DNA of 49,386 bases, taken from the sequence record SRR31156797_898; one strand, written 5' to 3'. Positions within the stretch are counted from its first letter, which is position 1, and every line of letters begins with the position of its first letter. A program made the position numbers and the translations under genes. Under the pieces are notes generated by a model. The model was not told where the DNA came from, made no database searches, and saw only the letters and a program-made list of their open reading frames with translations. This document shows, piece after piece, positions 1 through 49,386 of the stretch.

Positions 1-30
1 CCATCTTGTACCAAGTTTCGAACATTTCAC
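1..30 (-). other. att junction: start of displaced tdh 3' segment (EMFETWYKM)
   Basis: Reverse complement gt gaa atg ttc gaa act tgg tac aag atg g = EMFETWYKM, a conserved Tdh motif; the match stops at position 30. Confidence 0.85.
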
Positions 31-87
31 AGAGATACATGTTTTTATAGCTTTAAAACAACGAGTTATAAAAAGATGTGTTTTAGA

Positions 88-105
88 TTAGGGCAGATTT
101 AGGGC
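88..105 (+). repeat. Integrase arm-type sites, TTAGGGC x2
   Basis: TTAGGGC at 88 and 99 (11-bp period); same motif x4 at the other end. Confidence 0.75.
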
Positions 106-124
106 TATTTTAAAATAGTCCAAC

Positions 125-1411
125 TTATAGAGCGGTGTACAACTTAACATCCCATCGACACTTGTTGACCACAACATTAGAGAATGAGTCAGCACTGTAA
201 ATTCTAAGTGAGTATTCATGTCCTGTGTTCAGCACCTCTACCAGTCCAATGGTAAATGGTATTGAGTCACCAGATTGGTTACGCGCAACGTACCGTGTAG
301 TTTCAGCAGCAAGTCCACCTGAAGTTTCATTCCACAATTCAATTTTGATTTTACGGTCGCCATTGGCAGTATCAAAACCAAGTTCAAGATTACCAGTTGT
401 TTCCCACATGCCAATTTGGTTTAGACTTAATCTGCTATCAACCACGTTCTGAACCACTTTGAGTGGTGTAGTCACAGCTACGGTATCAAAGTCAATCACT
501 GTAGGAACTGTGAAATCAGCAATAGCTGTAGCTAGTGTAGTTTTAACTAGACCGCCATATCCTTTGTCACCTACAGGAACTGAGATTGCTGTTTTCTCAT
601 CATTCCATACTATTACCTGACAAGGCGCTGATGTCACATTGGCAGTGATACCCCAAGGGTTTGATAAATATGTGCGTACCAGACCATCACTACGTGCACC
701 TGTCGTAGCGTTACCTGCGGTTCTTACTGCAATCGCAGTATCTAATACATCCACCTCTGCACCAGTCTCTACGTGTACATTCACACTAGAGTCGAATATA
801 TCTTTACTATGCTCAGCCCATCCAGTATATGCAGCACCTGCTACATACAACTGTACTTTGGCTTTTACGCTGGATTTAATAGTTCCATCGGTATTACGAA
901 AATCACTTGGTAATTTACTAGCACCAATCGTATACCGTTGTTGTACTACCACTTCATCTGTATTGACGAATGAACCACTAGACACCCAATCAGGTGTTAC
1001 CGGGATAATGACTTGCTTGGTTTCTGTGACTGTGCGTTTACGGTAACCTACTACTGATTTAATTCCAGAAGCTAAACCGTAAGTCAATGAAGCTGTGTTA
1101 GATGATGTAGCTTGTATTGACACAAATAAATCTAAATCTGGATTTCCGTTACGTAGTATCAATTGCCAATCGGTTGGATGGTCTAATATATCTTTCTTTG
1201 TTAGAACCTCATGACCACTTATGAATCCGCTATCTGTATAGCCTCCATTAAACTCAATTCTATCCAAATCAGACCATACACCTGATGCTAATGTCAGTGT
1301 AGGTGGAGTTCCCGCCACCCCCTGATAATAAGCTATTTCTATTTCTTCTGACTGCTCAACCGGATTTTCACCATCAAGCACATCCGACAAATCAAATATA
1401 TCTTTACCCAT
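125..1411 (-). CDS. Tail fibre / receptor-binding accessory protein
   Basis: Last late gene, follows the fibre gene; beta-rich composition. Confidence 0.55.
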   Translation of the reverse strand: MGKDIFDLSDVLDGENPVEQSEEIEIAYYQGVAGTPPTLTLASGVWSDLDRIEFNGGYTDSGFISGHEVLTKKDILDHPTDWQLILRNGNPDLDLFVSIQATSSNTASLTYGLASGIKSVVGYRKRTVTETKQVIIPVTPDWVSSGSFVNTDEVVVQQRYTIGASKLPSDFRNTDGTIKSSVKAKVQLYVAGAAYTGWAEHSKDIFDSSVNVHVETGAEVDVLDTAIAVRTAGNATTGARSDGLVRTYLSNPWGITANVTSAPCQVIVWNDEKTAISVPVGDKGYGGLVKTTLATAIADFTVPTVIDFDTVAVTTPLKVVQNVVDSRLSLNQIGMWETTGNLELGFDTANGDRKIKIELWNETSGGLAAETTRYVARNQSGDSIPFTIGLVEVLNTGHEYSLRIYSADSFSNVVVNKCRWDVKLYTAL

Positions 1412-1423
1412 TGTTTGTACTCC

Positions 1424-3532
1424 TTAATATTTGATGCCGATAATTGAAGTTACAGCAACATTAGCCCATTGAGTTCCTGAGCCACCTAGTGCATGTAAGT
1501 CACCATTAACTGCCGAATCAACCCAAAAGTTGACGTTTGCAGCCGCATCAGTTACTTGCACCTGCGATACCTGCCAACGCTTTCTACTTAGCAGTTGATT
1601 AACTTTGAGGTTTCTAGTGTATCTGTGGTTAATACCGCCAAGGTCAGCAGTGTATTCAACCTCAAGTTCATCGTATCCTGAGTAATCAGAATAACTTAAC
1701 AGTTTGGTTGCAGGTGATAGTTCAGTAAAAGAAGGAGCTACTGGTGCTAATAATAAGTTGTCAGATAACCCACGTTTAATCGTCGGTGTCTTACTCCCTG
1801 CTTCATCACGTATTTTCAGTTTTCCGTTTGTAACTTGAATTGTGACTACTTGATTACCTTTAACTACAAACTTCGCACCTTGATTGATTTCATATGCGTC
1901 ATAATCCCATTGCCAACTAGCATCTGGATCAATGACGACATTTACACTTGTATCCCCCGACCATTTTGCTAATGCTACTGCTATAGAGTCACCATCATTT
2001 AGCGATGTGTCGATTGACAGTATCTTGCTCGTGTTGTCTGTCATATCAAACACATAGTATTTACCCTTGGCTGCTACAGTGTTTGAGTTAACGTAAGTAG
2101 GTTTTGTAACACCTCCACCACCTACCGCACCCCATTCCTGAGTCTCAGGGTTAAACGCTTCATACTCATCGGTGTCAGTATTGAAACCAAAGATAGCTTT
2201 AGTAGTAGATGTTGTGTCAGGTCGTCCAGCAGTTGTCCAACGAGGTACATCAATACCACCTGTCGTACCATGAGACTTTACAATAACGGTATCAGCATCA
2301 GCTTTCGTTCCTAGCGCTGTTTGGTTATTCGCCGCCAGCGTTTCAACATCAGTGATTCGTGTCTCATGGTTATCAAGAGTTAAATCATGGCTATCAACTG
2401 TGCTTTCCAGATCTGTGACGCGAGTTCCTAGCGGATCGGTGATCTGTAAAACTTCTGTTTTTGAGTAAACATCATCGATATCGTCCGCAACAAGAACAAC
2501 ATCACCTTCTTTACCGTTGACTGAGTTCACCTTGTCGGTGTTGTCAATTTTGTACCAGAGATCATTTTGTCTGTCCCAGTACAAATTATCACTGACCTGT
2601 ACTTCGACATCAGGTTGAACTCCATCAGACATAACACCTGCAACCGATATACGATACCAGTCAGTTCTTTCTTCAGGCGTGAGTGTTGGCGTTGGAAAGT
2701 TACCTGCAGATGCATCCCATGAACCACGATCAATAACACCGCTACTTGCAGTTAATGCAGCAGCTTCTGCGCGGTCAGCATCATCGCTAGCACTAGCAGC
2801 ACTCTGAGCTGCATTTGTCTCACTTAATGCAGCCGCGGTCGCACTGTTTGAAGCGTTAAGCTCACTCTGGGCTGCATTAGTTGCGCTTGTTTGAGCTTCT
2901 GCAGCACTATCGTTTGCAGATAGTGCACTGTTAGCAGCATTGGTCTCACTTTGCGCTGCTGCTGTTGCGCTATTGGCAGCATTTAGCTCACTCTGAGCCG
3001 CATTCGTTGCGCTTGTTTGGGCGCTTGTTGCACTGTTAGCAGCATTTGTTTCACTGTTTGAAGCAGATAACGCGCTGTCATTGGCATTAGATTCACTCTG
3101 AGCAGCATTAGCCTCACTCTGTGCAGCAGCCGCTTCACTATTAGCGGCATTTAGTTCACTTTGAGCAGCTTCTGCTGCGCTGGCCGCTGCTTCCGCTGCA
3201 ATAAGTTGAAGCTGGGTAATGAGTATCGGATCTGGCTCTTCATTCGACGTAGCAATCAAAGTGATGATATCGATCGGGCTAGGAGAACCTTCACCAACGA
3301 CAACGGTACCGATATTGGTGAACGCTTGTGCACCTTTACTTTTAACGGCAAACATATGCTTACCGTGAACAAGTTGAAAGTCGTATTCACCAGCAGAGGA
3401 TAAGACAATAAGGCTATCTGAGTTCTTTGTTGTCTTGCCATAGTTTAGCTTTGAAATAATTCTAAGCTCAGCATCAGATTCAACACCTGACGATGGATCT
3501 TCAAGAATCCCTGTTACTTGGATTGATGGCAT
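1424..3532 (-). CDS. Side tail fibre protein with Ala/Ser/Asn-rich repeats
   Basis: Repeated SE(T/L/A)NAA units as in lambda Stf-like fibres; VNSVNGKEGDVVL motif; position after J. Confidence 0.85.
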   Translation of the reverse strand: MPSIQVTGILEDPSSGVESDAELRIISKLNYGKTTKNSDSLIVLSSAGEYDFQLVHGKHMFAVKSKGAQAFTNIGTVVVGEGSPSPIDIITLIATSNEEPDPILITQLQLIAAEAAASAAEAAQSELNAANSEAAAAQSEANAAQSESNANDSALSASNSETNAANSATSAQTSATNAAQSELNAANSATAAAQSETNAANSALSANDSAAEAQTSATNAAQSELNASNSATAAALSETNAAQSAASASDDADRAEAAALTASSGVIDRGSWDASAGNFPTPTLTPEERTDWYRISVAGVMSDGVQPDVEVQVSDNLYWDRQNDLWYKIDNTDKVNSVNGKEGDVVLVADDIDDVYSKTEVLQITDPLGTRVTDLESTVDSHDLTLDNHETRITDVETLAANNQTALGTKADADTVIVKSHGTTGGIDVPRWTTAGRPDTTSTTKAIFGFNTDTDEYEAFNPETQEWGAVGGGGVTKPTYVNSNTVAAKGKYYVFDMTDNTSKILSIDTSLNDGDSIAVALAKWSGDTSVNVVIDPDASWQWDYDAYEINQGAKFVVKGNQVVTIQVTNGKLKIRDEAGSKTPTIKRGLSDNLLLAPVAPSFTELSPATKLLSYSDYSGYDELEVEYTADLGGINHRYTRNLKVNQLLSRKRWQVSQVQVTDAAANVNFWVDSAVNGDLHALGGSGTQWANVAVTSIIGIKY

Positions 3533-3693
3533 TCCTTATTCTCCTCGATGCTCTGTTGTTGGCTGGTAGAGTGTTGCTCGAAAATTTTATAGAGCCTCGC
3601 TTGCATTCCAGCGATAAGCTCGTTCGTTAGCCGGTTGCCATGATTAGTTAGCAATAGCTCTGATATTTCTTGCTGTGGTGATTTAACAACCAT
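3514..3693 (-). CDS. Small hypothetical protein, 59 aa (not in ORF track)
   Basis: MVVKSPQQEISELLLTNHGNRLTNELIAGMQARLYKIF...QSK*; fills the gap between J and the fibre gene. Confidence 0.6.
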   Translation of the reverse strand: MVVKSPQQEISELLLTNHGNRLTNELIAGMQARLYKIFEQHSTSQQQSIEENKECHQSK

Positions 3694-3698
3694 AAAAG

Positions 3699-6600
3699 TT
3701 AGTCCTTAAACGCCATGACACACCCAGTAGATGCCTCTGTTCCTCCAGAACTAGTCATTACTTGAAGTGTTAACGTGTAGTTTGTGTTTGAAAATAGATT
3801 CCTAACGACATACGGAGGGGTTAGAGCTAGGGCACCAAATGCAGCGTAAATAAAGGTTATCTGGCCTACGACTGCGCCATTAACCAGAAATCTTGCATAA
3901 CCTACCTGACCTGCAACGCTTACCGGTGCAAACTGTGCAGATCGATTAAAAGGTTTATTGCCAATGTTTACACTGTATAAAGTGGTCCAGGTATTGTCAG
4001 GAATGCTAGCTATGGCCCCTACTGATATTGGATAAGCCTTTATGACATCACCCTCAATCTTTTCTGCGTATACGGTTCCTGTGAAGTTACCATCAACACC
4101 TTCAAGCGTTCCTCGGAATGTGCCATCGTTGAATTCAACGTTACCGTTTTTATCAATTTTCCAGCCGTTGATACCTTGTGTGTAATTTGTTGACTGTAAG
4201 GTATTGCTGATCTTCGCAAAATCTATCGTTGCATCACCAATAATCGCTGCATTCAAAATCGCAGTATCATTAACAGTGTCGAAGATAAATGGTGCGTGAA
4301 TTTCGCCATCAATGGTGTTCAGAAAGCCAACTGTGTCAGCCATGACAAGAAATTCAGACCGTGTTGTACCATCGGCACCAATTGACGCGCCCAATCCTAC
4401 GCCAGCTTGGACTACTTTACCGTCCTGTCTAACTTCAGTTTTAACCTGCCAATTTGCCGTTAATCCATCTTCTAGGCTATTAACGGTTGTGGTTAACTCT
4501 TCAACAGCTGCCGCAGCATCTGCTCCAGCTGTTATCTGATCTGCAAGGCTCTGAGCTAGTTCACTCTCACTAATTTGTCCTTGAAGATAGTCAAGGATTT
4601 CACTCGCGCTTTCTGACGATTTTCCATAAACGCCAGCTCCATTTGATAGCGGTTTCCATTCACCAGCTAGTCCATTCTTATCAATCAACCTAGCCCAGAA
4701 CCACATTTCAGTTCCGTACCCAAGTCCGTTTACGGTAAATGATGTGGATGGATAAGCTGCGATAGTTAGCGGATAGCTTGAAGCAAAGCTATTAGTTAAG
4801 TTAGCTCTGATTTCAATTTGACTGATGATGTTTGCAGTATCTGGAAATGACCAATCAAGCTTTATTGCCATCACCTGACCAGTAGCAGACAAAGTTTCTA
4901 GTACTGGTGGTGCACCGACAATGCCATTGAGTTGAGTTGCTTCTGAATAGGCCCATAAAGAAGGTACATCAAGAGCATTGATCGCCCTAATCCTTACTAA
5001 ATATTCCCCTGAGAAGATATCGTTTAACTGAACCGTTCTAGTTCCTGTACGAGTAACAGAAACCCAATCACCATTATCTCTACGCCATTGAACATCATAA
5101 AGAACCGCATATTCAGGCGCGTCCCAAGTTATCTCGGCATTTTGTCGAGTACTGCCTTGTTTGTAAGTGTTAAACTGCGTTATCTGGATATTTGTTGGTG
5201 CTGTTTGAGCTCTTGGAGGAACGACTGATACTGGTAGCGGATCAAGCCTTACCCCATTATCAATAGCATCAAACTTGCCCGGATGATGGAGAACACAATT
5301 AATATCGTATTGAATTCCATCGCTTTCTGATATCGATATTACGCGAGCAGGCTGTGTCAATAAATCGTCTGCATCTATTGACCAAATTAGCTGTGTTGAT
5401 GGCACTTCGCTAAAGTCTTCAGATACAATTATTCTTCTTCCTTCTACGTCAGAAACTAGCGCTGTTTCACTATTTCCGCTTGGAAGGTTGACGTTGATCG
5501 TGTCACCAATCTTAGCCGGATGGTCTCTATCCGTGACGATGTAATCAGTACCGGCTTGACTAATTCTGCCACCAATATGACGCCCAGCGCGGTTTCTATC
5601 GGCGATCTTGATAAGTGAACCTGGTTGAGGAATTACACCGTCTAAGCCAACGCTAAACGCGACTGTTCCGGTCTCCATTCTCGATGTATAGAGTAAATAC
5701 AAACCTACCCGCTGCGCCTGACCGCGAGAAGTACAGCCAAAGGCAATTACTTCCGTTTTTCTTATTCCATATCGAGCAATGCCGTCTTCGTCCTCGACAA
5801 CTTCAACTTTTGATTTGTAGAAGTTGTCTGGGTCATTCCATGACACAAGCGCAACTGTTTTACGAGACTTAATGTCTGTACCAGAATATTCAAATTTACC
5901 ATCAATAACGTTCGCATTGGTGTAGTTATAAACTGGGTCGCTAGGCATGTCAGAAACAGGAATAACCTGACTATCCGACCAATAAGCCATTCCTCGGAAT
6001 ACGCTGGATAAGTCATTTAGCACACGTAGCGCATCTTGAGCAGACTGAATATAACAGTTACATACAAATCTTGGCTCTGTTCCTCCTTGACCATCACTTA
6101 CCAATTGATCACAGTAAGCGCCTATTTGGTATAGAGAGTAACGATCTACATAATTAACATTAATATACTCACCAAGCCCATAGAGGTTATTGGTTAGCAT
6201 GTCGTAAAAAACCCAAGCTGGATTGTTGCTGTATGCGCTTTTTAGCGTTCCATCCCATACACCAGAATATGTACGAGTCTCAGGATCGTAATTCGAAGGA
6301 ACACGAATAATGCGACCTTTCCAATGATAGGCACGAGTAGGAATGCTCTGGAATTGCTCAGCATCTATTTTCAATCCAACAAGAGCAGTCATTGGATGAC
6401 GGAACTTGCCATCAATCACTTCAGCGTATGAAGAAAGGAAAATTGCATCCTGAATCGTGGTGCTAGTCGATTCGACAGTAATGCGACGAACACGGACTGT
6501 CCAAGAAGAATGACCACTTGGTAAATTGATACGATGCGTTCTTGTGTAGCCATTAACGGTCTTACCGTCGAAGCTGGCCAGAACTACATTTTCAAAAGAA

Positions 6601-7118
6601 CCACCACCACTTGATAGGTCAATTGCATAATCAACCTTGTAACCAACTCTATCACCCGCATTAGCTCCAGTGTCATAAGTTTGCAGCAGTTGAGGAACGT
6701 TAATGCTAACGCGAACCGCTGAAAGGTCAGCGCCATTTACCTGTTGAACCCATGGTGTTGAAGTCTTGATTTCAGTGCCAACTGAAATGACGCTAACGGA
6801 TGCAGGGAAACCAGAAATATGATCTTGGTTTATTGTCCCTACTCTATAATCAGACTCCACTCGCTGAAAGTTTAAAGAGCCGTCATCATTCTGAATTGGA
6901 GTACCATCAAGATAGATGTCCTTTAATGGCGCATCAGGATGAGCAGGTCCATACACTTCACCATTACTGATCACATCAAGGATAGCTGCATATGAAATAT
7001 TATGTAGGCTGTCTGGAGATTCTACAGGTGTACGAGCGCTATCTCCTGACTTTCCACCACCACCTGAACCAATGACTTTGAACCCGCCTTTTCTGGCTTC
7101 AATTTTAATATTTGCCAT
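3699..7118 (-). CDS. Tail tip / central fibre, lambda J-like host specificity protein
   Basis: 1139 aa; IRVPSNYDPETRTYSGVWDG, NNPAW and GCTSRGQA motifs; FN3-like region. Confidence 0.95.
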   Translation of the reverse strand: MANIKIEARKGGFKVIGSGGGGKSGDSARTPVESPDSLHNISYAAILDVISNGEVYGPAHPDAPLKDIYLDGTPIQNDDGSLNFQRVESDYRVGTINQDHISGFPASVSVISVGTEIKTSTPWVQQVNGADLSAVRVSINVPQLLQTYDTGANAGDRVGYKVDYAIDLSSGGGSFENVVLASFDGKTVNGYTRTHRINLPSGHSSWTVRVRRITVESTSTTIQDAIFLSSYAEVIDGKFRHPMTALVGLKIDAEQFQSIPTRAYHWKGRIIRVPSNYDPETRTYSGVWDGTLKSAYSNNPAWVFYDMLTNNLYGLGEYINVNYVDRYSLYQIGAYCDQLVSDGQGGTEPRFVCNCYIQSAQDALRVLNDLSSVFRGMAYWSDSQVIPVSDMPSDPVYNYTNANVIDGKFEYSGTDIKSRKTVALVSWNDPDNFYKSKVEVVEDEDGIARYGIRKTEVIAFGCTSRGQAQRVGLYLLYTSRMETGTVAFSVGLDGVIPQPGSLIKIADRNRAGRHIGGRISQAGTDYIVTDRDHPAKIGDTINVNLPSGNSETALVSDVEGRRIIVSEDFSEVPSTQLIWSIDADDLLTQPARVISISESDGIQYDINCVLHHPGKFDAIDNGVRLDPLPVSVVPPRAQTAPTNIQITQFNTYKQGSTRQNAEITWDAPEYAVLYDVQWRRDNGDWVSVTRTGTRTVQLNDIFSGEYLVRIRAINALDVPSLWAYSEATQLNGIVGAPPVLETLSATGQVMAIKLDWSFPDTANIISQIEIRANLTNSFASSYPLTIAAYPSTSFTVNGLGYGTEMWFWARLIDKNGLAGEWKPLSNGAGVYGKSSESASEILDYLQGQISESELAQSLADQITAGADAAAAVEELTTTVNSLEDGLTANWQVKTEVRQDGKVVQAGVGLGASIGADGTTRSEFLVMADTVGFLNTIDGEIHAPFIFDTVNDTAILNAAIIGDATIDFAKISNTLQSTNYTQGINGWKIDKNGNVEFNDGTFRGTLEGVDGNFTGTVYAEKIEGDVIKAYPISVGAIASIPDNTWTTLYSVNIGNKPFNRSAQFAPVSVAGQVGYARFLVNGAVVGQITFIYAAFGALALTPPYVVRNLFSNTNYTLTLQVMTSSGGTEASTGCVMAFKD

Positions 7119-7123
7119 AATTC

Positions 7124-7690
7124 CTACTGTTGATTTTCAGAATACATATCTCCCGACACAGTTACTGAACCAGTAATTAATTCACCGTACAGCACTGGGA
7201 TAGGGTTTCCTTGAGCAGTTACATTGACAGGGCCATTGAAGTTATATGAGGCACCATTCTCAGCAGATTCAGTACCAGTGTTTCCATCTGGAATTTTAAC
7301 CATGTATTGAACTGCGCCACCGACCGCAAGACCAATACCGGCACTAACTAGATATGGGTTAGAGGTATACGCACCAACAGCTGCGAGAACGACACCAGCA
7401 ACGACTTGAAACCCTCTTCCAGATCCGGAAATGACAGGAGCAATTCTTATTTCATGCTGACCAGCTGGAGCGTCTAAGCAGTCTTCACCTATGTTCTCTT
7501 TTCCGATAAAGACTGCATAATCAACACCATTATCGCGACTTTCCATCATCTCTTTTTTAAATCCGGGCAACATTGCTGTTAATGCTAATACTGCCTCTGC
7601 AGGAGTGTTGCAGACGAAATGATGGACACGGCCAAATTTAGCGCCAAGCCTCCCATACAAACGAATGGCACGAGGTGATTCATTGTGCAT
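7124..7690 (-). CDS. Tail assembly protein I
   Basis: IRLYGRLGAKFGR start, QGNPIPVLYGE end; gene order K-I-J. Confidence 0.92.
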   Translation of the reverse strand: MHNESPRAIRLYGRLGAKFGRVHHFVCNTPAEAVLALTAMLPGFKKEMMESRDNGVDYAVFIGKENIGEDCLDAPAGQHEIRIAPVISGSGRGFQVVAGVVLAAVGAYTSNPYLVSAGIGLAVGGAVQYMVKIPDGNTGTESAENGASYNFNGPVNVTAQGNPIPVLYGELITGSVTVSGDMYSENQQ

Positions 7691-8456
7691 CTTTATGCCT
7701 CACTATCATTCTTGTAATGTCTTGCCAGTAACCAGAATAAACCACTCTTTCTGATAATCTCGGCATAGGGTGGTGAAGTATCGCATTTGGTATTGGATGC
7801 AATTCTGATTGCGTTTTTAAGGTGTTATTTCCGATGTAAACACCGCCGTGGTTTGTTTTCCCACTTCGGTACTGCATTAGGACAACATCGCCAAACTTAG
7901 GTCCGTCATTAACTTGATAGAATCCAGCTTTTTCAAAGTTCTCTAAGTACAGTTCTGGCGCATCGTCTCTTTGCCACCAGAAGTCTTCCCGATCGAAGTC
8001 TGGTATGTCTATGTGCATTTCTCGCGAATAAAAGTCGCGGATTAGTCCATAGCAATCCAAAGAACCATGGAAGAACTCTCTCCCGACTAGCGGTGCTTCA
8101 TAACCTGTCGGCTCAAAACTGTGCCATTGCCTAACGGATGGTTCTGAATCGCCAGCATCACAGCCGACCGATACGATGTGCCAAGGAATACCTGTTTTCT
8201 CACAACTGACTTTGTCAGCTTCAGATGGGTAAGCATCACGATCGATATGTGAGTGAACAATTGAAAGAACTTGACCAACATCTTCAGCAGATGCGTAATC
8301 TTCTGCCGAGAGTCTAAAATCAAGGTTATTCTCAGCAATGTTTCTGCAAGGGATGTATTTTTGCTTGTTACCATCGGCGATGATCACGCCACAGCACTCT
8401 CTTGGATAATCGGCAATAGCATGCTTCTCGATGGCTTTTTTGATATGCGCTCTCAT
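7680..8456 (-). CDS. Tail assembly protein K (JAB + NlpC/P60)
   Basis: YPRECCG, VHSH, PSEAD, DCYGLIRDFY and NHGGVY motifs. Confidence 0.95.
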   Translation of the reverse strand: MRAHIKKAIEKHAIADYPRECCGVIIADGNKQKYIPCRNIAENNLDFRLSAEDYASAEDVGQVLSIVHSHIDRDAYPSEADKVSCEKTGIPWHIVSVGCDAGDSEPSVRQWHSFEPTGYEAPLVGREFFHGSLDCYGLIRDFYSREMHIDIPDFDREDFWWQRDDAPELYLENFEKAGFYQVNDGPKFGDVVLMQYRSGKTNHGGVYIGNNTLKTQSELHPIPNAILHHPMPRLSERVVYSGYWQDITRMIVRHKDAQ

Positions 8457-9190
8457 TAGCTCAACCTATCTGCTGATGGGAAACTTCCGTATGACAATTG
8501 CTTGTTTTCACCAAACCGTTTCTTACAGTCGGATACTCGACCGCCACATTTATCAAGGGACGGATCTGTAACAACATTCCCATCTTTATCAAAGTAATTA
8601 GAACCGGCATAGCCACACCCAGCACCGCGATAACCACCATAGCCGGCACTATCCATAACTAACCAACCGCACACATTGGCAATTACCTGTCTTCTTGGCA
8701 GCTCAACACCATCGAGTGATAGAGGCGAGGCTAATACAAACGAAATAGTTTCTGGTGTTTCTCGCTCTTTCTGGCTAACAATCCATGTTTCTACAGGGAA
8801 ATGTTCATCAGGATCAGCCGTTGGGTTAACACCTCCGAAGTTTTCCGCATCGAGATACTTCGCAAACGTTCTATGCCTGATTAACTTTGAACCTACTAGA
8901 TCATCAAAAGCGAGACACAGGGCGGTAATGACTCCAGTTATTTTATTTCCGGCACCATCTTCACCAATATTGCCGACTGTGAGTGATGGGTTTGGTTGTT
9001 GTGCGTCACCGGTTCTTTCAAATCCTGATGCCTCTATAGCCCAAGGATAAAAAGCGTTGCCTTGCCAGTAGATAATTGAATGATCGTAGTTATGGAAGCG
9101 CTGAACATCACCACCTAGCTCAGATGTATCTAACTCATACAGAGTGACTAAGTTACCTGGCGTTAATTTTTGAACGTCTTCTAAGATCAT
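8456..9190 (-). CDS. Minor tail protein L
   Basis: C-terminal Cys cluster (C..YRGAGCGY..DKCGGRVSDCKKRFG..YGSFP). Confidence 0.93.
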   Translation of the reverse strand: MILEDVQKLTPGNLVTLYELDTSELGGDVQRFHNYDHSIIYWQGNAFYPWAIEASGFERTGDAQQPNPSLTVGNIGEDGAGNKITGVITALCLAFDDLVGSKLIRHRTFAKYLDAENFGGVNPTADPDEHFPVETWIVSQKERETPETISFVLASPLSLDGVELPRRQVIANVCGWLVMDSAGYGGYRGAGCGYAGSNYFDKDGNVVTDPSLDKCGGRVSDCKKRFGENKQLSYGSFPSADRLS

Positions 9191-9540
9191 GGGTTAAACC
9201 TCTGTTCAAATGCGCAAGATAGCGACCAAAGACCAGCGTCTTTTCCATGTGTGATGTTATTTTTACTGTATCCATTACAGACCCAGAGCAACATTTCATC
9301 GCCGTAATCTTTTGGTGACCAATAGAAAGGTACATATCCTTTATGCTCATCAATAAAATCCATGATGGCTTTTATCTTTTCAAAGCTGCCCTTGAACTGA
9401 AGAGAGTATGAGTCTGACTTGGTGTTAATTCCGTCACCAACTTCTTGCGCGTAACCATCACCGAACTGGGCTGACAAAGTGCGAAAAGAAGAAGACCCCG
9501 AGAACTCAATCAACGGGGCCCATTCAAATACCTGTGGCAT
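9187..9540 (-). CDS. Minor tail protein M (distal tail)
   Basis: AQFGDGYAQ..DGIN motif, FEQRF end. Confidence 0.92.
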   Translation of the reverse strand: MPQVFEWAPLIEFSGSSSFRTLSAQFGDGYAQEVGDGINTKSDSYSLQFKGSFEKIKAIMDFIDEHKGYVPFYWSPKDYGDEMLLWVCNGYSKNNITHGKDAGLWSLSCAFEQRFNP

Positions 9541-9546
9541 AATTCC

Positions 9547-11778
9547 TCACTTTTTCTTGCTCTGCATGTATTGCCAAAGTGCTCCGCCTTGACGCATGGA
9601 CTTGTTGAGTTCCATTTGAACTGCTTGACTAAATCCTGCGCCTACATTTTTAAGCTGAGAATCTCCATCAACACTTGATGAACCATCTGCATTCACGGTT
9701 ACGTTAATCATTACTGAGCCACCGCCAGTGGCATCCTTGTTACTTACCACTTCTCCACGGCTGTTTGGAAGCATGTACTGCTGACCATTTGCCGCATTGA
9801 ATACTTCTGGCGCTCCGTCTTCGTTAATGCGATACATGCTTCCTGCTTGCACATCGCCGCCATATAGGCGACCACCAGCAATCGCAGTTCCAGCTATGAC
9901 ACCAGCAGAAGCATATCCCATTGCCCTGATCATGTTCGACGTTGCAACAGCACCCATACCCATAACACCAACGTCATGAGCCAATATCTGGTTTGCAGCC
10001 AGCTCTGCAGCGACTATAGCCTGAGCTACCGCAAAGGCTTTCTGTATCGCGAACATGGTTTTATAGCCACTAGACTGCTCATCCATAGACGCCAATACAT
10101 TGGCTGTCATAGCCTGCATAGAGCTAAACAATTGGTTATACATACCAAGCTGAGCCTGTGTAGCGGCCTGTTGGTCTTTGACTTGTTTATCTAGAGCTTT
10201 ATCTTTTTCATCAGCGATTTGCTGATCTATTGCGATTAGGGCATTAGCATGTGTTTCAGCATCACCAATCTCAAGATCTTGGTAATATTGAATCATGTCT
10301 CTTTGCTGTTCTAGGTTGTCTAGAAGAGTCTTATTATCCTCGATGACTGAGCGGCTAACACCAGTAGCCTGCATATCTGGATTTTCTTCGAATGCATCTT
10401 TCTCACCGCTAACTACGAGACTTTTTATAAACTTCTGCGATGCCTCTTTAGATTCTCTCTCTGCCTTAGCTGCCTCACGTTCTGCTGCAGATTTCTCACG
10501 CTTTGATTTCGCTAGCGCCTTTTCAGATTCAGCTTCTTTCTCATTGGCGATTATCTTGTCGTAAGAGGCTTCCATCGATTTAATGGTTTCTGGCGTTGCC
10601 CCCTCTTCTGCTGCATTTTTTAGTGCAATAGCTTTTTCAAGTTCAAGCTGTTTAGAACGTAACTCTTCCGTTCTAACTGATAGCCTCTCAGCATTGTCAG
10701 CCCATTTTTTCTGATTGTTGGCCGCTTTTTCTGCAGCCTTACCAACATCATCAAATTTGATGGTTGACTCATCTAATTTTTTGTTTAGCTCGCCAATGGT
10801 AATTTCACCGAGTTTGTACTGAGCGATTAGATCTGTAATTTGAGAAACTAATCCTCTACCAGCCTCAGTGTTATTAATACCAGCTTTAGTAGCTGCATCT
10901 AATGCAGACTCTAGCTTACCTATTGAACCTGATGGATCTGCTTCAAAGCTTTTTGCAGCCTGACTAAGTTGGATGAATGCTTGATAAGCATCATCTGATT
11001 TATTACCAAACAAATCCATTTGGTAATTAAGGCCGTTGAATTCGCTAATGGTCTCATTTATGCCCTTAGACGCGACCTTCATTGCATTAGCCTGATCGGC
11101 AATAAGGTTTGCTATCTTAACTCTTGCTAACTGATCAGAAACTTGAGCAAGAACTTTCATTTGCTCTGAATAACCAGTAATGCCCTCTGATGAAAGAGTA
11201 ATCGCGGCTTTTACTCGCTCAGTCGCTTTTTCTACATCTTCAAGTGCATCCGTTGTTTTGAATAGATTTGGTATCAGCATTCCAGCCAAAGATGCACCAA
11301 TACCAATTACAGCACCGAGCATAGGAGCACCAAGAACAAAGCCTAAGTCAGCACTCTGAGCTGACAAGGCCAGCATGACATCTTGACCACCTTGGATCTG
11401 ACCAATAAGTTGTTGGAATTGAATCGCAGCTTGACCTGCGTTTCGTCCTATCCCTGCAATTCCAGTTCTTACGCCTGTTGCTGTTTTAGAAAGTTGAATA
11501 TGTCTCTGGTTTAATGAGTCGGTTAGCGCCATCAACCTTTGCATTTTTACAGTTGCTTCTGCATTCACGTTGCCAAACTGGTCAAGAACCACCCCAGCTC
11601 TTGAAATGCTATTTCCAGCTTCGTTGAGTGTTTTTGCGTACTGTCTAACCTGTTGATCTGTTTTAGCCATGACCGTTTGCATTGATTCTAGTGACTTCTT
11701 CATCACAACTGCAGAATCAATTGCCTTCTGAGTATCAGCATCAACAGTGTAATAGACCGTACCAGCATCAATAGCCAT
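9547..11778 (-). CDS. Tape measure protein
   Basis: Long helical Ala/Gln/Lys-rich protein; GGRLYGGDV..YRINEDGAPE motif; lies upstream of M. Confidence 0.9.
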   Translation of the reverse strand: MAIDAGTVYYTVDADTQKAIDSAVVMKKSLESMQTVMAKTDQQVRQYAKTLNEAGNSISRAGVVLDQFGNVNAEATVKMQRLMALTDSLNQRHIQLSKTATGVRTGIAGIGRNAGQAAIQFQQLIGQIQGGQDVMLALSAQSADLGFVLGAPMLGAVIGIGASLAGMLIPNLFKTTDALEDVEKATERVKAAITLSSEGITGYSEQMKVLAQVSDQLARVKIANLIADQANAMKVASKGINETISEFNGLNYQMDLFGNKSDDAYQAFIQLSQAAKSFEADPSGSIGKLESALDAATKAGINNTEAGRGLVSQITDLIAQYKLGEITIGELNKKLDESTIKFDDVGKAAEKAANNQKKWADNAERLSVRTEELRSKQLELEKAIALKNAAEEGATPETIKSMEASYDKIIANEKEAESEKALAKSKREKSAAEREAAKAERESKEASQKFIKSLVVSGEKDAFEENPDMQATGVSRSVIEDNKTLLDNLEQQRDMIQYYQDLEIGDAETHANALIAIDQQIADEKDKALDKQVKDQQAATQAQLGMYNQLFSSMQAMTANVLASMDEQSSGYKTMFAIQKAFAVAQAIVAAELAANQILAHDVGVMGMGAVATSNMIRAMGYASAGVIAGTAIAGGRLYGGDVQAGSMYRINEDGAPEVFNAANGQQYMLPNSRGEVVSNKDATGGGSVMINVTVNADGSSSVDGDSQLKNVGAGFSQAVQMELNKSMRQGGALWQYMQSKKK

Positions 11779-11796
11779 GCCTTACTCCAGATAATA

Positions 11797-11819
11797 AAAA
11801 ACCCAGCCTTAGCGAGGTT
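11797..11819 (-). terminator. Probable intrinsic terminator after the Lom-like gene
   Basis: Imperfect hairpin followed by a T-tract on the minus strand. Confidence 0.5.
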
Positions 11820-11839
11820 CTGTGATTAATTAAATCTTA

Positions 11840-12373
11840 TTAAAACGAATATCCGACACCGGCAACCCATGTTCCGACATTCACTTCATTCAACTCTACG
11901 TATTCATACGAACCATCAATAGAGAAGCTTGGCGTAACATTAATCTGCAGGCCTCCACCATATGACAAACCTGTTTCTGATTCAGTAGCAGACACCGATG
12001 ATACAGAAGCTGAGGCTTTACCATTTACACCACCAACAAGTAGGTACACACTGAAATACTCATTAGCTCTGAAAGTTGGCCCAGCCATAAAAGAAGAGTA
12101 TTCAAGTGAAACGTTAGCTCTAGTGCCATTATAAACGCCACCTTCGCTATAATCCGTTTTTGTATAAGACAGGATTAGTCCGTATTCGTCAGTGTATTCA
12201 ATGCGATATTTAGCATTAAACCCATCAGCTACATCATCCAATTCATATCCAGCAAATCCGGCACTTGAACTAGCATAACCGACAGATACAGTCTGCTTCA
12301 TTTCTTCAGCACTTAATGAAAAGCTCGATAGACAAACAGCTGCGCTCACTACTAACGTTGATAGAATTTTCAT
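11840..12373 (-). CDS. Ail/Lom/OmpX-family outer-membrane beta-barrel (moron)
   Basis: Signal peptide MKILSTLVVSAAVCLSSFSLSA; TVSVGYA, GFNAKYR, MAGPTFRANEYFSVY; C-terminal WVAGVGYSF. Confidence 0.9.
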   Translation of the reverse strand: MKILSTLVVSAAVCLSSFSLSAEEMKQTVSVGYASSSAGFAGYELDDVADGFNAKYRIEYTDEYGLILSYTKTDYSEGGVYNGTRANVSLEYSSFMAGPTFRANEYFSVYLLVGGVNGKASASVSSVSATESETGLSYGGGLQINVTPSFSIDGSYEYVELNEVNVGTWVAGVGYSF

Positions 12374-12441
12374 CAGGTTACCATTTTTATAATTAGATAT
12401 ATGCAAATGCTATCACCATAAAAACTTCTATAACAGAAACA

Positions 12442-13047
12442 TTAATGAACTTTCTGACCGCGCTTACGCTGAATTTTTTCAAACCATTCCATTGTTGCTT
12501 CGTGTTGTTCTTTCGTTGGAGCTTTCGAACCGGGTTCGTTGCTTTCAGGTTCAGGGAACTTAGCACGCATAGCGCCAACTAAGCTCGTCATTGTCATGTT
12601 CCAAGCTTCTTTTTCTGTAATGCCAAGGTGCGCCATAGCCAAGGAAACATGCTCACTTGCCTTGAATTCTGTTGTGTATGTACTTTGATCTGGTTCTTTG
12701 TTTTTTAACGGCTCTTGTGCGCCAGTTATGCCGTGTTTTAGCAATGATCTGGCAATGGCAATGACATCGGTATAATTGGCGGCTTTCTTTACATACTTGC
12801 GCTTATCATTCAAGTATCCAAACACTTCTGATAAGTCATCTTCACAGCATGAGTTTATGACCATTAACGCCTCATTAAACTGACGCCACTTTGACTTCTT
12901 GTCGGTAAATTCACTCATTACGATAGCATAAGAGTGAAGGACCTCTTTTTTATCGCCAATCTGAGTCATTGCGTAAAGAGAAGGCCTAAGAATATGAGTG
13001 TTACCTTTGTAGTGAACTCCTATTTCGCCAATATCAGTCAAGATCAT
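12442..13047 (-). CDS. Tail assembly chaperone
   Basis: Between major tail and tape measure genes; MILTDIGE..LRPSLYAM..AWNMTMT pattern. Confidence 0.7.
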   Translation of the reverse strand: MILTDIGEIGVHYKGNTHILRPSLYAMTQIGDKKEVLHSYAIVMSEFTDKKSKWRQFNEALMVINSCCEDDLSEVFGYLNDKRKYVKKAANYTDVIAIARSLLKHGITGAQEPLKNKEPDQSTYTTEFKASEHVSLAMAHLGITEKEAWNMTMTSLVGAMRAKFPEPESNEPGSKAPTKEQHEATMEWFEKIQRKRGQKVH

Positions 13048-13106
13048 ACTTCACCAAGAAAAGTTAACTTGGAACTCTAAAGAGACCTTTAGAGTTCCTG
13101 CTGGTT

Positions 13107-13844
13107 TTAAGATACTGTTACAGCAACTGTATCTGTGATCGCGGTGTTCGATGTTGACTTGATGGTAATCACTGCGCTACCTGTCGCAATTGCGGTAACA
13201 ACACCGTTTTGAGTAACGGTTGCAACATTCACGTCATCACTTTCATAAGTCACACCTTGAGGTGCATCAGTAGGCTCAACCGCTACAGCTAGCTGACGAG
13301 TATCGTTTGCTGCCATGGTTAGCGTATCAGGATAAGCTGCTACAGAAACGACATCAGATGCATCTGCGTCTGGTGTGTCTTCAACAATCAAACCAAAGTC
13401 AGAAGCGGTAGCTGATGATTCCATACTGTAAGTAACAACGTTATCGTATGGCGCTGAACGGCTCATATTTGAAATAAGCATTAATGCTGTAAACGTAAGG
13501 TCTGGGAACGTCATACGTAGCCAAGCTTTAGGTTGACCATCTGTCGCTACAGGGTTTGCAACATGCTTAGTTAAGTCGATAAGGTTTTGAGCTCCAGCAC
13601 CGCTAGCCTTACACACACCATCACCAGAAATAGACAAGCTCTGGAATGTTGCTAAGTTCTCACGCAGTGCGCCAATAGAGTCAGCGTCAGTACCATCTGT
13701 TGTATCCCAAGACAGGTTAAACTCTTTAGTTCGTAGTGAACCAAAAACCTTCCAGTCCGCCGATGCTGGTAACGTATCACCACAGCCAATCGCATATTCA
13801 AGCACGACATCACGACCGACGTATTTTGTTTTATTACAATTCAT
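13107..13844 (-). CDS. Major tail (tube) protein with C-terminal Ig-like domain
   Basis: Position; C-terminal YESDDVNVATVTQNGVVTAIATGSAVIT (Big_2-like). Confidence 0.9.
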   Translation of the reverse strand: MNCNKTKYVGRDVVLEYAIGCGDTLPASADWKVFGSLRTKEFNLSWDTTDGTDADSIGALRENLATFQSLSISGDGVCKASGAGAQNLIDLTKHVANPVATDGQPKAWLRMTFPDLTFTALMLISNMSRSAPYDNVVTYSMESSATASDFGLIVEDTPDADASDVVSVAAYPDTLTMAANDTRQLAVAVEPTDAPQGVTYESDDVNVATVTQNGVVTAIATGSAVITIKSTSNTAITDTVAVTVS

Positions 13845-13854
13845 CTAATGATTC

Positions 13855-14217
13855 CTAGTAAGTAAGTTGAAAATCAACAGACACAAACGGTCTGTTTTCT
13901 TCTGTGTAACCAACGCCGGAAGGCTCCGTCATTGCTCGTATTGCAGCAGCACCACAAGGAACGGTGCCATCGATTGACTCTTGTATAAGTAATTCGATGT
14001 CAGATAGGAGAGTGGCAGCATGTTGACGGCCATTTTCAGGGCCCGCGAGTAAGATTCTGAATCTAGGTCTGCGGGTATCTACGTCAACAGGAGCGCCGCC
14101 CATGTGATAAATGGCACAAATGTACTGGATGGTTGCGTTATCAACCCAAGCGCCCATGCTGTACTGATACTTGCTGTCTAATAGAGATTCAATCCACGCT
14201 TTTAATTGCTCAGACAC
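13855..14217 (-). CDS. Tail terminator-like protein
   Basis: Size and position immediately before the major tail gene. Confidence 0.65.
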   Translation of the reverse strand: MSEQLKAWIESLLDSKYQYSMGAWVDNATIQYICAIYHMGGAPVDVDTRRPRFRILLAGPENGRQHAATLLSDIELLIQESIDGTVPCGAAAIRAMTEPSGVGYTEENRPFVSVDFQLTY

Positions 14218-14671
14218 GGTACATCCTCTCTAATATTGATGGTATTTTTGGCTGCAACTCGTTAAACCCTTTAGTCAACCATTGAGGTTCAGCATCTGGA
14301 TCCCAGTAATTACCAGTAAGAGACCCACCACCAAACTCAACTACTTGCTGAGGACCAAATGCAGATTGATTCCCTGTTTTGCCGAAATGCGCTCTTGGCA
14401 TTCCCTTAAGCTTTCCGGGCATTTCATGCACTGCGCCTGCGTATTTAGCGGTATAACCAATGTAACCAGTCATGCCTCTGTTTGATTTCTCAATCTGAGG
14501 GGCGTATTGGCTGTTAATCAACGTACTCGTATCGACTGGCACCATCGTTTGAGCAATAGCACCACCCTCGCTAAGAACTGCGTAAATAGCCGCTTCTGTA
14601 CGAGTTTCCTCGATGGTTCCAACAATGCGATCAAAACCAGCTTTAACTTTTTCTATTCCTTTAACCGTCAT
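14210..14671 (-). CDS. Neck protein (HK97 gp10-like)
   Basis: VKGIEKV..PVDTSTLINS..YAGAVHE motifs. Confidence 0.8.
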   Translation of the reverse strand: MTVKGIEKVKAGFDRIVGTIEETRTEAAIYAVLSEGGAIAQTMVPVDTSTLINSQYAPQIEKSNRGMTGYIGYTAKYAGAVHEMPGKLKGMPRAHFGKTGNQSAFGPQQVVEFGGGSLTGNYWDPDAEPQWLTKGFNELQPKIPSILERMYRV

Positions 14672-14690
14672 AATCTACGACCGCTGTACG

Positions 14691-15023
14691 CTACAAATTA
14701 ATTTGAAACACCGATTGCCCGCTTTGTTCTGGAAATACTGCAACAGACTTAACCCCTTTTACTGGGCGCCCATGCTGATCGTGAACTTTGTATACTCCAC
14801 CCGGAGAAAGAACTGCAGTGAGTTCAACCTCTCCAGAAGGGATATCATCTTGTGCATTGATAAGCTGTTGCAGCTCTTTAATTACTGGATTGCGCGGGTC
14901 TGCGTCATACTCATCGAGAAGCAAATCAAGAACATTGATTAGGGTTTGTTTAACCTTGCTTGGAGATTCAGCTCCGGGTGGTCTCGGTTTTATTGCGTTT
15001 TCTGGCTTTGGGTTATGCATCAT
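14691..15023 (-). CDS. Hypothetical protein inserted in the neck module
   Basis: ORF overlaps the upstream stop, same strand. Confidence 0.55.
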   Translation of the reverse strand: MMHNPKPENAIKPRPPGAESPSKVKQTLINVLDLLLDEYDADPRNPVIKELQQLINAQDDIPSGEVELTAVLSPGGVYKVHDQHGRPVKGVKSVAVFPEQSGQSVFQINL

Positions 15024-15340
15024 GTCACCAATTTGTAATCCGGTTCTTCTTCAAAGAACGACATATCCCATTCAGTACGGGACCGTATTTCTTGCCATTC
15101 GGAATGACCATTTAACTGGATGAGATCGAGATATTTAGGAGCAGAGTTTTCGGTGAAGATTTCATAGTTTGATATGAATTCTTTCCCTTTATCATCTCGC
15201 ATCTGTTCAGACTTAGCAGTCCATGTGCAAGCAATCTCAAACTCTTCACCGTAGGTCGTTTCACCTGACCATTGGTCAATGCTGATAAATGGTTTTACTG
15301 TTGCTGTGTTGGTGTATGACCAGTTAGCAGTAGCACTCAT
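15020..15340 (-). CDS. Head closure / head-tail adaptor
   Basis: MSATANWSYT start; position in neck cluster; start overlaps the upstream stop. Confidence 0.7.
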   Translation of the reverse strand: MSATANWSYTNTATVKPFISIDQWSGETTYGEEFEIACTWTAKSEQMRDDKGKEFISNYEIFTENSAPKYLDLIQLNGHSEWQEIRSRTEWDMSFFEEEPDYKLVT

Positions 15341-15732
15341 AAGCACCCACCCTTACCTAGCCATATCCCTGCAAATGAATTTTGCGTTGGGTCTGGTGGT
15401 ATCAAATCAGTAGTGCATCCACTTTTGTCTAGTCCACGCAATAGGTTCAACTGCGCTTTCCATCGATCGGCAAAGTTTTTGTACTTGAACGAACGGGAAG
15501 CACCGCTTGGTGCGGTTTGGCTTGACAACATCTTGTCCGATTGGGCGTAAGCCATTAGCGAGATTAAATAACACTGAATAAGCAAGGCGGTATTCGCAGA
15601 ATAATTGGCATCTAGACAATCATTCACTGAGTTAGCCAACTCTACCCAACCAATGATAATGAAATCTGGTGTAGTACCGGCATCAATTCCCTGTGACTGT
15701 AAATATTGCTTTGCTTGTTCTGATGTGATCAT
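15337..15732 (-). CDS. Head-tail connector protein
   Basis: Start at MITSEQA after a GAGGT SD; SQTAPSGASRSF motif. Confidence 0.7.
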   Translation of the reverse strand: MITSEQAKQYLQSQGIDAGTTPDFIIIGWVELANSVNDCLDANYSANTALLIQCYLISLMAYAQSDKMLSSQTAPSGASRSFKYKNFADRWKAQLNLLRGLDKSGCTTDLIPPDPTQNSFAGIWLGKGGCL

Positions 15733-15745
15733 GATGACCTCAAAG

Positions 15746-15799
15746 AAAAAGCCCCACCGAAGCGGGGCATTAAAAAAGCCGCTCAAATATGGCGGCTTG
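15746..15799 (-). terminator. Tandem intrinsic terminators after the capsid operon
   Basis: Plus-strand aaaaagcccc..ggggc and aaaaagccgc..gcggctt hairpins, i.e. T-tracts on the minus strand. Confidence 0.75.
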
Positions 15800-16144
15800 T
15801 TATTTCTTGGCTGCTGGCTTCTCAGCTGGTGCAGTTGGAGTTGCTGGCTTAAGTTCGCCGGCTTTCTTTTCAGCTTCTGCTATAATGCCTTTAGCCTTAC
15901 CTTCTGCTTCACTAACAATTTTCATAGCTTCTTCGTTAGCCTTTTCGATGATGAGTTTAGCTTCTTCGTTAGACTGCTCGATAATAAGAGCAGCTTCGCC
16001 TTTAGCCTTATCTACATCATCACCATCACTTTCAACTTCAATGTATGGTCTAACATTTGCCTTTAGCGAAGGGTGAAGCTCTTTAAGCTCAACGATTGCG
16101 CCTTTTTTTACGCCATGCCAAGGTATTTCAACGATATATTTCAT
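15800..16144 (-). CDS. Small capsid-associated hypothetical protein
   Basis: Follows the capsid gene with a GGAG SD; coiled Ala/Lys/Glu repeats. Confidence 0.7.
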   Translation of the reverse strand: MKYIVEIPWHGVKKGAIVELKELHPSLKANVRPYIEVESDGDDVDKAKGEAALIIEQSNEEAKLIIEKANEEAMKIVSEAEGKAKGIIAEAEKKAGELKPATPTAPAEKPAAKK

Positions 16145-16154
16145 GTGTTACTCC

Positions 16155-17225
16155 TTAGCCCATGTCCGCGCCGTAAACGACACCAGAACGACCGTCCTTG
16201 TCCTTCTTAACCTGCATACCCATAGCACCCATGATCTGGAAGTTATAGTTGCTGTTAGGCATTGGACGAGGTAACGGGGTAACACCAGTTGTCATACCGA
16301 CAAGAGGTGTAATCGTTGATTGCTTACGCTCGTAGCCCAAGAATTCATTACCTGTCATGGCGTACGTTTCTCGGAACTCACGAACCTTACCGCGAGCAAT
16401 CAGCTCTTTCTCGATAGTGCCTTTCACAACACCATTAACCACGTAATCAGTGCCAAGGTTTGCTTTGATTTGCGGAGACACCCAAACAACATCGTAAACT
16501 GTTACATAGTTGTCGATGGCGTTAGTGAAGAATGCACCTTTAGTGAAGAAATTTAGCAACTCAGAAGGTGTAGCACTGGTGAGGTCGATATTCGAACCAG
16601 AAGCGCCAAGATTGATTTTCTTGGTATTTCGGTGGTTTCGCGCACCTTGACCAGTTTTGCTATCCACTCTGACGCCAGCTGCACCATCAAGCGCATAGCT
16701 GACTAGCTTTTCATTGTAAATCTTCATCTTCGCAGCTTGAGAGTCTAGAACTAAATCAAGACCTACAGAGCTTAGGCCAGCAGCATGACGCCAGTTAACA
16801 CCAAAACCTGCTAGGAAAACAGGAATCGGGTCACCGTCAGAATCATAATCTGTGTGATCAAAGCTAAATGGAGCCTGACCGTCGATTGTGATTGAAACGT
16901 CATCAGCGATATCACCAACAATATTGTATAGTTTGGCAGTTTTACCGATTGGTAGTGTGGTTTGGATAGAAAGAAGATCCATCAGCATTTCCATACCAAT
17001 AGTTTCTTCACGAGATTGAACAACCATTCGGTCAACCTCTTGCCAGAACTCACGAGCGAAACCAGTTGCAGCGTTAGCGGCAATCATTTCCGGTGTCATG
17101 TGAGCTCGGTTTGCAGTGATCATTGACTGCATATTGGCGCTAACAATGTTACGTGTAGCCCAAAGGTCTTCCCAGTGGCCTTGAACGTTGCGGTTAGCCG
17201 CCAGTGTTTCACGAGTAAAAAACAT
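16155..17225 (-). CDS. Major capsid protein
   Basis: 356 aa after scaffold and decoration genes; strong SD; followed by terminators. Confidence 0.85.
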   Translation of the reverse strand: MFFTRETLAANRNVQGHWEDLWATRNIVSANMQSMITANRAHMTPEMIAANAATGFAREFWQEVDRMVVQSREETIGMEMLMDLLSIQTTLPIGKTAKLYNIVGDIADDVSITIDGQAPFSFDHTDYDSDGDPIPVFLAGFGVNWRHAAGLSSVGLDLVLDSQAAKMKIYNEKLVSYALDGAAGVRVDSKTGQGARNHRNTKKINLGASGSNIDLTSATPSELLNFFTKGAFFTNAIDNYVTVYDVVWVSPQIKANLGTDYVVNGVVKGTIEKELIARGKVREFRETYAMTGNEFLGYERKQSTITPLVGMTTGVTPLPRPMPNSNYNFQIMGAMGMQVKKDKDGRSGVVYGADMG

Positions 17226-17238
17226 CTACTTTCTCCTG

Positions 17239-17667
17239 TTAAGCGGTTACAGCAACGCCACTACGGAAACGAACACGGATGAGATCATCAGCAGTCAGGG
17301 TAACTTCGTCCTGAGAGTAGCCAATAATAACGTCCGTACCTTCAACACCAATTGCACCTTTGCCAGCGGTACCAAGCTTGATTGGTGTATCTTTTTTGTA
17401 TGCACCTGCAGGACAAAGAAGCGCGAGTTCGCGGCCTTCTTCGACATACTCAGCAACACCAGAATCACCAGCTGGAACCGCTTCTGCAATTCCTAAGCCT
17501 TGGTGTGATGCGGGATGCATTACGTACATACGACCAGATAGAGCTGAAACGACGGCAAACTCTTCACTAGAATCGATGTTTACGAGAACGCCAGGCAGTG
17601 CATTAGCAGCAGCCAAGCGGGTTTCTGTGACGGACTTGCCGTCTAGGTTAATACGACGATAGCGCAT
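17239..17667 (-). CDS. Head decoration protein
   Basis: Small beta-rich protein between scaffold and capsid genes. Confidence 0.7.
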   Translation of the reverse strand: MRYRRINLDGKSVTETRLAAANALPGVLVNIDSSEEFAVVSALSGRMYVMHPASHQGLGIAEAVPAGDSGVAEYVEEGRELALLCPAGAYKKDTPIKLGTAGKGAIGVEGTDVIIGYSQDEVTLTADDLIRVRFRSGVAVTA

Positions 17668-17679
17668 TGTTCACCATCC

Positions 17680-19011
17680 TTATTTTTGGAAATATTCGTC
17701 CGCTTTTGGTGCACCAGTTTCAGCCTGCTCAGTAGCAGAGTTGGTACCAATCGGCGCAGCAGAGCCACACTTCTTGAACATTTCGTCAAGAGCATCACCT
17801 TGCAGTGAGTTAGCAACGATTTCACCGAACTGTTTTGACACAGCTTCACGCTTACGCGCTTCATCAGCATCATGGTTAGCAGTAAGCTTTTTGAACTGCT
17901 CTTCTGTGTTTGCTTGGAAAGTAGCGAACTGTTCAGCAATCGGTTTTAAGGCTTCTTGCATATTGGCAGCGACAGCCTGACTAACCTCGCCTACGAGTTC
18001 TTTTTTCTCTTCTGGTGTTAAAGGCATGTCGCCCTCCTGTTTGTTTGCTGCAGGTTGTTTCTGCAGGTTGAATAAATTCTTTGCTTTGTTTGCGATAATC
18101 GCTGTCCATGACTCAGTTCTCTGGACATCAGTACCATCATCGTCAAATACAATTTTCCCGCTTTCAGATTTGTATCCGTAGACTTTCGCCTTCCCGCCGT
18201 TGGTAATGACGATCGCCTGAGAACTGGTGAAGTCTGCTACCCACGCATATTCATCGTTACCCGGTGCAAACTTATCTTTGGCGGCTTTCTCTAATCGGCG
18301 TTCTAACTCGCGGAAGCTTTCACCAACAAGAACGCCAGAGTTAACTTTTAGCTTCTGCATAGGCTTTGCTAGGTCAGCGTTAACCATTAAACCAACGCCT
18401 TGTTCCGGTGTAGCTGCGCCAACTTCATTTAGCAGAATGGCATCATGGTCAACGGCTTTGATGTCAGCTACCCAATTCGCGCCCATGTTTCGCTGTTCTT
18501 CGGTTGGCTCTAGCTCTTCAAGAAAAACCGCGATACTGGTATGAATAGGAGGAACATCGTCACCACGTTCGATAGCTTCGACACGTTCAATTAGCTCGTT
18601 GCCTTTTGGTGACTCTTTGGCTTTCTCGATATCTACCCATTTTTCCACATAGACACGGTTACCAGATTTTTTAACGTTGCGGTTCCATGCCCCAACGTGG
18701 CCTTGGTTAATACCTTCAGCACTAAACGCAGAGATAAATGCACCGTTCAAAGTAGGATGACCTAGCGGAGCTAAAGTACCTTCCAGACCTTCATAGTGCT
18801 TATCTATCTGCTCAGCGGTGTACAAACCACCGTTCATAATCACGTTTGCTGGTAGCGTGTAACTAGGCAATACCCAATGCTCACGGCCGTTGTATGTTTC
18901 GCGTCGAATCGATTGATTGTTAACGCGAGTAGTAACGTTCACTTGGATGCAAGACTCACGATTCACCGCGAGTGATGAGTTAACGACAAGTGAAACTTTT
19001 GACTTTTTCAT
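17680..19011 (-). CDS. Prohead protease/scaffold
   Basis: APLGHP and DHDAILLNEVGAATPEQGVG motifs; helical C-terminus; exact start uncertain. Confidence 0.75.
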   Translation of the reverse strand: MKKSKVSLVVNSSLAVNRESCIQVNVTTRVNNQSIRRETYNGREHWVLPSYTLPANVIMNGGLYTAEQIDKHYEGLEGTLAPLGHPTLNGAFISAFSAEGINQGHVGAWNRNVKKSGNRVYVEKWVDIEKAKESPKGNELIERVEAIERGDDVPPIHTSIAVFLEELEPTEEQRNMGANWVADIKAVDHDAILLNEVGAATPEQGVGLMVNADLAKPMQKLKVNSGVLVGESFRELERRLEKAAKDKFAPGNDEYAWVADFTSSQAIVITNGGKAKVYGYKSESGKIVFDDDGTDVQRTESWTAIIANKAKNLFNLQKQPAANKQEGDMPLTPEEKKELVGEVSQAVAANMQEALKPIAEQFATFQANTEEQFKKLTANHDADEARKREAVSKQFGEIVANSLQGDALDEMFKKCGSAAPIGTNSATEQAETGAPKADEYFQK

Positions 19012-19028
19012 TTCATCCCCTAACTGCA

Positions 19029-19958
19029 TCAGTGGCAGCATGAACATTTTTGATTAGTTGCGAACTTCGACTTCTTGAACATTTTCTCGGCTCGTTCAAT
19101 GATCGTTTCGTTGAGCGGATTCCCATCTTTATCAACTAGGACTGTTACGGTTGAACATTTGCAATTGATGCTATTCGAACCAGTAGCAAACCACTCTCTG
19201 ACCTGCTCCAACGTGAATAACTTCGCATGCCTTTCTGCGTGCCACGTTCTCGTTGTTGGAGATAGCGCAGACATGTGCATCTGCATGGTTTTGAAACCGT
19301 ATCGCGCCTCTGCATCTTCTGTTTCATCCCATCGAGCGCGACGTAACGCAGTTGGTATCTCAGTTCTAGCTATTCGGTTAGCACGACCTTGCTCTAACTT
19401 GGCTTGAGTAACTAACGATCTAGCAACATCACGAGGATTTAGTCCTCTGGCAATACCATCAGTCAGAACCCTTGCCATATCCGCTTTTACTTTTGCGGTA
19501 AGGCTTTTCATCTCTTCAAAGACACGAGCCTGAAGCATTGCGACTCGACGTCGATAAGGCTCACGTCTAATGATCTGTGTTAGCGATTCGTTTTCTGACC
19601 GATACGTTTTAGATTGAGCAGAGAGATTAGAGAATTCCTGACCGGTTCCCCGTTGATAGGCCGTCGATACGTAAGTTTCAAAGAACCATCCGTTCTCTGC
19701 ACGACCAATCAACTCATCGTCAATCAGAGCGTCACCTTCATCCAAGATGATGCGAAGGATTAAACTATCCAGTTCGTACAGGTATTTCTTATTAACGACT
19801 GGCTGGCTAGGAATTCGCTCAACAAGTTCCGCATATCGCCTGCCAATGTTTCTCAGCCTTTTTTCAAACTGGTTAATGGCACCACGCTCTAACTTATCGA
19901 CTCCCGTAGGATCTTCGATGTTGCGCGGCAATATCGGTGATGCAGCTTTCTTTGCCAT
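19029..19958 (-). CDS. Minor head morphogenesis protein (SPP1 gp7/Mu F-like)
   Basis: RANRIARTE, TRTWHAERH and INCKCS motifs. Confidence 0.9.
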   Translation of the reverse strand: MAKKAASPILPRNIEDPTGVDKLERGAINQFEKRLRNIGRRYAELVERIPSQPVVNKKYLYELDSLILRIILDEGDALIDDELIGRAENGWFFETYVSTAYQRGTGQEFSNLSAQSKTYRSENESLTQIIRREPYRRRVAMLQARVFEEMKSLTAKVKADMARVLTDGIARGLNPRDVARSLVTQAKLEQGRANRIARTEIPTALRRARWDETEDAEARYGFKTMQMHMSALSPTTRTWHAERHAKLFTLEQVREWFATGSNSINCKCSTVTVLVDKDGNPLNETIIERAEKMFKKSKFATNQKCSCCH

Positions 19959-19961
19959 TGT

Positions 19962-21302
19962 TTAGTCCGGATCTTCATCTGGAAGAGGTTTGCCTTGACT
20001 TGCTGGCTCATAGCCTGCAGCGGTACGTATTTCGTTGTCATCAAAGATAGGTTCACCAGTTGACGTAGCCTTATCATTGATAACGCTCATCTTCTCAGCC
20101 TGTTCTAGCTTCTCTACTTGAGTTGATTCATTCAGATCATCCCAAACAACCGTAAATTCAGATATTGGCTTGATGGTGCCTAAATTAGTGAGCTTTTCGA
20201 CAAGCTCTTCTACTTCACCGCTGAGTTCCATCTCTCTTCGAGACTGACAACGAGCATTGAAATACTTGTTGTCCTCAGTGCTTGAACGCTCCGCCTGTTG
20301 GTTGCCAACTAGAATTCGTCCAGGAATATCCACCGATGATGAGAACGTCTGCAGGTTAATATCATATGGCGGAGTTGGATCTGGCGTATTAGCGACAAGT
20401 GGCGTAACTGTAGCCCCTTGCGTTGACATCAATACGTCGTTGCCCTTGTTTATCTCTTTGGCTACTTCGTTGAATTTATCCTGTAGCTCATTAACACTCA
20501 CACCGTATAACGAAGCGAGGTTATTAAAATCAATTTCTTTATCAAAGTTGATGTTCAACTGACGAGCAGCGTTCTTGAGGAATGACTCACCAGAACCGCC
20601 CTCTACTTTCTCGATGTTGGTTAGCGCGTTGTAACCCGGCTCAAGAAATCCGATAGCATCTAGCGTGTAATCACCAAGGATAAATACTCTGTCTGGGTGA
20701 ACATCAAAAAGCTGTTTAGAACCATTAGGTAGGGTCGAGTGATAGGACCACATATTTGGCTTACCGTAGTTTGAACTACTTAAAGCCGAGTCATATTCTT
20801 TGACTGTAATGCAGTTAGCCCAAGCAACGGTAAACTTCTCTATTCCGTGGCCTTTACCAACCTCCTCATTCCATTTCTTGTCGTCACGGAAATGGATAAG
20901 GATTCCAGCATAACGCCCAACCAAGCGACGCTTATCCGCTTCTGCAAACGCCTTCCATAATTTCTTAGTTAAGACGGTCTTGTTCGATTTTTCCCAAGCT
21001 GTTTCTTTCTTGGATTCATCTTGTTCTTCACCCTCGATAATCTCAGGGAAAGACGACCAGCATTTGCTTATTAGCTTGTTTACAGCAGAGAACGCCAACC
21101 CACCACGACGATAAGCGTTATACAAGTCGGAGAAATCTAATTGCTCTTTCCAGCCGTACTCGTACCAAGCAGAAGACCTTTTATGGTCCATACCCATGGG
21201 ATTGATTAACGCAGCACGAGCAGCAGCAACTGCATCATTCTGGTAGCTATTAGCTCGCAGATGAAGCGCATGGTTAACTGCCATTTGTAATTTATCGCTC
21301 AT
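19962..21302 (-). CDS. Portal protein (DUF1073-like)
   Basis: 446 aa between TerL and minor head; KVEGGSGESFLKNAARQL motif. Confidence 0.85.
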   Translation of the reverse strand: MSDKLQMAVNHALHLRANSYQNDAVAAARAALINPMGMDHKRSSAWYEYGWKEQLDFSDLYNAYRRGGLAFSAVNKLISKCWSSFPEIIEGEEQDESKKETAWEKSNKTVLTKKLWKAFAEADKRRLVGRYAGILIHFRDDKKWNEEVGKGHGIEKFTVAWANCITVKEYDSALSSSNYGKPNMWSYHSTLPNGSKQLFDVHPDRVFILGDYTLDAIGFLEPGYNALTNIEKVEGGSGESFLKNAARQLNINFDKEIDFNNLASLYGVSVNELQDKFNEVAKEINKGNDVLMSTQGATVTPLVANTPDPTPPYDINLQTFSSSVDIPGRILVGNQQAERSSTEDNKYFNARCQSRREMELSGEVEELVEKLTNLGTIKPISEFTVVWDDLNESTQVEKLEQAEKMSVINDKATSTGEPIFDDNEIRTAAGYEPASQGKPLPDEDPD

Positions 21303-21529
21303 ACTTCGTATTCCGTCCGTTCAAGCACACAACGCTTGCCGTTTGGTTCATGCAATGTTGTCGATGGGTTATGAATTACTTCAACGCTGGATAAGTTAGG
21401 ATCACGCCAAAGTAATGTTTCTTTCGCTGTGTAGGTATTAACAGCTGTTTCACGAGCGCATGTTATGCAGCGCGCACGAACAAGCAGCGAAACAGAACCG
21501 TCTCGCGCTTTTACTTTGAATAAGGCCAT
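21299..21529 (-). CDS. Small hypothetical protein (CxxC)
   Basis: Tightly packed between terL and portal; RARCITCARE. Confidence 0.65.
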   Translation of the reverse strand: MALFKVKARDGSVSLLVRARCITCARETAVNTYTAKETLLWRDPNLSSVEVIHNPSTTLHEPNGKRCVLERTEYEV

Positions 21530-21531
21530 AG

Positions 21532-23010
21532 TTATCTCAATCGTTTAGGGATCATCATTCCGAGAGCTTGCGGCAATGCGAGTGCGGTTAATGCGTAAAC
21601 CGTTGCGTCAAGTCTGTCTGGTGACTTCTTGGCAGTGGTTGGAACGTATTCCATCATCTGGTTTTCAAGTGTGTATAAGTTACCGCTGTGAGCGACACGA
21701 CCTTGCTCATACAGTGCAGATATTGGCTCTGCCCTAGCAAACTTACCTTTGTTTGCATGGACTCGGATAATGCGCCCCTTAAACCCTGCGTTTTTGAGCG
21801 TATCCTCTGCCATATCTCCGCCTTGGTTGGTTTCGATAACAATAGAGTCTGCATTATGGGTTTCATAAGCGAAGATCGCCTTCTTAGCCCATCCTGCAGG
21901 AGAGAACTTACCGCTGTAATCTGCATCAACACTGAACAAGGCTTTATCACCAGCACCATAAGCACTTGCGACAGAAATACCCGTTTCGTCACTTTCATCG
22001 CTATTTGATGCCTGAGGGTCTATAGCAACTACGGTTCTTGTTCTATCTAGTTCTATTTGAAGCTCATGCGCTGCCGCAATCATTGCCTCATTCCATAAAG
22101 CGCCTTCTTCATTAAATCTTCGTGGTCGCTGCATGTACTGAGCTTCAGCTGACCGACGATGAGAGAACAAAGCTACTCGGTGTGACTCGTTATGCTTAAA
22201 CGGCCACAGCCAACCGTCATCTAATCCATGATCAATTGGTATCGCATGCGTGTTCTCTGGGTAAAGAACCTCATAAGGAAGAGTGTTATCAATGATGACT
22301 GGCAGATTTAAGTGATGCCATTTCTCGCCAGAACCACCACGTAACAGATAACCGCTTAAGTCGTTGTAGTGAATGCGCTGCATGATCACTATCATTGGAG
22401 TGGTTTCTATCGCTAAACGAGACTTAATGGTTTCGTTAAATCGATTATTTACCCCATCCCTGACAACTTCAGAGAATGCATCATCCGGCTTTACCGGATC
22501 GTCAATAATTAGCGCGCCTTGCCAACCGGGTTCCATGTGTCCAGCACGAAAACCAGTAACCTGACCAGCTGCTGATGACGCATAAACACCACCGCCAAAC
22601 TCGTTCCACCACATTGCTTTACTGTCTGCATCATCACGTAGCTTCATAGGCCACATAGATTGATAAGCAGATGACTTAATCACGCCTCTTGCAGTGGATG
22701 AGTTAAGCAATGCTAAGTTGTGTGAATAAGAAAGGTGCATGAACCTAGCGCGATTGTTTAACGCTATTCCGCGCCCCATCATGTTGATGGTTGCCAGTTC
22801 GGTTTTTGTGTAGCCAGGTGGAACGTTTATGATTAGCCGATTAATCTCACCATCGATAACGCGATCAAGCGTTCTTTGAATAACTTCATGGTGAGGCGCG
22901 ACAATCATCTTGCCGCCTGTGCGTTGTTTAAAGAAATAACGTGAAAAGTAAAGGCCGTCTTCTTCGCATTCTATCTTTCTAGCGTAATTCCTTTGCTCAA
23001 CAGTCGTCAT
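21532..23010 (-). CDS. terL: Terminase large subunit
   Basis: INVPPGYTKT Walker A variant, LIIDDP Walker B, AIDP and PDRLDA nuclease motifs. Confidence 0.95.
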   Translation of the reverse strand: MTTVEQRNYARKIECEEDGLYFSRYFFKQRTGGKMIVAPHHEVIQRTLDRVIDGEINRLIINVPPGYTKTELATINMMGRGIALNNRARFMHLSYSHNLALLNSSTARGVIKSSAYQSMWPMKLRDDADSKAMWWNEFGGGVYASSAAGQVTGFRAGHMEPGWQGALIIDDPVKPDDAFSEVVRDGVNNRFNETIKSRLAIETTPMIVIMQRIHYNDLSGYLLRGGSGEKWHHLNLPVIIDNTLPYEVLYPENTHAIPIDHGLDDGWLWPFKHNESHRVALFSHRRSAEAQYMQRPRRFNEEGALWNEAMIAAAHELQIELDRTRTVVAIDPQASNSDESDETGISVASAYGAGDKALFSVDADYSGKFSPAGWAKKAIFAYETHNADSIVIETNQGGDMAEDTLKNAGFKGRIIRVHANKGKFARAEPISALYEQGRVAHSGNLYTLENQMMEYVPTTAKKSPDRLDATVYALTALALPQALGMMIPKRLR

Positions 23011-23572
23011 CCTCCAACATCTCCTGTCGAGCTTGTTTATATTCGTCTTTGCTCAGGGTTAGCGTTTCTATTGGTCCGCCGTTTATGCCTGATATTTCTT
23101 TGCGCTCTTTGAACGCCTGTACATCAACATGCTTACCGATGAGCTCTAGGTTTTTAACCTTGTCAGGCCATTTTATTTTCTTTAGTAGACCTATTTGTTC
23201 TCTATCTTCGCCGCGACCTTCCCAAAGTTCAGCGATATCGATACCAGACATGTAAGTGCGCCAAACTTTAGGCCACTCGCTAACTGGTTTAATAGATCCG
23301 TCATCAGCGAGAATATCAAGAACGTCCATTTGGTCTATTTCAACCAATCTAGCCAGAACGTAGTTAGCATCAACTTTTGTTTCTTTAACTCGCTCAGCTT
23401 TCAATTCTGCAATGCGATTTGCTATGTGAGGTTTTGTGAGGTTTTCGTATGCAGTCTCTTTGGCTGTCTTCTCACTATAACCAGCTCTAATCGCTGCCTG
23501 TGTAGCGTTCAGGTCAATGAGATACTCCCGACAGAACATCTCTTGTTTGTCAGTAAGCTTGCTCATATTCAC
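22997..23572 (-). CDS. terS: Terminase small subunit
   Basis: LTDKQEMFCREYLIDLNATQAAIRAGYSEKTA. Confidence 0.95.
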   Translation of the reverse strand: MNMSKLTDKQEMFCREYLIDLNATQAAIRAGYSEKTAKETAYENLTKPHIANRIAELKAERVKETKVDANYVLARLVEIDQMDVLDILADDGSIKPVSEWPKVWRTYMSGIDIAELWEGRGEDREQIGLLKKIKWPDKVKNLELIGKHVDVQAFKERKEISGINGGPIETLTLSKDEYKQARQEMLEDDDC

Positions 23573-23654
23573 TCTCTATTCATAACTACTGATAAAAAGC
23601 CGGATTATTTCCAACAAAAATGATTAACAATTCAAAATTGTGAGTTTAAATTCA

Positions 23655-24134
23655 CTATTTGACCGATAAGCACTGGGTTTTGATGTAGTCCTGCAAGTAT
23701 CTCGTTTGCTGTAAGTTATCTGCCATCATTCTTCTGAGGCGTAGATAATCTTCTCTAGCTGTGTCGCTAAGTCGTGCGGTTCCTGCATCGCCCACGCTTC
23801 CGGCTTTATCGGCTCCGGGCACTGTTGGACAATCGGCTTTGACGTACACCCGCTGTTTGCCAGTGCGGATGCTATCGCTAAGGCGATCAATTTCTTTCTG
23901 TGCATTGGACAGTTCCTTTGCATGCTTTTCACTGAGTTCGTTGAACGAGTGAATTTTTTCAACCTGGCGAATACTCAAGTCGTAGAGTGAATCACGCTGC
24001 TCTATAGCTTGGTCACGTTCTAGCTGTGCCGTAATTCGACTTTGCTTTTCTATAGTGAACAAGCTGTAAAGCACAATGATGATGGCAACTATTACCCCTG
24101 CGGTTACTAGCTTCACGGTGGCTGTAAGCTGCAT
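23655..24134 (-). CDS. i-spanin (Rz-like)
   Basis: N-terminal TM helix, coiled coil, LQDYIKTQC end. Confidence 0.9.
23726..23905 (-). CDS. o-spanin lipoprotein (Rz1-like), embedded in Rz
   Basis: [20 protein letters not shown] lipobox; Pro-rich [12 protein letters not shown]; alternative frame wholly inside Rz. Confidence 0.85.
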   Translation of the reverse strand: MHRKKLIALAIASALANSGCTSKPIVQQCPEPIKPEAWAMQEPHDLATQLEKIIYASEE

Positions 24135-24595
24135 ATCTCATCCTCAACTTGTCTACGTGTAATCAGTCCATTCCATTTTTTACCGCCAGCGTATATCCAA
24201 CGGTGAAGCTCTTTGCATGCCCCAGATACATCACCTGAGTTCAGCTTAGCCAGCAGAGTGGAACGGGAGAATGCGCCAACGCCAACGTTGTAAGTGAATG
24301 AGTAAAGCGCCGCTTTTGTTGCCTCTGGAAGGTCTGTTTTGATTAGCGGGTCGATTTGCCTTTTAACCTCGCCAAGGTCTCTATCAAGCAAAGCTTCACA
24401 CTCTGCCACGGTATAAGTCTTCCCTTCGACAATGTCTTTACCTGTATGCCCGTAACAGACGGTAAGCACACCAGCAACATCACGATATGGAACAAGCTCT
24501 AAGCCTTCGAGCGGTTTAATCATCGATACCGCTATAGCCAATGCACCAGCACCAGCCAACGCTAAGGCACGAGCTGCACTAGCCACTTTGCTCAT
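24113..24595 (-). CDS. SAR endolysin (GH24 lysozyme)
   Basis: Ala/Gly-rich N-terminal anchor; E-x8-D-x5-T triad ([16 protein letters not shown]); FTYNVG. Confidence 0.93.
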
Positions 24596-24794
24596 TGATG
24601 CTTTCCTTCTTGAATCTTTTTTGGAATGTCTTCTTCTGCCAGTGCCAGTTAATTGCAGCGGTTATCACCATACCGACACCACCAATAATCACCGTCCACC
24701 AATCTGGGGAAATGCCGGGAACCCACGCAAACAACCCACAAACCCAAGCCCACGTATACGACAGAGCGCTGGAAATATCTTTATTCATACGCAT
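24579..24794 (-). CDS. Holin, possible dual start (Met-Arg-Met)
   Basis: Two hydrophobic segments and a basic C-tail; overlaps the endolysin start; ATGs at 24794 and 24788. Confidence 0.8.
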
Positions 24795-24840
24795 ATCCAC
24801 CCCCTGTCGGAGTGTCCTTTATTCGGAAAGTTAACTGACG

Positions 24841-24880
24841 AGAAAAAGAAAAAGCCCGACATAAATGCCGAGCTTTGTTT
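24841..24880 (-). terminator. tR'-like terminator upstream of the lysis genes
   Basis: Minus strand gctcggcat tt atgtcgggc followed by a T-rich tract, between Q and holin. Confidence 0.75.
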
Positions 24881-24976
24881 TATTTGATAGCAGCGAAACA
24901 GTGCAGCCGCCGTAGCTTTGATACTGTCAGACTATGACAAAAAATTCGTAACGAATAGGGTTATTTTTGGATTTTT

Positions 24977-25387
24977 TTATTCTGCACTTTCAAATTTCAT
25001 TGATAAGCCAACACCTTCCTGAGCGGCTAGCGCACCCTGCACAAATGTTTCCATAAGCATGATGGCATTACGTACTTTTCCCTCAGAGCATTTTTTCTTA
25101 TCGGCCTTTGTGGTTCTACGCGCTATCTCGCAGTTATTCATACCGTACACATAACTCAAGATAAAAAACGTCATAGGCCTAGGGTTTTTCTCGTCATGCA
25201 TCATTAGTACGATTTTATCTACAACAGCAGCTTCTTCATCAGTGAGTGTTTCATAGTATGGCTTAGCTTCTCTTGGTAGAACGTTTGACATACCAGGTGC
25301 TTCTCGATACCAATCGCAGTCAACGTTGTTGTTGCTCCATGCGCCCCACGCTCGCAATATTTTTCTAGTCGTTCTTAAGTCTCTCAT
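24977..25387 (-). CDS. Late antiterminator Q-like
   Basis: ILRAWGAW start, C-terminal HTH-like region; directly upstream of terminator and lysis cassette. Confidence 0.8.
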   Translation of the reverse strand: MRDLRTTRKILRAWGAWSNNNVDCDWYREAPGMSNVLPREAKPYYETLTDEEAAVVDKIVLMMHDEKNPRPMTFFILSYVYGMNNCEIARRTTKADKKKCSEGKVRNAIMLMETFVQGALAAQEGVGLSMKFESAE

Positions 25388-25674
25388 TCAACCACCAACA
25401 GCCCTTTTTCAATGAGTTTTTCCTGAGTTTCTTCGATGGCACGTAACTTGTCTGAGGCGTATTGATCACGCCCTGCTGAATCGATAGCTGAATGACAGCT
25501 GGAACAAGCGTAAACAACCATGTTGTCACCGCACTTAATAGCCATGCCGCGACGAACGCCAACATGAGCGGCAACAGTTGTTTCAGGATTGAAATTGCAA
25601 ATACCAACTAGGCGAAGTGTGCAATCTTCGCCCTTAGCGGATTTCATGATTTTCTTACTTCTGGCCAGAGTCAT
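25384..25674 (-). CDS. DUF1364-like Zn-binding putative nuclease
   Basis: SAKGEDCTLRLVGICNFNPETTVAAH..ACSSCH. Confidence 0.8.
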   Translation of the reverse strand: MTLARSKKIMKSAKGEDCTLRLVGICNFNPETTVAAHVGVRRGMAIKCGDNMVVYACSSCHSAIDSAGRDQYASDKLRAIEETQEKLIEKGLLVVE

Positions 25675-26150
25675 AATTCATCAACCCCTTTGTAAACATC
25701 ATCGAGATGGCCGCGAATTTCCATGCGGCGCAGTGCGCTATACATGTAAGATCGTTCAGCGGAGTGATTGCCGACAAATGGCTTGTTATAGTCGAAGTAT
25801 CCGTTGTCAGGCCAACCATGTACTTTGCGAATTTGCTTCTCTGTCGCATAGAGCAGCCCCCAACCATGAGGAAGTTCATCGACGCTGATCAGACCTTTTG
25901 GACATAGATAAAAACGCCAATCGCCCATGCCTTTTTCAGGTTCTTGCCTGAACCACTTCTTTGCATCTGCGAGGAAGTCAGACCTTGATACCTTTACCTC
26001 AATCAAGCATGTTGATGTGCCGCTAATTCCGAAAGCATCGGGCTGTTCACTGGTTGGCGCAAAGCGATCGTCGAAGACCACATTGAACCCGTTATTTTTT
26101 AAAAACTGAGCTGAGCGTCTGCATAGCTCATCGTGTTCTTTACTTGACAT
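25671..26150 (-). CDS. PD-(D/E)XK nuclease-like protein
   Basis: EQPDAFG..LIEVKVSRSDFLADAKK. Confidence 0.7.
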   Translation of the reverse strand: MSSKEHDELCRRSAQFLKNNGFNVVFDDRFAPTSEQPDAFGISGTSTCLIEVKVSRSDFLADAKKWFRQEPEKGMGDWRFYLCPKGLISVDELPHGWGLLYATEKQIRKVHGWPDNGYFDYNKPFVGNHSAERSYMYSALRRMEIRGHLDDVYKGVDEL

Positions 26151-26157
26151 ACCGACC

Positions 26158-26619
26158 TCAAAAGCTCATCAATTGATTGACGGCATTATCAAGCTGGCGC
26201 TTGTCTTCAAATACCGTGTTTAATACTTTGTTCCAGATAACATCAAGAACCTTCGTGTAGACTTGCTCAAACTCGCTATCATCCATGCTGGCAAAGCTTA
26301 TTGACTTGGCTTTTACCTTCACGGATCCGTCGAGGTTATAAGTCACCTCTCTGAATCCGGCTAGAATGGTGATCTGTTCACGGAATACGTCGAAGTTCTT
26401 CACAGCCTTGAACCCTTTCCACTGTTTTTCTGGTGGTGACCAATACTCAAACCCAAGATTTAAAAGCGCAAAGAATTTACGGTGAAATTGTGGGTTGCGC
26501 TTCTTGCTGTATTCGCACTCGATGAGAGAACCAAGAGGAATCTTTCTCATCAAATCCGCATCGTCTGTGCCGAGAGGTTTAAATCCACCCATGTCTTTAA
26601 CAAGGTTTAGTGTTGCCAT
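26158..26619 (-). CDS. DUF1367-family protein
   Basis: RNPQFHRKFFALLNLGFEYW; AKSISFASMD. Confidence 0.85.
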   Translation of the reverse strand: MATLNLVKDMGGFKPLGTDDADLMRKIPLGSLIECEYSKKRNPQFHRKFFALLNLGFEYWSPPEKQWKGFKAVKNFDVFREQITILAGFREVTYNLDGSVKVKAKSISFASMDDSEFEQVYTKVLDVIWNKVLNTVFEDKRQLDNAVNQLMSF

Positions 26620-26622
26620 ATC

Positions 26623-27123
26623 TCACCTCATTACCTGATTAACTAAACGGACATTGCTCTTAGCTTTAAACGAAACAGGTTTGTTTAGCCCGAGGAAACC
26701 GATGAAAGCAGCACTTCTTTGATCTTCATTACTGCGACCTTGCCAACCTGTAACAAGCTTGAATTGCTTGTCATTGGTATCTTTCCATGCGCTTGATGGT
26801 TTCTGCTTGATAACGGTAATACCAAGCTCTTCACACCAAGATTCAACTTCGCGCTGCGCCTGTTTCACCATTCCGACATGTTGAGATTTCTTCGCTTTTA
26901 CAGCCTGTGAATCAGTGTTTTTAAATCGGCCTTCATAGACTGCACTAACAGAATCGTTGTCCTCGATAGAGACAAGGACTTCACCAAAGTGCTTAAGGTT
27001 CTTAAGCAACATGGATAGCTTTGGCGTATTCAAAGAATGGAGCTCAATAAGCTTTTCGTTCTCGTACAGAGCTACACCATGAGCCTTTGAATCTGGGTCA
27101 ATTCCAATTACGAATTTAGTCAT
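26623..27123 (-). CDS. RNase H-fold (RuvC-like) putative resolvase
   Basis: VIGIDPD..GVA, SIED, NEDQRSAA. Confidence 0.7.
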   Translation of the reverse strand: MTKFVIGIDPDSKAHGVALYENEKLIELHSLNTPKLSMLLKNLKHFGEVLVSIEDNDSVSAVYEGRFKNTDSQAVKAKKSQHVGMVKQAQREVESWCEELGITVIKQKPSSAWKDTNDKQFKLVTGWQGRSNEDQRSAAFIGFLGLNKPVSFKAKSNVRLVNQVMR

Positions 27124-27391
27124 AGGTACATTGCTCCGTTAGATATGCTTCTCTGTTAATTTTCACCAAATTTGATCTAACGGATGGTTCAGGTGTCGTC
27201 GCATAAATTCCAGCTATGGCTCCACTTAAAAAAATCTTGACCAAACCATCTAAAAATCTCTTATTTGCAGCAGAGAAATGGCTTTGGACTATTGACCCAA
27301 ATACCTGTACTGAAAAATAGCCAGCAACGCCATGACCGAAATGTAGAGATTCAATTTGCTGCTGAAATTGAAGAACAACTTGTTCAATCAT
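27116..27391 (-). CDS. Hypothetical protein
   Basis: Overlapping start/stop packing in the operon. Confidence 0.5.
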   Translation of the reverse strand: MIEQVVLQFQQQIESLHFGHGVAGYFSVQVFGSIVQSHFSAANKRFLDGLVKIFLSGAIAGIYATTPEPSVRSNLVKINREAYLTEQCTYD

Positions 27392-27585
27392 TCTTCATCC
27401 TCCAAATCGTCACGCTTTGACTCACCAGAAATGACATACAACACATAAGCAACAACGCAGGAGCATGCATAGATAGCAATGCCTTTAGATTCACCGCTAA
27501 TTTCAAGATGAGAAATCAGTACTCCTACCAACATCGCAACCAATGCAGTGATGAAGAAAACACTCAAAATGGTCAGTTTGTTCAT
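27388..27585 (-). CDS. Small two-TM membrane protein
   Basis: Two hydrophobic helices; ATGA overlap. Confidence 0.65.
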   Translation of the reverse strand: MNKLTILSVFFITALVAMLVGVLISHLEISGESKGIAIYACSCVVAYVLYVISGESKRDDLEDEE

Positions 27586-27908
27586 GCCGTCACCCCGATT
27601 TTCTCCGCAACATCACGCACCGGCACAAACGGAATTAAGCTGTATCGATGTACTTGCTTGCCGTTAACCATTTCCATTCTTCTGTGTTTGACTAGGCCGT
27701 GCTTAATGGCACTGATCTCACGTAGACGAGCACTGATTGCTGCTTGAGTGTCTTTGTCCTGATAACGAGCAGCGATCATCTTTTCGATTTCTCTCAACGT
27801 GTACCAGCCACCAAACTCGGTCATAACTCGGATCACTCTGCCGATTTGTGTGCCGTAGTTAATTCGGCTTTGGAACTTTTTGTTTGCTTTCCATTGCTCA
27901 AGATTCAT
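27582..27908 (-). CDS. Putative winged-helix protein
   Basis: WYTLREI..QAAISARLRE. Confidence 0.65.
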   Translation of the reverse strand: MNLEQWKANKKFQSRINYGTQIGRVIRVMTEFGGWYTLREIEKMIAARYQDKDTQAAISARLREISAIKHGLVKHRRMEMVNGKQVHRYSLIPFVPVRDVAEKIGVTA

Positions 27909-27915
27909 GGCTCAC

Positions 27916-28146
27916 CTACTTGTTGATGATTTTGACGTTGATGACATCACCGATTGAGTTTCTGATAACTTCAAGTCGGTAGTAACCAGCCTTCCTGAGA
28001 TACTTGCGTAAAGTGCCTCGATTGATTTCAAGATAGATAGCCGCTTGCGTCTGATTGCCGCGAACTGATGCCATAAATTCATTTAGGGTGACAACTTCAA
28101 TTGTCTTTGGCTTGATGATTCCTAAGTTGATTAAATCTGTGGTCAT
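27916..28146 (-). CDS. NinH/Fis-like HTH protein
   Basis: RGNQTQAAIYLEINRGTLRKY; start preceded by GAGGTAACGACCA. Confidence 0.7.
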   Translation of the reverse strand: MTTDLINLGIIKPKTIEVVTLNEFMASVRGNQTQAAIYLEINRGTLRKYLRKAGYYRLEVIRNSIGDVINVKIINK

Positions 28147-28841
28147 TGGTCGTTACCTCGATTAACTTGTTCTGATTGTTTAGGTCTATTGCCTAGCTGC
28201 GCAATTCGATTGAATATAGAACCATTGCGATACTTACTTGGGTCAGGAACGCCAGCTCGTTCTCTTGCGATATCTGTTGGCATCACTACCGACTTTGGAG
28301 GAAGCGCTGGAACATCCTGAGGAATATCACCAGCTGAAAATCGCTTAACCCATTTGTCGAAAACTTTCTTAAATGCCCGTTCATCATCACCAATTGCTCT
28401 GAGCTTAACGTTTGCATGTACAGCATCGGTAAATACGAGTTTTTCAAAGTGATTGCTTGGCTTAGCGTTCGCCATGAATCGCTCGAAGCAAGCAGAAAAA
28501 TCAAACCCGAGATTTCGACAAGCATCGATAAACTCTGAAAGCGTTGGAGGCCAGCCGTTAGCTGAATCAATCAATACTTTCGCCATTCCCTTTCGAATTT
28601 GATCAACAGTAAGAACACTAAGACCTTGCTCCCATGTCGCGGGTAGAGATTCTGACGACCAACGATTCAAGTAAGCCTCACGGAACTTGGTATTAACCCA
28701 ATCCGCTACCGTCAACTGGATTAATTTCCCGTTCGATCGGTGCGGAAGCATGTCCGTACTTGGCGAGCAACCTCTCGTTGTATGCGTCGATTGAATTTGG
28801 CTTGTAGCCTGATTCAGTAACTCTTGGTTGATTTTCTTCAT
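28143..28841 (-). CDS. Replication protein P-like
   Basis: WPPTLSEFIDACR motif; follows the initiator. Confidence 0.75.
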   Translation of the reverse strand: MKKINQELLNQATSQIQSTHTTRGCSPSTDMLPHRSNGKLIQLTVADWVNTKFREAYLNRWSSESLPATWEQGLSVLTVDQIRKGMAKVLIDSANGWPPTLSEFIDACRNLGFDFSACFERFMANAKPSNHFEKLVFTDAVHANVKLRAIGDDERAFKKVFDKWVKRFSAGDIPQDVPALPPKSVVMPTDIARERAGVPDPSKYRNGSIFNRIAQLGNRPKQSEQVNRGNDQ

Positions 28842-29517
28842 GTGGGTCGTTCCATCGCTCGTTATTCAGGTACGTTGTTGCATGCAGCTTGTCGAAGCCG
28901 AATTGCTTTCGCTTGATACGTTCAGAAACATCGCTAACCAGCATTTCGGTAAATTCACTCACGGTTAGGTTTTGTTTTTTCAAAGCGGCTTTGAATGATT
29001 TCAGCGCGCCCTGCTTGTTCGCTTTGGTTGGGTAGGATTTCCAAAAGGTTTCAAATTCAGGAAAATCCAAATCACTTTTTTGTTTATTTTTATTACTACC
29101 AATCAGTACTTGTTTATTATCAGTACTTATTAGTGTCGGCTCAGCCAGATCTGGGTTAGCCTGATCTGGGTTAGACGTATTTGGCTCATCCTTATCCGTG
29201 TTATCCGTATCTGGCTTATCCGTAATAGGGTTATCAAATACTGTGTAATCAACGGTTCCGTCAGAGTGTTTCTTGGTAGATATAAACCCTTTGGACTTCA
29301 GTTCTTTTAGAATGCTGTAGATACCATCCCTGCCCGTTTTCTTTGCTGTTCCAACAGTGACTTTTTCCAACTGACTAGGACTAATAGACCAGTTATCTGG
29401 TTTTGATAGGATGTAGGAAAGCATCCCCATAGCCTGAAATGACAACAGTTTGTCTTCATAAACAGAGTTGGAAATGACGCTATAATTGCGCTCTCTTTTT
29501 GCCCGTATAATGCTCAT
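28693..29517 (-). CDS. Replication initiator (O-like)
   Basis: N-terminal LSFQAMGMLSYILSKPDNW HTH; FETFWKSYP and HATTYLNNERW; internal iterons. Confidence 0.9.
   Translation of the reverse strand: MSIIRAKRERNYSVISNSVYEDKLLSFQAMGMLSYILSKPDNWSISPSQLEKVTVGTAKKTGRDGIYSILKELKSKGFISTKKHSDGTVDYTVFDNPITDKPDTDNTDKDEPNTSNPDQANPDLAEPTLISTDNKQVLIGSNKNKQKSDLDFPEFETFWKSYPTKANKQGALKSFKAALKKQNLTVSEFTEMLVSDVSERIKRKQFGFDKLHATTYLNNERWNDPHEENQPRVTESGYKPNSIDAYNERLLAKYGHASAPIEREINPVDGSGLG
29060..29240. repeat. Replication origin: iterons plus AT-rich tract
   Basis: gatctgggttag x2 and ttatccgt x3 within the initiator gene, next to an AT-rich stretch. Confidence 0.7.
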
Positions 29518-29537
29518 GGGTCGTTACCTTTTGTGGG

Positions 29538-30005
29538 CTATCTGGCTCTGTAAACTCTGATGGTCGCTAATTTGCTCGCGATAATCTTCGCAGCAGCCTC
29601 GATAGCAGCAGCCTTGATCGCCTTAGCCTCTTTGCTGTCGATCATTTGGTCATCTGCGAGAGCTTTTGATATTTCGACATTGACTTCACCTAGTGCCGCC
29701 ATTTCACCGATCTGAATTTCGCTGAGCTCTTCTTGGTCAAGTTCGAAGTCGCCAATAGGAATGAACAAGCCGCCGCGTAAACTTGCACGGTATTGTGCTA
29801 AAACGTAGGTTCCTGCATGCAGTTCCATCGCTTCTAAATCGTCATCATCAAAGAATCGGCAACCGTTACGTTCGTAAAGCTTGTTGTTGAAGGTGGTTTC
29901 AGACATACCAATAGCGCCAGATAAAGCACCGCGCCCACCTTTGGTGTGCTTGATGATCTCTTTAACCACTTCTTTCTTGGATTCAAAAATAGCTAACATA
30001 ATCAA
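29538..30005 (-). CDS. CII-like / YmfL-family regulator
   Basis: FNNKLYERNGCRFF motif; position after cro. Confidence 0.8.
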   Translation of the reverse strand: MIMLAIFESKKEVVKEIIKHTKGGRGALSGAIGMSETTFNNKLYERNGCRFFDDDDLEAMELHAGTYVLAQYRASLRGGLFIPIGDFELDQEELSEIQIGEMAALGEVNVEISKALADDQMIDSKEAKAIKAAAIEAAAKIIASKLATIRVYRAR

Positions 30006-30018
30006 TGATTCCTTGTAG

Positions 30019-30267
30019 TTACGCGGTTTTATCTAGTGAGTTAGTATTCAGCTCAGGCCAAATACTTAACCAACTGTCTGGTCTTAAATTTTTTCTAGTT
30101 ACAAGACCGTTTGAGTTTTTCTCTATAGCAACACAAAGCTCAGCGCCAATTTTTGATTGCTTACTAATAGCAACGCGAAGGCTCGCTAGCGTTGTTCCAC
30201 ATTTAGCTGCGAAGTCATTTTGTTGTTCTACAGACAACATATTTAAAAAAGCTCTTAGTTCATTCAT
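30019..30267 (-). CDS. cro: Cro-like repressor (YdaS-like)
   Basis: FAAKCGTTLASL..IEKNSNGLVTRKNLRPD..IWPEL; divergent from cI. Confidence 0.88.
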   Translation of the reverse strand: MNELRAFLNMLSVEQQNDFAAKCGTTLASLRVAISKQSKIGAELCVAIEKNSNGLVTRKNLRPDSWLSIWPELNTNSLDKTA

Positions 30268-30286
30268 AGGTACTCCTTTGGAATGA

Positions 30287-30357
30287 ACTATAACCCACAG
30301 GTAATATAAAATTCAATACCCACAGGGAATTTACCTACAGGTTAATAGTGATAAAAT
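30287..30357. promoter_or_regulatory. OR region: three 16-bp operators, PR (minus) and PRM (plus)
   Basis: ATAACCCACAGGTAAT 30290-30305, AATACCCACAGGGAAT 30315-30330, TTTACCTACAGGTTAA 30330-30345; PR TTGAAT-N18-TATAGT; PRM extended -10 TGaTAAAAT. Confidence 0.85.
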
Positions 30358-30363
30358 CTTTGT

Positions 30364-31044
30364 ATGGATATTTATGAAATTAGGCGTCAGCGCCTACTTA
30401 AGCTGAAAGACGAAAGGTGTAACGGTAAGATTGTTACGCTTGCAGAGAAAATCGACACATCTCAATCTTACGTGTCGAGGATGCTTTATTCCCCAGACAA
30501 AGTAGGAAAGAAAAATATATCTGATGTAATGGTTCAAAAAATTACTGATGCTTTTGGGCTAAACAAAGGCTGGCTAGATGGGATTGACCATGATGAAGGA
30601 TTGAATAACGTAACTAGGTTAGATATCCAGCCATCATACAAAGATAAATACCCAATTCTAGGGAAAGTATCAGCCGGTAGGTTCAAGGACGCAGTGCAAA
30701 CATTTGACTTAGAGTATGAGCAGAGCACCGTTAAATGCAGTAATGATTCATTCTGGCTTGTTGTAGACGGGCATTCAATGACAGCACCTCAAGGATCTGG
30801 AATCTCATTTTTAGAGGGTATGCTGATACTGGTTGATCCAGAACGCGAATACTGTCATGGAAATTTTGTCGTTGCTTACTGTGAAGATAAACATATGGCG
30901 ACATTTAAAAAAATCAGCATTGAACCGGAAGGAGTATTTTTGGTTCCTCTTAATCCAGATCCGACTTATAGACGCATAAACATGGCTGACGAGTACTGTG
31001 AGGTTGCAGGAGTAGTTGTCGATGCCAGGTGGAAGATGTTTTAA
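30364..31044 (+). CDS. cI: CI repressor (HTH + S24 peptidase)
   Basis: N-terminal HTH; VSAG cleavage site, VDGHSM Ser motif, ATFKK Lys motif. Confidence 0.95.
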   Translation: MDIYEIRRQRLLKLKDERCNGKIVTLAEKIDTSQSYVSRMLYSPDKVGKKNISDVMVQKITDAFGLNKGWLDGIDHDEGLNNVTRLDIQPSYKDKYPILGKVSAGRFKDAVQTFDLEYEQSTVKCSNDSFWLVVDGHSMTAPQGSGISFLEGMLILVDPEREYCHGNFVVAYCEDKHMATFKKISIEPEGVFLVPLNPDPTYRRINMADEYCEVAGVVVDARWKMF

Positions 31045-31047
31045 CTA

Positions 31048-31389
31048 ATGGGATGGAACTACGTGAAAATAAAGATGATTATTAGCGCTACATTACTTGT
31101 CTTTTCTGGTGAATTATTAGCTTCAGAGTCAGGTAATGATGACTACTGCTTTATGATCAATGATATGGCTGGTAAGATGATGGAGGCTAGGCAACTTGGC
31201 ATTCCATTAGCAGAAATGAAAAAGCCTTTAAATGCATTGAAAGGTGCAGAAAAAGATTTGTTTACTGATATTCTAATTTCTGCTTATGAAAAACCAAGAT
31301 TCAACGGTGAAGAGATAAGAAAAAGATACATAACAGAGCATCAAAACGATTGGTATATGAATTGTATAAAAGTTTACCAAAGTAAATGA
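31048..31389 (+). CDS. Putative exported protein co-transcribed with cI
   Basis: Signal-peptide-like N-terminus (..ISATLLVFSGELLA-S); two Cys; start uncertain. Confidence 0.7.
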   Translation: MGWNYVKIKMIISATLLVFSGELLASESGNDDYCFMINDMAGKMMEARQLGIPLAEMKKPLNALKGAEKDLFTDILISAYEKPRFNGEEIRKRYITEHQNDWYMNCIKVYQSK

Positions 31390-31425
31390 TGAAACTTATC
31401 TGTGACCTAATCATTGCGATATAAT

Positions 31426-31447
31426 AAGCCTCCCGAAGGAGGCTTTC
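31426..31447. terminator. Bidirectional terminator
   Basis: aagcctcc cgaa ggaggctt between convergent genes. Confidence 0.8.
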
Positions 31448-31450
31448 GAT

Positions 31451-32149
31451 TTATGCAACAGTAGCTTTAAGAATCCCGAAATCAATTAGCTTTTTCGTCA
31501 ACCACTGCTCACCCTTACCCGTAATTAGCGGCGTGTGGGAAATTCTTGTTTCCCCATTGGCTTCATAGCTCCCCTGTCTCACTTGGAAGTATCCGCGCTC
31601 AATAAACTCTTGGAATGGTAGGTTGTGACGCTCACCGCCAGCCATTAAGATCTTTATTTCTCTAAGTATCGAAAATATCTTGCGAGGTCCAAGACCTACA
31701 GATTTAGCAAAGTTCCCTAACTGAACGCCCTTATCTGCTGATGCTATGCGATCAGCAAATTCAGCCTTAGGTGCAGCTATGGCAAGTTGTCTTTGGGTTT
31801 CTTCGTTCTGTTTCGCAAGCTCAGCGGCAAGCAGTAAAGCTTCTGGAAGTGTTTGAGGGATTTTGAATTGATTGGCTTCTTCAAGTTCTTGCCATCGGTC
31901 TACGAGACGAGCCGTAAATTCTGGTGATAGTTGAGCAACAACAACGTAACTATCTCGCTTAGTAACATGGTAGATGGTTATTGGCTTTCCGCCTCCGGCG
32001 GTCGGTTCCACCGTTGGTGTAATCGAAATAACTAGGCTCGATGCCATTCTCTCCATTGATCGCTTAACGCTGTCATGACGAGAGTTGGTAAGCTCCGCAA
32101 TCTCGCGGCTGCTCATGGTTAGATTTTGGTCGTGTTTAATCATATTCAT
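31451..32149 (-). CDS. Antirepressor (Rha N-terminal + KilA-C/ANT C-terminal)
   Basis: LTMSSREIAELT, PEFTARLVDRWQELE, IPQTLPEALLLAA, APKAEFAD, ITGKGEQWL. Confidence 0.92.
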   Translation of the reverse strand: MNMIKHDQNLTMSSREIAELTNSRHDSVKRSMERMASSLVISITPTVEPTAGGGKPITIYHVTKRDSYVVVAQLSPEFTARLVDRWQELEEANQFKIPQTLPEALLLAAELAKQNEETQRQLAIAAPKAEFADRIASADKGVQLGNFAKSVGLGPRKIFSILREIKILMAGGERHNLPFQEFIERGYFQVRQGSYEANGETRISHTPLITGKGEQWLTKKLIDFGILKATVA

Positions 32150-32241
32150 GATTGTTTCCTTCTATGAAATATTAAAGAACGGTGCCCCTAACGCTTTTGG
32201 TCGGTATTACGCTTTGAAAGCGATCGATAAGGACAGGATCA

Positions 32242-32274
32242 ATATTAATTTCATAACACTGGTTATTCAACCAG
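32242..32274 (-). promoter_or_regulatory. Antirepressor promoter overlapped by a LexA box
   Basis: CTGGTTATTCAACCAG (CTG-N10-CAG) at 32259-32274 over minus-strand TTGAAT-N17-TAATAT. Confidence 0.7.
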
Positions 32275-32297
32275 TTTAGCGATCATTTATTAACCAC

Positions 32298-32420
32298 CAG
32301 AAACCAAAAAGCCCGCATAAGCGGGCTAATCGGGTGACGAACCGACCAAGGCAACGTCACGAAGGTAACAACCAATGAATATCATTCATTAGCTTGTGGG
32401 CCACGACCAAGCAACCCACG
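32298..32420 (-). ncRNA. Candidate sRNA-1 (three UUGGUYG motifs plus terminator)
   Basis: Hairpins with motif-bearing loops; minus-strand terminator agcccgc-ttat-gcgggct-tttt; -10-like TACTAT upstream; paralog at 34642-34790. Confidence 0.6.
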
Positions 32421-32479
32421 CAGGTATAGTAACTCAATGAATATCTTCGTTCCACAAATCCAATAATTTTTATGATACC

Positions 32480-32503
32480 TACCGTCCTAGTGGCGGTTTT
32501 TTA
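32480..32503 (+). terminator. Intrinsic terminator upstream of pL
   Basis: accgtc ctagt ggcggt followed by a T-tract. Confidence 0.7.
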
Positions 32504-32542
32504 TGCCTGAAAATTAACCCAGTAAATTTAAAATAAAAAAAT

Positions 32543-32586
32543 ATTACCTTGAGGTATTGACATAAAATATAACCCGCAGGTAATAT
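32543..32586 (+). promoter_or_regulatory. pL promoter with two OL operators
   Basis: TTGACA 32557-62, N18, TAATAT; operators ATTACCTTGAGGTATT 32543-58 and ATAACCCGCAGGTAAT 32569-84 match the OR sites. Confidence 0.85.
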
Positions 32587-32608
32587 CAACCACATCAACA
32601 CGAAACAC

Positions 32609-32621
32609 CGCTCTTTAACAA
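32609..32621 (+). promoter_or_regulatory. boxA antitermination site
   Basis: CGCTCTTTAACAA, the lambdoid/rrn boxA consensus, shortly after the pL start. Confidence 0.85.
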
Positions 32622-32639
32622 CTTGCACCATGAACGATT

Positions 32640-33717
32640 ACCAGTAGTTCGGAATTGCCGAACAACTGGAGGTCACTCCGAGTAACCCAGTGACGGAGGA
32701 CAGAAATTCACTGAAATAGACCTTATTCACCGCTACGGCGACCGGATGTAATGACCTATAGATAATGGGATTTGCACTTGCTGGATGGCTTAACCGAGAG
32801 GATGACCCGATAAGTGAATAAGCCCCGCCAGTCTCGGCGGTGAGGTAGAGACAAAATAGGCTTTGGAAACAGAGCCGATTTGAAAGTGGTCTGTAGTTCA
32901 CTGGTAGAACGACGTTAGCCACGTTGCCAAAGAACGCATGACGGTAGCACCTGAAATGTAATCTTTGGGGGTATGCATGCCTATGATGGTTCAAATCCAT
33001 TCAGACCACTTTCAAATAATCCGAGTTTTCTTGCTGTGATAAGCAGATAGAAAACAAATCTGACTCCGATAATTCGGGTGTGAAGCCAACACATAAAAAT
33101 ACAAAACCTTACTCAGTTGGGAGTAAGCCCAGTAATCACATATAGGTGAAGTGCATTGGCAGTGCGCTGAAAAAGAGCTGGCATCCCGAACAAAGGACGA
33201 AATGTCTCGGATTATTACTAAAGGTGTTTCGGTGAGTGGTTGGAAAATTCCATTAACTGTATAAGTTTTGAAAATTTCAAATAGTCAACCACTCAGCCGA
33301 AGCATCTTGGACATGCTGATATCCATAGACGGTATACGGTGTAGCCATCGGTAATCCGCGCCAGTTCACCACTGCACTGGAAGCTGTAAGCTTAGGTCGT
33401 GAATTAAACCTAAGACGTAGACGAGCAGTAATAATGCTACGGAATGAGCGAGGGATCCTTAACTTCGTGATCATTATGGCGGCGGGAAAGACCGCGAGAT
33501 AATGGGACTTCATCGCCGAAACTCTAAATGAGCATGATGGACGTGTGATTCGAAGCCAGCAACGAGAAGGGCTTGGTCTAAATTGTACAACCCGTGATGG
33601 GGAATGAATCAATCTGACACCTCGGAAAGACGGGGGATTTTGTTTAGTGGTTTTGGACGCGTCGATCAGCAGGGAAACCGTAAGGCTAGGAGCCATCTTT
33701 AAACCACTAAACAAAAT
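32640..33717 (+). ncRNA. Array of structured non-coding RNA modules
   Basis: No plus-strand ORF in the track; consecutive modules closed by 9-22 bp stems. Confidence 0.65.
32878..33017 (+). ncRNA. Giant tRNA-like RNA
   Basis: 16-bp closing stem, D-arm gttc-actggta-gaac, T-arm gatgg-ttcaaat-ccatt, ~75-nt central insert, no encoded CCA tail. Confidence 0.65.
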
Positions 33718-33719
33718 AT

Positions 33720-33791
33720 GCTTCGTTAGCTCAGTGGTAGAGCGGACGGCTTTTAACCGTTAGGTCGCAGGTTCAAATCCTGCACGAAGCT
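33720..33791 (+). tRNA. tRNA-Lys(UUU), variant
   Basis: Full cloverleaf gcttcgt/acgaagc; anticodon arm gacgg-CTTTTAA-ccgtt; T-arm gcagg-ttcaaat-cctgc; 3' TTCA rather than ACCA. Confidence 0.88.
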
Positions 33792-33798
33792 TCAGTTT

Positions 33799-33883
33799 GC
33801 CCCGTATGCCAACACTAGCCTTCTAAGCTAGTACGTAAAAAGTTGGAAGGACGTGAGAGGTTCGATTCCTCTACGGGGTGCCA
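33799..33883 (+). tRNA. Non-canonical tRNA-Arg(UCU)-like RNA lacking a D-arm
   Basis: Acceptor gccccgt/acggggt plus GCCA; T-arm agagg-ttcgatt-cctct; anticodon arm actagc-CTTCTAA-gctagt. Confidence 0.7.
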
Positions 33884-33909
33884 GTTAAACAGCAATTAAG
33901 GATTTAGTC

Positions 33910-34380
33910 ATGGAGATTGATTGGAAGTATTTCAGCCAAACTAATGGCTACAAATCTTTGAAATCTGCTTATATGCGCGATGTTAAAAAAGCTGGCAACG
34001 AAAAGCGTCCAATGCGCAACAAGGATGAATTTTACAAGCGCTTTCAATGGGTAATTAGTCGCTGCATCCATTATGCACATGCACTGAATAAGAAACCTTG
34101 GGAAGTTTTGGATGATTGGGAATCTAAGCGTGATTATTGGTGGTTTAGTTTCTACCAAGATTCAAATCAACGGAAGATTCGAACGGAATCTATATCTCGC
34201 AAACCAATGCATATCAGAGGCATTAAGAAGTATTACAAAAGTGGTCACTTTCCTGATTCAAACACAAGAGTAAACAAAAGAATTGGCGATCACCTTAGAA
34301 GTAAGCGAACTAAAAAGCCTCGTTGGACACCAGAACGCAAAGCTAGACGAGATAAAGCAGCTAAATACAAGAATCTGTAA
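33910..34380 (+). CDS. Basic hypothetical protein
   Basis: 156-aa Lys/Arg/aromatic-rich ORF with AAGGA SD; first protein gene of the pL operon. Confidence 0.75.
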   Translation: MEIDWKYFSQTNGYKSLKSAYMRDVKKAGNEKRPMRNKDEFYKRFQWVISRCIHYAHALNKKPWEVLDDWESKRDYWWFSFYQDSNQRKIRTESISRKPMHIRGIKKYYKSGHFPDSNTRVNKRIGDHLRSKRTKKPRWTPERKARRDKAAKYKNL

Positions 34381-34600
34381 GTTAGAACCTCGAAGGGAAA
34401 GCGCTCATTTGGACGAACAGGTAGAGCTAAGTAATCCTGTTGTGAGCAAGTACCAGATTGGCTGGGGAAAAGCATCTGAACTCTAATAATGATGTGTAAT
34501 ATCCGCCTTGTGTAGACAGAGTAAACCGATACCAGAACACGCCCTCTCTGCTAACGAGATGTCTGTTGTTCTAACACGGCGCTGGTATCAAACCAATTTT

Positions 34601-34631
34601 AATAAACCCACCTCTGAGTGGGTTTTATTTT
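34601..34631 (+). terminator. Intrinsic terminator
   Basis: aaacccac ctctga gtgggttt followed by tatttt. Confidence 0.7.
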
Positions 34632-34641
34632 CAAAAGGCTA

Positions 34642-34790
34642 CAGAAACCAAAAACCCCGCATAAGCGGGGCAATCAGGGAGCGGGTAACGACCAAGAAAC
34701 ACGCTCCATGCTGCTTTCGCAGCGAGGTAACGACCAATGAACACTCACGTTCACCAGCCAGCAAGCCGCGACCAAGCGGCTTACTCATCG
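34642..34790 (-). ncRNA. Candidate sRNA-2 (three UUGGUCG motifs plus terminator)
   Basis: Same architecture and near-identical terminator tail as 32298-32420. Confidence 0.6.
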
Positions 34791-34808
34791 AAAGGATACA
34801 GTAAATGA
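34737..34808 (+). CDS. 23-aa leader ORF coupled to the next gene
   Basis: GAGGTAACGACCA-ATG start; MNTHVHQPASRDQAAYSSKGYSK*; stop overlaps ATG 34805. Confidence 0.45.
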   Translation: MNTHVHQPASRDQAAYSSKGYSK

Positions 34809-35191
34809 ATATTCTTAGTCTAGTTCCAGAAAATGAAGAATCCGCGCTTAACGCTTATATCGACAAAGGAATTGTCCGCATTAAGTCAAACCGAGAGTCT
34901 TGCGGTCTCACTATCACCAGCTTTGTGGACTGGATGTTTGAGCAGGATTTACCTCGTCGTATGGTTGTTGGCCTTGTTCGTGAAGTAATGGCAACACAGT
35001 TTGATCCTCAAATGAGTAGCCACAAACTTATTCCCCTTGAGAACTTCCAAGACAATTTTGGCGATCTTCTAAATCAGTTCATCGAAGAAAACAAAGTAAA
35101 AATAAAAGATGGATATGCAGCCGAAAAGAAGCAGCAATTCGAAAACGACCTAATCACTCAATTTGAGCAAATCCAACTATCAAATTACTGA
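34805..35191 (+). CDS. Hypothetical protein
   Basis: 128-aa ORF with AAGGA SD, upstream of bet. Confidence 0.7.
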   Translation: MNILSLVPENEESALNAYIDKGIVRIKSNRESCGLTITSFVDWMFEQDLPRRMVVGLVREVMATQFDPQMSSHKLIPLENFQDNFGDLLNQFIEENKVKIKDGYAAEKKQQFENDLITQFEQIQLSNY

Positions 35192-35202
35192 GGTAACGAC
35201 CA

Positions 35203-36033
35203 ATGAGTAACATTACATCATTCGAGGAGCGCCACCCCGCTGTATCAAAACGAGGGATTGATGAATCAACGTGGTCAGCGCTGAAGAATAGCGTTTATCC
35301 GGGCGCTAAAGAAGAATCCATCTTAATGGTTATCGACTACTGCCGCGCTCGTAACTTTGACCCTCTTCTAAAGCCTGTCCATATCGTTCCTATGAATGTT
35401 AAGAACTCGCAGACCAACAACAATGAATGGCGTGATGTTGTTATGCCTGGCATTGGTATGTACCGAATTCAAGCAGATAGAAGTGGTACATATGCAGGTT
35501 CAACAGAACCAGAATTTGGTCCACTTGTTTCTATGGATTTTAGGGGCGAAGGAAACCAAGTAGAAACCATCAATTTCCCTGAGTGGTGCAAAATCACTGT
35601 TTACAAAGTCGTTAACGGCAACCCAGTTGCTTTTTCTGCTAAGGAAATGTGGCTGGAAAACTACGCAACAGCTGGGCGAAACACTCAAATCCCAAATGCC
35701 ATGTGGAAAAAGCGGCAATATGCACAGCTGGCTAAATGTACCGAAGCACAAGCACTACGTAAGGCATGGCCTGAAATTGGTCAGCAAGCTACTGCTGAAG
35801 AAATGGAAGGGAAAGATTTGATCATTGAGCATGATGTATCACCAACCAAGTCTCTTCCAAATCAAGCAACTAACTACTTACAAGCTGACTTTGATAAGAA
35901 TTTCGATAAGTGGAAAGAGCTTATCGAGTCAGGTCGTAACACACCAGAACGCATCATTTCTATGGCTGAATCAAAAGGCAAGATGACAGACGAAATGAAA
36001 GCAAAAATTAAGAAGATTAATCAGGAGCAATGA
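35203..36033 (+). CDS. bet: Single-strand annealing recombinase (Bet/RecT family)
   Basis: DYCRARNFDPLLKPVHIVPM, YRIQADRSG, QLAKCTEAQALRKAWP. Confidence 0.92.
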   Translation: MSNITSFEERHPAVSKRGIDESTWSALKNSVYPGAKEESILMVIDYCRARNFDPLLKPVHIVPMNVKNSQTNNNEWRDVVMPGIGMYRIQADRSGTYAGSTEPEFGPLVSMDFRGEGNQVETINFPEWCKITVYKVVNGNPVAFSAKEMWLENYATAGRNTQIPNAMWKKRQYAQLAKCTEAQALRKAWPEIGQQATAEEMEGKDLIIEHDVSPTKSLPNQATNYLQADFDKNFDKWKELIESGRNTPERIISMAESKGKMTDEMKAKIKKINQEQ

Positions 36034-37775
36034 TCATGAAAGTATCAAACGTTAAGTTTCACAACGTTCAACAAGGAACGCCTGAGTGGCATGCTCTTCG
36101 TGACTCTGTTGATTTCACTGCTTCTGAAGTTTCTGCGGCTCTTGGGTGTTCACCATATAAAACACGCGATCAGCTGATGCATGAAAAAGCGACCGGAATT
36201 AAACCAGAAGTATCAAGTTATCAAGAAAAGATATTTGCTGATGGTCACCGCTTTGAAGAGTTTGCTCGAGCGATTCTAGAAAACCGCTTAGGTGAAGAAT
36301 TGTACCCAACGACTATCACTGGTGAATGTGGTGGACTTACCCTACTCGCTTCGCTTGATGGTTTAACCATGGATGGCGTTTTAGCTTTTGAGCACAAGTC
36401 ACCAAACAGCAAAGTTGTTGCTGCTATCCATGCTGAAAAACTCGATGACCATTACAACTACCAAATGGAGCAGCAACTTCTTCTATCTGGTGCGGCATCA
36501 TGTAAGTTCGTTGCTAGTGACGGCACAGAAGATAACTGGAACGAGCTTGAATACAAACCAAACAAAGCACTCATTAAGAAAATGCTTGCAGGTTTAAAAC
36601 AGTTCAAAGCCGACTTAGAAGAATACAAAACCAAGCTTGCTAATGGTGAAGTTTCTCAACAGTCTAAACCTGAAGTCGTTGCAGAAGTCATTCAAGACCT
36701 TCCTGCTATCAGCTACAAGATGAACGGCCTAGCGATTAACAGCAACCTCGAAGAGTACAAATCAAAAGCACTCGAATTGGTTGAGCAATCCAAGAAGAAG
36801 CTGGAAACAGATCAGGACTTTGCCAATGCTGAAAACATGGTCAAAGTATTTAAGTCTGCCGAGGATAAGCTAGGTTTAATGTCTCAGCAGGTACTTGGTG
36901 AAGTTGAAAGCATCGATAAGTTTGTCAAAGACCTTGGCTTTATCAGCGAGAACATTCGTCAAGCCCGTCTAGGTTTAGATAAGCAGGTGAAACTTCGCAA
37001 GGAAGAGATTAAAACCGAGATTGTTGTTGCGGCTAAGAACGAGCTCAATACTCTTATCAACGAAGCATCAACCAAGTACAACGTTAGATTCAATATCACT
37101 GCTGACTTTGCTGGTGCCATTAAAGGCAAACGCAACATCGAAAGCATGCGCAGCGCCATTAGTGAAGAGCTAGCGAACGCTAAGATCACCCTTTCTGAAC
37201 AAAAAGATATTGTTCAAACCAACCTAGACCACGTTAAACAGCATCAAGAGTATAAGTTCCTGTTTAATGACTGGTCGGTTATTGCTTTTAAACCTGCTGA
37301 TGATTTCCAGACTTTGGTTAAGCTTCGCATTTCTGAGCATAAAGAAGCTGAAGAGAAGCGACTAGAGCAAGAGCGTGAACGTATTCGCCAAGAAGAAGCC
37401 GACAAGGCCAAGCTTGAAGCAGAAGAAAAGACCAAGCTCGAAGAGGCTGAAAAGCTAGCCTGTAGCTCTAACGGATCAATTGCTGAAGCTCAAAGACTTG
37501 GCAAGGCAGAATCACAACTTACTCATGAAGTTGTTCAGCAATCTACCACTCAACCAAGCCGACTAGACCAAGCTCGTCAAGTAATGCAACAAGCAGAAAC
37601 GGCTCCAGTTGCTTCTGTTGAACGCGCAGAACGTTCAGACGAAATGATTAGCTTATCTGTGAAAGAGTACAACGAGCTAATGAGTAAAGCTAACTTACTC
37701 GAAGCCCTGTACGCAGCTGGCGTTGATAACTGGGATGGATACAGTGAAGCCATGGCAATGGTTTCTGCGGCATAA
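36030..37775 (+). CDS. YqaJ/lambda-Exo-type exonuclease with long coiled-coil extension
   Basis: QGTPEWHALR, TASE, GHRFE, ASLDG, FEHK and YQMEQQL motifs. Confidence 0.9.
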   Translation: MIMKVSNVKFHNVQQGTPEWHALRDSVDFTASEVSAALGCSPYKTRDQLMHEKATGIKPEVSSYQEKIFADGHRFEEFARAILENRLGEELYPTTITGECGGLTLLASLDGLTMDGVLAFEHKSPNSKVVAAIHAEKLDDHYNYQMEQQLLLSGAASCKFVASDGTEDNWNELEYKPNKALIKKMLAGLKQFKADLEEYKTKLANGEVSQQSKPEVVAEVIQDLPAISYKMNGLAINSNLEEYKSKALELVEQSKKKLETDQDFANAENMVKVFKSAEDKLGLMSQQVLGEVESIDKFVKDLGFISENIRQARLGLDKQVKLRKEEIKTEIVVAAKNELNTLINEASTKYNVRFNITADFAGAIKGKRNIESMRSAISEELANAKITLSEQKDIVQTNLDHVKQHQEYKFLFNDWSVIAFKPADDFQTLVKLRISEHKEAEEKRLEQERERIRQEEADKAKLEAEEKTKLEEAEKLACSSNGSIAEAQRLGKAESQLTHEVVQQSTTQPSRLDQARQVMQQAETAPVASVERAERSDEMISLSVKEYNELMSKANLLEALYAAGVDNWDGYSEAMAMVSAA

Positions 37776-37779
37776 CAAC

Positions 37780-37801
37780 AAGGAGCTTCGGCTCCTTTTT
37801 A
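37780..37801 (+). terminator. Intrinsic terminator
   Basis: aaggagc ttcg gctcctt tttt. Confidence 0.85.
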
Positions 37802-37813
37802 TAGGTAACGACC

Positions 37814-38068
37814 ATGATTCAAGGTGAATATTACTTACACGAAAACGGAAGCTTGATTTACAAGCCTCACGGTGGCGTTGAAGCAAATAGCACATTCGTT
37901 AAACGTGTGTGGGATGCAAGTCTGATCGGCAGAACTCCTCAAGAGTTCGTTAACTGGCTAAAAGAAGCATTCAATGCCGGTGCAAAGCGAAGTGAAGTTG
38001 AACGATGCGCCAATGCTAACAACCTTTCTCAATATGTTATTGATTGGGAAGAGCAAGTATTTAATTAA
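37814..38068 (+). CDS. Hypothetical protein
   Basis: Start preceded by AGGTAACGACC. Confidence 0.75.
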   Translation: MIQGEYYLHENGSLIYKPHGGVEANSTFVKRVWDASLIGRTPQEFVNWLKEAFNAGAKRSEVERCANANNLSQYVIDWEEQVFN

Positions 38069-38079
38069 GGTAACGACCA

Positions 38080-38643
38080 ATGAAAACAATCACATTCTAC
38101 GATACAGAAACAACCGGACTACCAAACTGGAAGGTTCCTAGCGACGACGTAAGCCAGCCGCATATCGTTCAGATAGGAGCGATCGTCTGCAATGCCGAAA
38201 CCCGTGAAATCATCAAAGAAATTGACGTAATGATTAAGCCTGATGGTTGGGAAATACCTGATGAAGTAGCAGCTATTCACGGTATTACTACAGCAATTGC
38301 ACTTGAGAAAGGCATACCTGAAACAGAAGCAATCAAAATGCTGCTTGATGAATGTTCCGGTGATCGCGTTGCTCACAACCGTACTTTCGACCAGCGCATT
38401 ATTCGCATTGGACTCAAGCGTTTCGGTTTCACCAATGAGTTAATGGATTCATGGGCTGAGAAAGATAACCATCACGACACCATGTTACTGGCTAAGCCAA
38501 TCATGAAGCTGGGGAAAAATCCGAAGCTAGAAGAGGCTTATGAGCATTTCACTAATAAGAAGTTAGAGAATTCTCATTCTGCTATATCTGATGCTCGTGC
38601 TTGCATGGAATTGTATTGGGCCATTCAGGATATGGAAGCCTAA
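38080..38643 (+). CDS. DEDDh 3'-5' exonuclease (DnaQ-like)
   Basis: YDTETTG, VAHNRTFD, HSAISD. Confidence 0.92.
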   Translation: MKTITFYDTETTGLPNWKVPSDDVSQPHIVQIGAIVCNAETREIIKEIDVMIKPDGWEIPDEVAAIHGITTAIALEKGIPETEAIKMLLDECSGDRVAHNRTFDQRIIRIGLKRFGFTNELMDSWAEKDNHHDTMLLAKPIMKLGKNPKLEEAYEHFTNKKLENSHSAISDARACMELYWAIQDMEA

Positions 38644-38645
38644 TT

Positions 38646-38864
38646 ATGAGTGATGAAGACATTATCACTAACTTGACTCGAAAGCTTGAGCAGGCAGAAG
38701 CGGATAAACAAGCTGCAATCGAATTGCACATTACCGCTTTTGCTAAAGAAATCTGGAGTGAACAGCTCAAGCATTACAAGTCGCAAAAAGTTATGCCTCT
38801 GACTATGGCTAATCAATACATCTTGAAAGTGAGTGGTAACCACCATGGACAAAAAGAAGATTAA
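38646..38864 (+). CDS. Hypothetical protein
   Basis: Start reassigned to MSDEDII just after the upstream stop. Confidence 0.55.
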   Translation: MSDEDIITNLTRKLEQAEADKQAAIELHITAFAKEIWSEQLKHYKSQKVMPLTMANQYILKVSGNHHGQKED

Positions 38865-39054
38865 CTTCTCTGCAGACAAAGTCATTGTTCACGGAGTTGA
38901 CGTGTCAGCAGAAGGCGTCCCAGTTCGTGACATTGTTGAGTCAATAAATGAATACGACGCCGCTGAGCATCTTGATAGCGACCTACTTCTTGGTGCTATT
39001 GGCGTAGACAAATCGATAGCTTGGTTAGAAAGCCAAGGCTACCAAGTTATATAA
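38845..39054 (+). CDS. Hypothetical protein
   Basis: Start reassigned using the GGTAACCACC-ATG motif variant. Confidence 0.7.
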   Translation: MDKKKINFSADKVIVHGVDVSAEGVPVRDIVESINEYDAAEHLDSDLLLGAIGVDKSIAWLESQGYQVI

Positions 39055-39077
39055 GGCGCATCGAGCGCCTTTCTTTT
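39053..39077 (+). terminator. Intrinsic terminator
   Basis: aaggcgc atcga gcgcctt tctttt. Confidence 0.8.
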
Positions 39078-39090
39078 GAAGGTAACGACC

Positions 39091-39324
39091 ATGAAAAACA
39101 AACTTTCTGATTTAAATAATCATTTGTTTGCTCAGCTTGAGCGACTTTGTGAAGAAGATTTAGTAGAAGATGAATCGAAACTAAAGCTAGAGCTGGAGCG
39201 AACAAAGGGTGTGAAATCCATTGCTCAGGAAATTATATCAAATGGTCGTTTAGCATTAGACGCTCAAACTGAACTTGGTGGTCGCATGGGAGGTAATAAG
39301 CCTGAAATGCTAGAGGTGAAGTAA
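39091..39324 (+). CDS. Conserved phage protein preceding HNH
   Basis: MKNKLSDLNNHLFAQLERL; GGTAACGACC-ATG start. Confidence 0.8.
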   Translation: MKNKLSDLNNHLFAQLERLCEEDLVEDESKLKLELERTKGVKSIAQEIISNGRLALDAQTELGGRMGGNKPEMLEVK

Positions 39325-40094
39325 TGAGATTCACCTATTCAAAAGAGCACTTAGCTTTTATAAAAAAAGCTTTCAAAAAAATGAGCGTTAAGGATTTAAC
39401 CGTTGCTTTTAACGCTAAGTTCAACCTGGATAAAACAGAGCAGCAAATCAGGTCAGCGATTAAGAACAACAAGTTTACATGCGGTAGAAAACAAGGTGAG
39501 TTGACCAAAGGTAAATATCGCGACTACACCGATGAGCAAGCGAAGTTTATAAAAGCTGGGTATAAAAAATGGGATATTGCTGAACTAACAGAAAGGTTTA
39601 ACGAAAAGTTTGGAACATCAAAGACGTTTAGCCAAATCCGTTGTTTTACTCGAAATCACGGTATTACATCGGGTAGAACGGGATTCTTTCCAAAAGGTCA
39701 TGTTCCTTTTAATGCCGGCACAAAAGGGATAATGAAGCCAAATAGCGGCTCGTTTAAGAAAGGGAATATTCCAGTAAATCATAAGCCAGTTGGTTCTGAG
39801 CGAGTTAACGTTGAAGGTTATATCGAGATAAAGATACTCGAGCCAAACGTATGGGACCTGAAACAAAGAGTAGTATACGAAAAGGAACATGGTCCAATAC
39901 CCGATGGTCACAATGTTCGCTTCCGTGACAACAACCGGCTTAACTGTTCACCAGACAATTTGTTTCTTGTTAATGGTCTAGAGAATGTCTTTCTTAACCG
40001 CCGCTACAAACTTACCGATCAACCAATGGAGCTAAAAGATACCTTTATTCTTTTAGCTCGCATCGATGCAAAGACAAAATCGTTAGATGCTTAA
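39324..40094 (+). CDS. HNH endonuclease-like protein with repeated N-terminal helical domains
   Basis: FKKGNIPVNHKPVGSER; HGPIPDGHNVRFRDNNRLNCSPDNL. Confidence 0.85.
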   Translation: MRFTYSKEHLAFIKKAFKKMSVKDLTVAFNAKFNLDKTEQQIRSAIKNNKFTCGRKQGELTKGKYRDYTDEQAKFIKAGYKKWDIAELTERFNEKFGTSKTFSQIRCFTRNHGITSGRTGFFPKGHVPFNAGTKGIMKPNSGSFKKGNIPVNHKPVGSERVNVEGYIEIKILEPNVWDLKQRVVYEKEHGPIPDGHNVRFRDNNRLNCSPDNLFLVNGLENVFLNRRYKLTDQPMELKDTFILLARIDAKTKSLDA

Positions 40095-40110
40095 ATAGGT
40101 AACGACCAAA

Positions 40111-41613
40111 ATGCTAAGACCAAATGAAATTGTTGTAGATAACTTCGCGGGTGGTGGCGGTGCATCAACTGGAATGGAGTTGGGCTTAAGCCGTCATGTT
40201 GATATTGCTATCAACCACGATCCAGACGCAATTGACATGCACAAGATGAATCATCCTGAGACGAAGCATTATTGTGAATCTGTATGGGATGTTGATCCGG
40301 TTAAAGCATGCGCTGGACGCCCTGTCGGATTAGCTTGGTTTTCTCCAGATTGTAAGCACTTTTCAAAAGCTAAAGGCAATCGACCTGTTGATAAAAATAT
40401 TCGCGGATTAGCATGGGTTGCTATACGTTGGGCTGCTCTTGTACCTGTTCGTGTTTTTATGTTGGAAAATGTCGAAGAGTTTCTTACATGGGGACCAGTG
40501 GTAGATACCGGAGATGGGAAATTCAAACCGCGCCCTGATCGCAAGGGTGAAACGTTTGATGCGTTCGTGAAAGTTCTTACTACTGGGTTAGAACCGAATC
40601 ACCCTGCTTGGAATGAAATCAAAGAAGCTCTTGGTGATGATTTCCCTTATGACAAGTTGGTCAAAGGGTTAGGTTATGACATTGACTACCGAGTGCTTCG
40701 CGCCTGTGATTACGGTGCACCAACTATTCGTAAACGTTTCTTCTTAGTCGCTCGTAATGACAAACAGCCAATCGCATGGCCAGAGCCTACTCATGGCGAA
40801 GGATTACTTCCTTATGTCACCGCGGCAGACATCATCGATTGGTCAATTCCGGTTAAATCTATCTTTGGGCGCAAGAAGCCATTGGTAGAAAACACCATGA
40901 AGCGAATAGCTAAAGGGTTAGAGAAATTTGTATTAAACAACGACAACCCTTTCATTGCTCCCAGTGAATGTACGGTTCCGTTTATTACTGAACATGCAAA
41001 TGCATCTAACCAGCGAAACATGCCAGCTGACGAACCATTGAGAACAATATGCGCTCAAGTGAAAGGCGGTCATTTTGCTCTTGTTACTGCATTTATCGCT
41101 CGTCATTTCACAGATGGTCCATCGGCATGCATAAACAAGCCACTACCAACAGTAACGACGGTTGATCACAATGCGTTAGTTACTAGCCATATGGTTAAAC
41201 TCCGTGGAACGAATATCGGTCATGGTACTGATGAACCTGTACACACCATTTCAGCCGGTGGCTTACATATTGGTGAAGTAAGAGCATTCCTATTGAAGTA
41301 CTACGGAACGAGCTTTGCTGAAGGTTGTGATACGCCAATAGGTACGGTGACAACCAAAGACCGATTTGGGCTTGTTACTGTGTACGGTGAACACTATCAA
41401 ATCGTAGATATTGGTATGCGAATGCTAGAGCCCCACGAACTGTTTGCAGGTCAAGGTTTTCCGTCTGACTACAAAATATCTCATCACAGCAGTGGTAAGA
41501 AACGATCTAAATCAAGCCAAGTTGCTCGATGCGGCAATGCTGTTTGTCCTCCTGTCGCACAAGCATTAGTTGAAGCAAACATTCAATCAGCACCAAAAAC
41601 AAAAGCGGCATAG
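40111..41613 (+). CDS. DNA cytosine-C5 methyltransferase
   Basis: FAGGGG, SPDCKHFS, ENV, RKRFF, GNAVCP motifs. Confidence 0.95.
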   Translation: MLRPNEIVVDNFAGGGGASTGMELGLSRHVDIAINHDPDAIDMHKMNHPETKHYCESVWDVDPVKACAGRPVGLAWFSPDCKHFSKAKGNRPVDKNIRGLAWVAIRWAALVPVRVFMLENVEEFLTWGPVVDTGDGKFKPRPDRKGETFDAFVKVLTTGLEPNHPAWNEIKEALGDDFPYDKLVKGLGYDIDYRVLRACDYGAPTIRKRFFLVARNDKQPIAWPEPTHGEGLLPYVTAADIIDWSIPVKSIFGRKKPLVENTMKRIAKGLEKFVLNNDNPFIAPSECTVPFITEHANASNQRNMPADEPLRTICAQVKGGHFALVTAFIARHFTDGPSACINKPLPTVTTVDHNALVTSHMVKLRGTNIGHGTDEPVHTISAGGLHIGEVRAFLLKYYGTSFAEGCDTPIGTVTTKDRFGLVTVYGEHYQIVDIGMRMLEPHELFAGQGFPSDYKISHHSSGKKRSKSSQVARCGNAVCPPVAQALVEANIQSAPKTKAA

Positions 41614-41623
41614 GAAACGACCA

Positions 41624-42274
41624 ATGAACCAATACGCTCGATCGCTGCTAGAAGTGCAGCAACAACCTTCCCATAAGCTGAAAGAAATTGGCGACCAATG
41701 GGAAACACCAAAGGCTCTCGCGTGGGGCCTTTTTAGTACCTTCAATTCACGCCTTGGCTCTATCGTTCTCGATATCTTTGCGGACGATTGCAATGCCCTG
41801 CTTCCGAATTACTACACCGCCAAAGATAACGCTCTGGTGCAAAACCTAGCAGCTGATTTGAAGAAGATTGGTGGAAGTGCTGCATTTGCGAATCCTCCCT
41901 ACTCTCGCCCATTCATTGACGATGAGCAGTACATCACAGGTATGACTCACATCATTGATTGGTGCCTAAAGCAGCGCGAACAAGGCGCAAAAATCATGCT
42001 TCTGATTAAAGCTGCTACTTCCGAAAAATGGTTTACGGACAAAGCCGACTTTATTCAGTACATAGAAGGTCGAATCGGGTTTGAGGCTCCTAGTTGGTAT
42101 AAGCCGGCAACGGATAGAGACAAACCAAGTTCTGCAGGCTTTGCATCTGCTGTGATGATTTTCGACAGTGAATGGCGATGGGAACGACGACCAGTAGAGC
42201 GATTGAGTCGTGATGACTTACTTGCTCAAGGCAACGTTATTTTGCAAATGATAGATAAGCAGGTGACGGCATGA
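41624..42274 (+). CDS. Phage N6-adenine methyltransferase (T1 Dam-like family)
   Basis: DQWETP, LDIFA, NPPYS, GRIGF; start reassigned by the GGAAACGACCA-ATG motif. Confidence 0.9.
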   Translation: MNQYARSLLEVQQQPSHKLKEIGDQWETPKALAWGLFSTFNSRLGSIVLDIFADDCNALLPNYYTAKDNALVQNLAADLKKIGGSAAFANPPYSRPFIDDEQYITGMTHIIDWCLKQREQGAKIMLLIKAATSEKWFTDKADFIQYIEGRIGFEAPSWYKPATDRDKPSSAGFASAVMIFDSEWRWERRPVERLSRDDLLAQGNVILQMIDKQVTA

Positions 42275-43103
42275 GCGATAAACTATTTACACCAGTATTA
42301 CGCTATCACGGTGGTAAGTTTCGACTAGCTAAATGGATAACTGGATTCTTCCCAGAACATCATTGCTATGTTGAACCTTTCTCCGGTGCAGCATCTGTTC
42401 TCCTTCAAAAAGAACGTTCTCATGGCGAAGTGTATAACGACCTTGATAGCGACATCGTAAATCTTTTCAAGGTGCTCCGTGACGAACAGCAATCTAAACG
42501 TTTGATAGAGCTCCTTCACCTAACTCCATACAGTAGAGAAGAGTTCTACCTGGCATATGAAAAAACCGAAGATGCTATCGAGAAAGCAAGAAGGACTGTT
42601 GTTCGGTCAGCTATGGGGTTTGGTTCCGGTGCCGCTACTTTTCACAAAACTGGTTTCCGTTGTGAAGCTAAGCGCCAGTACAACACAAGCGCTCATGTTT
42701 GGGAAAAATACCCAGATGTCATCCAGTACGTATGCCAACGTTTGAAAGGTGTGAACATCGAGAACCGACCTGCTATCGAGTGCATTAACTATCACGACTC
42801 TGAGCAAACCCTATCTATGTTGATCCGCCTTACGTCCCAGACTCACGAGACAGCCGATACGCTGGGTCAATTTACCAGCACGAAATGACCGAACAGGATC
42901 ATGAATCATTATTGAAATCGATTCTTGAGCTGAAAGGTATGGTCATCATTTCCGGTTATGACTCCGACTTGTATAACAACTATCTGGCCAGTTGGAGAAA
43001 AGAAGAAAAGAGCGCTCGTATTTCTGCTGGTCGTGGAACTGGCAAACGTATCGAGTGTTTATGGATTTCACCAAGTTGCGAACGTGAAACGGAGGCAGCA
43101 TGA
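42271..43103 (+). pseudogene. D12-class adenine methyltransferase with a 1-bp frameshift
   Basis: LRYHGGK and YVEPFSGAAS in the first ORF; YVDPPY at 42816-42833 is in the frame of ORF 42885..43103. Confidence 0.85.
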
Positions 43104-43780
43104 AAGCAGTACCTATGATCTTCAATACTGAGATGGTTCAAGCTCTGCTTGATGGGCGCAAAACTGTTACTCGCAGACCAGTGAATGAAGAATATTGCGA
43201 ATACATAAGAATTACTGGTTCAAGTGATGAAGCGTGCGAGAACCTAGAGTTCCTTGGTCTTATGTATGATCAATGGAAAGGCGATAACGATAAAATATGT
43301 GGTCCTGAGTACTTGGTCTATTGCACCGAGTATCCAGAAGATGGAGTTATCCCTATTGGACAAGGTCCAGCTCGTAAAGGCGATCTTATCTATGTCCGTG
43401 AAACGTTCAGACTATATAGCAATACTGATGAATGCGGATGTTCAGACCATTGCAGTTGCCCTCCGACAGGAACTCCGCTTTATTTCGCTACACATAATGA
43501 TGGAGAAAGTAAGTGGACTCCATCAATTCATATGCCACGTTCTGCAAGCCGGTTAACTCTGAAAGTCACTGATGTGCGTATCGAGAGAGTTAAAGATATT
43601 ACTCACGATCAAGTTAGGGCTGAAGGTTTTAACGATTGGACCGGATTTGCATTTACTTGGTCATCTATTTATCTGAAGCAAGGTCTTGGTTGGGATGATA
43701 ACCCTTACGTCTGGGTAATCGAGTTCGAAGTTATACATAAGAACGTTGATGAAGTTCTTCGTGAAATGGAGGCTGTATGA
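43100..43780 (+). CDS. ASCH/PUA-like phage protein
   Basis: PMIFNTEMVQALLDGRKTVTRR, VRETF, WTPSIHMPRSASR, NPYVWVIEF. Confidence 0.8.
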   Translation: MKAVPMIFNTEMVQALLDGRKTVTRRPVNEEYCEYIRITGSSDEACENLEFLGLMYDQWKGDNDKICGPEYLVYCTEYPEDGVIPIGQGPARKGDLIYVRETFRLYSNTDECGCSDHCSCPPTGTPLYFATHNDGESKWTPSIHMPRSASRLTLKVTDVRIERVKDITHDQVRAEGFNDWTGFAFTWSSIYLKQGLGWDDNPYVWVIEFEVIHKNVDEVLREMEAV

Positions 43781-44115
43781 GCAACACAGACCAAAAGCTG
43801 CGAGAACTCGCCAAACGGCATGCTGAAATATCATCAGAACTTTCTATTAATAACGATCAGAGAAGGAAGGAATTAGCCTACTGCAAAGGTGTCGAAAGCG
43901 ATGATGGTTATTACGAAACTTGTTACGGCATGGTTTACGACATGATGAAAGAAAGCATAGAGCAGCGAGAAGGAATCAGCTTTGATGAAATGCTTTCTAA
44001 TTACGGTTGCCGCCACTGCAATTCCGCTCGAATCCTAAAACACCACATCGGCAAGCTCAAACAAGAGCGCGGTCGCATCCATTCGGCAATTACTCAAATA
44101 GGTAAGACACTATGA
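43777..44115 (+). CDS. Hypothetical protein
   Basis: ATGA overlap; CxxC. Confidence 0.7.
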   Translation: MSNTDQKLRELAKRHAEISSELSINNDQRRKELAYCKGVESDDGYYETCYGMVYDMMKESIEQREGISFDEMLSNYGCRHCNSARILKHHIGKLKQERGRIHSAITQIGKTL

Positions 44116-44456
44116 ATGACCTAGAAAGAAAATTAAAAGCTTCTGCGGTTATGGAGTTTGTAGGCATGATCCGAGGTGCGTACGGCTCAGGCTTCATTGA
44201 TAACCATCCAACTAATTACGACATTTATCGCTCAGCTCAAACGCATGTTAAAGACCGTTACGGCGTAGAAACCGAGAACTGGGATGACGAACTAGCGAAG
44301 GAAAGCCGTGACGATAGCTTTGAAAATTCTGTTCAACAAATCAAGCAAGAGTTTCTAAATTCATGCTCAGTGTTAATGCGTCCGCATATCGAAGGTGTTT
44401 TCGCTGTAATCGAATCTCGCATAAAAAATAACGAACCAATATTGTCGGAGCAGTAA
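44112..44456 (+). CDS. Hypothetical protein
   Basis: ATGA overlap in the operon. Confidence 0.7.
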   Translation: MNDLERKLKASAVMEFVGMIRGAYGSGFIDNHPTNYDIYRSAQTHVKDRYGVETENWDDELAKESRDDSFENSVQQIKQEFLNSCSVLMRPHIEGVFAVIESRIKNNEPILSEQ

Positions 44457-44458
44457 TT

Positions 44459-44794
44459 ATGGCAACAGAACAAAAGCAACCACTAGCCGACATGCGCGGC
44501 TACAAGTCCCTTCATGAGTATGCGGTGATGCTAGAACGAGAAGTAAATCTCTTAAAAACTAAGCGCGATGAACAGCGTAGTTTCATGGAAGACATGGCTA
44601 ACGCAGCCGCTGAAAACGGGTACCAAGAGCATGCTAATACTATTCATGAAGTAATTAACCATCTAACTGATAACGGTTATCTGGATTGCGGAGATGAAGA
44701 AATTAAGCCTATGCAAGCAGTAAGTGAAGAGGCCGTTGGTTGGCTATTCGATAATCATCCAGAAATTTATGCGGGGTTCTATGAGCGAATGTAA
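44459..44794 (+). CDS. Hypothetical protein
   Basis: GGAG SD; operon packing. Confidence 0.7.
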   Translation: MATEQKQPLADMRGYKSLHEYAVMLEREVNLLKTKRDEQRSFMEDMANAAAENGYQEHANTIHEVINHLTDNGYLDCGDEEIKPMQAVSEEAVGWLFDNHPEIYAGFYERM

Positions 44795-45104
44795 CCCATA
44801 CAACACTATTGGTTATATGACTTGGATTGTTGAAAGTCCAAACAATGACCTTCCTTTTAACCCCAAACTTATTGCTGACGGAAAAGAAGTAAAAATTGTA
44901 GCTGCATCTGCGTACCACGAAAATCGAGTTAGCAAACGGCTATCTCATCTTCTAGCCAAGATATTATGGGATCATGATGATGCAATTGATGCCGAATACC
45001 TTAATAAAATCGGTTTTTCACACGAAGATGCATCTCAGTTATCTATGCAAATAGATGGACTAGAAAATATCAATGTTCCTATTGGGTGGGAAGATGACGA
45101 CTAA
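44781..45104 (+). CDS. Hypothetical protein
   Basis: Start reassigned to MSECNP. Confidence 0.6.
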   Translation: MSECNPYNTIGYMTWIVESPNNDLPFNPKLIADGKEVKIVAASAYHENRVSKRLSHLLAKILWDHDDAIDAEYLNKIGFSHEDASQLSMQIDGLENINVPIGWEDDD

Positions 45105-45270
45105 GCCAACCCACAGACCAAAAGGAAGTATGTGCGCTACTTGCAAAGGTCTTAACTCTCAATTCAAGCACGAATGCCCTTCCCCATCAGAATTCAAAAC
45201 CATGCATCAAATAGGAAAAGACAGCGACGGCGTGATAGTTGTTCGCTGTTCCAATTTTGAGCGCGTTTAA
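45094..45270 (+). CDS. Small Cys-rich hypothetical protein
   Basis: HRPKGSMCATC..C..VRCS. Confidence 0.6.
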   Translation: MTTKPTHRPKGSMCATCKGLNSQFKHECPSPSEFKTMHQIGKDSDGVIVVRCSNFERV

Positions 45271-45286
45271 TTAAAAGGTAATTGTT

Positions 45287-45961
45287 ATGAAAAGAAATCG
45301 ATTCTATAAAACATCAACCCATGGAGGAGTTGGAAGTAACGTTTCCTTTCATGGGATTAATGGTTCTGGATATGTCACAGATATCGATAAAGCCCATATT
45401 TATTCATTAGAAGAAGCTCAAAGTGAAGTAGATAAAGGCTGGATGCGTAATTATCCAGAGCAAGAATTGTTTTTGAGCGCGGATCATGTTGATGAATTGT
45501 CAGTGTGGAAGGTTGACTGTCAGTATGTTGATAAAACTTATCCAGAAATAAAAGATCCAAATAATGAATATGTGGCTTATAGAAAAGGTTGTTGGGATGG
45601 TAATGACTTAGGTTTCGCTTCCATATTGGCACATAACTACGATTATTCACAAGCTCGTATATTCACAGAAAAAGAAGTAAACAGTACTAATTTTGATGGA
45701 TGGGTTGTTGTGCCAAAATTCCACACTGATGAAATCGCAAGGCGCACATTTCAAAACAGAAATATTAACCGACGCAAAATGATAAGTTCTGCTGGAATAG
45801 TCGGTATTAGAAAAAAGAGAGAAAGTCAGAGTTCTGGCAAAACAAGATGGAATTGTCCGACATGTGGAAAGATAGTTTGGCAATATAACCCCCATGATTT
45901 TATGTCATGCTCTGATACAGAATGTAAAAGTTATGACGGATATTTGGCTGCATCCCTATAA
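45287..45961 (+). CDS. Hypothetical protein with C-terminal Zn-ribbon
   Basis: CPTCGK..CSDTEC; followed by a terminator. Confidence 0.75.
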   Translation: MKRNRFYKTSTHGGVGSNVSFHGINGSGYVTDIDKAHIYSLEEAQSEVDKGWMRNYPEQELFLSADHVDELSVWKVDCQYVDKTYPEIKDPNNEYVAYRKGCWDGNDLGFASILAHNYDYSQARIFTEKEVNSTNFDGWVVVPKFHTDEIARRTFQNRNINRRKMISSAGIVGIRKKRESQSSGKTRWNCPTCGKIVWQYNPHDFMSCSDTECKSYDGYLAASL

Positions 45962-45991
45962 GCACCATAAGTTATCCATTTAATTCTAATG

Positions 45992-46018
45992 AAAGCTCAT
46001 CACTAGATGGGCTTTTTT
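45992..46018 (+). terminator. Intrinsic terminator
   Basis: aaagctcatc acta gatgggcttt ttt. Confidence 0.8.
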
Positions 46019-46042
46019 AATACCTAAAGTAAGGTAACGACC

Positions 46043-46573
46043 ATGACCACAATGTATTTCAAATCAACTTCCGAAGAGCCAGCGATAGCTATCAAAGCTT
46101 ATCAGGACTCAATCAAGCACTACTCAAGCCAGTTCAATCCTCTTGAAAAGGAGTTCAACGCAACTGCAATTTTCTCATATGACGTCCATGGTATGCGTTT
46201 CTATGACCTTGCGTTCAATGATTATCAGAATTTACCTGATAAAGACCTTTGGACAAAACCAGATCCTAAATACAAAAACGCATGCCGCATCCGATCTAGC
46301 GTTCGTGGCAAAGAAAATATGGCGCGATTGAATGAGCTTAAACAGCGCTACGAATCACTATTGCCAAAAGACATCGAGAAGCCTTGCCGGCACGAATTTT
46401 TTGATTCTATCGGTGTTAGCTGGGGAGATTTAATCTTCTGCGGCCTAGATTTCTTTGTTCACAACGAAGAGGTCTATTTGGCAACAAGCATGAACCTTAC
46501 AAAAAACGTTGTTGAAATTACGGGTAGTGCGTTTGACGCTGCCAAAAAAGCACATAACCAGAAAAGCGAGTAA
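46043..46573 (+). CDS. Hypothetical protein
   Basis: AGGTAACGACC-ATG start; 176 aa. Confidence 0.75.
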   Translation: MTTMYFKSTSEEPAIAIKAYQDSIKHYSSQFNPLEKEFNATAIFSYDVHGMRFYDLAFNDYQNLPDKDLWTKPDPKYKNACRIRSSVRGKENMARLNELKQRYESLLPKDIEKPCRHEFFDSIGVSWGDLIFCGLDFFVHNEEVYLATSMNLTKNVVEITGSAFDAAKKAHNQKSE

Positions 46574-46579
46574 CGACCA

Positions 46580-47719
46580 ATGTTTGCAAAAAATATGATC
46601 ATTTATCGCGTTAACCGTGACGTCGATTTCAATACTGAAAAGCTAGAACAGCAGCTTGAAGAATTTAAACTCACCCCATGTGGCTCACAGGACAAACAAA
46701 AATTTGGCTGGGTATCTGCATTGCCAAAAGGTGAAATGTTTACCCATTTGTCAGGTGGTCACATCCTGATCCGTTCTTGTAAACAGGAAAAACTATTACC
46801 AGCTGCTTGTATCAATAAACTCGTCAAAGAGAAAGTTGACTACATGGAAGCGCAAGAAGGGCGACCTCTCAAGAAAGCAGAAAAAGACGATATCAGAGAC
46901 GATATTGTTATGGATAAGCTGCCAACCGCTTTTATCAAAGATACTTTTACCAACGTATTTATCTTCCCTGCTGATGGTCTAATTGTTGTTGATACTTCAA
47001 CGCACAAGAAAGCTGAAGACACACTTGCCCTGCTTCGTAAATCAATGGGTAGTCTTCCTTGCATTCCTCTTATTCCGCAAATCGCAGTCGAAACAACATT
47101 AACCGAATGGGTTAAAACTGGTGACGTTCCTAGCGGTTATGAAATTGGTAATGCTGCTGATATGAAGTCAATTCTCGATGATGGCGGTACAGTCAAGCTC
47201 AAGAATAACGAGCTAACTTCTGATGCTGTCCACCAGCACATTGAAGAAAACAAGATGGTTATCGCGCTTGAGTTAAGTTGGCAAGATCGCATTAGTTTTG
47301 TGTTGAAAGAGAACATGCAGTTATCTCGCGTTAACTTCGGCGATGTAATTACCGATCAAAACGAAGACATACCGCGAGAAGATGTTCACGCTCGTATGGA
47401 TGCTGATTTCGCTTTGGCTGCTGGTGAAATGCTTGCTCTTATCAAGTCTCTAATCAATGTTCTTGGTGGCCTTCCTTCACTAGATGAAGAAGCAGAAACC
47501 TCTATGACAAAACTTGAACAGCGATGTGAAGATCTATTGGAAGATGCGATTGCGTTTGTTAAAGAAACTCGACGCGCTTCAATATCAGCACTGCAACGAA
47601 AGTTCAAGATTGGATACAACCATGCAGCAAGAGTCATGGAAAGAATGGAAGAAATGAACATTGTTTCTAAACCGGCACACAATGGCAACCGTGAAGTATT
47701 AGCCCCTCCTATCGCCTAG
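46580..47719 (+). CDS. rdgC: RdgC fused to a C-terminal FtsK-gamma domain
   Basis: MFAKNMIIYR, PCGSQD..FGW, EKLLP, AEDTLALLRKSMGSLP; C-terminal ASISALQRKFKIGYNHAARVME..REVL. Confidence 0.92.
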   Translation: MFAKNMIIYRVNRDVDFNTEKLEQQLEEFKLTPCGSQDKQKFGWVSALPKGEMFTHLSGGHILIRSCKQEKLLPAACINKLVKEKVDYMEAQEGRPLKKAEKDDIRDDIVMDKLPTAFIKDTFTNVFIFPADGLIVVDTSTHKKAEDTLALLRKSMGSLPCIPLIPQIAVETTLTEWVKTGDVPSGYEIGNAADMKSILDDGGTVKLKNNELTSDAVHQHIEENKMVIALELSWQDRISFVLKENMQLSRVNFGDVITDQNEDIPREDVHARMDADFALAAGEMLALIKSLINVLGGLPSLDEEAETSMTKLEQRCEDLLEDAIAFVKETRRASISALQRKFKIGYNHAARVMERMEEMNIVSKPAHNGNREVLAPPIA

Positions 47720-47739
47720 TAGCGCATAAATCTCAACCT

Positions 47740-47775
47740 GTCACCTACAAGATTATCAAAAGTGTTGTAGGTGAC
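47740..47775. repeat. 11-bp inverted repeat upstream of xis
   Basis: gtcacctacaa N14 ttgtaggtgac. Confidence 0.6.
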
Positions 47776-47810
47776 TTCAAAAGAAATTCAGCTATTTATA
47801 GGGACGATCT

Positions 47811-47996
47811 ATGCCAAGAGCAGCCGTGATCACGCTTAAAAAACACGCCTCCGATATCGGTTATAGCCCGAAAACAATCACCAATCGAATTCACGAAGGC
47901 TATTACCCTCCCGGAATATTTTACAAAGACAAAGGCCAGTGGCTAGTAGATACTGAGGAATGGGATAGATGGCACCGAAGCAACAACAAGCACTAG
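47811..47996 (+). CDS. xis: Excisionase
   Basis: 61-aa winged-helix-like ORF overlapping the int start. Confidence 0.75.
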   Translation: MPRAAVITLKKHASDIGYSPKTITNRIHEGYYPPGIFYKDKGQWLVDTEEWDRWHRSNNKH

Positions 47997-49195
47997 ACTT
48001 GCCAACCGGCATTGAACTTAACGGCAACTCACTTCGAATAGTTTTCCACTATCTTGGTAAACGATACCGAGAAACGTTAGGAATACCAGCTACTAAAAAG
48101 AACATCACATTCGCCAAGCAAAAGCGCGAGTCCATTCTTTATGAAATAAAGGTTGGATCATTCAACTACGCTTACCACTTCCCAAATTCAAAGCATGCTA
48201 CAGGCAAACCTCGTTCTAAGGACATTGGAGAACTTGCTGAAACCTATCTTGCTAGTAAGAAGCCAAACGTTAGAGGATCAACATTCAGGAAGTATTCCAC
48301 CGTATTACGTACATTCGTTTCAATTTACGGAAGCAAGCGACACTGTAACACCCTGTCACCTAGATCACTTGAGCAGTTTAGAAACGAACTAGCAGCAGGA
48401 AGAGCGGCTAGAACCGTCAACCGATACCTTGTCACAATAAAGTCTTTCATTAATTGGCTGCACAAAATGGAATACACAGATAAAGACTTCTCTCATCATT
48501 TATTAAGAGTGAAGGAGTACGAGTCTGATATTCGGCCGTTCTCAATTGATGAGTTTAACCAGGTGATATCGACGTATAGACACGAACAGCACAAGAACAT
48601 ATTTACGCTATTCGTTTATACAGGCCTTCGCTCTGGTGAATTGTGCGCGCTTGCTTGGGAAGATGTCGATTTTGATAAGAAGACAATCACCGTTAGGCGA
48701 TCAACCTATGACAATCGAGGCTTGAAAACGACGAAGACGGATAAGGAGAGAGTTATTGATTTGATGCCACCAGCTTATGAGGCACTAAAGTCTCAAATGA
48801 AACTCACATACCTTTACCCGGTAAAAAATCACGATGTTGAACTCCCTGATAAAACATTCAGGAAAGATAAGATCCGCTTTGTGTTTAATCCAAAAGCGGT
48901 GAAGCATCAAAAAGGCAGTGAATTTGATTACTATTGCAAACATGCATTAGGTAGAAGTTGGAGATTGCACTGTAAGCAAGCTGGAGTTGAACATCGGAAC
49001 CAATACCAACTTAGGCATACTTACGCCAGTTGGATGATTACCTTTGCCAACGTAAACGTGAGTTACTTAGCTCAACAAATGGGACATGCAAACATAACCA
49101 TGATCGCCAAGGTCTATGGTAAGTGGCTGACTGAGGCCAACAAGAAAGAGTCAAATAGGGCGTGGGAGGAATTGAAGAAAAGCCATAATTTATAA
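47969..49195 (+). CDS. int: Tyrosine integrase with arm-binding N-terminus
   Basis: YTGLRSGELCALAW, YQLRHTYAS, QMGH..VY; N-terminal LRIVFHYLGKRYRETL. Confidence 0.97.
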   Translation: MAPKQQQALDLPTGIELNGNSLRIVFHYLGKRYRETLGIPATKKNITFAKQKRESILYEIKVGSFNYAYHFPNSKHATGKPRSKDIGELAETYLASKKPNVRGSTFRKYSTVLRTFVSIYGSKRHCNTLSPRSLEQFRNELAAGRAARTVNRYLVTIKSFINWLHKMEYTDKDFSHHLLRVKEYESDIRPFSIDEFNQVISTYRHEQHKNIFTLFVYTGLRSGELCALAWEDVDFDKKTITVRRSTYDNRGLKTTKTDKERVIDLMPPAYEALKSQMKLTYLYPVKNHDVELPDKTFRKDKIRFVFNPKAVKHQKGSEFDYYCKHALGRSWRLHCKQAGVEHRNQYQLRHTYASWMITFANVNVSYLAQQMGHANITMIAKVYGKWLTEANKKESNRAWEELKKSHNL

Positions 49196-49235
49196 TTAGG
49201 GCGAAATTAGGGCATTTTTTAGGGCGGTATAGGGC
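49196..49235 (+). repeat. Integrase arm-type sites, (T/A)TAGGGC x4
   Basis: Copies at 49196, 49207, 49219 and 49229. Confidence 0.78.
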
Positions 49236-49251
49236 ATTATTTTCCATTCTA

Positions 49252-49267
49252 CTGTTTTTATGAACAG
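49252..49267. promoter_or_regulatory. LexA box near the att junction
   Basis: taCTGTTTTTATGAACAGt (CTG-N10-CAG with AT-rich core). Confidence 0.55.
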
Positions 49268-49279
49268 TTGGTAGAAAAT

Positions 49280-49306
49280 GAAAAGCGCCCCTTTCAGAGC
49301 GCTTTC
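49280..49306 (-). terminator. Terminator after tdh
   Basis: Minus strand gaaagcgc tct gaaa ggg gcgctttt. Confidence 0.8.
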
Positions 49307-49310
49307 AATG

Positions 49311-49385
49311 TTATTCCCAATCAAGGATAACTTTACCGGAAGCCCCGCTACGCATAGCGTCGAAGCCTTTTTGGAAGTCATCAAC
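49311..49385 (-). CDS. tdh: L-threonine 3-dehydrogenase, 3' end (partial)
   Basis: VDDFQKGFDAMRSGASGKVILDWE*, matching the Tdh C-terminus. Confidence 0.9.
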   Translation of the reverse strand, partial: VDDFQKGFDAMRSGASGKVILDWE

Positions 49386-49386
49386 C

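Follow-up and report, generated by a model that had tools for sequence, protein, structure and literature searches.

A translation-start tag shared by early genes of a Vibrio-type prophage and two candidate antisense RNAs that carry its complement

About 13 early genes of a Vibrio-type prophage begin with one common block of 16 bases, GAGGTAACGACC(A)ATG, and two paralogous candidate small RNA genes on the minus strand, at about 34786–34646 and 32420–32303, display its exact complement. The window analysed here is the whole stretch of DNA, 49,386 nt in length. The best reading of the sequence is that a c4-like antisense RNA probably represses the tagged early genes as one regulon: display of the tag's complement by two RNA genes suggests that one RNA could silence the whole early set. 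An earlier note on this DNA had proposed a trans-acting reader and a translational early regulon, and the candidate RNAs lend support to that proposal.

Results

A start-linked tag heads the early genes

The sequence GTAACGACC is the commonest 9-mer in the window. Counting both strands of the whole window, it occurs in 11 exact copies, all within 28148–46578, and 10 of these are placed 0–3 nt 5' of an ATG. With up to one mismatch allowed, 21 matches are found on both strands, compared with 5.37 ± 2.13 in dinucleotide shuffles, none of 100 of which attains 21. The gaps from copy to ATG are 1, 1, 1, 1 and 0 nt at 28146(−), 29517(−), 34737, 35203 and 37814, and 1, 0, 3, 0 and 1 nt at 38080, 39091, 40111, 46043 and 46580, confirming the 0–3 nt that had been claimed for these ten ORFs. 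The earlier note had counted about 12 early ORFs; its ten exact copies are confirmed, as are its two variants with one mismatch, at 38845 (GTAACCACC) and 41624 (GAAACGACC), but it missed a third start-linked variant at 28841(−), and the exact copies and three variants together give 13 tagged early genes (Table 1). According to the gene coordinates, the early-left operon comprises 11 blocks of genes that overlap or abut, and 10 of them are headed by a tag. Scanning both strands of the window with up to one mismatch revealed no tag before late genes, cI (30364) or int (47969), as the earlier note had stated; two one-mismatch matches in the late region (6138+ and 15254−) do not stand at a start. 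The antirepressor gene (32149–31451) has no tag of its own. Two further sites had gone unnoticed: the 11th exact copy, at 34685, has no gene behind it, and a variant at 32365 is followed merely by a 5-codon ORF.

Family searches agree with the labels given earlier to the exonuclease (38080), C5 methyltransferase (40111), rdgC (46580) and replication initiator (29517) genes, whereas the gene at 35203, which had been called bet, belongs to the RecT family and not to Bet. The copies at 37803, 39081 and 46033 had been described as directly following terminators. Terminator prediction bears this out for the second of them (39053–39071, plus strand); ahead of the first, visual inspection shows a GGAGC-TTCG-GCTCC hairpin and T-run at 37780–37797, where the predictor lists the minus strand only, and the hairpin ahead of 46034 is imperfect. 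The phrog_2044 gene at 39091 is the first gene of a cassette that also holds an HNH endonuclease gene (39324–40094), and the Dam-type methylase gene (41624) heads a run of overlapping genes that extends to 45270.

Table 1 Tags, candidate RNA genes and associated features in the window
Feature	Position	Strand	Remarks
Tag GAGGTAACGACCAATG	28144..28159	−	Start of 76-aa NinH/Fis-HTH-like gene, 27916–28146
Variant tag GGAACGACC-CAC-ATG	28839..28855	−	Start of P-like helicase loader gene, 28143–28841
Tag	29515..29530	−	Start of replication initiator gene (phrog_270), 28693–29517
Candidate sRNA-1	32303..32420	−	Paralogue of sRNA-2; terminator 32327–32303
Variant copy GTAACAACC	32365..32373	+	Followed by 5-codon ORF; complement of sRNA-1 single-stranded seed
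Candidate sRNA-2	34646..34786	−	Intrinsic terminator 34671–34646; 5' end putative
11th exact copy	34685..34693	+	No gene start; complement of sRNA-2 loop seed
Tag	34724..34739	+	Ahead of 22-codon ORF 34737–34804; also template of sRNA-2 single-stranded seed
Putative weak sigma-70-like promoter of sRNA-2	34793..34822	−	TAGACT-18-TATCCT, 8 of 12, by eye
128-aa gene	34805..35191	+	First full-size gene of early-left operon; start overlaps sRNA-2 promoter region
Tag	35190..35205	+	RecT-family recombinase gene; GAGG overlapped by upstream gene's stop TGA
Tag	37802..37816	+	84-aa gene, immediately 3' of hairpin and T-run
Tag	38067..38082	+	RNase_T/DnaQ-like exonuclease gene
Variant tag GTAACCACC-ATG	38833..38847	+	69-aa gene
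Tag	39079..39093	+	77-aa gene (phrog_2044), 3' of terminator 39053–39071
Tag, spacer AAA	40096..40113	+	C5 cytosine methylase gene
Variant tag GAAACGACC-A-ATG	41611..41626	+	Dam-type methylase gene
Tag	46031..46045	+	176-aa gene (phrog_2314)
Tag	46567..46582	+	RdgC/FtsK-gamma gene

The tag in related phages, in host genomes and against the ribosome

The same block heads unrelated genes in Vibrionaceae temperate phages of 42–54% GC, and all lineages found carry one and the same tag. Exact copies number 3–13 per record in 14 related records, against 0–2 for a reversed control. Among 90 distinct contexts from multi-copy loci, a start codon lies within 0–3 nt in 79; conservation is limited to GAG-GTAACGACC-A-ATG, which is the extent of the single-stranded RNA seed, and none is seen upstream of position −3. 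Exchange, insertion and loss of early genes have taken place at junctions where this identical 16-nt block is found.

Across five genomes of Vibrionaceae, the 10-mer does not exceed its reversed-control frequency and is concentrated in the early regions of prophages. One whole genome (G007) has 19 copies versus 31 reversed, with 13 of the 19 inside a single 17-kb prophage stretch, and in another (G008) 8 of 18 copies fall within 14 kb; outside prophages, copies are no more frequent than those of the reversed control. The possibility, raised in the earlier note, that the motif is equally common before host or late genes was thus checked, and hosts proved unenriched and late genes free of the tag. 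Pairing with 16S rRNA is confined to the GAGGT of the tag, to which the spacer adds no complementarity (when the spacer segment was shuffled, 221 of 300 versions paired with 16S rRNA as well). GAGGT lies 8–9 nt from the start, a spacing inside the working range of the ribosome.

Two candidate antisense RNA genes

In the predicted fold of sRNA-2, the 5' part consists of a hairpin with the loop CUUGGUCG and then single-stranded CAUUGGUCGUUACCUC, and the 3' part of a GAAA-loop hairpin, a GGAGCG/CGCUCC hairpin with the loop UUCUUGGUCGUUACC, and the terminator. The predicted fold of sRNA-1 comprises a hairpin with the loop CUUGGUCGUGG, single-stranded CAUUGGUUGUUACCUUC and a GUGACG/CGUCAC hairpin with the loop CCUUGGUCGGUU; its gene lies just 5' of the ANT/Rha antirepressor gene and in the same direction. 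Each RNA bears the exact complement of the tag block in one single-stranded stretch and, in addition, in hairpin loops, which makes two or three displays, with three anti-tag stretches in sRNA-1. sRNA-2 is fully complementary to the early-left leader; since the tag at 34724–34739 is the template of its single-stranded seed, the 22-codon ORF behind that tag may be no real gene. Intrinsic terminators are predicted on the minus strand at 34671–34654 and 32327–32310, and within 34737–49195 the selected gene set holds no minus-strand protein gene for which they could act.

Both loci fold more stably than shuffled sequences (z of −5.0 for the sRNA-2 locus and −4.1 for the sRNA-1 locus) and than all 271 control windows of the early region. 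The RNA strand outfolds its own complement in 10 of 10 loci, by 5.5–17.8 kcal/mol and with more G–U pairs. An equally large strand asymmetry occurs in 7 of the 271 control windows, and the A/C-rich sense strand makes the RNA strand G/U-rich, which alone favours its folding. The putative sRNA-2 promoter overlaps the first codons of gene 34805; the lineage of the window has kept it, even though a relative, G002, encodes different residues there. The promoter scan does not report it. At the same place, five relatives (G004, G005, G007, L225 and L227) have a −35/−10 pair reading TTATCA-16-TAAAAT, TATGAT or TACAAT.

Ranked by predicted duplex energy with the two RNAs, the tagged starts take places 1–9, 11, 13, 16 and 19 among 69 gene starts, a ranking that is not independent of the tag definition; the untagged starts 27585 and 42271, at −25 and −24 kcal/mol, overlap the weaker tags. 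Scanning the window with Rfam at gathering thresholds returned tRNA only and no C4. At E ≤ 1, a scan of 32150–34800 placed neither C4 nor any other family in either RNA locus, and its minus-strand matches were isrB, rsmX and Trp leader at E 0.14–0.86.

The candidate RNA module co-occurs with the tag

In the RNA loci, 31 of 39 anti-tag cores lie in loops with closing stems of at least 5 bp, with 29 distinct stems, compared with 21 of 57 when the complements of ordinary tags are put through the same test. The stems of the RNA loci covary: in an alignment fitted to the structure model, and therefore leaning towards structure, 12 cells are changed on both sides versus 5.2 ± 2.1 in shuffles (0 of 500), and slid controls score lower; RNAalifold on a plain MAFFT alignment recovered the terminator and a trivial helix only. 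Model R1 detects the module in 14 loci of 13 related phage records (E ≤ 0.0036) and does not detect it in three relatives with 0 exact tags (L137, L138 and L140). In whole-genome R1 searches, 3 of 3 matches adjoin tag clusters; the module of G007 scores just 24 bits, and its locus was missed by the genome-wide search. L063, a 14.8-kb fragment rated 27% complete, has 7 tags, and the module was not found in it. L139 and L141 have ATA instead of ATG in their plus-strand copy of the single-stranded seed and keep the minus-strand seed.

Discussion

Based on these observations, we infer transcription of the RNAs, translational repression by pairing, and its timing, and propose the following mechanism. 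The tag would be an address within the translation initiation region of the leading gene of every early block, the addressed blocks being those for replication, recombination, exonuclease, methylases and RdgC. Its GAGGT would act as the Shine-Dalgarno (SD) element, and the fixed spacer CGACCAA plus AUG as the landing site of phage-encoded antisense small RNAs. Pairing would cover SD, spacer and AUG, and 30S binding would therefore be blocked on all tagged mRNAs together; genes overlapping the tagged gene of their block would follow by translational coupling. If the RNAs are constitutive, they would shut down leaky expression of early genes in a lysogen and likewise silence those of incoming relatives with the same tag. 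Upon induction, strong early-left transcription running head-on through the sRNA-2 promoter would relieve the block. More tentatively, a family of Vibrionaceae temperate phages may run its early programme by an RNA address system, in which multi-seed RNAs form a second immunity that reaches heteroimmune tag-bearing relatives and, because the tag is an exchange junction too, genes recombining in at it come under control at once.

We regard it as unlikely that the tag is a mere shared efficient ribosome-binding cassette and recombination junction, and that any minus-strand RNAs produced are confined to cis action on the early-left leader. Short-homology swaps at the 16-nt blocks, for example by the phage RecT/YqaJ pair, would then provide a newcomer with a working start. 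Homology with relatives indeed breaks exactly at the tags 35207, 37816/37817, 39091, 40097, 46570 and 28143. The cassette 39091–40094, which includes the HNH endonuclease gene, is bounded by two tag copies and missing from G002, which joins the upstream context of one copy to the downstream context of the other; upstream ORFs terminate inside the tag in 34 of 94 contexts and in all three frames; and the full complementarity of sRNA-2 to the early-left leader would suit a cis role. Out of 184 HSP ends, 22 fall no more than 12 nt from one of the 13 tagged starts, versus 17 near 23 untagged ones; as breakpoints are enriched at untagged starts as well, the junction effect partly reflects a general rule that mosaics break at gene borders. 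Left unexplained are the retention of the tag complement in loops while stems change, although a cis-only antisense RNA would need no conserved loop sequence, and sRNA-1, which lies outside the early-left leader yet has three anti-tag stretches. Junction and regulatory roles are compatible, and this alternative denies trans action alone.

It is very improbable that a protein reads the tag, either as a phage RNA-binding protein at plus-strand hairpins that serve as nut-like or operator sites with AACGACCAAG in their loops, or as a RegA-like repressor at tagged starts. A candidate for such a reader is the conserved 128-aa protein encoded first in the early-left operon. No Pfam or PHROG family was found for it above cut-off, and its own family, placed directly downstream, occurs in 10 of 12 tag-bearing sets versus 0 of 3 tag-less sets; the sense core AACGACCAAG also stands in plus-strand leader hairpin loops of many relatives. 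However, U-runs follow the hairpins on the minus strand only, G–U pairs favour that strand in 10 of 10 loci, and the ATA change in L139 and L141 affects the plus-strand copy. Moreover, the 128-aa protein is acidic and, judged by eye, has no arginine-rich stretch, and a Pfam scan of 20 early proteins, a subset of the window ORFs, found no RNA-binding family, including that of T4 RegA-type repressors. Least probable of all is that the ribosome alone reads an A/C-rich, G-poor spacer as the best start for these hosts, spread by descent and selection: spacing and start-codon proximity (at most 3 nt in 79 of 90 contexts) fit, but hosts do not use the tag, it never occurs at these phages' late genes, whose expression has to be high, the spacer brings no extra 16S rRNA complementarity, and the complementary RNA genes are left unexplained.

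The proposed antisense control is reminiscent of the c4 RNA of P1 and P7 (Citron and Schuster 1990, cited in PMC8198154; PMC12197685), which is thought to act through loop-borne complementary stretches. As outlined in the relevant parts of those papers, c4 pairs around the ribosome-binding site and blocks translation as a second immunity layer, lies 5' of the antirepressor gene in the same direction, and controls one operon, icd-ant (PMC8198154, PMC12197685). The candidate RNAs likewise offer loops and a single strand complementary to the ribosome-binding region in their predicted folds, and sRNA-1 lies upstream of the antirepressor gene on the same strand; the resemblance is functional only, as the Rfam C4 model has no match here, and the target is carried by about 13 starts in two divergent operons rather than by one. 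The sar RNA of P22 and the OOP and aQ RNAs of lambda are described as small antisense RNAs of the immunity or early region that repress a regulator by pairing (PMC12197685). sRNA-2 similarly overlaps its nearest target in cis, whereas those RNAs, as portrayed there, act on the single overlapped gene, with neither repeated seeds nor a tag shared by distant genes. Lambdoid phages carry short conserved boundary sequences between modules. The tag resembles these in being an identical short sequence at gene borders that coincides with mosaic junctions, and differs in being a strand- and start-specific translation start region with a complementary RNA. Antitermination of the lambda N/nut type, in which an arginine-rich N protein from a gene just downstream reads a boxB hairpin on the sense strand of the early leader, was considered and rejected, since U-runs and G–U pairs put the functional strand opposite the operon and the downstream 128-aa protein has neither an arginine-rich stretch nor a family.

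If the antisense reading holds, immunity of the c4/sar type would reach beyond a single gene to about 13 starts forming a regulon, and the freezing of the normally free SD–AUG spacer across phages of differing base composition would be explained. Regulation would be linked to mosaic evolution, because the regulatory tag is the exchange junction, and RNA-based exclusion among tag-sharing prophages would be predicted. As tag and seed are short and portable, the pair could serve as a compact multi-gene translational switch.

The start-associated sequences (SAS) of cluster K mycobacteriophages (Pope et al. 2011, PMC3203893), named earlier as the analogue, match the tag in position and distribution but not in sequence and host. 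As presented in the parts of that paper concerned with the repeat, the SAS is a short asymmetric sequence with an SD core, present in 11–19 copies, with a 13-bp consensus, GGGATAGGAGCCC, and up to two deviations. It is found a few nt 5' of the start codons, mostly ATG, of differing gene families in the non-structural half of the genome; the host genome has none, and parts of it are unable to pair with 16S rRNA. About half of the copies have an upstream 17-bp inverted repeat (ESAS), thought to be bound by a DNA-binding protein, and Pope et al. left undecided whether RNA or protein reads the SAS (PMC3203893). The tag is similar in its many copies, its single orientation to genes, its place near the starts of non-structural genes only, and the unenriched host genome. 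In contrast, its sequence is GAGGTAACGACC(A)ATG, it belongs to Vibrionaceae prophages and hence to another host phylum and phage group, and no ESAS counterpart accompanies it in 90 contexts; conversely, no complementary RNA is described for the SAS in those parts of the paper (PMC3203893). Such start-associated phage repeats appear to have been a puzzle since that description, and the candidate antisense RNAs offer a concrete, testable reader. Four K1 phages have a single opposite-strand SAS copy that heads no gene (PMC3203893), which may be worth re-examining as an antisense candidate.

A start-linked tag in the early region

The stretch is a temperate phage genome of 49.4 kb and 43% GC. Its commonest 9-mer, GTAACGACC, is the core of a 16-nt ribosome-binding and start sequence (the tag) shared by about 13 early genes; 11 exact copies occur, all within 28148-46578, and 10 of them sit 0-3 nt upstream of an ATG. 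With up to one mismatch allowed, 21 occurrences were counted versus 5.4 ± 2.1 in shuffles, and 21 was reached in 0 of 100. An earlier note had described a start-associated motif before early genes; our motif scan recovered its ten start-linked exact copies in place, together with the one-mismatch variants before 38845 and 41624, and added a further start-linked one-mismatch variant preceding 28841 (minus). The scan likewise agrees that late genes, cI and int lack the motif, as none carries GTAACGACC. Because untagged genes of the early-left operon mostly overlap or abut the preceding gene, tags head 10 of its 11 gene blocks, the exception being 45287 (from gene coordinates). If the helicase-loader gene starts at the variant tag at 28841, it shares 149 nt with the end of the replication initiator gene, read in a different frame.

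Features of the phage genome and of the candidate RNA genes
Feature	Position	Strand	Description
Late genes	125 to about 28000	minus	
Helicase-loader/initiator overlap	28693-28841	minus	
cro-like gene	30267-30019		diverges from cI-like gene
cI-like gene	30364-31044		
Early-right operon		minus	cII-like, replication initiator, helicase loader, NinH-like
sRNA-1 (candidate)	~32420-32303	minus	
Intrinsic terminator	32327-32310	minus	terminator search
Near-consensus promoter	32557-32586	plus	TTGACA-18-TAATAT
Stretch from this promoter	32557-33715	plus	
tRNA-Lys(UUU)	33720-33791		
Second tRNA-like gene	33798-33880	plus	
sRNA-2 (candidate)	~34786-34646	minus	
Intrinsic terminator	34671-34654	minus	terminator search
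Early-left operon (long)	34737 to integrase gene at 47969	plus	
YqaJ-type exonuclease	36030-37775	plus	581 aa
Two-gene cassette	39091-40094	plus	
RdgC-FtsK-gamma protein	46580-47719	plus	
RNA layout, element 1			hairpin, loop CUUGGUCG
RNA layout, element 2			single-stranded CAUUGGU(C/U)GUUACCU(C/U), complementary to GAGGUAACGACCAAUG throughout, with one G-U pair in sRNA-1
RNA layout, element 3			second hairpin, UUGGUCG(U/G)U in loop
RNA layout, element 4			CCGAU-like linker, then terminator

Across 90 distinct contexts, taken from loci with at least two copies, a start codon lies 0-3 nt downstream of the core in 79 (A-ATG in 44, ATG in 22). Conservation extends over (G)AG-GTAACGACC-A-ATG alone, with none upstream of position -3. 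The upstream ORF terminates within the tag in 34 of 94 contexts, and all three frames are used: the stop either adjoins GG, is the TAA of GGTAAC or is the TGA of ATGA. The idea that the spacer extends the pairing with 16S rRNA was rejected, since GAGGT alone pairs and 221 of 300 shuffles of the spacer segment pair as well as the segment itself; pairing of the tag with the phage tRNA-Lys was dropped, the complementarity being just 6 nt (by eye).

Distribution among phages and hosts

The close relatives G001 and G002 hold 7 and 9 exact copies, respectively. Counted uniformly, 14 related records carry 3-13 exact copies each, compared with 0-2 for the reversed control; the totals, not de-duplicated, are 102 copies, 91 of them start-linked. 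A 14-mer scan of IMG/VR returned at least 116 stretches, mostly single chance matches, and among the matches listed were multi-copy loci of 42-54% GC with the tag before unrelated genes. Scanning one genome per species with a 17-mer yielded 77 stretches, roughly what chance would give. Six of these hold two or more copies of the 9-mer, the top four in two Vibrionaceae genomes (Enterovibrio sp. and Vibrio albus) and the other two, with 2 copies each, in uncultured proteobacterial genome bins; one copy per stretch was seen in Grimontia marina, Photobacterium sp. and an uncultured Vibrio.

In five whole Vibrionaceae genomes the 10-mer was not enriched over the reversed control, and use of the motif by the host was rejected because no enrichment was seen outside prophage clusters. 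The copies in two of these genomes are concentrated, 13 of 19 within one 17-kb stretch in G007 and 8 of 18 within 14 kb in G008, and both clusters have a divergent orientation like that of the window. Given this clustering and the lack of host enrichment, the tag belongs to the early regions of these prophages rather than to the genes of their hosts. Among GenBank phage records, the best megablast match spans 7% of the early region (a methylase), and neither the leader (34600-35210) nor the first early-left protein (128 aa) found any match; single-protein scans with the latter retrieved three close loci and one distant locus.

Records L137 and L138 were considered as a sister lineage with a changed tag and rejected: they have just 2-3 GGCAACGACC-type starts, which arrived with methylase genes, and lack the RNA module described below. 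L140, a tag-less IMG/VR contig (RdgC relative), has an intergenic repeat of another kind: at least 8 copies of the palindrome TTGGTCTCAGACCAA stand shortly upstream of gene starts (e.g. 1135-1160, 2260-2285 and 3920-3945). The fragments L063, L042 and L102 have 54% GC, far above that of the window. Seven tags stand in a row on one strand of the 14.8-kb fragment L063, and the genes they precede are small ones, one for an AAA ATPase and one of 283 aa; no RNA module was found within this fragment.

Two candidate antisense RNA genes

The terminator search placed two intrinsic terminators on the minus strand, and in the selected gene set the interval 34737-49195 has no minus-strand protein gene for them to serve. 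Read on the minus strand, the region upstream of each shows the same layout, defining the paralogous candidates sRNA-1 and sRNA-2, each of which displays a complement of the tag (the seed, or anti-tag). On the plus strand these seeds read as the 11th exact copy (34685) and the variant at 32365, which accounts for both and for the tiny ORFs that go with them. At the gathering score, tRNA alone passes an Rfam scan of the window, and at E ≤ 1 nothing convincing appears in 32150-34800.

In five relatives (G004, G005, G007, L225 and L227) a TTATCA-16-TAAAAT, TATGAT or TACAAT promoter pair shares bases with the start codon of the gene that opens the early-left operon and is directed away from that gene. 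Looser pairs occupy the same place in G008 (TTGATC-16-TATGAT) and G006 (TGGTCA-16-TACAAT), as judged by eye. The corresponding pair in the window's lineage, TAGAC(T/G)-17/18-TAT(C/T)CT, is weak (by eye) and was not reported in the promoter scan; by eye, it is retained in G002 despite differing encoded residues.

Folding and conservation of the RNA modules

The two RNA loci have folding z-scores of -5.0 and -4.1, and none of 271 control windows from the early region reached the minus-strand folding energy of either. At all 10 loci compared, which come from different phages, the RNA strand out-folds its complement, by 5.5-17.8 kcal/mol, with 5-9 G-U pairs versus 0-5, although the RNA strand is G/U-rich, which in itself favours folding; an asymmetry as large was seen in 7 of 271 control windows of the window. 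Stems of at least 5 bp close 31 of 39 anti-tag cores in eleven RNA loci (29 distinct stems), compared with 21 of 57 complements of ordinary tags. The stems vary and the loop sequence is retained.

When ten modules were aligned with plain MAFFT, their stems fell out of register and RNAalifold missed the seed hairpin; a covariance model (R1), built from four modules, was used instead. R1 finds the module at E ≤ 0.0036 in 14 loci: twice in the window, and in G001, G002, G004-G008, L136, L139, L141, L225, L227 and L104. It was not found in L137, L138 or L140, all three without an exact tag. When 12 of the matches are aligned, each of the 4 base pairs modelled for the seed hairpin shows changes on both sides, with 12 such cells versus 5.2 ± 2.1 in shuffles (0 of 500) and lower values in slid controls, the alignment being fitted to the model and thus leaning towards the structure. 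Run over whole genomes, R1 gave 3 matches, all of them next to a tag cluster but on the other strand from the nearby tags; the weak module of G007 was missed in this search.

Proposed mechanism

The trans-acting reader that the earlier note had postulated thus gains support from a specific and conserved candidate, the antisense RNA genes. We propose that these RNAs would pair with the Shine-Dalgarno sequence, spacer and AUG of every tagged mRNA and thereby block initiation, and that overlapping downstream genes would follow via translational coupling. When 69 gene starts are ordered by predicted duplex energy, the 13 tagged ones take ranks 1-9, 11, 13, 16 and 19; this ranking is not independent evidence, and some untagged starts in it score near the weaker tags. 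The early-left leader is complementary to the whole of sRNA-2, whose putative promoter faces incoming early-left transcription; this head-on arrangement would give a switch on induction. We infer the transcription of the RNAs, as well as the sign and timing of their effect. On this reading, the arrangement would represent a form of antisense-RNA immunity that extends to a tagged regulon.

Comparison with known systems

The start-associated sequences (SAS) of cluster K mycobacteriophages, as described in excerpts of PMC3203893, resemble the tag in position and copy number; they too are confined to non-structural genes, do not occur in the host and pair with rRNA in part only. They differ in sequence, host and the presence of ESAS inverted repeats, and their authors allow for either an RNA or a protein as the reader. 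In the parts of PMC8198154 and PMC12197685 that deal with it, the c4 RNA of P1/P7 likewise displays complements of a ribosome-binding region in loops and precedes an antirepressor operon, but it controls one operon. sRNA-1 shares its strand with the antirepressor gene that it precedes, which is also the position of c4 in P1 (PMC8198154, in part), and an Rfam scan of the window loci gave no c4 match. As excerpted, a 2025 review of phage small RNAs (PMC12197685) names no RNA aimed at a tag shared by many genes. A literature search on phage small RNAs and early-gene ribosome sites, covering main texts, found none targeting a shared tag. Among the main-text matches listed for the motif string GGTAACGACC, none was in the phage-start literature, and the occurrences looked into were primers.

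Mosaic junctions and neighbouring genes

The breaks in homology with G001 and G002 at 28143, 35207, 37816/37817, 39091, 40097 and 46570 fall exactly on tags. Over 15 subject records, 22 of 184 HSP ends fall within 12 nt of the 13 tagged starts, versus 17 of 184 near 23 untagged starts. G002 has a different recombinase gene after an identical upstream context and tag, and lacks a cassette that is flanked in the window by two tag copies and encodes a 77-aa phrog_2044 protein and an HNH_3 endonuclease; the cassette looks like a mobile insertion at a tag. Given these breaks, the recombinase swap and the missing cassette, the tag also marks exchange points. This role does not conflict with the RNA model and may be among the causes of the tag's uniformity.

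At the C-terminus of the YqaJ-type exonuclease, the partner of RecT, residues 537-575 match the T7 gp5.9 RecBCD-inhibitor family (E 7e-12), and one protein joins a phage RdgC homologue to an FtsK-gamma (KOPS-binding) domain. Directly 3' of tRNA-Lys, the second tRNA-like gene has a T arm and acceptor end with an odd D region; it scores 31.5 bits with the tRNA-Sec model (cut-off 47) and was not called by ARAGORN. In relatives L136, L033 and L076 a further motif copy lies inside a hairpin after the 3' end of this gene. The near-consensus plus-strand promoter is followed by about 1.1 kb without a convincing ORF up to the tRNA genes. The stretch that it heads has no Rfam match, is 83-99% identical in G002 and may represent a long structured RNA, or else the early-left leader.

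Follow-up and report, generated by a model that had tools for sequence, protein, structure and literature searches.

To our knowledge, every antisense RNA so far reported from phages (c4, sar, OOP and the CI RNA of P4) acts on one locus. In the immI region of phages P1 and P7 (c4-icd-ant), the small structured c4 RNA is encoded directly upstream of the anti-repressor gene and on the same strand, and each of its two loops is complementary to a separate site in the leader and start region of the downstream ant gene. That c4 is an antisense RNA serving immunity is stated in the accessible text of PMC12197685. The available part of a review describes IsrK of Gifsy-1 as a terminated short RNA upstream of orf45-anrP which also exists as a read-through mRNA. 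Salmonella IsrB (RF01386), encoded by Gifsy-1 and Gifsy-2 antisense between two genes of the early-left operon and immediately before the recE/recT module, was seen on Northern blots and by primer extension as species of 88 and 94 nt, according to the accessible portion of PMC2330248, which gives no function for it. A different kind of element is found in the Cluster K mycobacteriophages, where start-associated sequences precede 13-19 non-structural genes across phages with different gene content, and where the authors left both an RNA and a protein partner possible (PMC3203893, PMC11373665, PMC12699233). The function of these sequences has been open since 2011 (PMC3203893) and is still called unknown in the available parts of the papers from 2024-2025 (PMC11373665, PMC12699233); no complementary RNA is described in the accessible text of the three. 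In phage Anaya (Cluster K), the single reverse-oriented start-associated copy lies in a hairpin loop.

The DNA examined here is a 49,386-nt stretch of sequence record SRR31156797_898 (the window), and all features are placed by its positions. An earlier reading of this stretch (the original prediction) had proposed two paralogous minus-strand small RNAs with a shared architecture, and every feature that it listed for them was found in place:

32298 to 32420, minus strand: element 1, a putative ~120-nt small RNA (hairpin 1, hairpin 2, anti-Shine-Dalgarno stretch, hairpin 3, terminator)
32396 to 32419, minus strand: element 1 hairpin 1, loop UUGGUC running into UUGGUCGUG
32370 to 32394, minus strand: element 1 hairpin 2
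32361 to 32377, minus strand: element 1 central anti-motif, CAUUGGUUGUUACCUUC
32334 to 32360, minus strand: element 1 hairpin 3, stem GUGACG/CGUCAC, loop containing UUGGUCGG
32298 to 32327, minus strand: element 1 intrinsic terminator with U-rich tail (stem 32310-32327, then UUUUUGGUUUCUG; terminator scan)
34642 to 34790, minus strand: element 2, a putative ~140-nt small RNA, antisense to the early-left operon leader (128-aa gene, recT, recE)
34760 to 34785, minus strand: element 2 hairpin 1, loop UUGGUC
34732 to 34759, minus strand: element 2 hairpin 2
34724 to 34739, minus strand: CAUUGGUCGUUACCUC, the central anti-motif of element 2, complementing the start motif exactly
34710 to 34723, minus strand: element 2 extra small hairpin
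34679 to 34707, minus strand: element 2 hairpin 3, stem GGAGCG/CGCUCC, loop holding UUGGUCGUUACC, a second anti-motif copy (12 nt)
34642 to 34671, minus strand: element 2 intrinsic terminator with U-rich tail (stem 34654-34671; terminator scan)
34793 to 34828, minus strand: putative promoter-like hexamers of element 2 (TAGACT, 18 nt, TATCCT), situated where the 128-aa gene has its ribosome-binding site and first codons

Both elements are predicted to fold stably on the minus strand (element 1, -57.0 kcal/mol, z -6.4; element 2, -68.9 kcal/mol, z -5.1), with 0/200 shuffles equalling either value. The loops and the anti-Shine-Dalgarno stretch are predicted to be unpaired in both (P ~1.0; 1.0 for the hairpin 1 loop of element 1), and hairpin 2 sequesters the anti-AUG half of the central segment. 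In element 1, the 5′ half of CAUUGGUUGUUACCUUC is paired within hairpin 2 and the 3′ GUUACCUUC is single-stranded. The terminator regions form a 37-nt direct repeat of 89% identity and were found on the minus strand only, much as the claim of near-identical terminators had it. Paralogy of the two elements is supported, and covariance model R1 scores them at 111.8 bits (element 1) and 121.4 bits (element 2).

Related elements were aligned from two phage groups, A and B, giving 13 distinct elements, 25 pairs and 325 pair cells. Cells were paired in 98.2% of cases against 82.6% in shuffled alignments (0/500 shuffles reached 98.2%), with at most 54% paired in slid controls, and the covariation score was 0.545 against 0.259 shuffled. 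Both sides had changed in 13 of the 25 pairs. For instance, hairpin 1 of the relative L039 shows a compensatory U-A to C-G change, and six different stem sequences of hairpin 3 enclose the same loop. The covariation suspected from the two copies alone is borne out by these counts, and the elements have the conserved secondary structure with compensatory changes that marks a bacterial small RNA gene. Moreover, an intrinsic terminator on the RNA strand is kept in all 13 relatives. As for promoters, the promoter-like hexamers of the original prediction are present in the sequence, but they are weak matches and a consensus promoter scan returned no passing site for either element. A -10-like TATNNT stands 6-8 nt before hairpin 1 in 12/12 correctly anchored elements (a count that leaves out the mis-anchored 13th row, L081); it overlaps the sense-gene ribosome-binding site, which could be an alternative reason for its conservation.

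A pattern scan of genome contigs yielded 32 matches in unrelated phyla, about the chance estimate, and a metagenome contig scan with another pattern yielded 5 chance matches, none in either scan with the element architecture. Neither element type was matched in the E. coli genomes or in the named phages. Among the latter, Klebsiella phages have the closest RecT relatives, and a search with model R1 in locus L135 of one of these, Mulock, gave no match (E up to 1).

The sequence to which the elements are complementary is a start-associated sequence, (G/A)GGTAACGACCAATG, which is the ribosome-binding site of ~10 early genes serving replication, recombination and methylation:

35192 to 35205, plus strand: start motif at recT, an example of the ~10 motif-bearing starts
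28146 and 29517, minus strand; 35203, 37814, 38080, 39088, 40111, 41624, 46043 and 46580, plus strand: motif-bearing starts

The start at 29517 is that of an O-like gene, and the 128-aa gene and cI are without the motif. In the window, GGTAACGACCAATG with up to 2 mismatches has 10 matches against 0.23 expected, and CGACCAA occurs 18 times against 4.74 expected. The exposed loops and single-stranded stretch are complementary to a genuine start motif, as had been claimed; of the dozen motif-bearing genes envisaged, the over-representation stands and the count comes to ~10 early genes. The motif is found at 7-11 sites in each of five group A relatives, compared with 0-1 for a control pattern. Group B relatives have a different motif, AGGACTGACCAATG, at 8-10 sites per genome, and their element carries the matching CAUUGGUCAGUCCUU; that motif and central anti-motif agree in both groups, A and B, follows automatically from the motif copy on the element's own sense strand. 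The loops of group B match only the 6-7-nt core of the motif.

A check against start regions, proposed in the original prediction, was run as a scan of short segments, since whole-RNA duplex prediction was uninformative (long spurious duplexes dominated). When the 17-nt central segment of element 2 was set against 19,744 windows, the 13 best were all motif sites, at -20.8 to -30.5 kcal/mol against a background with a mean of -7.1 and an sd of 2.7.

A closer inspection of the surroundings of element 1 placed it at an anti-repressor gene:

31451 to 32149, minus strand: ant, an anti-repressor gene (232 aa) that follows directly after element 1 (phrog_63, E 4.7e-80)
32197 to 32205, minus strand: site A in the leader of ant, ACCGACCAA, ~50 nt before the AUG
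32126 to 32134, minus strand: ant site B, CACGACCAA, coding nucleotides +16 to +24

The ant AUG lies 150 nt beyond the end of element 1. CGACCAA occurs just three times on the minus strand in 49 kb, and two of these copies flank that AUG. Each of the two extends to a 9-nt complement of a separate element 1 loop: the hairpin 3 loop UUGGUCGGU is complementary to site A in the leader, and UUGGUCGUG of hairpin 1 to site B in codons 5-8. A crude oligo energy scan with the loops of element 1 did not single out these sites: site A came 13th, and the 14 best listed did not include site B. Upstream of 10 other ant homologues (50-66% identity) lies coding sequence, with no such element. Both the adjacency to ant and the two loop-specific complements had been missed by the original prediction, and its contrast with single-locus antisense RNAs needs qualifying: the arrangement of element 1 and ant is of the P1 c4 kind, and this part of the system is single-locus.

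Element 2 is perfectly complementary to the intercistronic leader that it overlaps, upstream of the 128-aa gene, recT and recE. The sense transcript for it to oppose would come from a candidate promoter:

32557 to 32586, plus strand: candidate early-left promoter (TTGACA, 18 nt, TAATAT), in which the operator-like sequence of cI/cro is repeated

Close by is a gene for a CI-like repressor, which supports the original prediction on the presence of CI. The earlier reading had also passed over element 2 as a probable cis-antisense RNA of the early-left operon, its IsrB-like position and the sequence blocks that it appears to share.

Given these positions and complementarities, we put at about an even chance the reading in which the elements are genes for antisense RNAs that block early-gene start regions in a lambda-like temperate phage. 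Small, highly structured antisense RNAs would be transcribed from the minus strand, each ending at its own intrinsic terminator and each presenting UUGGUC (a YUNR-type loop) in two apical loops. In each RNA a single-stranded anti-Shine-Dalgarno stretch, GUUACCUC, would adjoin the partly sequestered anti-AUG. In the cell the RNAs would most likely pair with the start regions of the ~10 early genes and block ribosome loading, so that these genes would be held down in the lysogen or timed after infection. Element 2 would in addition pair with the leader that it overlaps, and element 1 would repress ant through the two loop-specific 9-nt sites flanking its start codon, as P1 c4 does. Action in trans on all motif genes is what the shared complementarity suggests, and one RNA family may in this way switch off a whole early-gene set at once. 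The loop, for its part, may be conserved for another reason, e.g. kissing its own sense hairpin or binding a protein, because Gifsy-2 IsrB has the same loop and yet Gifsy-2 is without the start motif.

A purely local role for real RNAs is possible, if on balance unlikely. Element 2 would then act only on its overlapped leader (processing of, or interference with, the early-left transcript), element 1 would be a c4- or IsrK-like leader RNA acting on ant only, the motif would be an independent translation signal and the anti-motif resemblance would arise only from a motif-led mini-ORF on the sense strand of each element. It fits such a role that element 2 and its relatives are always antisense in the same intercistronic place of the early-left operon, as IsrB is in Gifsy-2, where there is no repeated start motif, and that neither ant site, A or B, coincides with a ribosome-binding site of the motif type. 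The mini-ORF is ATG-led in 11/13 elements, and the one in the window has a stop codon overlapping the 128-aa gene start; mini-ORF length is not conserved (5, 7, 8 or 23 codons). However, its start is ATA in the relatives G002 and G003, where pairing of the anti-motif is nonetheless preserved: the three substitutions seen within the 14-nt core of the anti-motif (C to U in element 1; a C to U shared by G002 and G003; and, in G003, A to G) all keep pairing via G·U. The full anti-motif is also kept in element 1, which is without an expected sense transcript, and a mini-ORF does not explain the second anti-motif in the hairpin 3 loop of element 2. Moreover, group B has a separate second locus, free of ORFs on both strands, where a single-stranded 16-nt anti-motif is bounded by two terminators of the same strand.

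The plus strand might instead be the functional one, its early-mRNA leaders presenting GACCAA to a motif-binding protein or acting as nut/put-like antitermination sites, which we consider improbable. The motif copies in the elements are indeed oriented like the downstream plus-strand genes, element 2 is preceded by a plus-strand terminator which early transcription must pass, and in group B the motif of a 118-aa gene is directly preceded by a small hairpin that has GACCAA as its loop. The folded RNA is nevertheless the minus strand, because 72/325 helix cells are G·U, which the plus strand would turn into A·C mismatches, and hairpin 2 could not form there. The minus-sense strand has the more stable fold in 13/13 elements, with the plus strand 8.5-27 kcal/mol less stable, and G·U pairs number 96 among 582 on the minus-sense strand against 8 among 484 on the opposite one. 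The terminators work on the minus strand only, and the early-left promoter would not transcribe the plus strand of element 1, because element 1 lies upstream of it. The minus-strand polarity first proposed from the terminators is thus strengthened by G·U-rich covarying helices and by related elements in other phages. That the clustered GACCAA direct repeats (three per element) are protein-binding sites on DNA, of the operator, stoperator or iteron kind, is very improbable, even if the motif follows the direction of transcription throughout the genome as stoperators do: its fixed register to the ATG and its Shine-Dalgarno core point to translation, compensatory changes and G·U pairs are unexpected for DNA sites, and the separate operator-like repeats ACCCRCAGG... 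are better candidates for repressor sites.

Returning to antisense RNAs that block early-gene starts, a wider reading can be put forward only tentatively: that temperate phages of at least two groups possess an early-regulon ribosome-binding-site 'barcode' read by dedicated antisense RNAs, which would gate the translation of ~10 genes and the anti-repressor, with the motif variants GGTAACGACCAATG and AGGACTGACCAATG as RNA-level immunity specificities between phages. If true, lysogeny maintenance, timing or exclusion between phages would here follow a different design, with one RNA family reading a regulon-wide start motif.

The motif is over-represented, asymmetric, located at non-structural starts and conserved across related phages, and it resembles the Cluster K start-associated sequences in standing directly before the ATG and in being longer than a Shine-Dalgarno site. 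The two differ in motif sequence, host phylum and phage type. By analogy, the same barcode logic may explain the Cluster K sequences, and the elements would, if the reading is right, be the first concrete, testable partner for start-associated sequences.

Element 1 is like c4 of P1 and P7 in lying upstream of ant on the same strand, with loops complementary to two downstream leader and start sites. Unlike c4, it has its own terminator before ant and no icd-like coupled ORF, and it has a paralogue elsewhere and an anti-ribosome-binding-site stretch matching ~10 other genes. The Rfam C4 antisense RNA family, presumably RF01695, was absent from the 11 Rfam matches at E up to 10 in 32100-35000 on both strands. 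In its link to an anti-repressor, the locus is also like P22 sar, which is cis-antisense to the ant ribosome-binding site, and like IsrK of Gifsy-1, which activates rather than represses; both are small RNAs controlling anti-repressor expression, as far as the available text of the sources goes. Element 2 scored 15.7 bits against Rfam isrK (RF01394), for a cut-off of 50, and was rejected as a member.

Element 2 shares the position of IsrB, being antisense in the early-left operon upstream of a recE/recT module. IsrB is without hairpins 1 and 2, unlike the elements, but the Gifsy-2 copy has the same loop sequence, and IsrB and element 1 have three blocks in common in the same order (UGGUUGUUA, loop UUGGUCGGUU and terminator GCCCGCUU). 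Homology to IsrB is established by neither covariance model: Rfam isrB scores element 1 at 24.5 bits and its relatives at 21.2-24.5, below the cut-off of 35 (true IsrB, 99.3), and in the reciprocal search R1 found no IsrB match at E up to 1. Outside the IsrB locus, Gifsy-2 holds one 9-mer complement of the IsrB single-stranded block, about the chance estimate. The elements may also offer a lead on the function of Salmonella IsrB, a detected small RNA at the same genomic position.

The window represents a temperate phage or prophage of lambda-like type, and at the DNA level it best matches Vibrio anguillarum phages, over short stretches. Its features, including the two candidate minus-strand small RNAs (elements 1 and 2), are as follows.

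Features of the window (coordinates, strand, description)
~125 to 30267, minus: structural, late and replication genes
28693-29517, minus: O-like gene
29538-30005, minus: cII-like gene
30364-31044, plus: CI-like S24 repressor gene (cI)
31451-32149, minus: ant, anti-repressor gene between cI and the early-left operon (phrog_63, E 4.7e-80)
32298-32420, minus: element 1
32557-32586, plus: predicted strong promoter (TTGACA, 18 nt, TAATAT)
32878-32893 / 33002-33017: perfect 16-nt inverted repeat, enclosing a second tRNA-like sequence with a ~50-nt insert
33637-33653 / 33701-33717: perfect 17-nt inverted repeat
33720-33791, within 32597-33900 (plus): tRNA-Lys(UUU)
33798-33880: tRNA-like sequence (tRNA-Sec model 31.5 bits, cut-off of 47 not reached)
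33910-34380, plus: 156-aa ORF, phrog_24749 (no assigned function)
34642-34790, minus: element 2
from 34805, plus: 128-aa gene, first of the early-left operon
35203-36033, plus: RecT-like gene, early-left operon
36030-37775, plus: RecE-like gene, early-left operon
47969-49195, plus: integrase gene

Three copies of ACCCRCAGGKAATWTM were found, two between cI and cro (30293-30308 and 30318-30333) and one within the predicted promoter (32572-32587); these are probably CI operators, defining the early-left promoter. CGCAGGTA (32416-32423), which resembles this repeat more weakly, overlaps the putative -10 region of element 1. No convincing ORF occurs in the ~1.3 kb of plus strand that follows the promoter with the operator copy (32597-33900), a stretch that could form a long structured RNA or serve as a put-like region for antitermination; part of it (33027-33192) shares 82% identity with unannotated DNA of V. 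anguillarum phages. The 156-aa ORF, missing from the corresponding place in the nearest relative (G004), has a plus-strand terminator at 34604-34625, immediately ahead of element 2, so that plus-strand transcription meets a stop right before the element. Another plus-strand intrinsic terminator (32481-32497) lies just past element 1; neither a gene nor a promoter is obvious ahead of it on that strand.

The start motif GGTAACGACCAATG, with up to two mismatches, matched the window 10 times against 0.23 expected. With the shorter variant GGTAACGACCATG counted too, the motif stands at about ten gene starts: 28146(-), 29517(-), 35203, 37814, 38080, 39088, 40111, 41624, 46043 and 46580. Annotated genes among these encode an O-like replication protein, RecT, a DnaQ-like exonuclease, two DNA methyltransferases and a recombination exonuclease. 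The motif was not found in the ribosome-binding sites of cI, ant or the 128-aa gene, nor at any gene start in the late/structural region of the window. Start-associated sequences are also described in Cluster K mycobacteriophages, where passages of PMC3203893, PMC11373665 and PMC12699233 call their function unknown. Anaya (L150), a Cluster K phage, has a single reverse-oriented copy close to its right genome end (record ~59849-59906). On the gene-sense strand this copy is placed in the apical loop of a long hairpin (z -2.66), a possible parallel to the anti-motif RNAs of the window.

The original prediction held that both elements display the complement of the start motif (the anti-motif) within one shared architecture, and all the features it described are present at inspection of the sequence. 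On the minus strand, both run in the order hairpin 1, hairpin 2, a single-stranded anti-Shine-Dalgarno stretch, hairpin 3 and terminator. In both, the hairpin 1 loop is UUGGUC, the hairpin 3 loop contains UUGGUCG, and hairpin 2 pairs the anti-AUG half of the 16-17-nt start-motif complement; a small additional hairpin occurs in element 2 only. The loops and anti-Shine-Dalgarno stretch are predicted to be unpaired. The minus-strand polarity read from the terminators was upheld by a terminator scan, which called both on that strand only, and the two terminator regions are 89% identical over a 37-nt repeat. Both minus-strand RNAs fold much more stably than their shuffles, with z-scores of -6.4 (element 1) and -5.1 (element 2).

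Structure was assessed on 13 distinct sequences. The suspected covariation was borne out over 25 pairs (RNAalifold and pair counts), with 98.2% of cells paired versus 82.6% in shuffles and 24-54% in slid controls. Both sides changed in 13 of the 25 pairs, and covariation was 0.545 against 0.259 shuffled, a value reached by 0/500 shuffles. G·U pairs fill 72 of 325 pair cells; these become A·C mismatches on the plus strand, so that hairpin 2 in particular exists on the minus-sense strand only. The minus-sense strand is the more stable in 13/13 elements and carries 96/582 G·U pairs versus 8/484 on the opposite strand, a contrast that is partly base composition since G and U abound in the minus-sense strand. 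In hairpin 3, which is not alignable across groups A and B (phages with the window's motif type and with another motif, respectively), the loop stays the same on six different stem sequences. Taken together, pairing, covariation, G·U content and strand stability point to a folded minus-strand RNA under selection, and the elements are very probably minus-strand structured RNAs.

Relatives were sought in IMG/VR by DNA patterns and by searches for Ant and RecT relatives. Near-identical copies were recovered, as were diverged copies of element 1 (L039) and element 2 (G005, G002, G003). The group A motif occurs at 7-11 places in 5/5 related phage records (G002-G006; control pattern 0-1). At loci L077-L083, whose RecT is 57-59% identical, the same element sits in the same place with a different motif, AGGACTGACCAATG, which defines group B and recurs at 8-10 places per record in 5/5 group B records searched (control 0-3). 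Among 65 Ant/RecT loci (L047-L111), the group A motif and element were found together in 10 and the group B pair in 7. GTAACRACCAA was absent from the remaining 48, and no element was found in a subset of these (10 ant upstream regions, three RecT loci, and 20 loci by covariance model). At the level of sequence, these results confirm the original observation and widen it to a family with members in two phage groups.

Element 1 is always accompanied by ant (window, G006, L003, L039/L067). L067 has a mosaic joint at 2290-2500: it nearly matches the window through element 1, the ant leader and about 20 initial ant codons, and Ant beyond them has only 31% identity, which suggests that RNA, leader and start region move as one module. 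Group B carries a second anti-motif locus (G009:25283-25370, L137; likewise in G007, G008 and G011), in which AUUGGUCAGUCCUCA lies single-stranded between two tandem same-strand terminators without an ORF; G011 has compensatory changes within the second stem. This locus looks like a minimal seed-plus-terminator sRNA. Three group A records (G002:53479, G005:13056, G006:16426; L115, L123, L126) hold GAGTAACGACCAAAC, a sense-orientation motif without ATG that directly precedes a sense-strand terminator and adjoins the 3' end of a tRNA-like sequence. Such sites, absent from the window, might work as an antisense-RNA sponge.

Element 2 and its relatives are antisense to the early-left operon, within an intercistronic region, and the RNA's terminator loop contains the end of a small plus-strand ORF in G002 and G005. 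Given this position, pairing with the early-left transcript would be automatic if both strands are made. For ant, only three minus-strand CGACCAA sites exist in 49 kb and two of them flank its AUG, an arrangement within a 150-nt stretch that has a chance of ~3e-5 by a rough hand estimate. The flanking ACCGACCAA is a 9-nt complement of element 1 loop 3, and CACGACCAA (+16 to +24) is a 9-nt complement of loop 1. Two loops facing two ant-flanking sites is the arrangement of P1 c4.

Moreover, every motif-bearing start has complementarity to the central segment of element 2 and to its hairpin 3 loop, and the best 13 of 19,744 windows scanned are all motif sites. The RNAs may act on this whole motif regulon, a reading we hold with evenly divided confidence; its main rival, action in cis and on ant only, seems to us less likely. 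For trans action, the anti-motif is kept in element 1 though a sense transcript is not expected there; the ATG-led mini-ORF on the sense strand varies (5, 7, 8 or 23 codons) and has lost its ATG in G002 and G003; and the separate group B anti-motif locus is ORF-free. All three anti-motif-core substitutions also retain pairing via G·U (p ~0.003-0.01, our own estimate from few events). Against it, agreement between motif and central anti-motif across groups A and B is automatic, group B loops match just a 6-7-nt core, and IsrB, the Salmonella Gifsy-2 sRNA, has the same loop, yet Gifsy-2 is without the start motif.

In an Rfam search neither element matched a known family at gathering thresholds. 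The C4 model gave no match and isrK reached 15.7 bits, short of its cut-off of 50. Passages of a 2025 phage small-RNA review (PMC12197685) describe sar, c4, IsrK, 24B_1 and OOP, all of them directed at single loci. In a full-text literature search, no RNA with complementarity to a start motif shared among genes was found, although one could still exist in print. Below threshold, the isrB model gave 24.5 bits for element 1 and 21-24.5 bits for relatives; true IsrB scores 99.3 bits. The covariance model of the element family did not recover IsrB, and membership in isrB is therefore not established. IsrB occupies the same position as element 2, being antisense in the gap from STM1010 to the exonuclease VIII gene of Gifsy-2, and has three ordered blocks in common with element 1. 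The element family would be a variation on phage antisense-RNA control, of clear interest for phage RNA biology.

Follow-up and report, generated by a model that had tools for sequence, protein, structure and literature searches.

A modular array of structured non-coding RNAs behind a boxA-containing leader at the head of a putative early-left operon in a probable Vibrio prophage

Results

Between an early-left-type promoter and the first protein-coding reading frame behind it, the window analysed here (the whole stretch of 49,386 nucleotides from sequence record SRR31156797_898) carries a plus-strand, non-coding chain of discrete RNA modules that fold independently and are closed by long stems, as the original prediction had held. 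Relatives of these elements were found in Vibrio prophages, phages and plasmids. We interpret the region as the untranslated head of a pL-type operon in a lambdoid Vibrio prophage, in which a boxA and a structured RNA (M1) would make RNA polymerase resistant to termination, so that the array and the later genes are transcribed; we put the odds of this reading slightly above even, at a probability of roughly 0.55. No description of these elements was found in the portions of the literature available to us, and the accessible part of a paper on H20-like phages mentions, among them, the tRNA-Arg alone.

Promoter, coding capacity and RNA structure

The region is bounded by the following features.

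32546..32586, plus strand: early-left (pL-type) promoter, with -35 TTGACA at 32557-62, an 18-nt gap and -10 TAATAT at 32581-86 (promoter scan)
32570-83: operator repeat TAACCCGCAGGTAA, between the -35 and -10 hexamers
32546-59: weaker operator copy TTACCTTGAGGTAT, read by eye
33910..34380, plus strand: first protein-coding open reading frame (ORF) past the array, 156 aa with a basic C-terminus (ORF list)

The 14-bp operator motif has three further copies in the cI/cro intergenic region, where they cluster at 30291-30344 between a cro-like gene and the gene of an S24 repressor, identified as such by Pfam. Eight matches to the motif were found against 1.41 expected, and none of 100 shuffles reached eight. 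Since the promoter carries the cI/cro operator motif and the array lies directly behind it, the array should be the first RNA made after loss of the repressor, in keeping with the earlier proposal that it is the first product of induction.

Inspection of the ORF list confirmed that, from the promoter (32557-32586) up to the ORF at 33910, the plus strand has no ORF of at least 60 aa; on this strand, positions 32590-33909 hold just three ORFs of at least 30 aa (37, 32 and 38 aa). The ORF at 33910..34380 had no Pfam match and corresponds to phrog_24749, which carries no assigned function.

The five long stems noted previously were all recovered. Four of them are exact and fully paired, at 32722-30/32814-22 (9/9), 32878-93/33002-17 (16/16), 33015-25/33206-16 (11/11) and 33637-53/33701-17 (17/17), and the ~22-bp stem at 33221-42/33286-308 reads by eye as 12 bp, one bulged G and 10 bp, with G-U pairs. 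In relatives, the pairing of all five is maintained through sequence changes, and covariation, which had been put forward as a check, bore out the plus-strand RNA structures as real, compensatory base changes being frequent. The 9-bp helix at 32722-30/32814-22, which had been taken to close a module of its own, is instead an internal helix of M1.

Another proposed check, a search of Rfam, returned no GOLLD, ROOL or other family match except tRNA: in the window, as in 20 related loci, tRNA alone reached the gathering score, and the GOLLD and ROOL models gave no match over 32400-34000 either at that score or at E up to 10. Weak Rfam matches at E up to 10 (plastid UTRs, miRNAs, snoRNA) were judged to be due to chance.

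The region might alternatively encode proteins, either in small plus-strand ORFs or in the minus-strand ORFs of 120 and 145 aa that do exist at 32638-33000 and 33277-33714, and the record of phage p41 annotates a minus-strand hypothetical protein across M1 and M3. We regard this as extremely improbable, and the alignments of relatives already contradict it. Variable columns had no period of three (p = 0.82, 0.94 and 0.79), and internal indels broke the frame throughout, with lengths that were not multiples of three in 48/51, 31/36 and 12/13 cases. The 120-aa ORF crosses a tRNA-like insert that is missing from relatives; no minus-strand ORF of at least 60 aa spans M1 in five of them (L096, L098, L100, L102 and L105), and the plus-strand ATG frames of the M5 module differ between the window and p41. 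Paired columns contained 57 G-U cells as opposed to 11 A-C cells, an excess that, together with the compensatory pairing, marks plus-strand RNA.

A shared leader ahead of the array

The promoter-proximal part of the region has the following composition.

32610..32621, plus strand: boxA GCTCTTTAACAA, the sole exact copy in the window
32628-37, plus strand: conserved spacer CCATGAACGA, kept in all leaders
32641-69, plus strand: variable-sequence hairpin, at the position where lambda has boxB
32670..32852, plus strand: M1, a structured leader RNA of ~185 nt (covariation, 16 sequences)
32676-80 with 32694-98, and 32688-93 with 32708-13, plus strand: H-type pseudoknot of M1
32722-30/32814-22, plus strand: long-range stem of M1 (inner hairpin within M1)
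32825-29/32836-40, plus strand: hairpin of M1, followed by an invariant GGTAGA tail

At the sequence level, this boxA is identical to a Vibrio rrn boxA. The Vibrio genome G002 holds seven copies of the 12-mer, four of them in rrn-type leaders at contig ends and one in a prophage; in the rrn-type leaders the 12-mer is followed by ...TGTGTGGGCACTC, with the 16S gene itself lying past the contig ends. The slightly longer CGCTCTTTAACAA at 32609-32621 is also close to the lambda nut boxA consensus CGCTCTT(T)A and, like it, promoter-proximal.

boxA, spacer and pseudoknot recurred in all 23 leaders collected, behind unrelated promoters and operators and ahead of unrelated content, and boxA differed by at most one change in every one of the 23; this near-invariance argues for a function of boxA. 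The hairpin at 32641-69, by comparison, differs in sequence and loop in every relative, and a stem-loop can form in those inspected by eye. On the pR side of the prophage, neither a second boxA nor a second M1 was found.

The M1 fold is well supported by covariation. Across 16 sequences, 95.2% of cells were paired and 14 of 33 pairs were changed on both sides, a level reached in none of 500 shuffles, with slid controls at 25-42%. For the pseudoknot taken alone, all 176 of 176 cells were paired and 8 of 11 pairs were changed on both sides.

On Vibrio plasmids, the gap that separates traY from the pilin gene holds M1, both in an F-type and in a VirB-type T4SS operon. Since the leader thus occurs ahead of conjugation operons as well as of protein-coding phage genes, the first ~260 nt (boxA, hairpin, pseudoknot and M1) most likely constitute, as judged from sequence comparison, a cis-acting transcription-elongation signal; that the plasmid copies sit inside the operon, past traY and not at the transcript start, counts against reading them as an anti-termination leader. 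The original prediction had treated this stretch as part of the RNA cargo: it is indeed non-coding RNA, but the conserved elements within it form an operon leader, not cargo.

The leader matched 14 of 285 Vibrio genomes and, by BLAST, 13 of 401 Vibrionaceae genomes, just one of these adding to the genus search, and its pattern was found in none of 400 other sampled genomes of the class. A scan of the genome collection with the M1 pattern gave 50 loci, mostly chance matches; two Vibrio loci among them were homologous by BLAST and five Enterobacterales loci were not.

This narrow distribution, together with a conserved ~185-nt fold that combines a pseudoknot with a multi-helix junction in the manner of large aptamers, would also suit a leader that senses a ligand or signal, either as a riboswitch-like element or as an RNA thermometer, with M1, alone or with the M2 module behind it, gating downstream expression and boxA being incidental. 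In several relatives M1 does lie directly 5' of a ribosome-binding site (RBS), with M1 and M2 leading straight into RBS and ATG in L101, L104, L105 and L107, and U-rich stretches follow the M2a hairpin and the hairpin at 33620. These U tracts, however, are short and belong, as its 5' strand, to the long stem that comes next; no alternative pairing was found between M1 and a terminator or RBS; in the window, M1 is followed by RNA genes and not by an ORF; and the near-invariance of boxA in 23/23 leaders speaks against its being incidental. We therefore consider a sensing leader unlikely.

Exchangeable RNA cassettes

Behind the leader, the array continues with the modules M2 to M7.

32859..32876, plus strand: M2a, hairpin GGCTTTG-GAAA-CAGAGCC, kept in 9 related loci
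32878..33017, plus strand: M2b, with a 16-bp stem ATTTGAAAG.../...CTTTCAAAT (inverted repeat I9)
33015..33216, plus strand: M3, closed by an 11-bp stem (covariation, 6 sequences)
33221..33308, plus strand: M4, a long hairpin of ~22 bp with one bulge and G-U pairs
33310..33503, plus strand: M5, structured RNA that includes a three-way-junction domain (covariation, 7 sequences)
33482-95, plus strand: terminal TGAC-stem-GAAAGA hairpin of M5
33504..33611, plus strand: M6, a linker common to near-identical relatives only (BLAST map)
33612..33717, plus strand: M7, consisting of TGACA, a hairpin at 33620-35 and the 17-bp stem 33637-53/33701-17 (inverted repeat I4)
33620-35, plus strand: hairpin of M7, CCTCG-GAAAGA-CGGGG

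M2b folds at -50.6 kcal/mol (z = -5.4), and none of 200 shuffles folded as well. Its outer stem is kept and covaries in nine loci that enclose other inserts, the tenth pair being G-C, C-G or T-A. In the window the insert (32886-33001) is tRNA-like: its 7-bp acceptor is lengthened by the long stem, its D arm (GTTC/GAAC) has a GG loop and its T arm a TTCAAAT loop, and ~74 nt stand in place of the anticodon and variable arms. No copy of it was found in the phage collection, viral contigs or metagenome contigs, and its structure therefore rests on a single sequence; ARAGORN did not call it a tRNA, and Rfam models, including Y-RNA-like and tRNA-like ones, gave no match at E up to 10.

For M3, 21 of 40 predicted pairs had compensatory changes among six sequences, and the closing stem reads AATAATCCGAG/CTCGGATTATT in the window as against AACAACTCTGG/CCAGAGTTGTT in phage p41. 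The M4 helix is kept, with a different sequence, in the homologues read by eye in L010 and L103. In M5, 93.7% of cells were paired across seven sequences and 24 of 37 pairs were changed on both sides, which none of 500 shuffles reached (slid controls, 29-46%); three of the nine loci from the M5 pattern scan (L014, L015 and L018) were dropped as unrelated GC-rich chance matches. One M5 hairpin has a pyrimidine-rich, anti-Shine-Dalgarno-like loop. This loop was also compared by eye with three possible pairing partners, namely the conserved GGAAGC, the GAAAGA loop and the RBS of the ORF at 33910, and the pairing proved inconsistent across relatives.

The long stem of M7 encloses a conserved core, GGGAAACCGTAAGGC, and the module ends 2 nt 5' of tRNA-Lys. 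Its fold (33612-33720) had z = -4.1, and none of 200 shuffles folded as well. Two sequence types of M7 were found; the homologue in Vibrio phage K391 lies ~10 nt before a tRNA-Ser and shows at least six compensated stem pairs. The GAAAGA hairpin is recurrent, with covarying stems. Likeness to Qrr RNAs was seen in one relative only (L114), below threshold, the window sharing just AGCCAAC with the Qrr seed; mimicry of CRISPR repeats and likeness to integron attC sites were dropped after inspection by eye.

BLAST maps of related prophages revealed differing combinations of cassettes, with module boundaries that coincide with stems. Genome G001, for example, lacks 32854-33219, and phage p41 lacks the tRNA-like insert. 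Such shuffling at stem boundaries, and the position of M1 next to traY on plasmids, could mean that the helices act as DNA (recombination sites, replication or transfer origins, packaging signals) or are functionless, decayed remnants. Against this, the G-U over A-C excess (57 versus 11) is peculiar to a single transcribed strand, the pseudoknot and the conserved loop sequences are features of RNA, and the same leader is present both behind a phage promoter and inside tra operons; we judge a DNA-level role or decay to be very unlikely.

At least four structured RNA families (M1, M3, M5 and M7) and the recurring TGACA-stem-GAAAGA hairpin are absent from Rfam 15; these families would form part of the earliest transcript of the induced prophage, and they are swapped among phages like accessory genes.

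A lysine tRNA and a non-canonical tRNA(UCU)

As had been noted from the sequence, the modules are followed by a tRNA gene and a tRNA-like gene.

33720..33791, plus strand: tRNA-Lys(UUU) (ARAGORN tRNA-Lys(ttt); Rfam RF00005 at 75.4 bits, threshold 29)
33799..33883, plus strand: non-canonical tRNA(UCU) (covariation, 6 distinct sequences)

tRNA-Lys(UUU) is a canonical cloverleaf whose CCA is not encoded. In the tRNA(UCU), the acceptor stem has 8 bp and the T stem 4 bp, against 7 and 5 bp in a canonical tRNA; the T loop reads TTCGATT, a CTTCTAA loop closes the 5-bp anticodon stem, and the 3' end consists of a G followed by an encoded CCA. It is without a local D arm: 8 nt only separate the acceptor and anticodon stems, and CCAAC (33809-13) instead pairs with GTTGG (33842-46) of a 24-nt variable region.

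The six sequences support this unusual design: every one of the 132 cells is paired, and double-sided changes affect 10 of the 22 pairs, among them the eighth acceptor pair, A-U in three sequences and G-C in the other three, and a pair of the CCARC/GYTGG helix. All five pairs of the anticodon stem change, while the 7-nt CTTCTAA loop, with U33 present, is invariant in 6/6; the 12-bp acceptor/T branch, the T loop, the G discriminator and the CCA are conserved. A D-arm-less 8/4 tRNA(UCU) occurs in temperate Vibrio phages and in lytic T5-like Demerecviridae (genus Thalassavirus), and its acceptor stem is that of the canonical tRNA-Arg(UCU) in phage p41.

ARAGORN made no call for the tRNA(UCU), and its best Rfam match was RF01852 at 31.5 bits, below the threshold of 47. 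With the intron and mitochondrial options, ARAGORN recognised neither tRNA-like element of the array, and a permissive run produced dozens of noise calls. A 93-nt 'tRNA-Arg' that it called in L106 was mis-registered.

To our knowledge, loss of the D arm outside mitochondria is not an accepted tRNA design, and no D-arm-less phage or bacterial tRNA was found in the accessible portions of the literature on such tRNAs. Metazoan mitochondria are known to contain tRNAs that have lost the D arm and have an extended anticodon arm (PMC7609411). The sections at hand of Mukai et al. (PMC5389517) describe 8/4 tRNAs from bacteria and phages, in which the acceptor/T branch comprises 8 + 4 = 12 bp, as in the tRNA(UCU) here; those that they report in phages are Ser and His tRNAs, whereas the anticodon here is UCU. 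The allo-tRNAs in the same portions of that source (PMC5389517) keep a tRNA-Sec-like D arm, whose stem is long and ends in a tetraloop, and their variable arm is long as well; in the present tRNA, by contrast, the variable region pairs with the 5' CCARC. A D-arm-less 8/4 tRNA(UCU) would bear on the limits of recognition by synthetase, EF-Tu and ribosome, and on how phages evade tRNA-cleaving defences.

Proposed mechanism and comparison with known systems

In the course of events that we infer for anti-termination, processing and cassette function, loss of the S24-type repressor would free the promoter at 32557-86, and the nascent RNA would present, in this order, boxA, the variable hairpin and the pseudoknotted M1. 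boxA would recruit host NusB and S10, and boxA, hairpin and M1 together may turn RNA polymerase termination-resistant, in the way known from rrn leaders and lambda nut sites. The resistant polymerase could then cross ~1.1 kb of untranslated structured RNA, which would otherwise be a natural Rho target, and reach the recombination genes, whose products are RecT and a YqaJ exonuclease that carries a fused gp5.9-type domain. Within this stretch, M2, M3, M4, M5 and M7 are independently folding cassettes, each closed by a long helix, with the two tRNAs closing the array. The 16-22-bp stems fit RNase III; cleavage of these helices by it and of the tRNA ends by RNase P/Z/E would release separate RNAs, and the two tRNAs may supply or replace tRNAs reading AAA/AAG and AGA/AGG early in the lytic programme.

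Alternatively, the array might mainly be trans-acting cargo, made up of decoys, sponges or anti-defence RNAs directed, for example, against tRNA-cleaving nucleases or RNA-guided systems, with M1 as a stable regulatory RNA. Phages exchange the cassettes as they do accessory genes, anticodon nucleases (PrrC, PARIS) are known to attack tRNA-Lys(UUU), the core of the tRNA(UCU) is altered, and the M5 loop is anti-Shine-Dalgarno-like. In a related provirus, a weak mini-Qrr-like sRNA (22 bits, E = 0.21) occupies the corresponding place in the array. The only public RNA data, metatranscriptome contigs of 114-346 nt (word shares 0.06-0.22), short pieces that cover M1/M3, M5, the tRNA and the tRNA-like gene, give a weak hint in the same direction and are uninformative on ends, strand and expression. 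On the other hand, no target, complementarity or defence system was identified, and M1 is also found ahead of conjugation operons and of ordinary phage genes, which suits a cis role better than a trans role. Overall, we rate a cargo function as rather unlikely.

In the anti-termination reading, the leader resembles in its architecture lambda nutL/N and the rrn leaders (boxA with NusB/S10, NusA, NusG and SuhB), which likewise open a long operon with a promoter-proximal boxA and a hairpin behind it; a Vibrio rrn leader has the same boxA 12-mer, and, as with rRNA, the RNA that follows is long, untranslated and highly structured. According to PMC12360218, the rrn and the lambda N anti-termination complexes both assemble through boxA-bound NusB/E, and boxA can also promote Rho termination, as at suhB and hisG. 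In lambda, the boxB hairpin has a GNRA-like pentaloop and is bound by an N protein whose gene lies just downstream; here no N-like gene was recognised, nor any other anti-termination protein, in neighbouring ORFs (Pfam, PHROGs), and the hairpin is variable and probably not a lambda-type boxB. The rrn boxC motif TGTGTGGG, which is present in Vibrio rrn-type leaders, is absent after boxA in the phage leader as read from its sequence; the conserved spacer stands there instead, and the ~185-nt pseudoknotted RNA has no counterpart in nut sites or rrn leaders.

HK022 put RNA acts in cis on RNA polymerase and is about 70 nt long, with two stem-loops and no boxA. Like put and EAR, as these are generally understood, M1 is a structured RNA near an early promoter that could act on its own polymerase with no dedicated protein evident; compared with the known architecture of put, the leader here has a boxA, a pseudoknot and a larger fold. 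RfaH/ops controls long conjugation and surface-polysaccharide operons and, on the E. coli F plasmid, acts on the long tra operon; M1, in the traY-to-pilin gap at the head of T4SS operons, occupies a place of the sort where F relies on that system. ops is a DNA element, GGCGGTAGNNTG; M1 ends in the invariant GGTAGA but lacks the ops consensus, which had no match in related loci and a single match, in an unrelated MAG, among 127 loci. An exact GGCGGTAG was absent from the window.

Taken further, and as a tentative proposal only, boxA, spacer, variable hairpin, pseudoknot and M1 may represent a new class of RNA-based processive anti-termination (operon-polarity-suppressing) module, a nut/put hybrid that borrows the host rrn boxA and that, in Vibrio prophages and conjugative plasmids, takes the part played by N/nut in lambda and by RfaH/ops in F. 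Such a module could license an exchangeable 'RNA cargo bay', including a D-arm-less 8/4 tRNA(UCU) that might be translation-active or resistant to tRNA-targeting defence. Rho is the host's main silencer of foreign DNA, and a leader of this kind could explain how mobile elements escape it without a recognisable N or RfaH/ops. A boxA-linked pseudoknotted leader common to Vibrio phage early operons and two kinds of conjugation operon would be new.

The array as a whole invites comparison with GOLLD and ROOL, which, in the parts of PMC7567579 and bioRxiv 10.1101/2024.12.08.627333 available to us, are large, ornate phage-associated RNAs near tRNA genes, of unknown function. The present array is likewise large, ornate and non-coding, in a prophage and beside tRNA genes; it differs in that separate, exchangeable modules are strung together in place of a single large fold, and it was confined to Vibrio elements in the searches made. 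With tRNA genes in what would be an early phage transcript, it also resembles phage tRNA clusters.

A repressor-controlled early promoter in a lambdoid prophage

The window represents a lambdoid prophage from a Vibrio-type host; its S24-peptidase repressor gene is oriented opposite to cII-like and cro-like genes. RecT is encoded on the plus strand beyond the RNA array, as is a YqaJ exonuclease that also carries a RecBCD-inhibitor domain of T7 gp5.9 type (Pfam). Elements framing the early promoter are as follows.

30364-31044: repressor gene, S24-peptidase (CI/LexA-type), Pfam
31451-32149, minus strand: antirepressor gene (ANT/Rha), Pfam
32481-97: terminator-like hairpin upstream of the early promoter
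32557-86: early promoter (TTGACA, 18 nt, TAATAT), promoter scan

The sequence at 32557-86 was the sole strong promoter match of the region. It is an early promoter under repressor control, directed towards the recombination genes. Between its hexamers (32570-83) sits a 14-bp inverted-repeat operator motif, TWMCCYKYRGGKWA, with three more copies between cI and cro (at 30291, 30316, and 30331); its eight matches, a count attained by 0 of 100 shuffles, compare with 1.41 expected. Because promoter and cI/cro region have this motif in common, the label 'pL' used in the original prediction is reasonable.

Promoter, RNA array, and the 156-aa ORF at 33910 lie between the two copies of a direct repeat of ~115-135 nt (32298-32412 and 34642-34777). 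Both copies contain a GC-rich hairpin, terminator-like on the minus strand only, as well as repeated AGGTAACGACCAATGA units resembling a ribosome-binding site plus start codon. The YqaJ-type recombination exonuclease domain and the C-terminal T7 gp5.9-type domain reside in one 581-aa protein (36030-37775; Pfam).

A pseudoknotted leader common to phage and conjugation operons

The repressor-controlled promoter is followed by an rrn-type boxA and a conserved pseudoknotted leader that is also present in conjugation operons.

32610-32621: boxA
32641-69: variable hairpin
32676-80/32694-98 interleaved with 32688-93/32708-13, plus strand: H-type pseudoknot, covariation
32670-32852: M1, a structured leader RNA comprising the pseudoknot, the 32722-30/32814-22 helix, two hairpins (an inner one and one formed by CCGCC/GGCGG), and, after the latter, a GGTAGA tail that is invariant

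Across 23 related leaders, the upstream promoter/operator sequences are unrelated. All 23 nonetheless carry boxA GCTCTTTAACAA (zero or one change), then a spacer with CCATGAACGA at its end. Behind these lie a hairpin region whose sequence varies from leader to leader and GGTCA followed by the H-type pseudoknot. The boxA 12-mer occurs as a single exact copy in the window; in a Vibrio genome (G002) it is found at the head of four rrn-type leaders located at contig ends, all continuing into a boxC-like TGTGTGGG, and the identical 12-mer also heads that genome's own prophage leader.

In 16 distinct sequences, all 176 cells of the pseudoknot were paired and 8 of 11 pairs had changed on both sides, while sliding the partners by 1-3 columns reduced pairing to 27-40%. 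For M1 as a whole, 95.2% of cells were paired and 14 of 33 pairs compensated, which was matched by 0 of 500 shuffles; slid partners paired at 25-42%. In four related loci (L101, L104, L105, and L107) a ribosome-binding site and start codon directly follow M1 and the next cassette, M2. M1 was also found on four Vibrio plasmids, three of them typed as conjugative, including the following two.

5001-5240 of V. tasmaniensis p1 (L126; MOBF, MPF_F): boxA and M1 in the unannotated gap from traY to traA-traL-traE-traK-traB-traV-traC
4001-4236 of V. tubiashii p48 (L127): boxA and M1 in the unannotated gap from traY to virB2-virB3-virB4

These operons encode an F-type (p1) and a VirB-type (p48) T4SS, and the gap ends at the pilin gene; the identities of TraL and TraE were confirmed by Pfam. 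The related loci all lack an ops motif.

Since boxA and pseudoknot stay constant whatever promoter precedes them and whether RNA genes, phage genes, or either of two T4SS types follow, the leader is best explained as a cis-acting signal acting on the transcribing polymerase. That it confers termination resistance is slightly favoured, with a probability of roughly 0.55. In the available text of PMC12360218, NusB/S10 on boxA is the assembly step of both the rrn and the lambda N complexes, which protect polymerase against Rho, and boxA can also favour termination. Further caveats are that Pfam and PHROGs revealed no N-like protein, that boxC is absent from the phage leader, and that the pR side of the prophage has no second leader copy.

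A mosaic array of non-coding RNA cassettes

About 1.1 kb after the leader consists of non-coding plus-strand RNA cassettes with covariation support. The original prediction, a non-coding array lacking plus-strand ORFs of 60 aa or more and built from stem-closed modules, largely held: the only plus-strand ORFs of at least 30 aa in 32590-33909 have 38, 37, and 32 aa, four stems pair exactly (9/9, 16/16, 11/11, and 17/17), and the fifth comprises 12 bp, a bulged G, and 10 bp, G-U pairs included. The 9-bp stem 32722-30/32814-22 does pair, but rather than closing a module it is an internal M1 helix. Two regions folded much better than their shuffles (32878-33017, z = -5.4; 33612-33720, z = -4.1), with 0 of 200 shuffles as good.

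32859-76: M2 hairpin with GAAA loop, then a long stem ATTTGAAAS...STTTCAAAT
33015-33216: M3, 40 predicted pairs, 21 compensated (six sequences)
33221-33308: M4, a long helix kept with different sequence in two related loci (L010 and L103)
33310-33503: M5, 93.7% of cells paired, 24 of 37 pairs compensated (seven sequences)
33612-33717: M7, a 17-bp stem around a conserved core, ending 2 nt 5' of tRNA-Lys

Variable columns in the M1, M5, and M3 alignments had no period of three (p = 0.82, 0.94, and 0.79), and most internal indels were not multiples of three (48/51, 31/36, and 12/13, respectively). In paired columns, 57 G-U cells stood against 11 A-C cells, an excess which indicates that the RNA is the plus strand and that the helices are not DNA-level features. 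Minus-strand ORFs of 120 and 145 aa were rejected as genes, being unconserved among related leaders, as is a minus-strand 'hypothetical protein' over the homologous stretch of phage p41. The p41 record (L001, MK672799) places that protein over the M1/M3 RNA region (2942-3385), and a plus-strand CDS (3947-4261) over a tRNA-Arg(UCU) gene (4002-4078); both are probably mis-annotations.

The long M2 stem is kept in nine relatives, with a tenth pair that is G-C, C-G, or T-A, and its capping inserts differ, several being interleaved helices themselves. The window's insert is tRNA-like (acceptor stem, D arm with GG loop, and T arm), with ~74 nt in place of the anticodon and variable arms; as no second copy was found in the phage collection, viral contigs, or metagenome contigs, this fold is a single-sequence prediction. 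The 11-bp closing stem of M3 has a wholly different sequence in p41. For M5, 0 of 500 shuffles matched the observed pairing and slid partners reached 29-46%; one of its hairpin loops is pyrimidine-rich and anti-Shine-Dalgarno-like, with CCTCC in four and CCTT in six of the seven sequences. In Vibrio phage K391, the stem of the M7 homologue stays paired despite six or more double changes, and a tRNA-Ser follows ~10 nt further on.

One hairpin type both ends M5 and opens M7: TGAC(A) precedes a stem of 4-5 bp capped by a GAAAGA hexaloop. Seventeen copies occur in 12 of the 23 leaders, their stems varying from copy to copy with pairing kept, and a further variant was seen; the exact form is confined in the window to 33474-33495 and 33612-33635, at module boundaries. 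The motif may be a signal for protein binding or for processing. The array would be cut at the long helices and tRNA ends.

As a separate observation, the window's M5 loop ATCCTTAA (33420-33445) is the exact complement of TTAAGGAT (33893-33900) in the ribosome-binding region of ORF 33910. Loops of the relatives are of CCTCCTT type, and the match may reflect general Shine-Dalgarno/anti-Shine-Dalgarno complementarity.

In the phage collection, 25 Vibrio anguillarum H20-like/p41 phages matched 30-31% of the stretch at ~80% identity. Matches to Vibrio phages K391, 234P10, and PS17B.1 were limited to 33613-33708, and those to GRLPWR and Gary (Demerecviridae, genus Thalassavirus) to the tRNA-like gene. 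Further relatives came from provirus G001 (the nearest in the collection), IMG/VR contigs, and Vibrio genomes. BLAST matches turned up in 14 of 285 genomes of Vibrio species and in 13 of 401 genomes sampled from the Vibrionaceae; among 400 further genomes sampled from the class, none contained the leader pattern. BLAST maps revealed a mosaic of modules in different combinations: G001 joins 32853 straight to 33220, and in p41, where 32886-33001 is missing, M1 is joined to M3.

At gathering score, Rfam 15 returned nothing in the window besides tRNA-Lys(UUU); with E up to 10 there was no match to GOLLD, ROOL, or another large RNA, in line with the first by-eye comparison. A sub-threshold tRNA-Sec match (31.5 bits vs 47) covered the second tRNA-like gene, and the remaining matches were attributed to chance. 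M1, M3, M5, and M7 are not in Rfam 15, nor did we find them described in the portions of the literature available; the accessible part of the H20-like phage paper names tRNA-Arg alone among these elements. ICP1 offers a vibriophage precedent for an abundant large non-coding RNA (PMC7567579, in excerpt), and the stretch has no BLAST similarity to it.

No raw-read RNA run contained the stretch. Contigs from three metatranscriptomes covered pieces of it: a 346-nt contig at depth 333 joining the M1 3' end to M3, as in V. injensis, contigs of 114-176 nt over M5, and one over the tRNA-like gene. Such contigs show neither ends nor strand and the libraries can contain DNA, so that they give at most a hint of array expression.

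A canonical tRNA-Lys and a D-arm-less tRNA(UCU)

The array ends in two tRNA genes, as originally proposed; one is canonical and the other a D-arm-less 8/4 tRNA(UCU).

33720-33791: tRNA-Lys(UUU), ARAGORN and Rfam

Six distinct versions of the tRNA(UCU) were compared, from lambdoid Vibrio proviruses and Thalassavirus GRLPWR. The CTTCTAA loop (anticodon UCU), T loop, G discriminator, and encoded CCA are invariant in all six; all 132 cells are paired, and every one of the five anticodon-stem pairs has changed on both sides. At the eighth acceptor position, three sequences have A-U and the other three G-C, which makes the acceptor stem 8 bp and the T stem 4 bp long. Acceptor and anticodon stems are only 8 nt apart, too close to accommodate a D arm. 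In its place, CCARC pairs with GYTGG of the 24-nt variable region (one compensated A-U/G-C pair), lengthening the anticodon arm. Because its acceptor stem is that of the canonical 77-nt tRNA-Arg(UCU) at the equivalent place in p41 and other relatives, the gene is, judging by these alignments, a remodelled tRNA-Arg(UCU).

The phage 8/4 tRNAs reported in the consulted portion of PMC5389517 are Ser and His, whereas the anticodon here is UCU; allo-tRNAs, from the same portion, keep a long D stem, unlike this tRNA. D-arm loss is described for mitochondria (PMC7609411, in excerpt), and the partial texts examined contained no bacterial or phage tRNA lacking a D arm. The array tRNAs may serve early translation or evade tRNA-directed defences.

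Two relatives showed further features. In the V. injensis prophage (L103, 2157-2228), the tRNA-Lys homologue has an 8-nt anticodon loop (ARAGORN 'attt'; Rfam tRNA, 51.1 bits) and could be a frameshift-type or degenerate tRNA. In a related Vibrio provirus (L114, 730-793, minus strand), a shortened Qrr-like sRNA immediately precedes the tRNA(UCU)-like gene on its 5' side; it has a first hairpin, then CCUAGCCAACUGACG without mismatch, then a terminator (RF00378, 22 bits, E = 0.21; threshold 50), and may represent a mimic of quorum-sensing sRNAs within an array of this type.

Follow-up and report, generated by a model that had tools for sequence, protein, structure and literature searches.

A tRNA-like sequence with a UCU anticodon and no D hairpin raises the question of whether it is the remnant of a tRNA gene, a mimic of a tRNA, or a tRNA that still decodes, and of what takes the place of the missing arm. 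This study was concerned with such a sequence in a window of 49,386 nucleotides (the window being the whole stretch of DNA that was analysed, sequence record SRR31156797_898). To our knowledge, the translating tRNAs of bacteria and their phages have all been taken to be cloverleaves, and D-armless tRNAs have, as far as we know, been regarded as peculiar to animal mitochondria. The element described here is probably a working, non-cloverleaf tRNA-Arg that reads AGA, and by its sequence matches it belongs to a family that is widespread in phages, prophages and bacterial tRNA arrays.

Architecture of the element in the window

Reading of the sequence confirmed an arginine-type tRNA-like element at 33799-33883 on the + strand, the coordinates given in the original prediction. 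An acceptor stem, an anticodon arm with UCU, an ordinary T arm and an encoded GCCA can all be recognized, and the D hairpin is absent. When the acceptor stem is read as 7 bp, just 9 nt (33806-33814) are left before the anticodon stem, and thus the element has no D hairpin. The parts of the element and its upstream neighbor are as follows.

33720..33791, + strand: canonical tRNA-Lys(UUU), 7 nt upstream of the element (ARAGORN; Rfam RF00005, 75.4 bits)
33799..33806, + strand: acceptor stem, 5' strand, 8 nt; pairs with 33872-33879
33807..33808, + strand: linker TG, 2 nt, from the acceptor stem to the D-like helix; variable across the family
33809..33813, + strand: D-like helix, 5' strand CCAAC; pairs with 33842-33846 and reaches the anticodon stem via A33814 alone
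33814, + strand: A at the nucleotide-26 position; faces T33832 (position 44)
33815..33831, + strand: anticodon arm, with a 5-bp stem (33815-19 with 33827-31) and the 7-nt loop CTTCTAA (33820-26)
33833..33836, + strand: variable-region stem, 5' strand ACGT; pairs with 33851-33854
33837..33841, + strand: A-rich linker AAAAA; 3-9 nt long and 69% A in the family (n=86)
33842..33846, + strand: D-like helix, 3' partner strand GTTGG; sits in the loop of the variable-region stem
33847..33851, + strand: D-loop-like segment AAGGA; GG is the candidate for G18 G19 and A33851 the candidate for A20
33851..33854, + strand: variable-region stem, 3' strand ACGT; pairs with 33833-33836
33857..33871, + strand: T arm, with stem GAGG (33857-60) and CCTC (33868-71) and loop TTCGATT (33861-67)
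33872..33883, + strand: acceptor stem, 3' strand (33872-79), discriminator G33880 and encoded CCA (33881-83)

The anticodon UCU (TCT in the DNA) occupies 33822-33824 and reads AGA. At the top of the acceptor stem is a G1.U72 wobble, and A8:U65 forms its eighth pair. The variable region is 23 nt long and has its own stem. The GTTGG strand lies inside the loop of that stem, and therefore the two helices cross and form a pseudoknot. The GGA that follows this strand would be equivalent to positions 18-20 of an ordinary tRNA. Pairing of CCAAC at 33809-13 with GTTGG at 33842-46 had been predicted from the window alone, and the positions proved exact. The MFE fold forms this helix as an extension of the anticodon arm (-27.6 kcal/mol, z = -2.23; 3 of 200 shuffles folded as well), and the helix covaries in the 86 sequences described below. 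The tRNA-Lys(UUU) and the element are probably co-transcribed; the same pair with equal spacing is also present in a relative, L089.

The element is missed by tRNA finders and by annotation. In the window, ARAGORN called the neighboring tRNA-Lys(UUU) and did not call the element at 33799-33883, and Rfam at its gathering thresholds matched only the tRNA-Lys, with no RF00005 match to the element. One element was called by ARAGORN among 116 family loci, and none of the element matches among the 60 phage matches listed carried a tRNA annotation. At relaxed Rfam thresholds the best match of the element was tRNA-Sec (RF01852), with which it shares the length of the acceptor stem and of the variable region and perhaps a sixth pair in the anticodon stem (A33814:T33832). 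However, tRNA-Sec and an opal suppressor are ruled out by the anticodon, which is UCU and not UCA, and by the score, which is 31.5 bits against a cut-off of 47. In addition, the element is split 8/4, whereas bacterial tRNA-Sec is split 8/5, and it has no D hairpin. The absence of a call by ARAGORN or Rfam also fits a tRNA-Arg pseudogene in decay whose D arm was deleted, as do the divergent copies with ACG and UCG anticodons, which look imperfect. The comparison of family members bears directly on this reading.

Comparative structure and distribution of the family

Eighty-six distinct sequences were compared. The loop CTTCTAA, the GG..GG and the greater part of the T loop were prescribed by the pattern used to collect them, and invariance at those positions is therefore by construction. 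A model-based alignment was used, as a MAFFT version misaligned the variable stem between sequences of different length classes. The alignment model left out the D-like helix and contained the variable-region stem, and the counts are thus biased toward the variable stem.

All five helices covary, including the D-like helix and the variable-region stem that crosses it. Paired cells amounted to 96.2%, against 67.7% in shuffles, and the covariation score was 0.756, against 0.189 when shuffled, with none of 500 shuffles reaching it; slid controls were 40-55% paired. The eight pairs of the acceptor stem (98.4% paired) and the five pairs of the anticodon stem (99.5% paired) all covary, and the T stem is 98.5% paired. 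The D-like helix, although outside the alignment model, is 97.0% paired and has changes on both sides at three of its five pairs. At each of these three variable pairs, 4 or 5 types of pair occur, and the types seen at the central pairs are CG, GU, AU, UA and GC. Since the helix covaries across 86 distinct homologues, the CCAAC:GTTGG pairing goes beyond chance. The variable-region stem is the weakest of the helices, at 84.2% paired with its fourth pair unpaired in 30 of 86 sequences, and its pair types are CG37/AU24/GC19, CG53/GC21/AU7/UA5 and CG39/UA13/GC8. At the junction with the anticodon stem, A26 occurs in 73 and T44 in 72 of the 86 sequences.

An 8/4 reading of the acceptor and T stems had been raised as a possibility, and the family agrees with it. 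The eighth acceptor pair is GC in 66 sequences, UA in 7, AU in 3, CG in 1 and UG in 1, and is unpaired in 8, and the base before the T stem, an A in 67 of 86, cannot pair with C65. The 12-bp acceptor/T branch is mainly split 8/4; the split is 9/3 in a subgroup judged by eye (L092, L095, L014, L102, L077, L086 and L063) and 7/5 in a second subfamily. The proposal that a D-loop-like segment has moved into the variable region also held. Directly after the partner strand comes GG, which the pattern forced, followed by A in 85 of 86 sequences; the A itself was not forced, and it persists in sequences in which pairing with its stem partner is impossible (30/86). The anticodon loop is tRNA-like, with U33, a purine at 37, a 7-nt loop and a 5-bp stem, partly forced by the pattern. 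The T-loop consensus of tRNAs is of the TTCRANY type, and the T loop of the family fits it, again partly by force of the pattern. CCA is encoded in 69 of 86 members, and the discriminator is G in 31, U in 28, A in 26 and C in 1, with G in the window. The aligned sequences thereby define the parts that are kept, namely a 12-bp acceptor/T stack (8/4), the anticodon arm, the T loop and, for the most part, an encoded CCA. The D hairpin, missing in all 86 members, is replaced in this alignment by a 5-nt strand after the acceptor stem, paired with the variable region and crossing the variable stem as a pseudoknot.

These results bear out the original view of a selected alternative fold rather than decay. 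Near and far relatives keep CCNNN:NNNGG through compensatory changes. A normal D arm in close relatives had been named as the finding that would count against a selected fold, and no relative has one at this site. Compensatory changes are present in every helix, across unrelated phage groups and bacterial phyla, and a pseudogene is accordingly extremely improbable. A simple deletion derivative is ruled out by the covariation together with the absence of any relative with a D arm.

The same fold was sought in other phages, as had been suggested, and blastn with the element alone gave matches in 382 phage records. Of these, 334 were Vibrio and 34 Acinetobacter records, and the others included Aeromonas, Escherichia, Salmonella and Salicola. 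When IMG/VR was scanned with a pattern, at least 108 stretches were obtained, and a pattern scan of 185,579 species genomes yielded 51, of which 33, in bacterial genomes, were upheld by the family model at >=45 bits. The nearest provirus record, G001, has an element identical to that of the window, and so does the species genome of Vibrio injensis, the likely host. The same architecture was found across unrelated phage groups and bacterial phyla. An unbiased model scan covered 151 genomes of one bacterial order and found the element in only 9 of them, and the element is thus accessory in that order. Eight of the nine bacterial loci lie within dense, accessory-looking arrays of 6-15 tRNA genes per 3 kb. 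The element might have been a lineage-wide chromosomal tRNA, the standard tRNA-Arg(UCU) of Verrucomicrobiales and Pyrinomonadaceae. This was rejected on these two counts and because each of the five bacterial carrier genomes tested also has a canonical-looking tRNA-Arg(UCU).

In public runs, relatives of the element with different flanks were present in alkali-sediment and wastewater samples, in assembled contigs, which give no view of a transcript, its ends or its level. Of the seven rows from that search, five had a small share, just one of these being registered as RNA, and two were unlabelled; all four runs examined consisted of assembled contigs.

Arginine anticodons and the case for AGA decoding

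The anticodons seen were those of arginine only: UCU and, rarely, CCU, UCG and ACG. Model matches free of the UCU pattern carried CCU (L056:286-373, 81 bits) and ACG (L090:375-461, 43 bits), and the nine model matches in the 151 genomes of the bacterial order carried UCU in eight cases and UCG in one. In scans with a fixed T arm, three stretches had a first anticodon base other than T, all of them CCU, and none had another second base or another third base. In the ACG copy the GGA motif is missing and in the UCG copy the T loop is odd, and either copy may be defective.

The bacterial arginine identity elements given in PMC9976931 are A20, C35, U/G36 and A/G/U73, and A20 is named there as the principal one for the arginyl-tRNA synthetase of E. 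coli. The family has C35 in 86 of 86 sequences and U/G36 in 86 of 86, in a loop that was forced by the collecting pattern, and a non-C discriminator in 85 of 86. The family has no D loop in which A20 could be placed directly, and the A after GG (85/86) would be its spatial match.

Charging with an amino acid other than arginine is a second way in which the element might decode AGA, for example by seryl-tRNA synthetase via the long variable region, as in allo-tRNAs, with AGA being recoded. G73 is a serine identity element, and the discriminator in the window is G. The 8/4 and 9/3 architecture and the long variable region are hallmarks of allo-tRNAs, including (8/4) tRNA-Ser (PMC5389517), and the D-armless mitochondrial tRNA-Ser carries UCU (PMC7609411). 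However, charging that is blind to the anticodon should permit the anticodon to drift, yet only arginine anticodons were seen, with both codon boxes of arginine represented. At the discriminator, G, U and A replace one another freely, the variable-stem loop is engaged in the D-like helix and does not project freely, and AGA is frequent in the phage's own genes, so many proteins would be altered. Recoding is therefore very unlikely.

The genomic setting is that of other tRNA genes, with at least one canonical tRNA gene in the 300-400 nt flank at 49 of 116 loci. Among seven complete carrier phage genomes checked, a canonical tRNA-Arg(UCU) was not found in six. For example, Vibrio phage GRLPWR has 21 tRNAs and Aeromonas phage AhSzw-1 has 34, and in each the canonical tRNA-Arg called by ARAGORN is ACG only; the element has the anticodon UCU in the former and occurs with UCU and with CCU in the latter. 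A check by pattern in another four phage genomes revealed no convincing canonical tRNA of the UCU type. Some carriers have another decoder of AGA besides the element. In Aeromonas phage Aszh-1 a canonical tRNA-Arg(UCU) lies near it, both within 1.3 kb, a canonical tRNA-Arg(UCU) is also present in V. injensis, the likely host, the five bacterial genomes noted above each hold a canonical-looking one, and in the array L218 a canonical UCU tRNA adjoins the UCG copy of the element. AGA accounts for 24.5% of the arginine codons in the window (11.7 per 1000 codons) and for 4.8% (2.1 per 1000) in 60 kb of the V. injensis chromosome, which makes it about five times more common in the genes of the window than in those of the likely host.

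In the remaining reading the element mimics a tRNA without decoding. It would be a decoy or sponge for a host nuclease directed against arginine tRNAs, or for another tRNA-binding defence or modification factor, and would spare the tRNA-Arg of the host or phage. Several observations are consistent with this. First, tRNAs of phages can overcome defences that cleave tRNAs: cells are rescued from PARIS AriB by a phage tRNA-Lys(UUU) and from P2-OLD by phage tRNA-Thr(UGU), for which lambdoid phage 21 is one source (PMC12445682). The window phage has two tRNA-like genes only, Lys(UUU) and the element. Secondly, several carriers also hold a canonical tRNA-Arg(UCU), and a need for extra decoding is not obvious there. 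Third, a strictly arginine-like anticodon arm would also suit a bait for a nuclease that reads arginine anticodon loops. However, a decoy needs neither the covarying 12-bp stack nor the encoded CCA, the non-C discriminator or the A20-like base, and no other UCU tRNA was found in six of the seven complete carrier phage genomes. In addition, the known rescue tRNAs are described in PMC12445682 as replacement decoders, not sponges, and no tRNA-Arg(UCU)-specific defence system was found in the literature searched. A decoy is thus unlikely, and of the two functions put forward originally an AGA decoder is favored because of the arginine-only anticodons, the tRNA clusters, the failure to find a canonical UCU tRNA in most carrier phages and the codon usage.

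Relation to known tRNAs and proposed mechanism

Two canonical tRNA-Arg(UCU) copies, from Aszh-1 (L004:2805-2881) and V. injensis (L193), offer the closest comparison. The element has in common with them UCU in a CUUCUAA loop, a 5-bp anticodon stem, a canonical-looking T loop, the CCA end and placement in phage tRNA clusters, and its GGA motif resembles their D-loop G18 G19 A20. It differs in that the D hairpin is missing, the D-like helix uses a strand of the variable region, the variable region of 23 nt has a stem, the split is 8/4 and not 7/5, and position 8 is paired.

In D-armless mitochondrial tRNA-Ser the anticodon helix is thought to be lengthened by pairs between the connector that replaces the D arm and the variable region. 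The animal mitochondrial tRNA-Ser(UCU/GCU), for example that of Ascaris suum, shares with the element the lack of a D hairpin and the UCU anticodon (PMC7609411). However, that tRNA is described there as short and flexible, with a reduced T arm and dedicated factors, whereas the element is longer than a normal tRNA and has a complete T loop, the GG motif and a second, crossing stem. Its carriers are phages and ordinary bacteria, not organelles.

The (8/4) and (9/3) allo-tRNAs have in common with the element the split of the 12-bp branch, the long variable region, the occurrence in bacteria and phages, and discovery via similarity to tRNA-Sec (PMC5389517). By the title and abstract of that paper, allo-tRNAs are cloverleaves, whereas the element family has no D hairpin, and in place of a free long variable arm the element has a variable-stem loop that pairs with the post-acceptor strand. 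The phage (8/4) and (9/3) cases named in that source are Ser and His, and the words 'UCU' and 'pseudoknot' are absent from its main text. Nuclease-resistant phage tRNAs are also phage-borne, some of them in lambdoid phages that have only one or two tRNA genes, and owing to changes in sequence or stem they are poorly cut by nucleases and still decode (PMC12445682, PMC10264068, PMC11555353). In the cases described in these sources, a few nucleotides are altered or the anticodon stem is shortened within a cloverleaf, whereas in the element the whole core is rebuilt; no nuclease matching a rebuilt core is known from the literature searched. A description of the fold was not found in the openly available literature searched, and this shape of arginine tRNA, which is not a cloverleaf, seems undescribed so far.

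For the preferred reading, a decoding tRNA-Arg, the following mechanism is proposed. The D-like helix would stack on the anticodon stem at the usual site of the D stem, the GG would dock on the T loop like G18 and G19, and the A after GG would act as A20. The A20-like base, C35 and U36 would jointly enable ArgRS to aminoacylate the RNA. The replacement of U8 by a paired base counts against this reading. EF-Tu recognizes the 12-bp acceptor/T branch (PMC5389517), and EF-Tu and the ribosome may tolerate the RNA because its outer dimensions are kept. As AGA is frequent in phage genes and rare in the host, the element would provide this temperate phage with a decoder for it. A more speculative suggestion is that, with its rebuilt core, the RNA may be a poorer substrate than the tRNA-Arg of the host for some nuclease or modification enzyme directed at tRNAs.

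A broader interpretation, for which the sequence evidence leaves the balance about even, is that the family forms a new class of translating tRNA. In this class the D-stem strand and D loop would lie in the variable region and the core would be a pseudoknot. It would serve arginine codons in many phages and mobile bacterial tRNA arrays while being invisible to current finders and annotation, and the rebuilt core may be a means of escaping some factor, of host or phage, whose target is the core of ordinary tRNA-Arg. If the element is charged and used, the tRNA core could be rewired through a D-stem partner and D loop in the variable region and still satisfy RNase P, ArgRS, EF-Tu and the ribosome, and the rewired core would be a natural experiment on what the tRNA core is for. 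The tRNA inventories of hundreds of phage genomes, in which a decoder of AGA/AGG now looks missing, would be corrected. A tRNA with an odd core that is accepted by host machinery may also interest genetic-code engineers. Lastly, the element would then be a concrete candidate for large structural change as a route round tRNA-directed immunity.

The element and its homologues

The element was read again from the sequence, and every coordinate that the original prediction had assigned to it was correct. Its parts are listed below.

Parts of the element (window coordinates, strand, sequence reading)
33799-33806, +, acceptor 5' strand, 8 nt
between the acceptor strand and CCAAC, +, linker of two bases
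33809-13, +, CCAAC
33814, +, single A before the anticodon stem
33822-24, +, anticodon UCU, in a 5-bp anticodon stem with loop CTTCTAA
33832, +, single T after the anticodon stem
33833-36, +, ACGT, then five A's
33842-46, +, GTTGG, then AAGG
33851-54, +, ACGT, then GA
33857-71, +, T arm with 4-bp stem and loop TTCGATT
33872-79, +, acceptor 3' strand, then discriminator G and CCA

ARAGORN did not call the element in the window, its sole call being a tRNA-Lys(UUU) at 33720-33791, seven bases upstream. Rfam at gathering thresholds did not report the element and gave this tRNA-Lys as its one match; at relaxed thresholds, the top match of the element was the selenocysteine tRNA model (31.5 bits, cut-off 47).

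A sensitive blastn search of phage records with the tRNA-Lys and element region (33700-33900) as query identified full-length homologues in unrelated phages, namely the T5-like Vibrio phages GRLPWR and Gary, Salicola phage SCTP-2 (440 kb), Acinetobacter phage ME3 and Aeromonas phage Aszh-1, none of which is annotated at the element's place. With the element alone as query, 382 phage records matched, some probably by short matches to T arms of ordinary tRNAs, and no tRNA annotation occurred among the 60 matches listed. A degenerate pattern identified at least 108 stretches in IMG/VR; these comprise at least 99 distinct sequences, a few of which are false or divergent. The same pattern identified 51 stretches in 185,579 prokaryote species represented by one genome each, of which a covariance model confirmed 33 (threshold 45 bits). 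Among the confirmed copies are one in Vibrio injensis M12-1144 with exactly the sequence of the window's element, one in Spirabiliibacterium pneumoniae, and groups of carriers among metagenome-assembled Verrucomicrobiales and Pyrinomonadaceae genomes. A 44.7-kb provirus, the nearest of the virus records compared, likewise contains an identical element.

Covariation and topology of the fold

The covariance model, R1, was built on 14 gap-free sequences and contains the acceptor, anticodon, variable and T stems; the CCAAC:GTTGG helix (CCNNN:NNNGG in the family) was deliberately excluded. Alignment to R1 gave 94 matches, 86 of them distinct, and for the pair counts the excluded helix was entered as a pseudoknot. 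Overall, 96.2% of family cells were paired, compared to 67.7% in shuffles and 40-55% in a control with partners slid by 1-3 columns. The covariation score was 0.756 (control 0.189) and was matched by 0 of 500 shuffles. Decay of a tRNA, which the original prediction had opposed to a selected fold, is excluded by this covariation and has a negligible probability.

The predicted CCAAC:GTTGG pairing forms in the minimum-free-energy fold of the element, where it extends the anticodon arm (-27.6 kcal/mol, z = -2.23), and the helix is 97.0% paired across the 86 sequences. Its three inner pairs are CG36/GU21/AU10/UA10/GC4, AU50/GC14/CG9/GU6/UA6 and CG73/AU6/UG2/UA1. Pairing in the variable-region stem reaches 84.2%, with outer pairs CG37/AU24/GC19 and CG53/GC21/AU7/UA5 and a frequently open innermost pair. 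Since the partner strand of the D-like helix sits between the two strands of this stem, the helices cross and the family supports a pseudoknot; we infer that both helices form simultaneously in one molecule. Ahead of the partner strand, the linker spans 3-9 nt and has an A content of 69%.

In normal tRNAs, position 26 connects the D-stem 3' strand (22-25) to the anticodon stem. Read by connectivity, CCAAC, which is followed by a single A and the 5' strand of the anticodon stem, matches this strand, and GTTGG stands in for the 5' strand of the D stem (10-13), with a short loop containing GG and then A following it, like that of a normal D arm. This A follows GG in 85 of 86 sequences and is retained even in the 30 whose stem partner cannot pair. 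The family therefore agrees well with the proposed relocation of a D-loop-like sequence to the variable region. GGA is also found in the D loops of the two canonical tRNA-Arg(UCU) genes compared, and in the element it may be spatially equivalent to G18, G19 and A20.

In 66 of 86 sequences, a G at position 8 forms a pair with C65 (a compensatory A:U in the window). The base immediately 5' of the T stem, by contrast, is an A in 67 of 86, which is unable to pair with C65. Thus, the branch is 8/4 in most sequences, an arrangement the original prediction had raised. Seven loci (L092, L095, L014, L102, L077, L086 and L063) appear by eye to be 9/3, with a 9-bp acceptor and a 3-bp T stem, and have no encoded CCA, which suggests hosts that would add CCA post-transcriptionally. 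A second, rarer subfamily is 7/5 (L024:387-467(-), L024:246-324(-), L027:387-467(-) and L099:287-368(-)) and has UCU and CCU forms. In its members, TA is followed by a GCTC-like strand contiguous with the anticodon stem, and a conserved AACTGGATGGAAGAT-like loop comes after the variable-region partner strand; the helix is of the same kind and there is no crossing stem. The acceptor and T stems sum to 12 bp in all three groups, and PMC5389517 describes the 12-bp branch as the part recognised by EF-Tu.

Allo-tRNAs share the 8/4 and 9/3 branches, but the D hairpin is missing in the element family, and the main text of the allo-tRNA paper (PMC5389517) mentions neither UCU nor a pseudoknot. Animal mitochondrial tRNA-Ser resembles the element family in having no D hairpin and in its UCU anticodon (PMC7609411), whereas the element family has a full T loop, an added crossing stem and more than normal tRNA length. 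The full-text literature searched, of incomplete coverage, yielded no prior description of this fold.

Anticodons and arginine identity

The collecting pattern fixed UCU, so family members outside that constraint were sought separately. Model searches identified a second copy in Aeromonas phage AhSzw-1, with CCU (81 bits) and immediately upstream of the UCU one, and a weaker ACG copy adjoining a UCU copy at locus L090. In IMG/VR scans with the commonest T arm fixed, a stricter frame that fits 47 of 86 family sequences, another first anticodon base occurred in three stretches, all CCU, and another second or third base in none. When 151 genomes from a single bacterial order were scanned with the model, nine hits were obtained (8 UCU and 1 UCG). 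Five whole phage genomes contained only five UCU copies and one CCU copy at 81 bits or more; the next-best hits, at 28 bits or less, are likely ordinary tRNAs.

All four anticodons are arginine anticodons, and they cover both arginine codon boxes. Charging with another amino acid is disfavoured by this restriction and is very improbable. The bacterial arginine identity set is given in PMC9976931 as A20, C35, U/G36 and A/G/U73. Of these, C35 and U/G36 occur in every family sequence; the discriminator is G31/U28/A26/C1, and the A after GG is conserved.

Genomic context and decoding

PHROG matches identify the window as a lambdoid temperate phage or prophage, with the tRNA-Lys and the element at the head of its rightward recombination operon.

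PHROG matches in the window
3699-7118, central tail fibre
9547-11778, tape measure
21532-23010, large terminase
30364-31044, CI-like repressor
31451-32149, anti-repressor
35203-36033, RecT-like
36030-37775, RecE-like exonuclease
47969-49195, integrase

The tRNA-Lys gene is canonical but lacks an encoded CCA, and 7 nt separate it from the element; the two genes occur together at the same spacing in relative L089. Directly upstream of this gene is a perfect 17-bp inverted repeat (33637-33653 / 33701-33717, 47-nt spacer), which overlaps the end of a minus-strand TTG-start ORF (33277-33714) and may be a regulatory hairpin or operator. Just before the repeat are a terminator-like hairpin (33620-33635, +) and, after it, a T-rich tract. 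A search of 33000-34400 gave no sigma-70-like promoter. Approximately residues 533-579, at the C-terminus of the RecE-like ORF, match PHROGs annotated as host RecBCD nuclease inhibitor, suggesting a fused Gam-like tail. At 39324-42888, an HNH endonuclease ORF precedes three ORFs matching DNA methyltransferase PHROGs, one of which has a phosphoadenosine phosphosulfate reductase-like family as its best match.

A canonical tRNA gene lies within the short flank at 49 of 116 family loci, and eight of nine bacterial loci (L212-L220, from the bacterial order scanned above) are embedded in dense arrays with 6-15 tRNA genes per 3 kb. ARAGORN called 21 canonical tRNAs in GRLPWR and 34 in AhSzw-1. In both, tRNA-Arg(ACG) is the only canonical arginine tRNA, and therefore the element fills the UCU (and CCU) slot. 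A heuristic pattern, which did recover the known canonical UCU copy of Aszh-1, found nothing convincing in SCTP-2, ME3 and two complete IMG/VR genomes. In AhSzw-1, ARAGORN also called tRNAs at 60691-60765 and 61597-61670, one with anticodon CUA, labelled Pyl and so amber-suppressor-like, and one with undetermined anticodon; at L020:208-292, upstream of the element, it called a UUA-anticodon "stop" tRNA.

AGA use in crude ORF sets (ATG start, at least 150 aa): share of Arg codons; per 1000 codons
Window: 24.5%; 11.7
V. injensis chromosome, 60 kb sampled: 4.8%; 2.1
GRLPWR: 27%; 11.7
AhSzw-1: 17.5% (AGG 9.7%); 7.8

Several findings argue against a simple "needed decoder." First, V. injensis carries its own canonical tRNA-Arg(UCU), and each of five bacterial carriers has a canonical-looking one. 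Secondly, Aszh-1 has both the element and the canonical form. Third, in array L218 a canonical tRNA-Arg(UCU) adjoins the UCG copy, which has an unusual T loop and no GGA. Lastly, the element is accessory in bacteria, being carried by 9 of the 151 genomes scanned in one order.

That the element is instead a decoy that does not decode, directed at some tRNA-directed factor, is possible but rather unlikely. Phage tRNAs, including one of a lambdoid phage, rescue cells from PARIS AriB and P2-OLD, and phage tRNA-Lys(UUU) does so from PARIS AriB (PMC12445682). In these rescues the phage tRNA is a resistant replacement decoder. No system specific for tRNA-Arg(UCU) was found in the literature searched. 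Judged by sequence comparison, the element is probably a translating tRNA-Arg with a rebuilt core. Resistant replacement decoding is compatible with this reading, and resistance would then explain the odd core.
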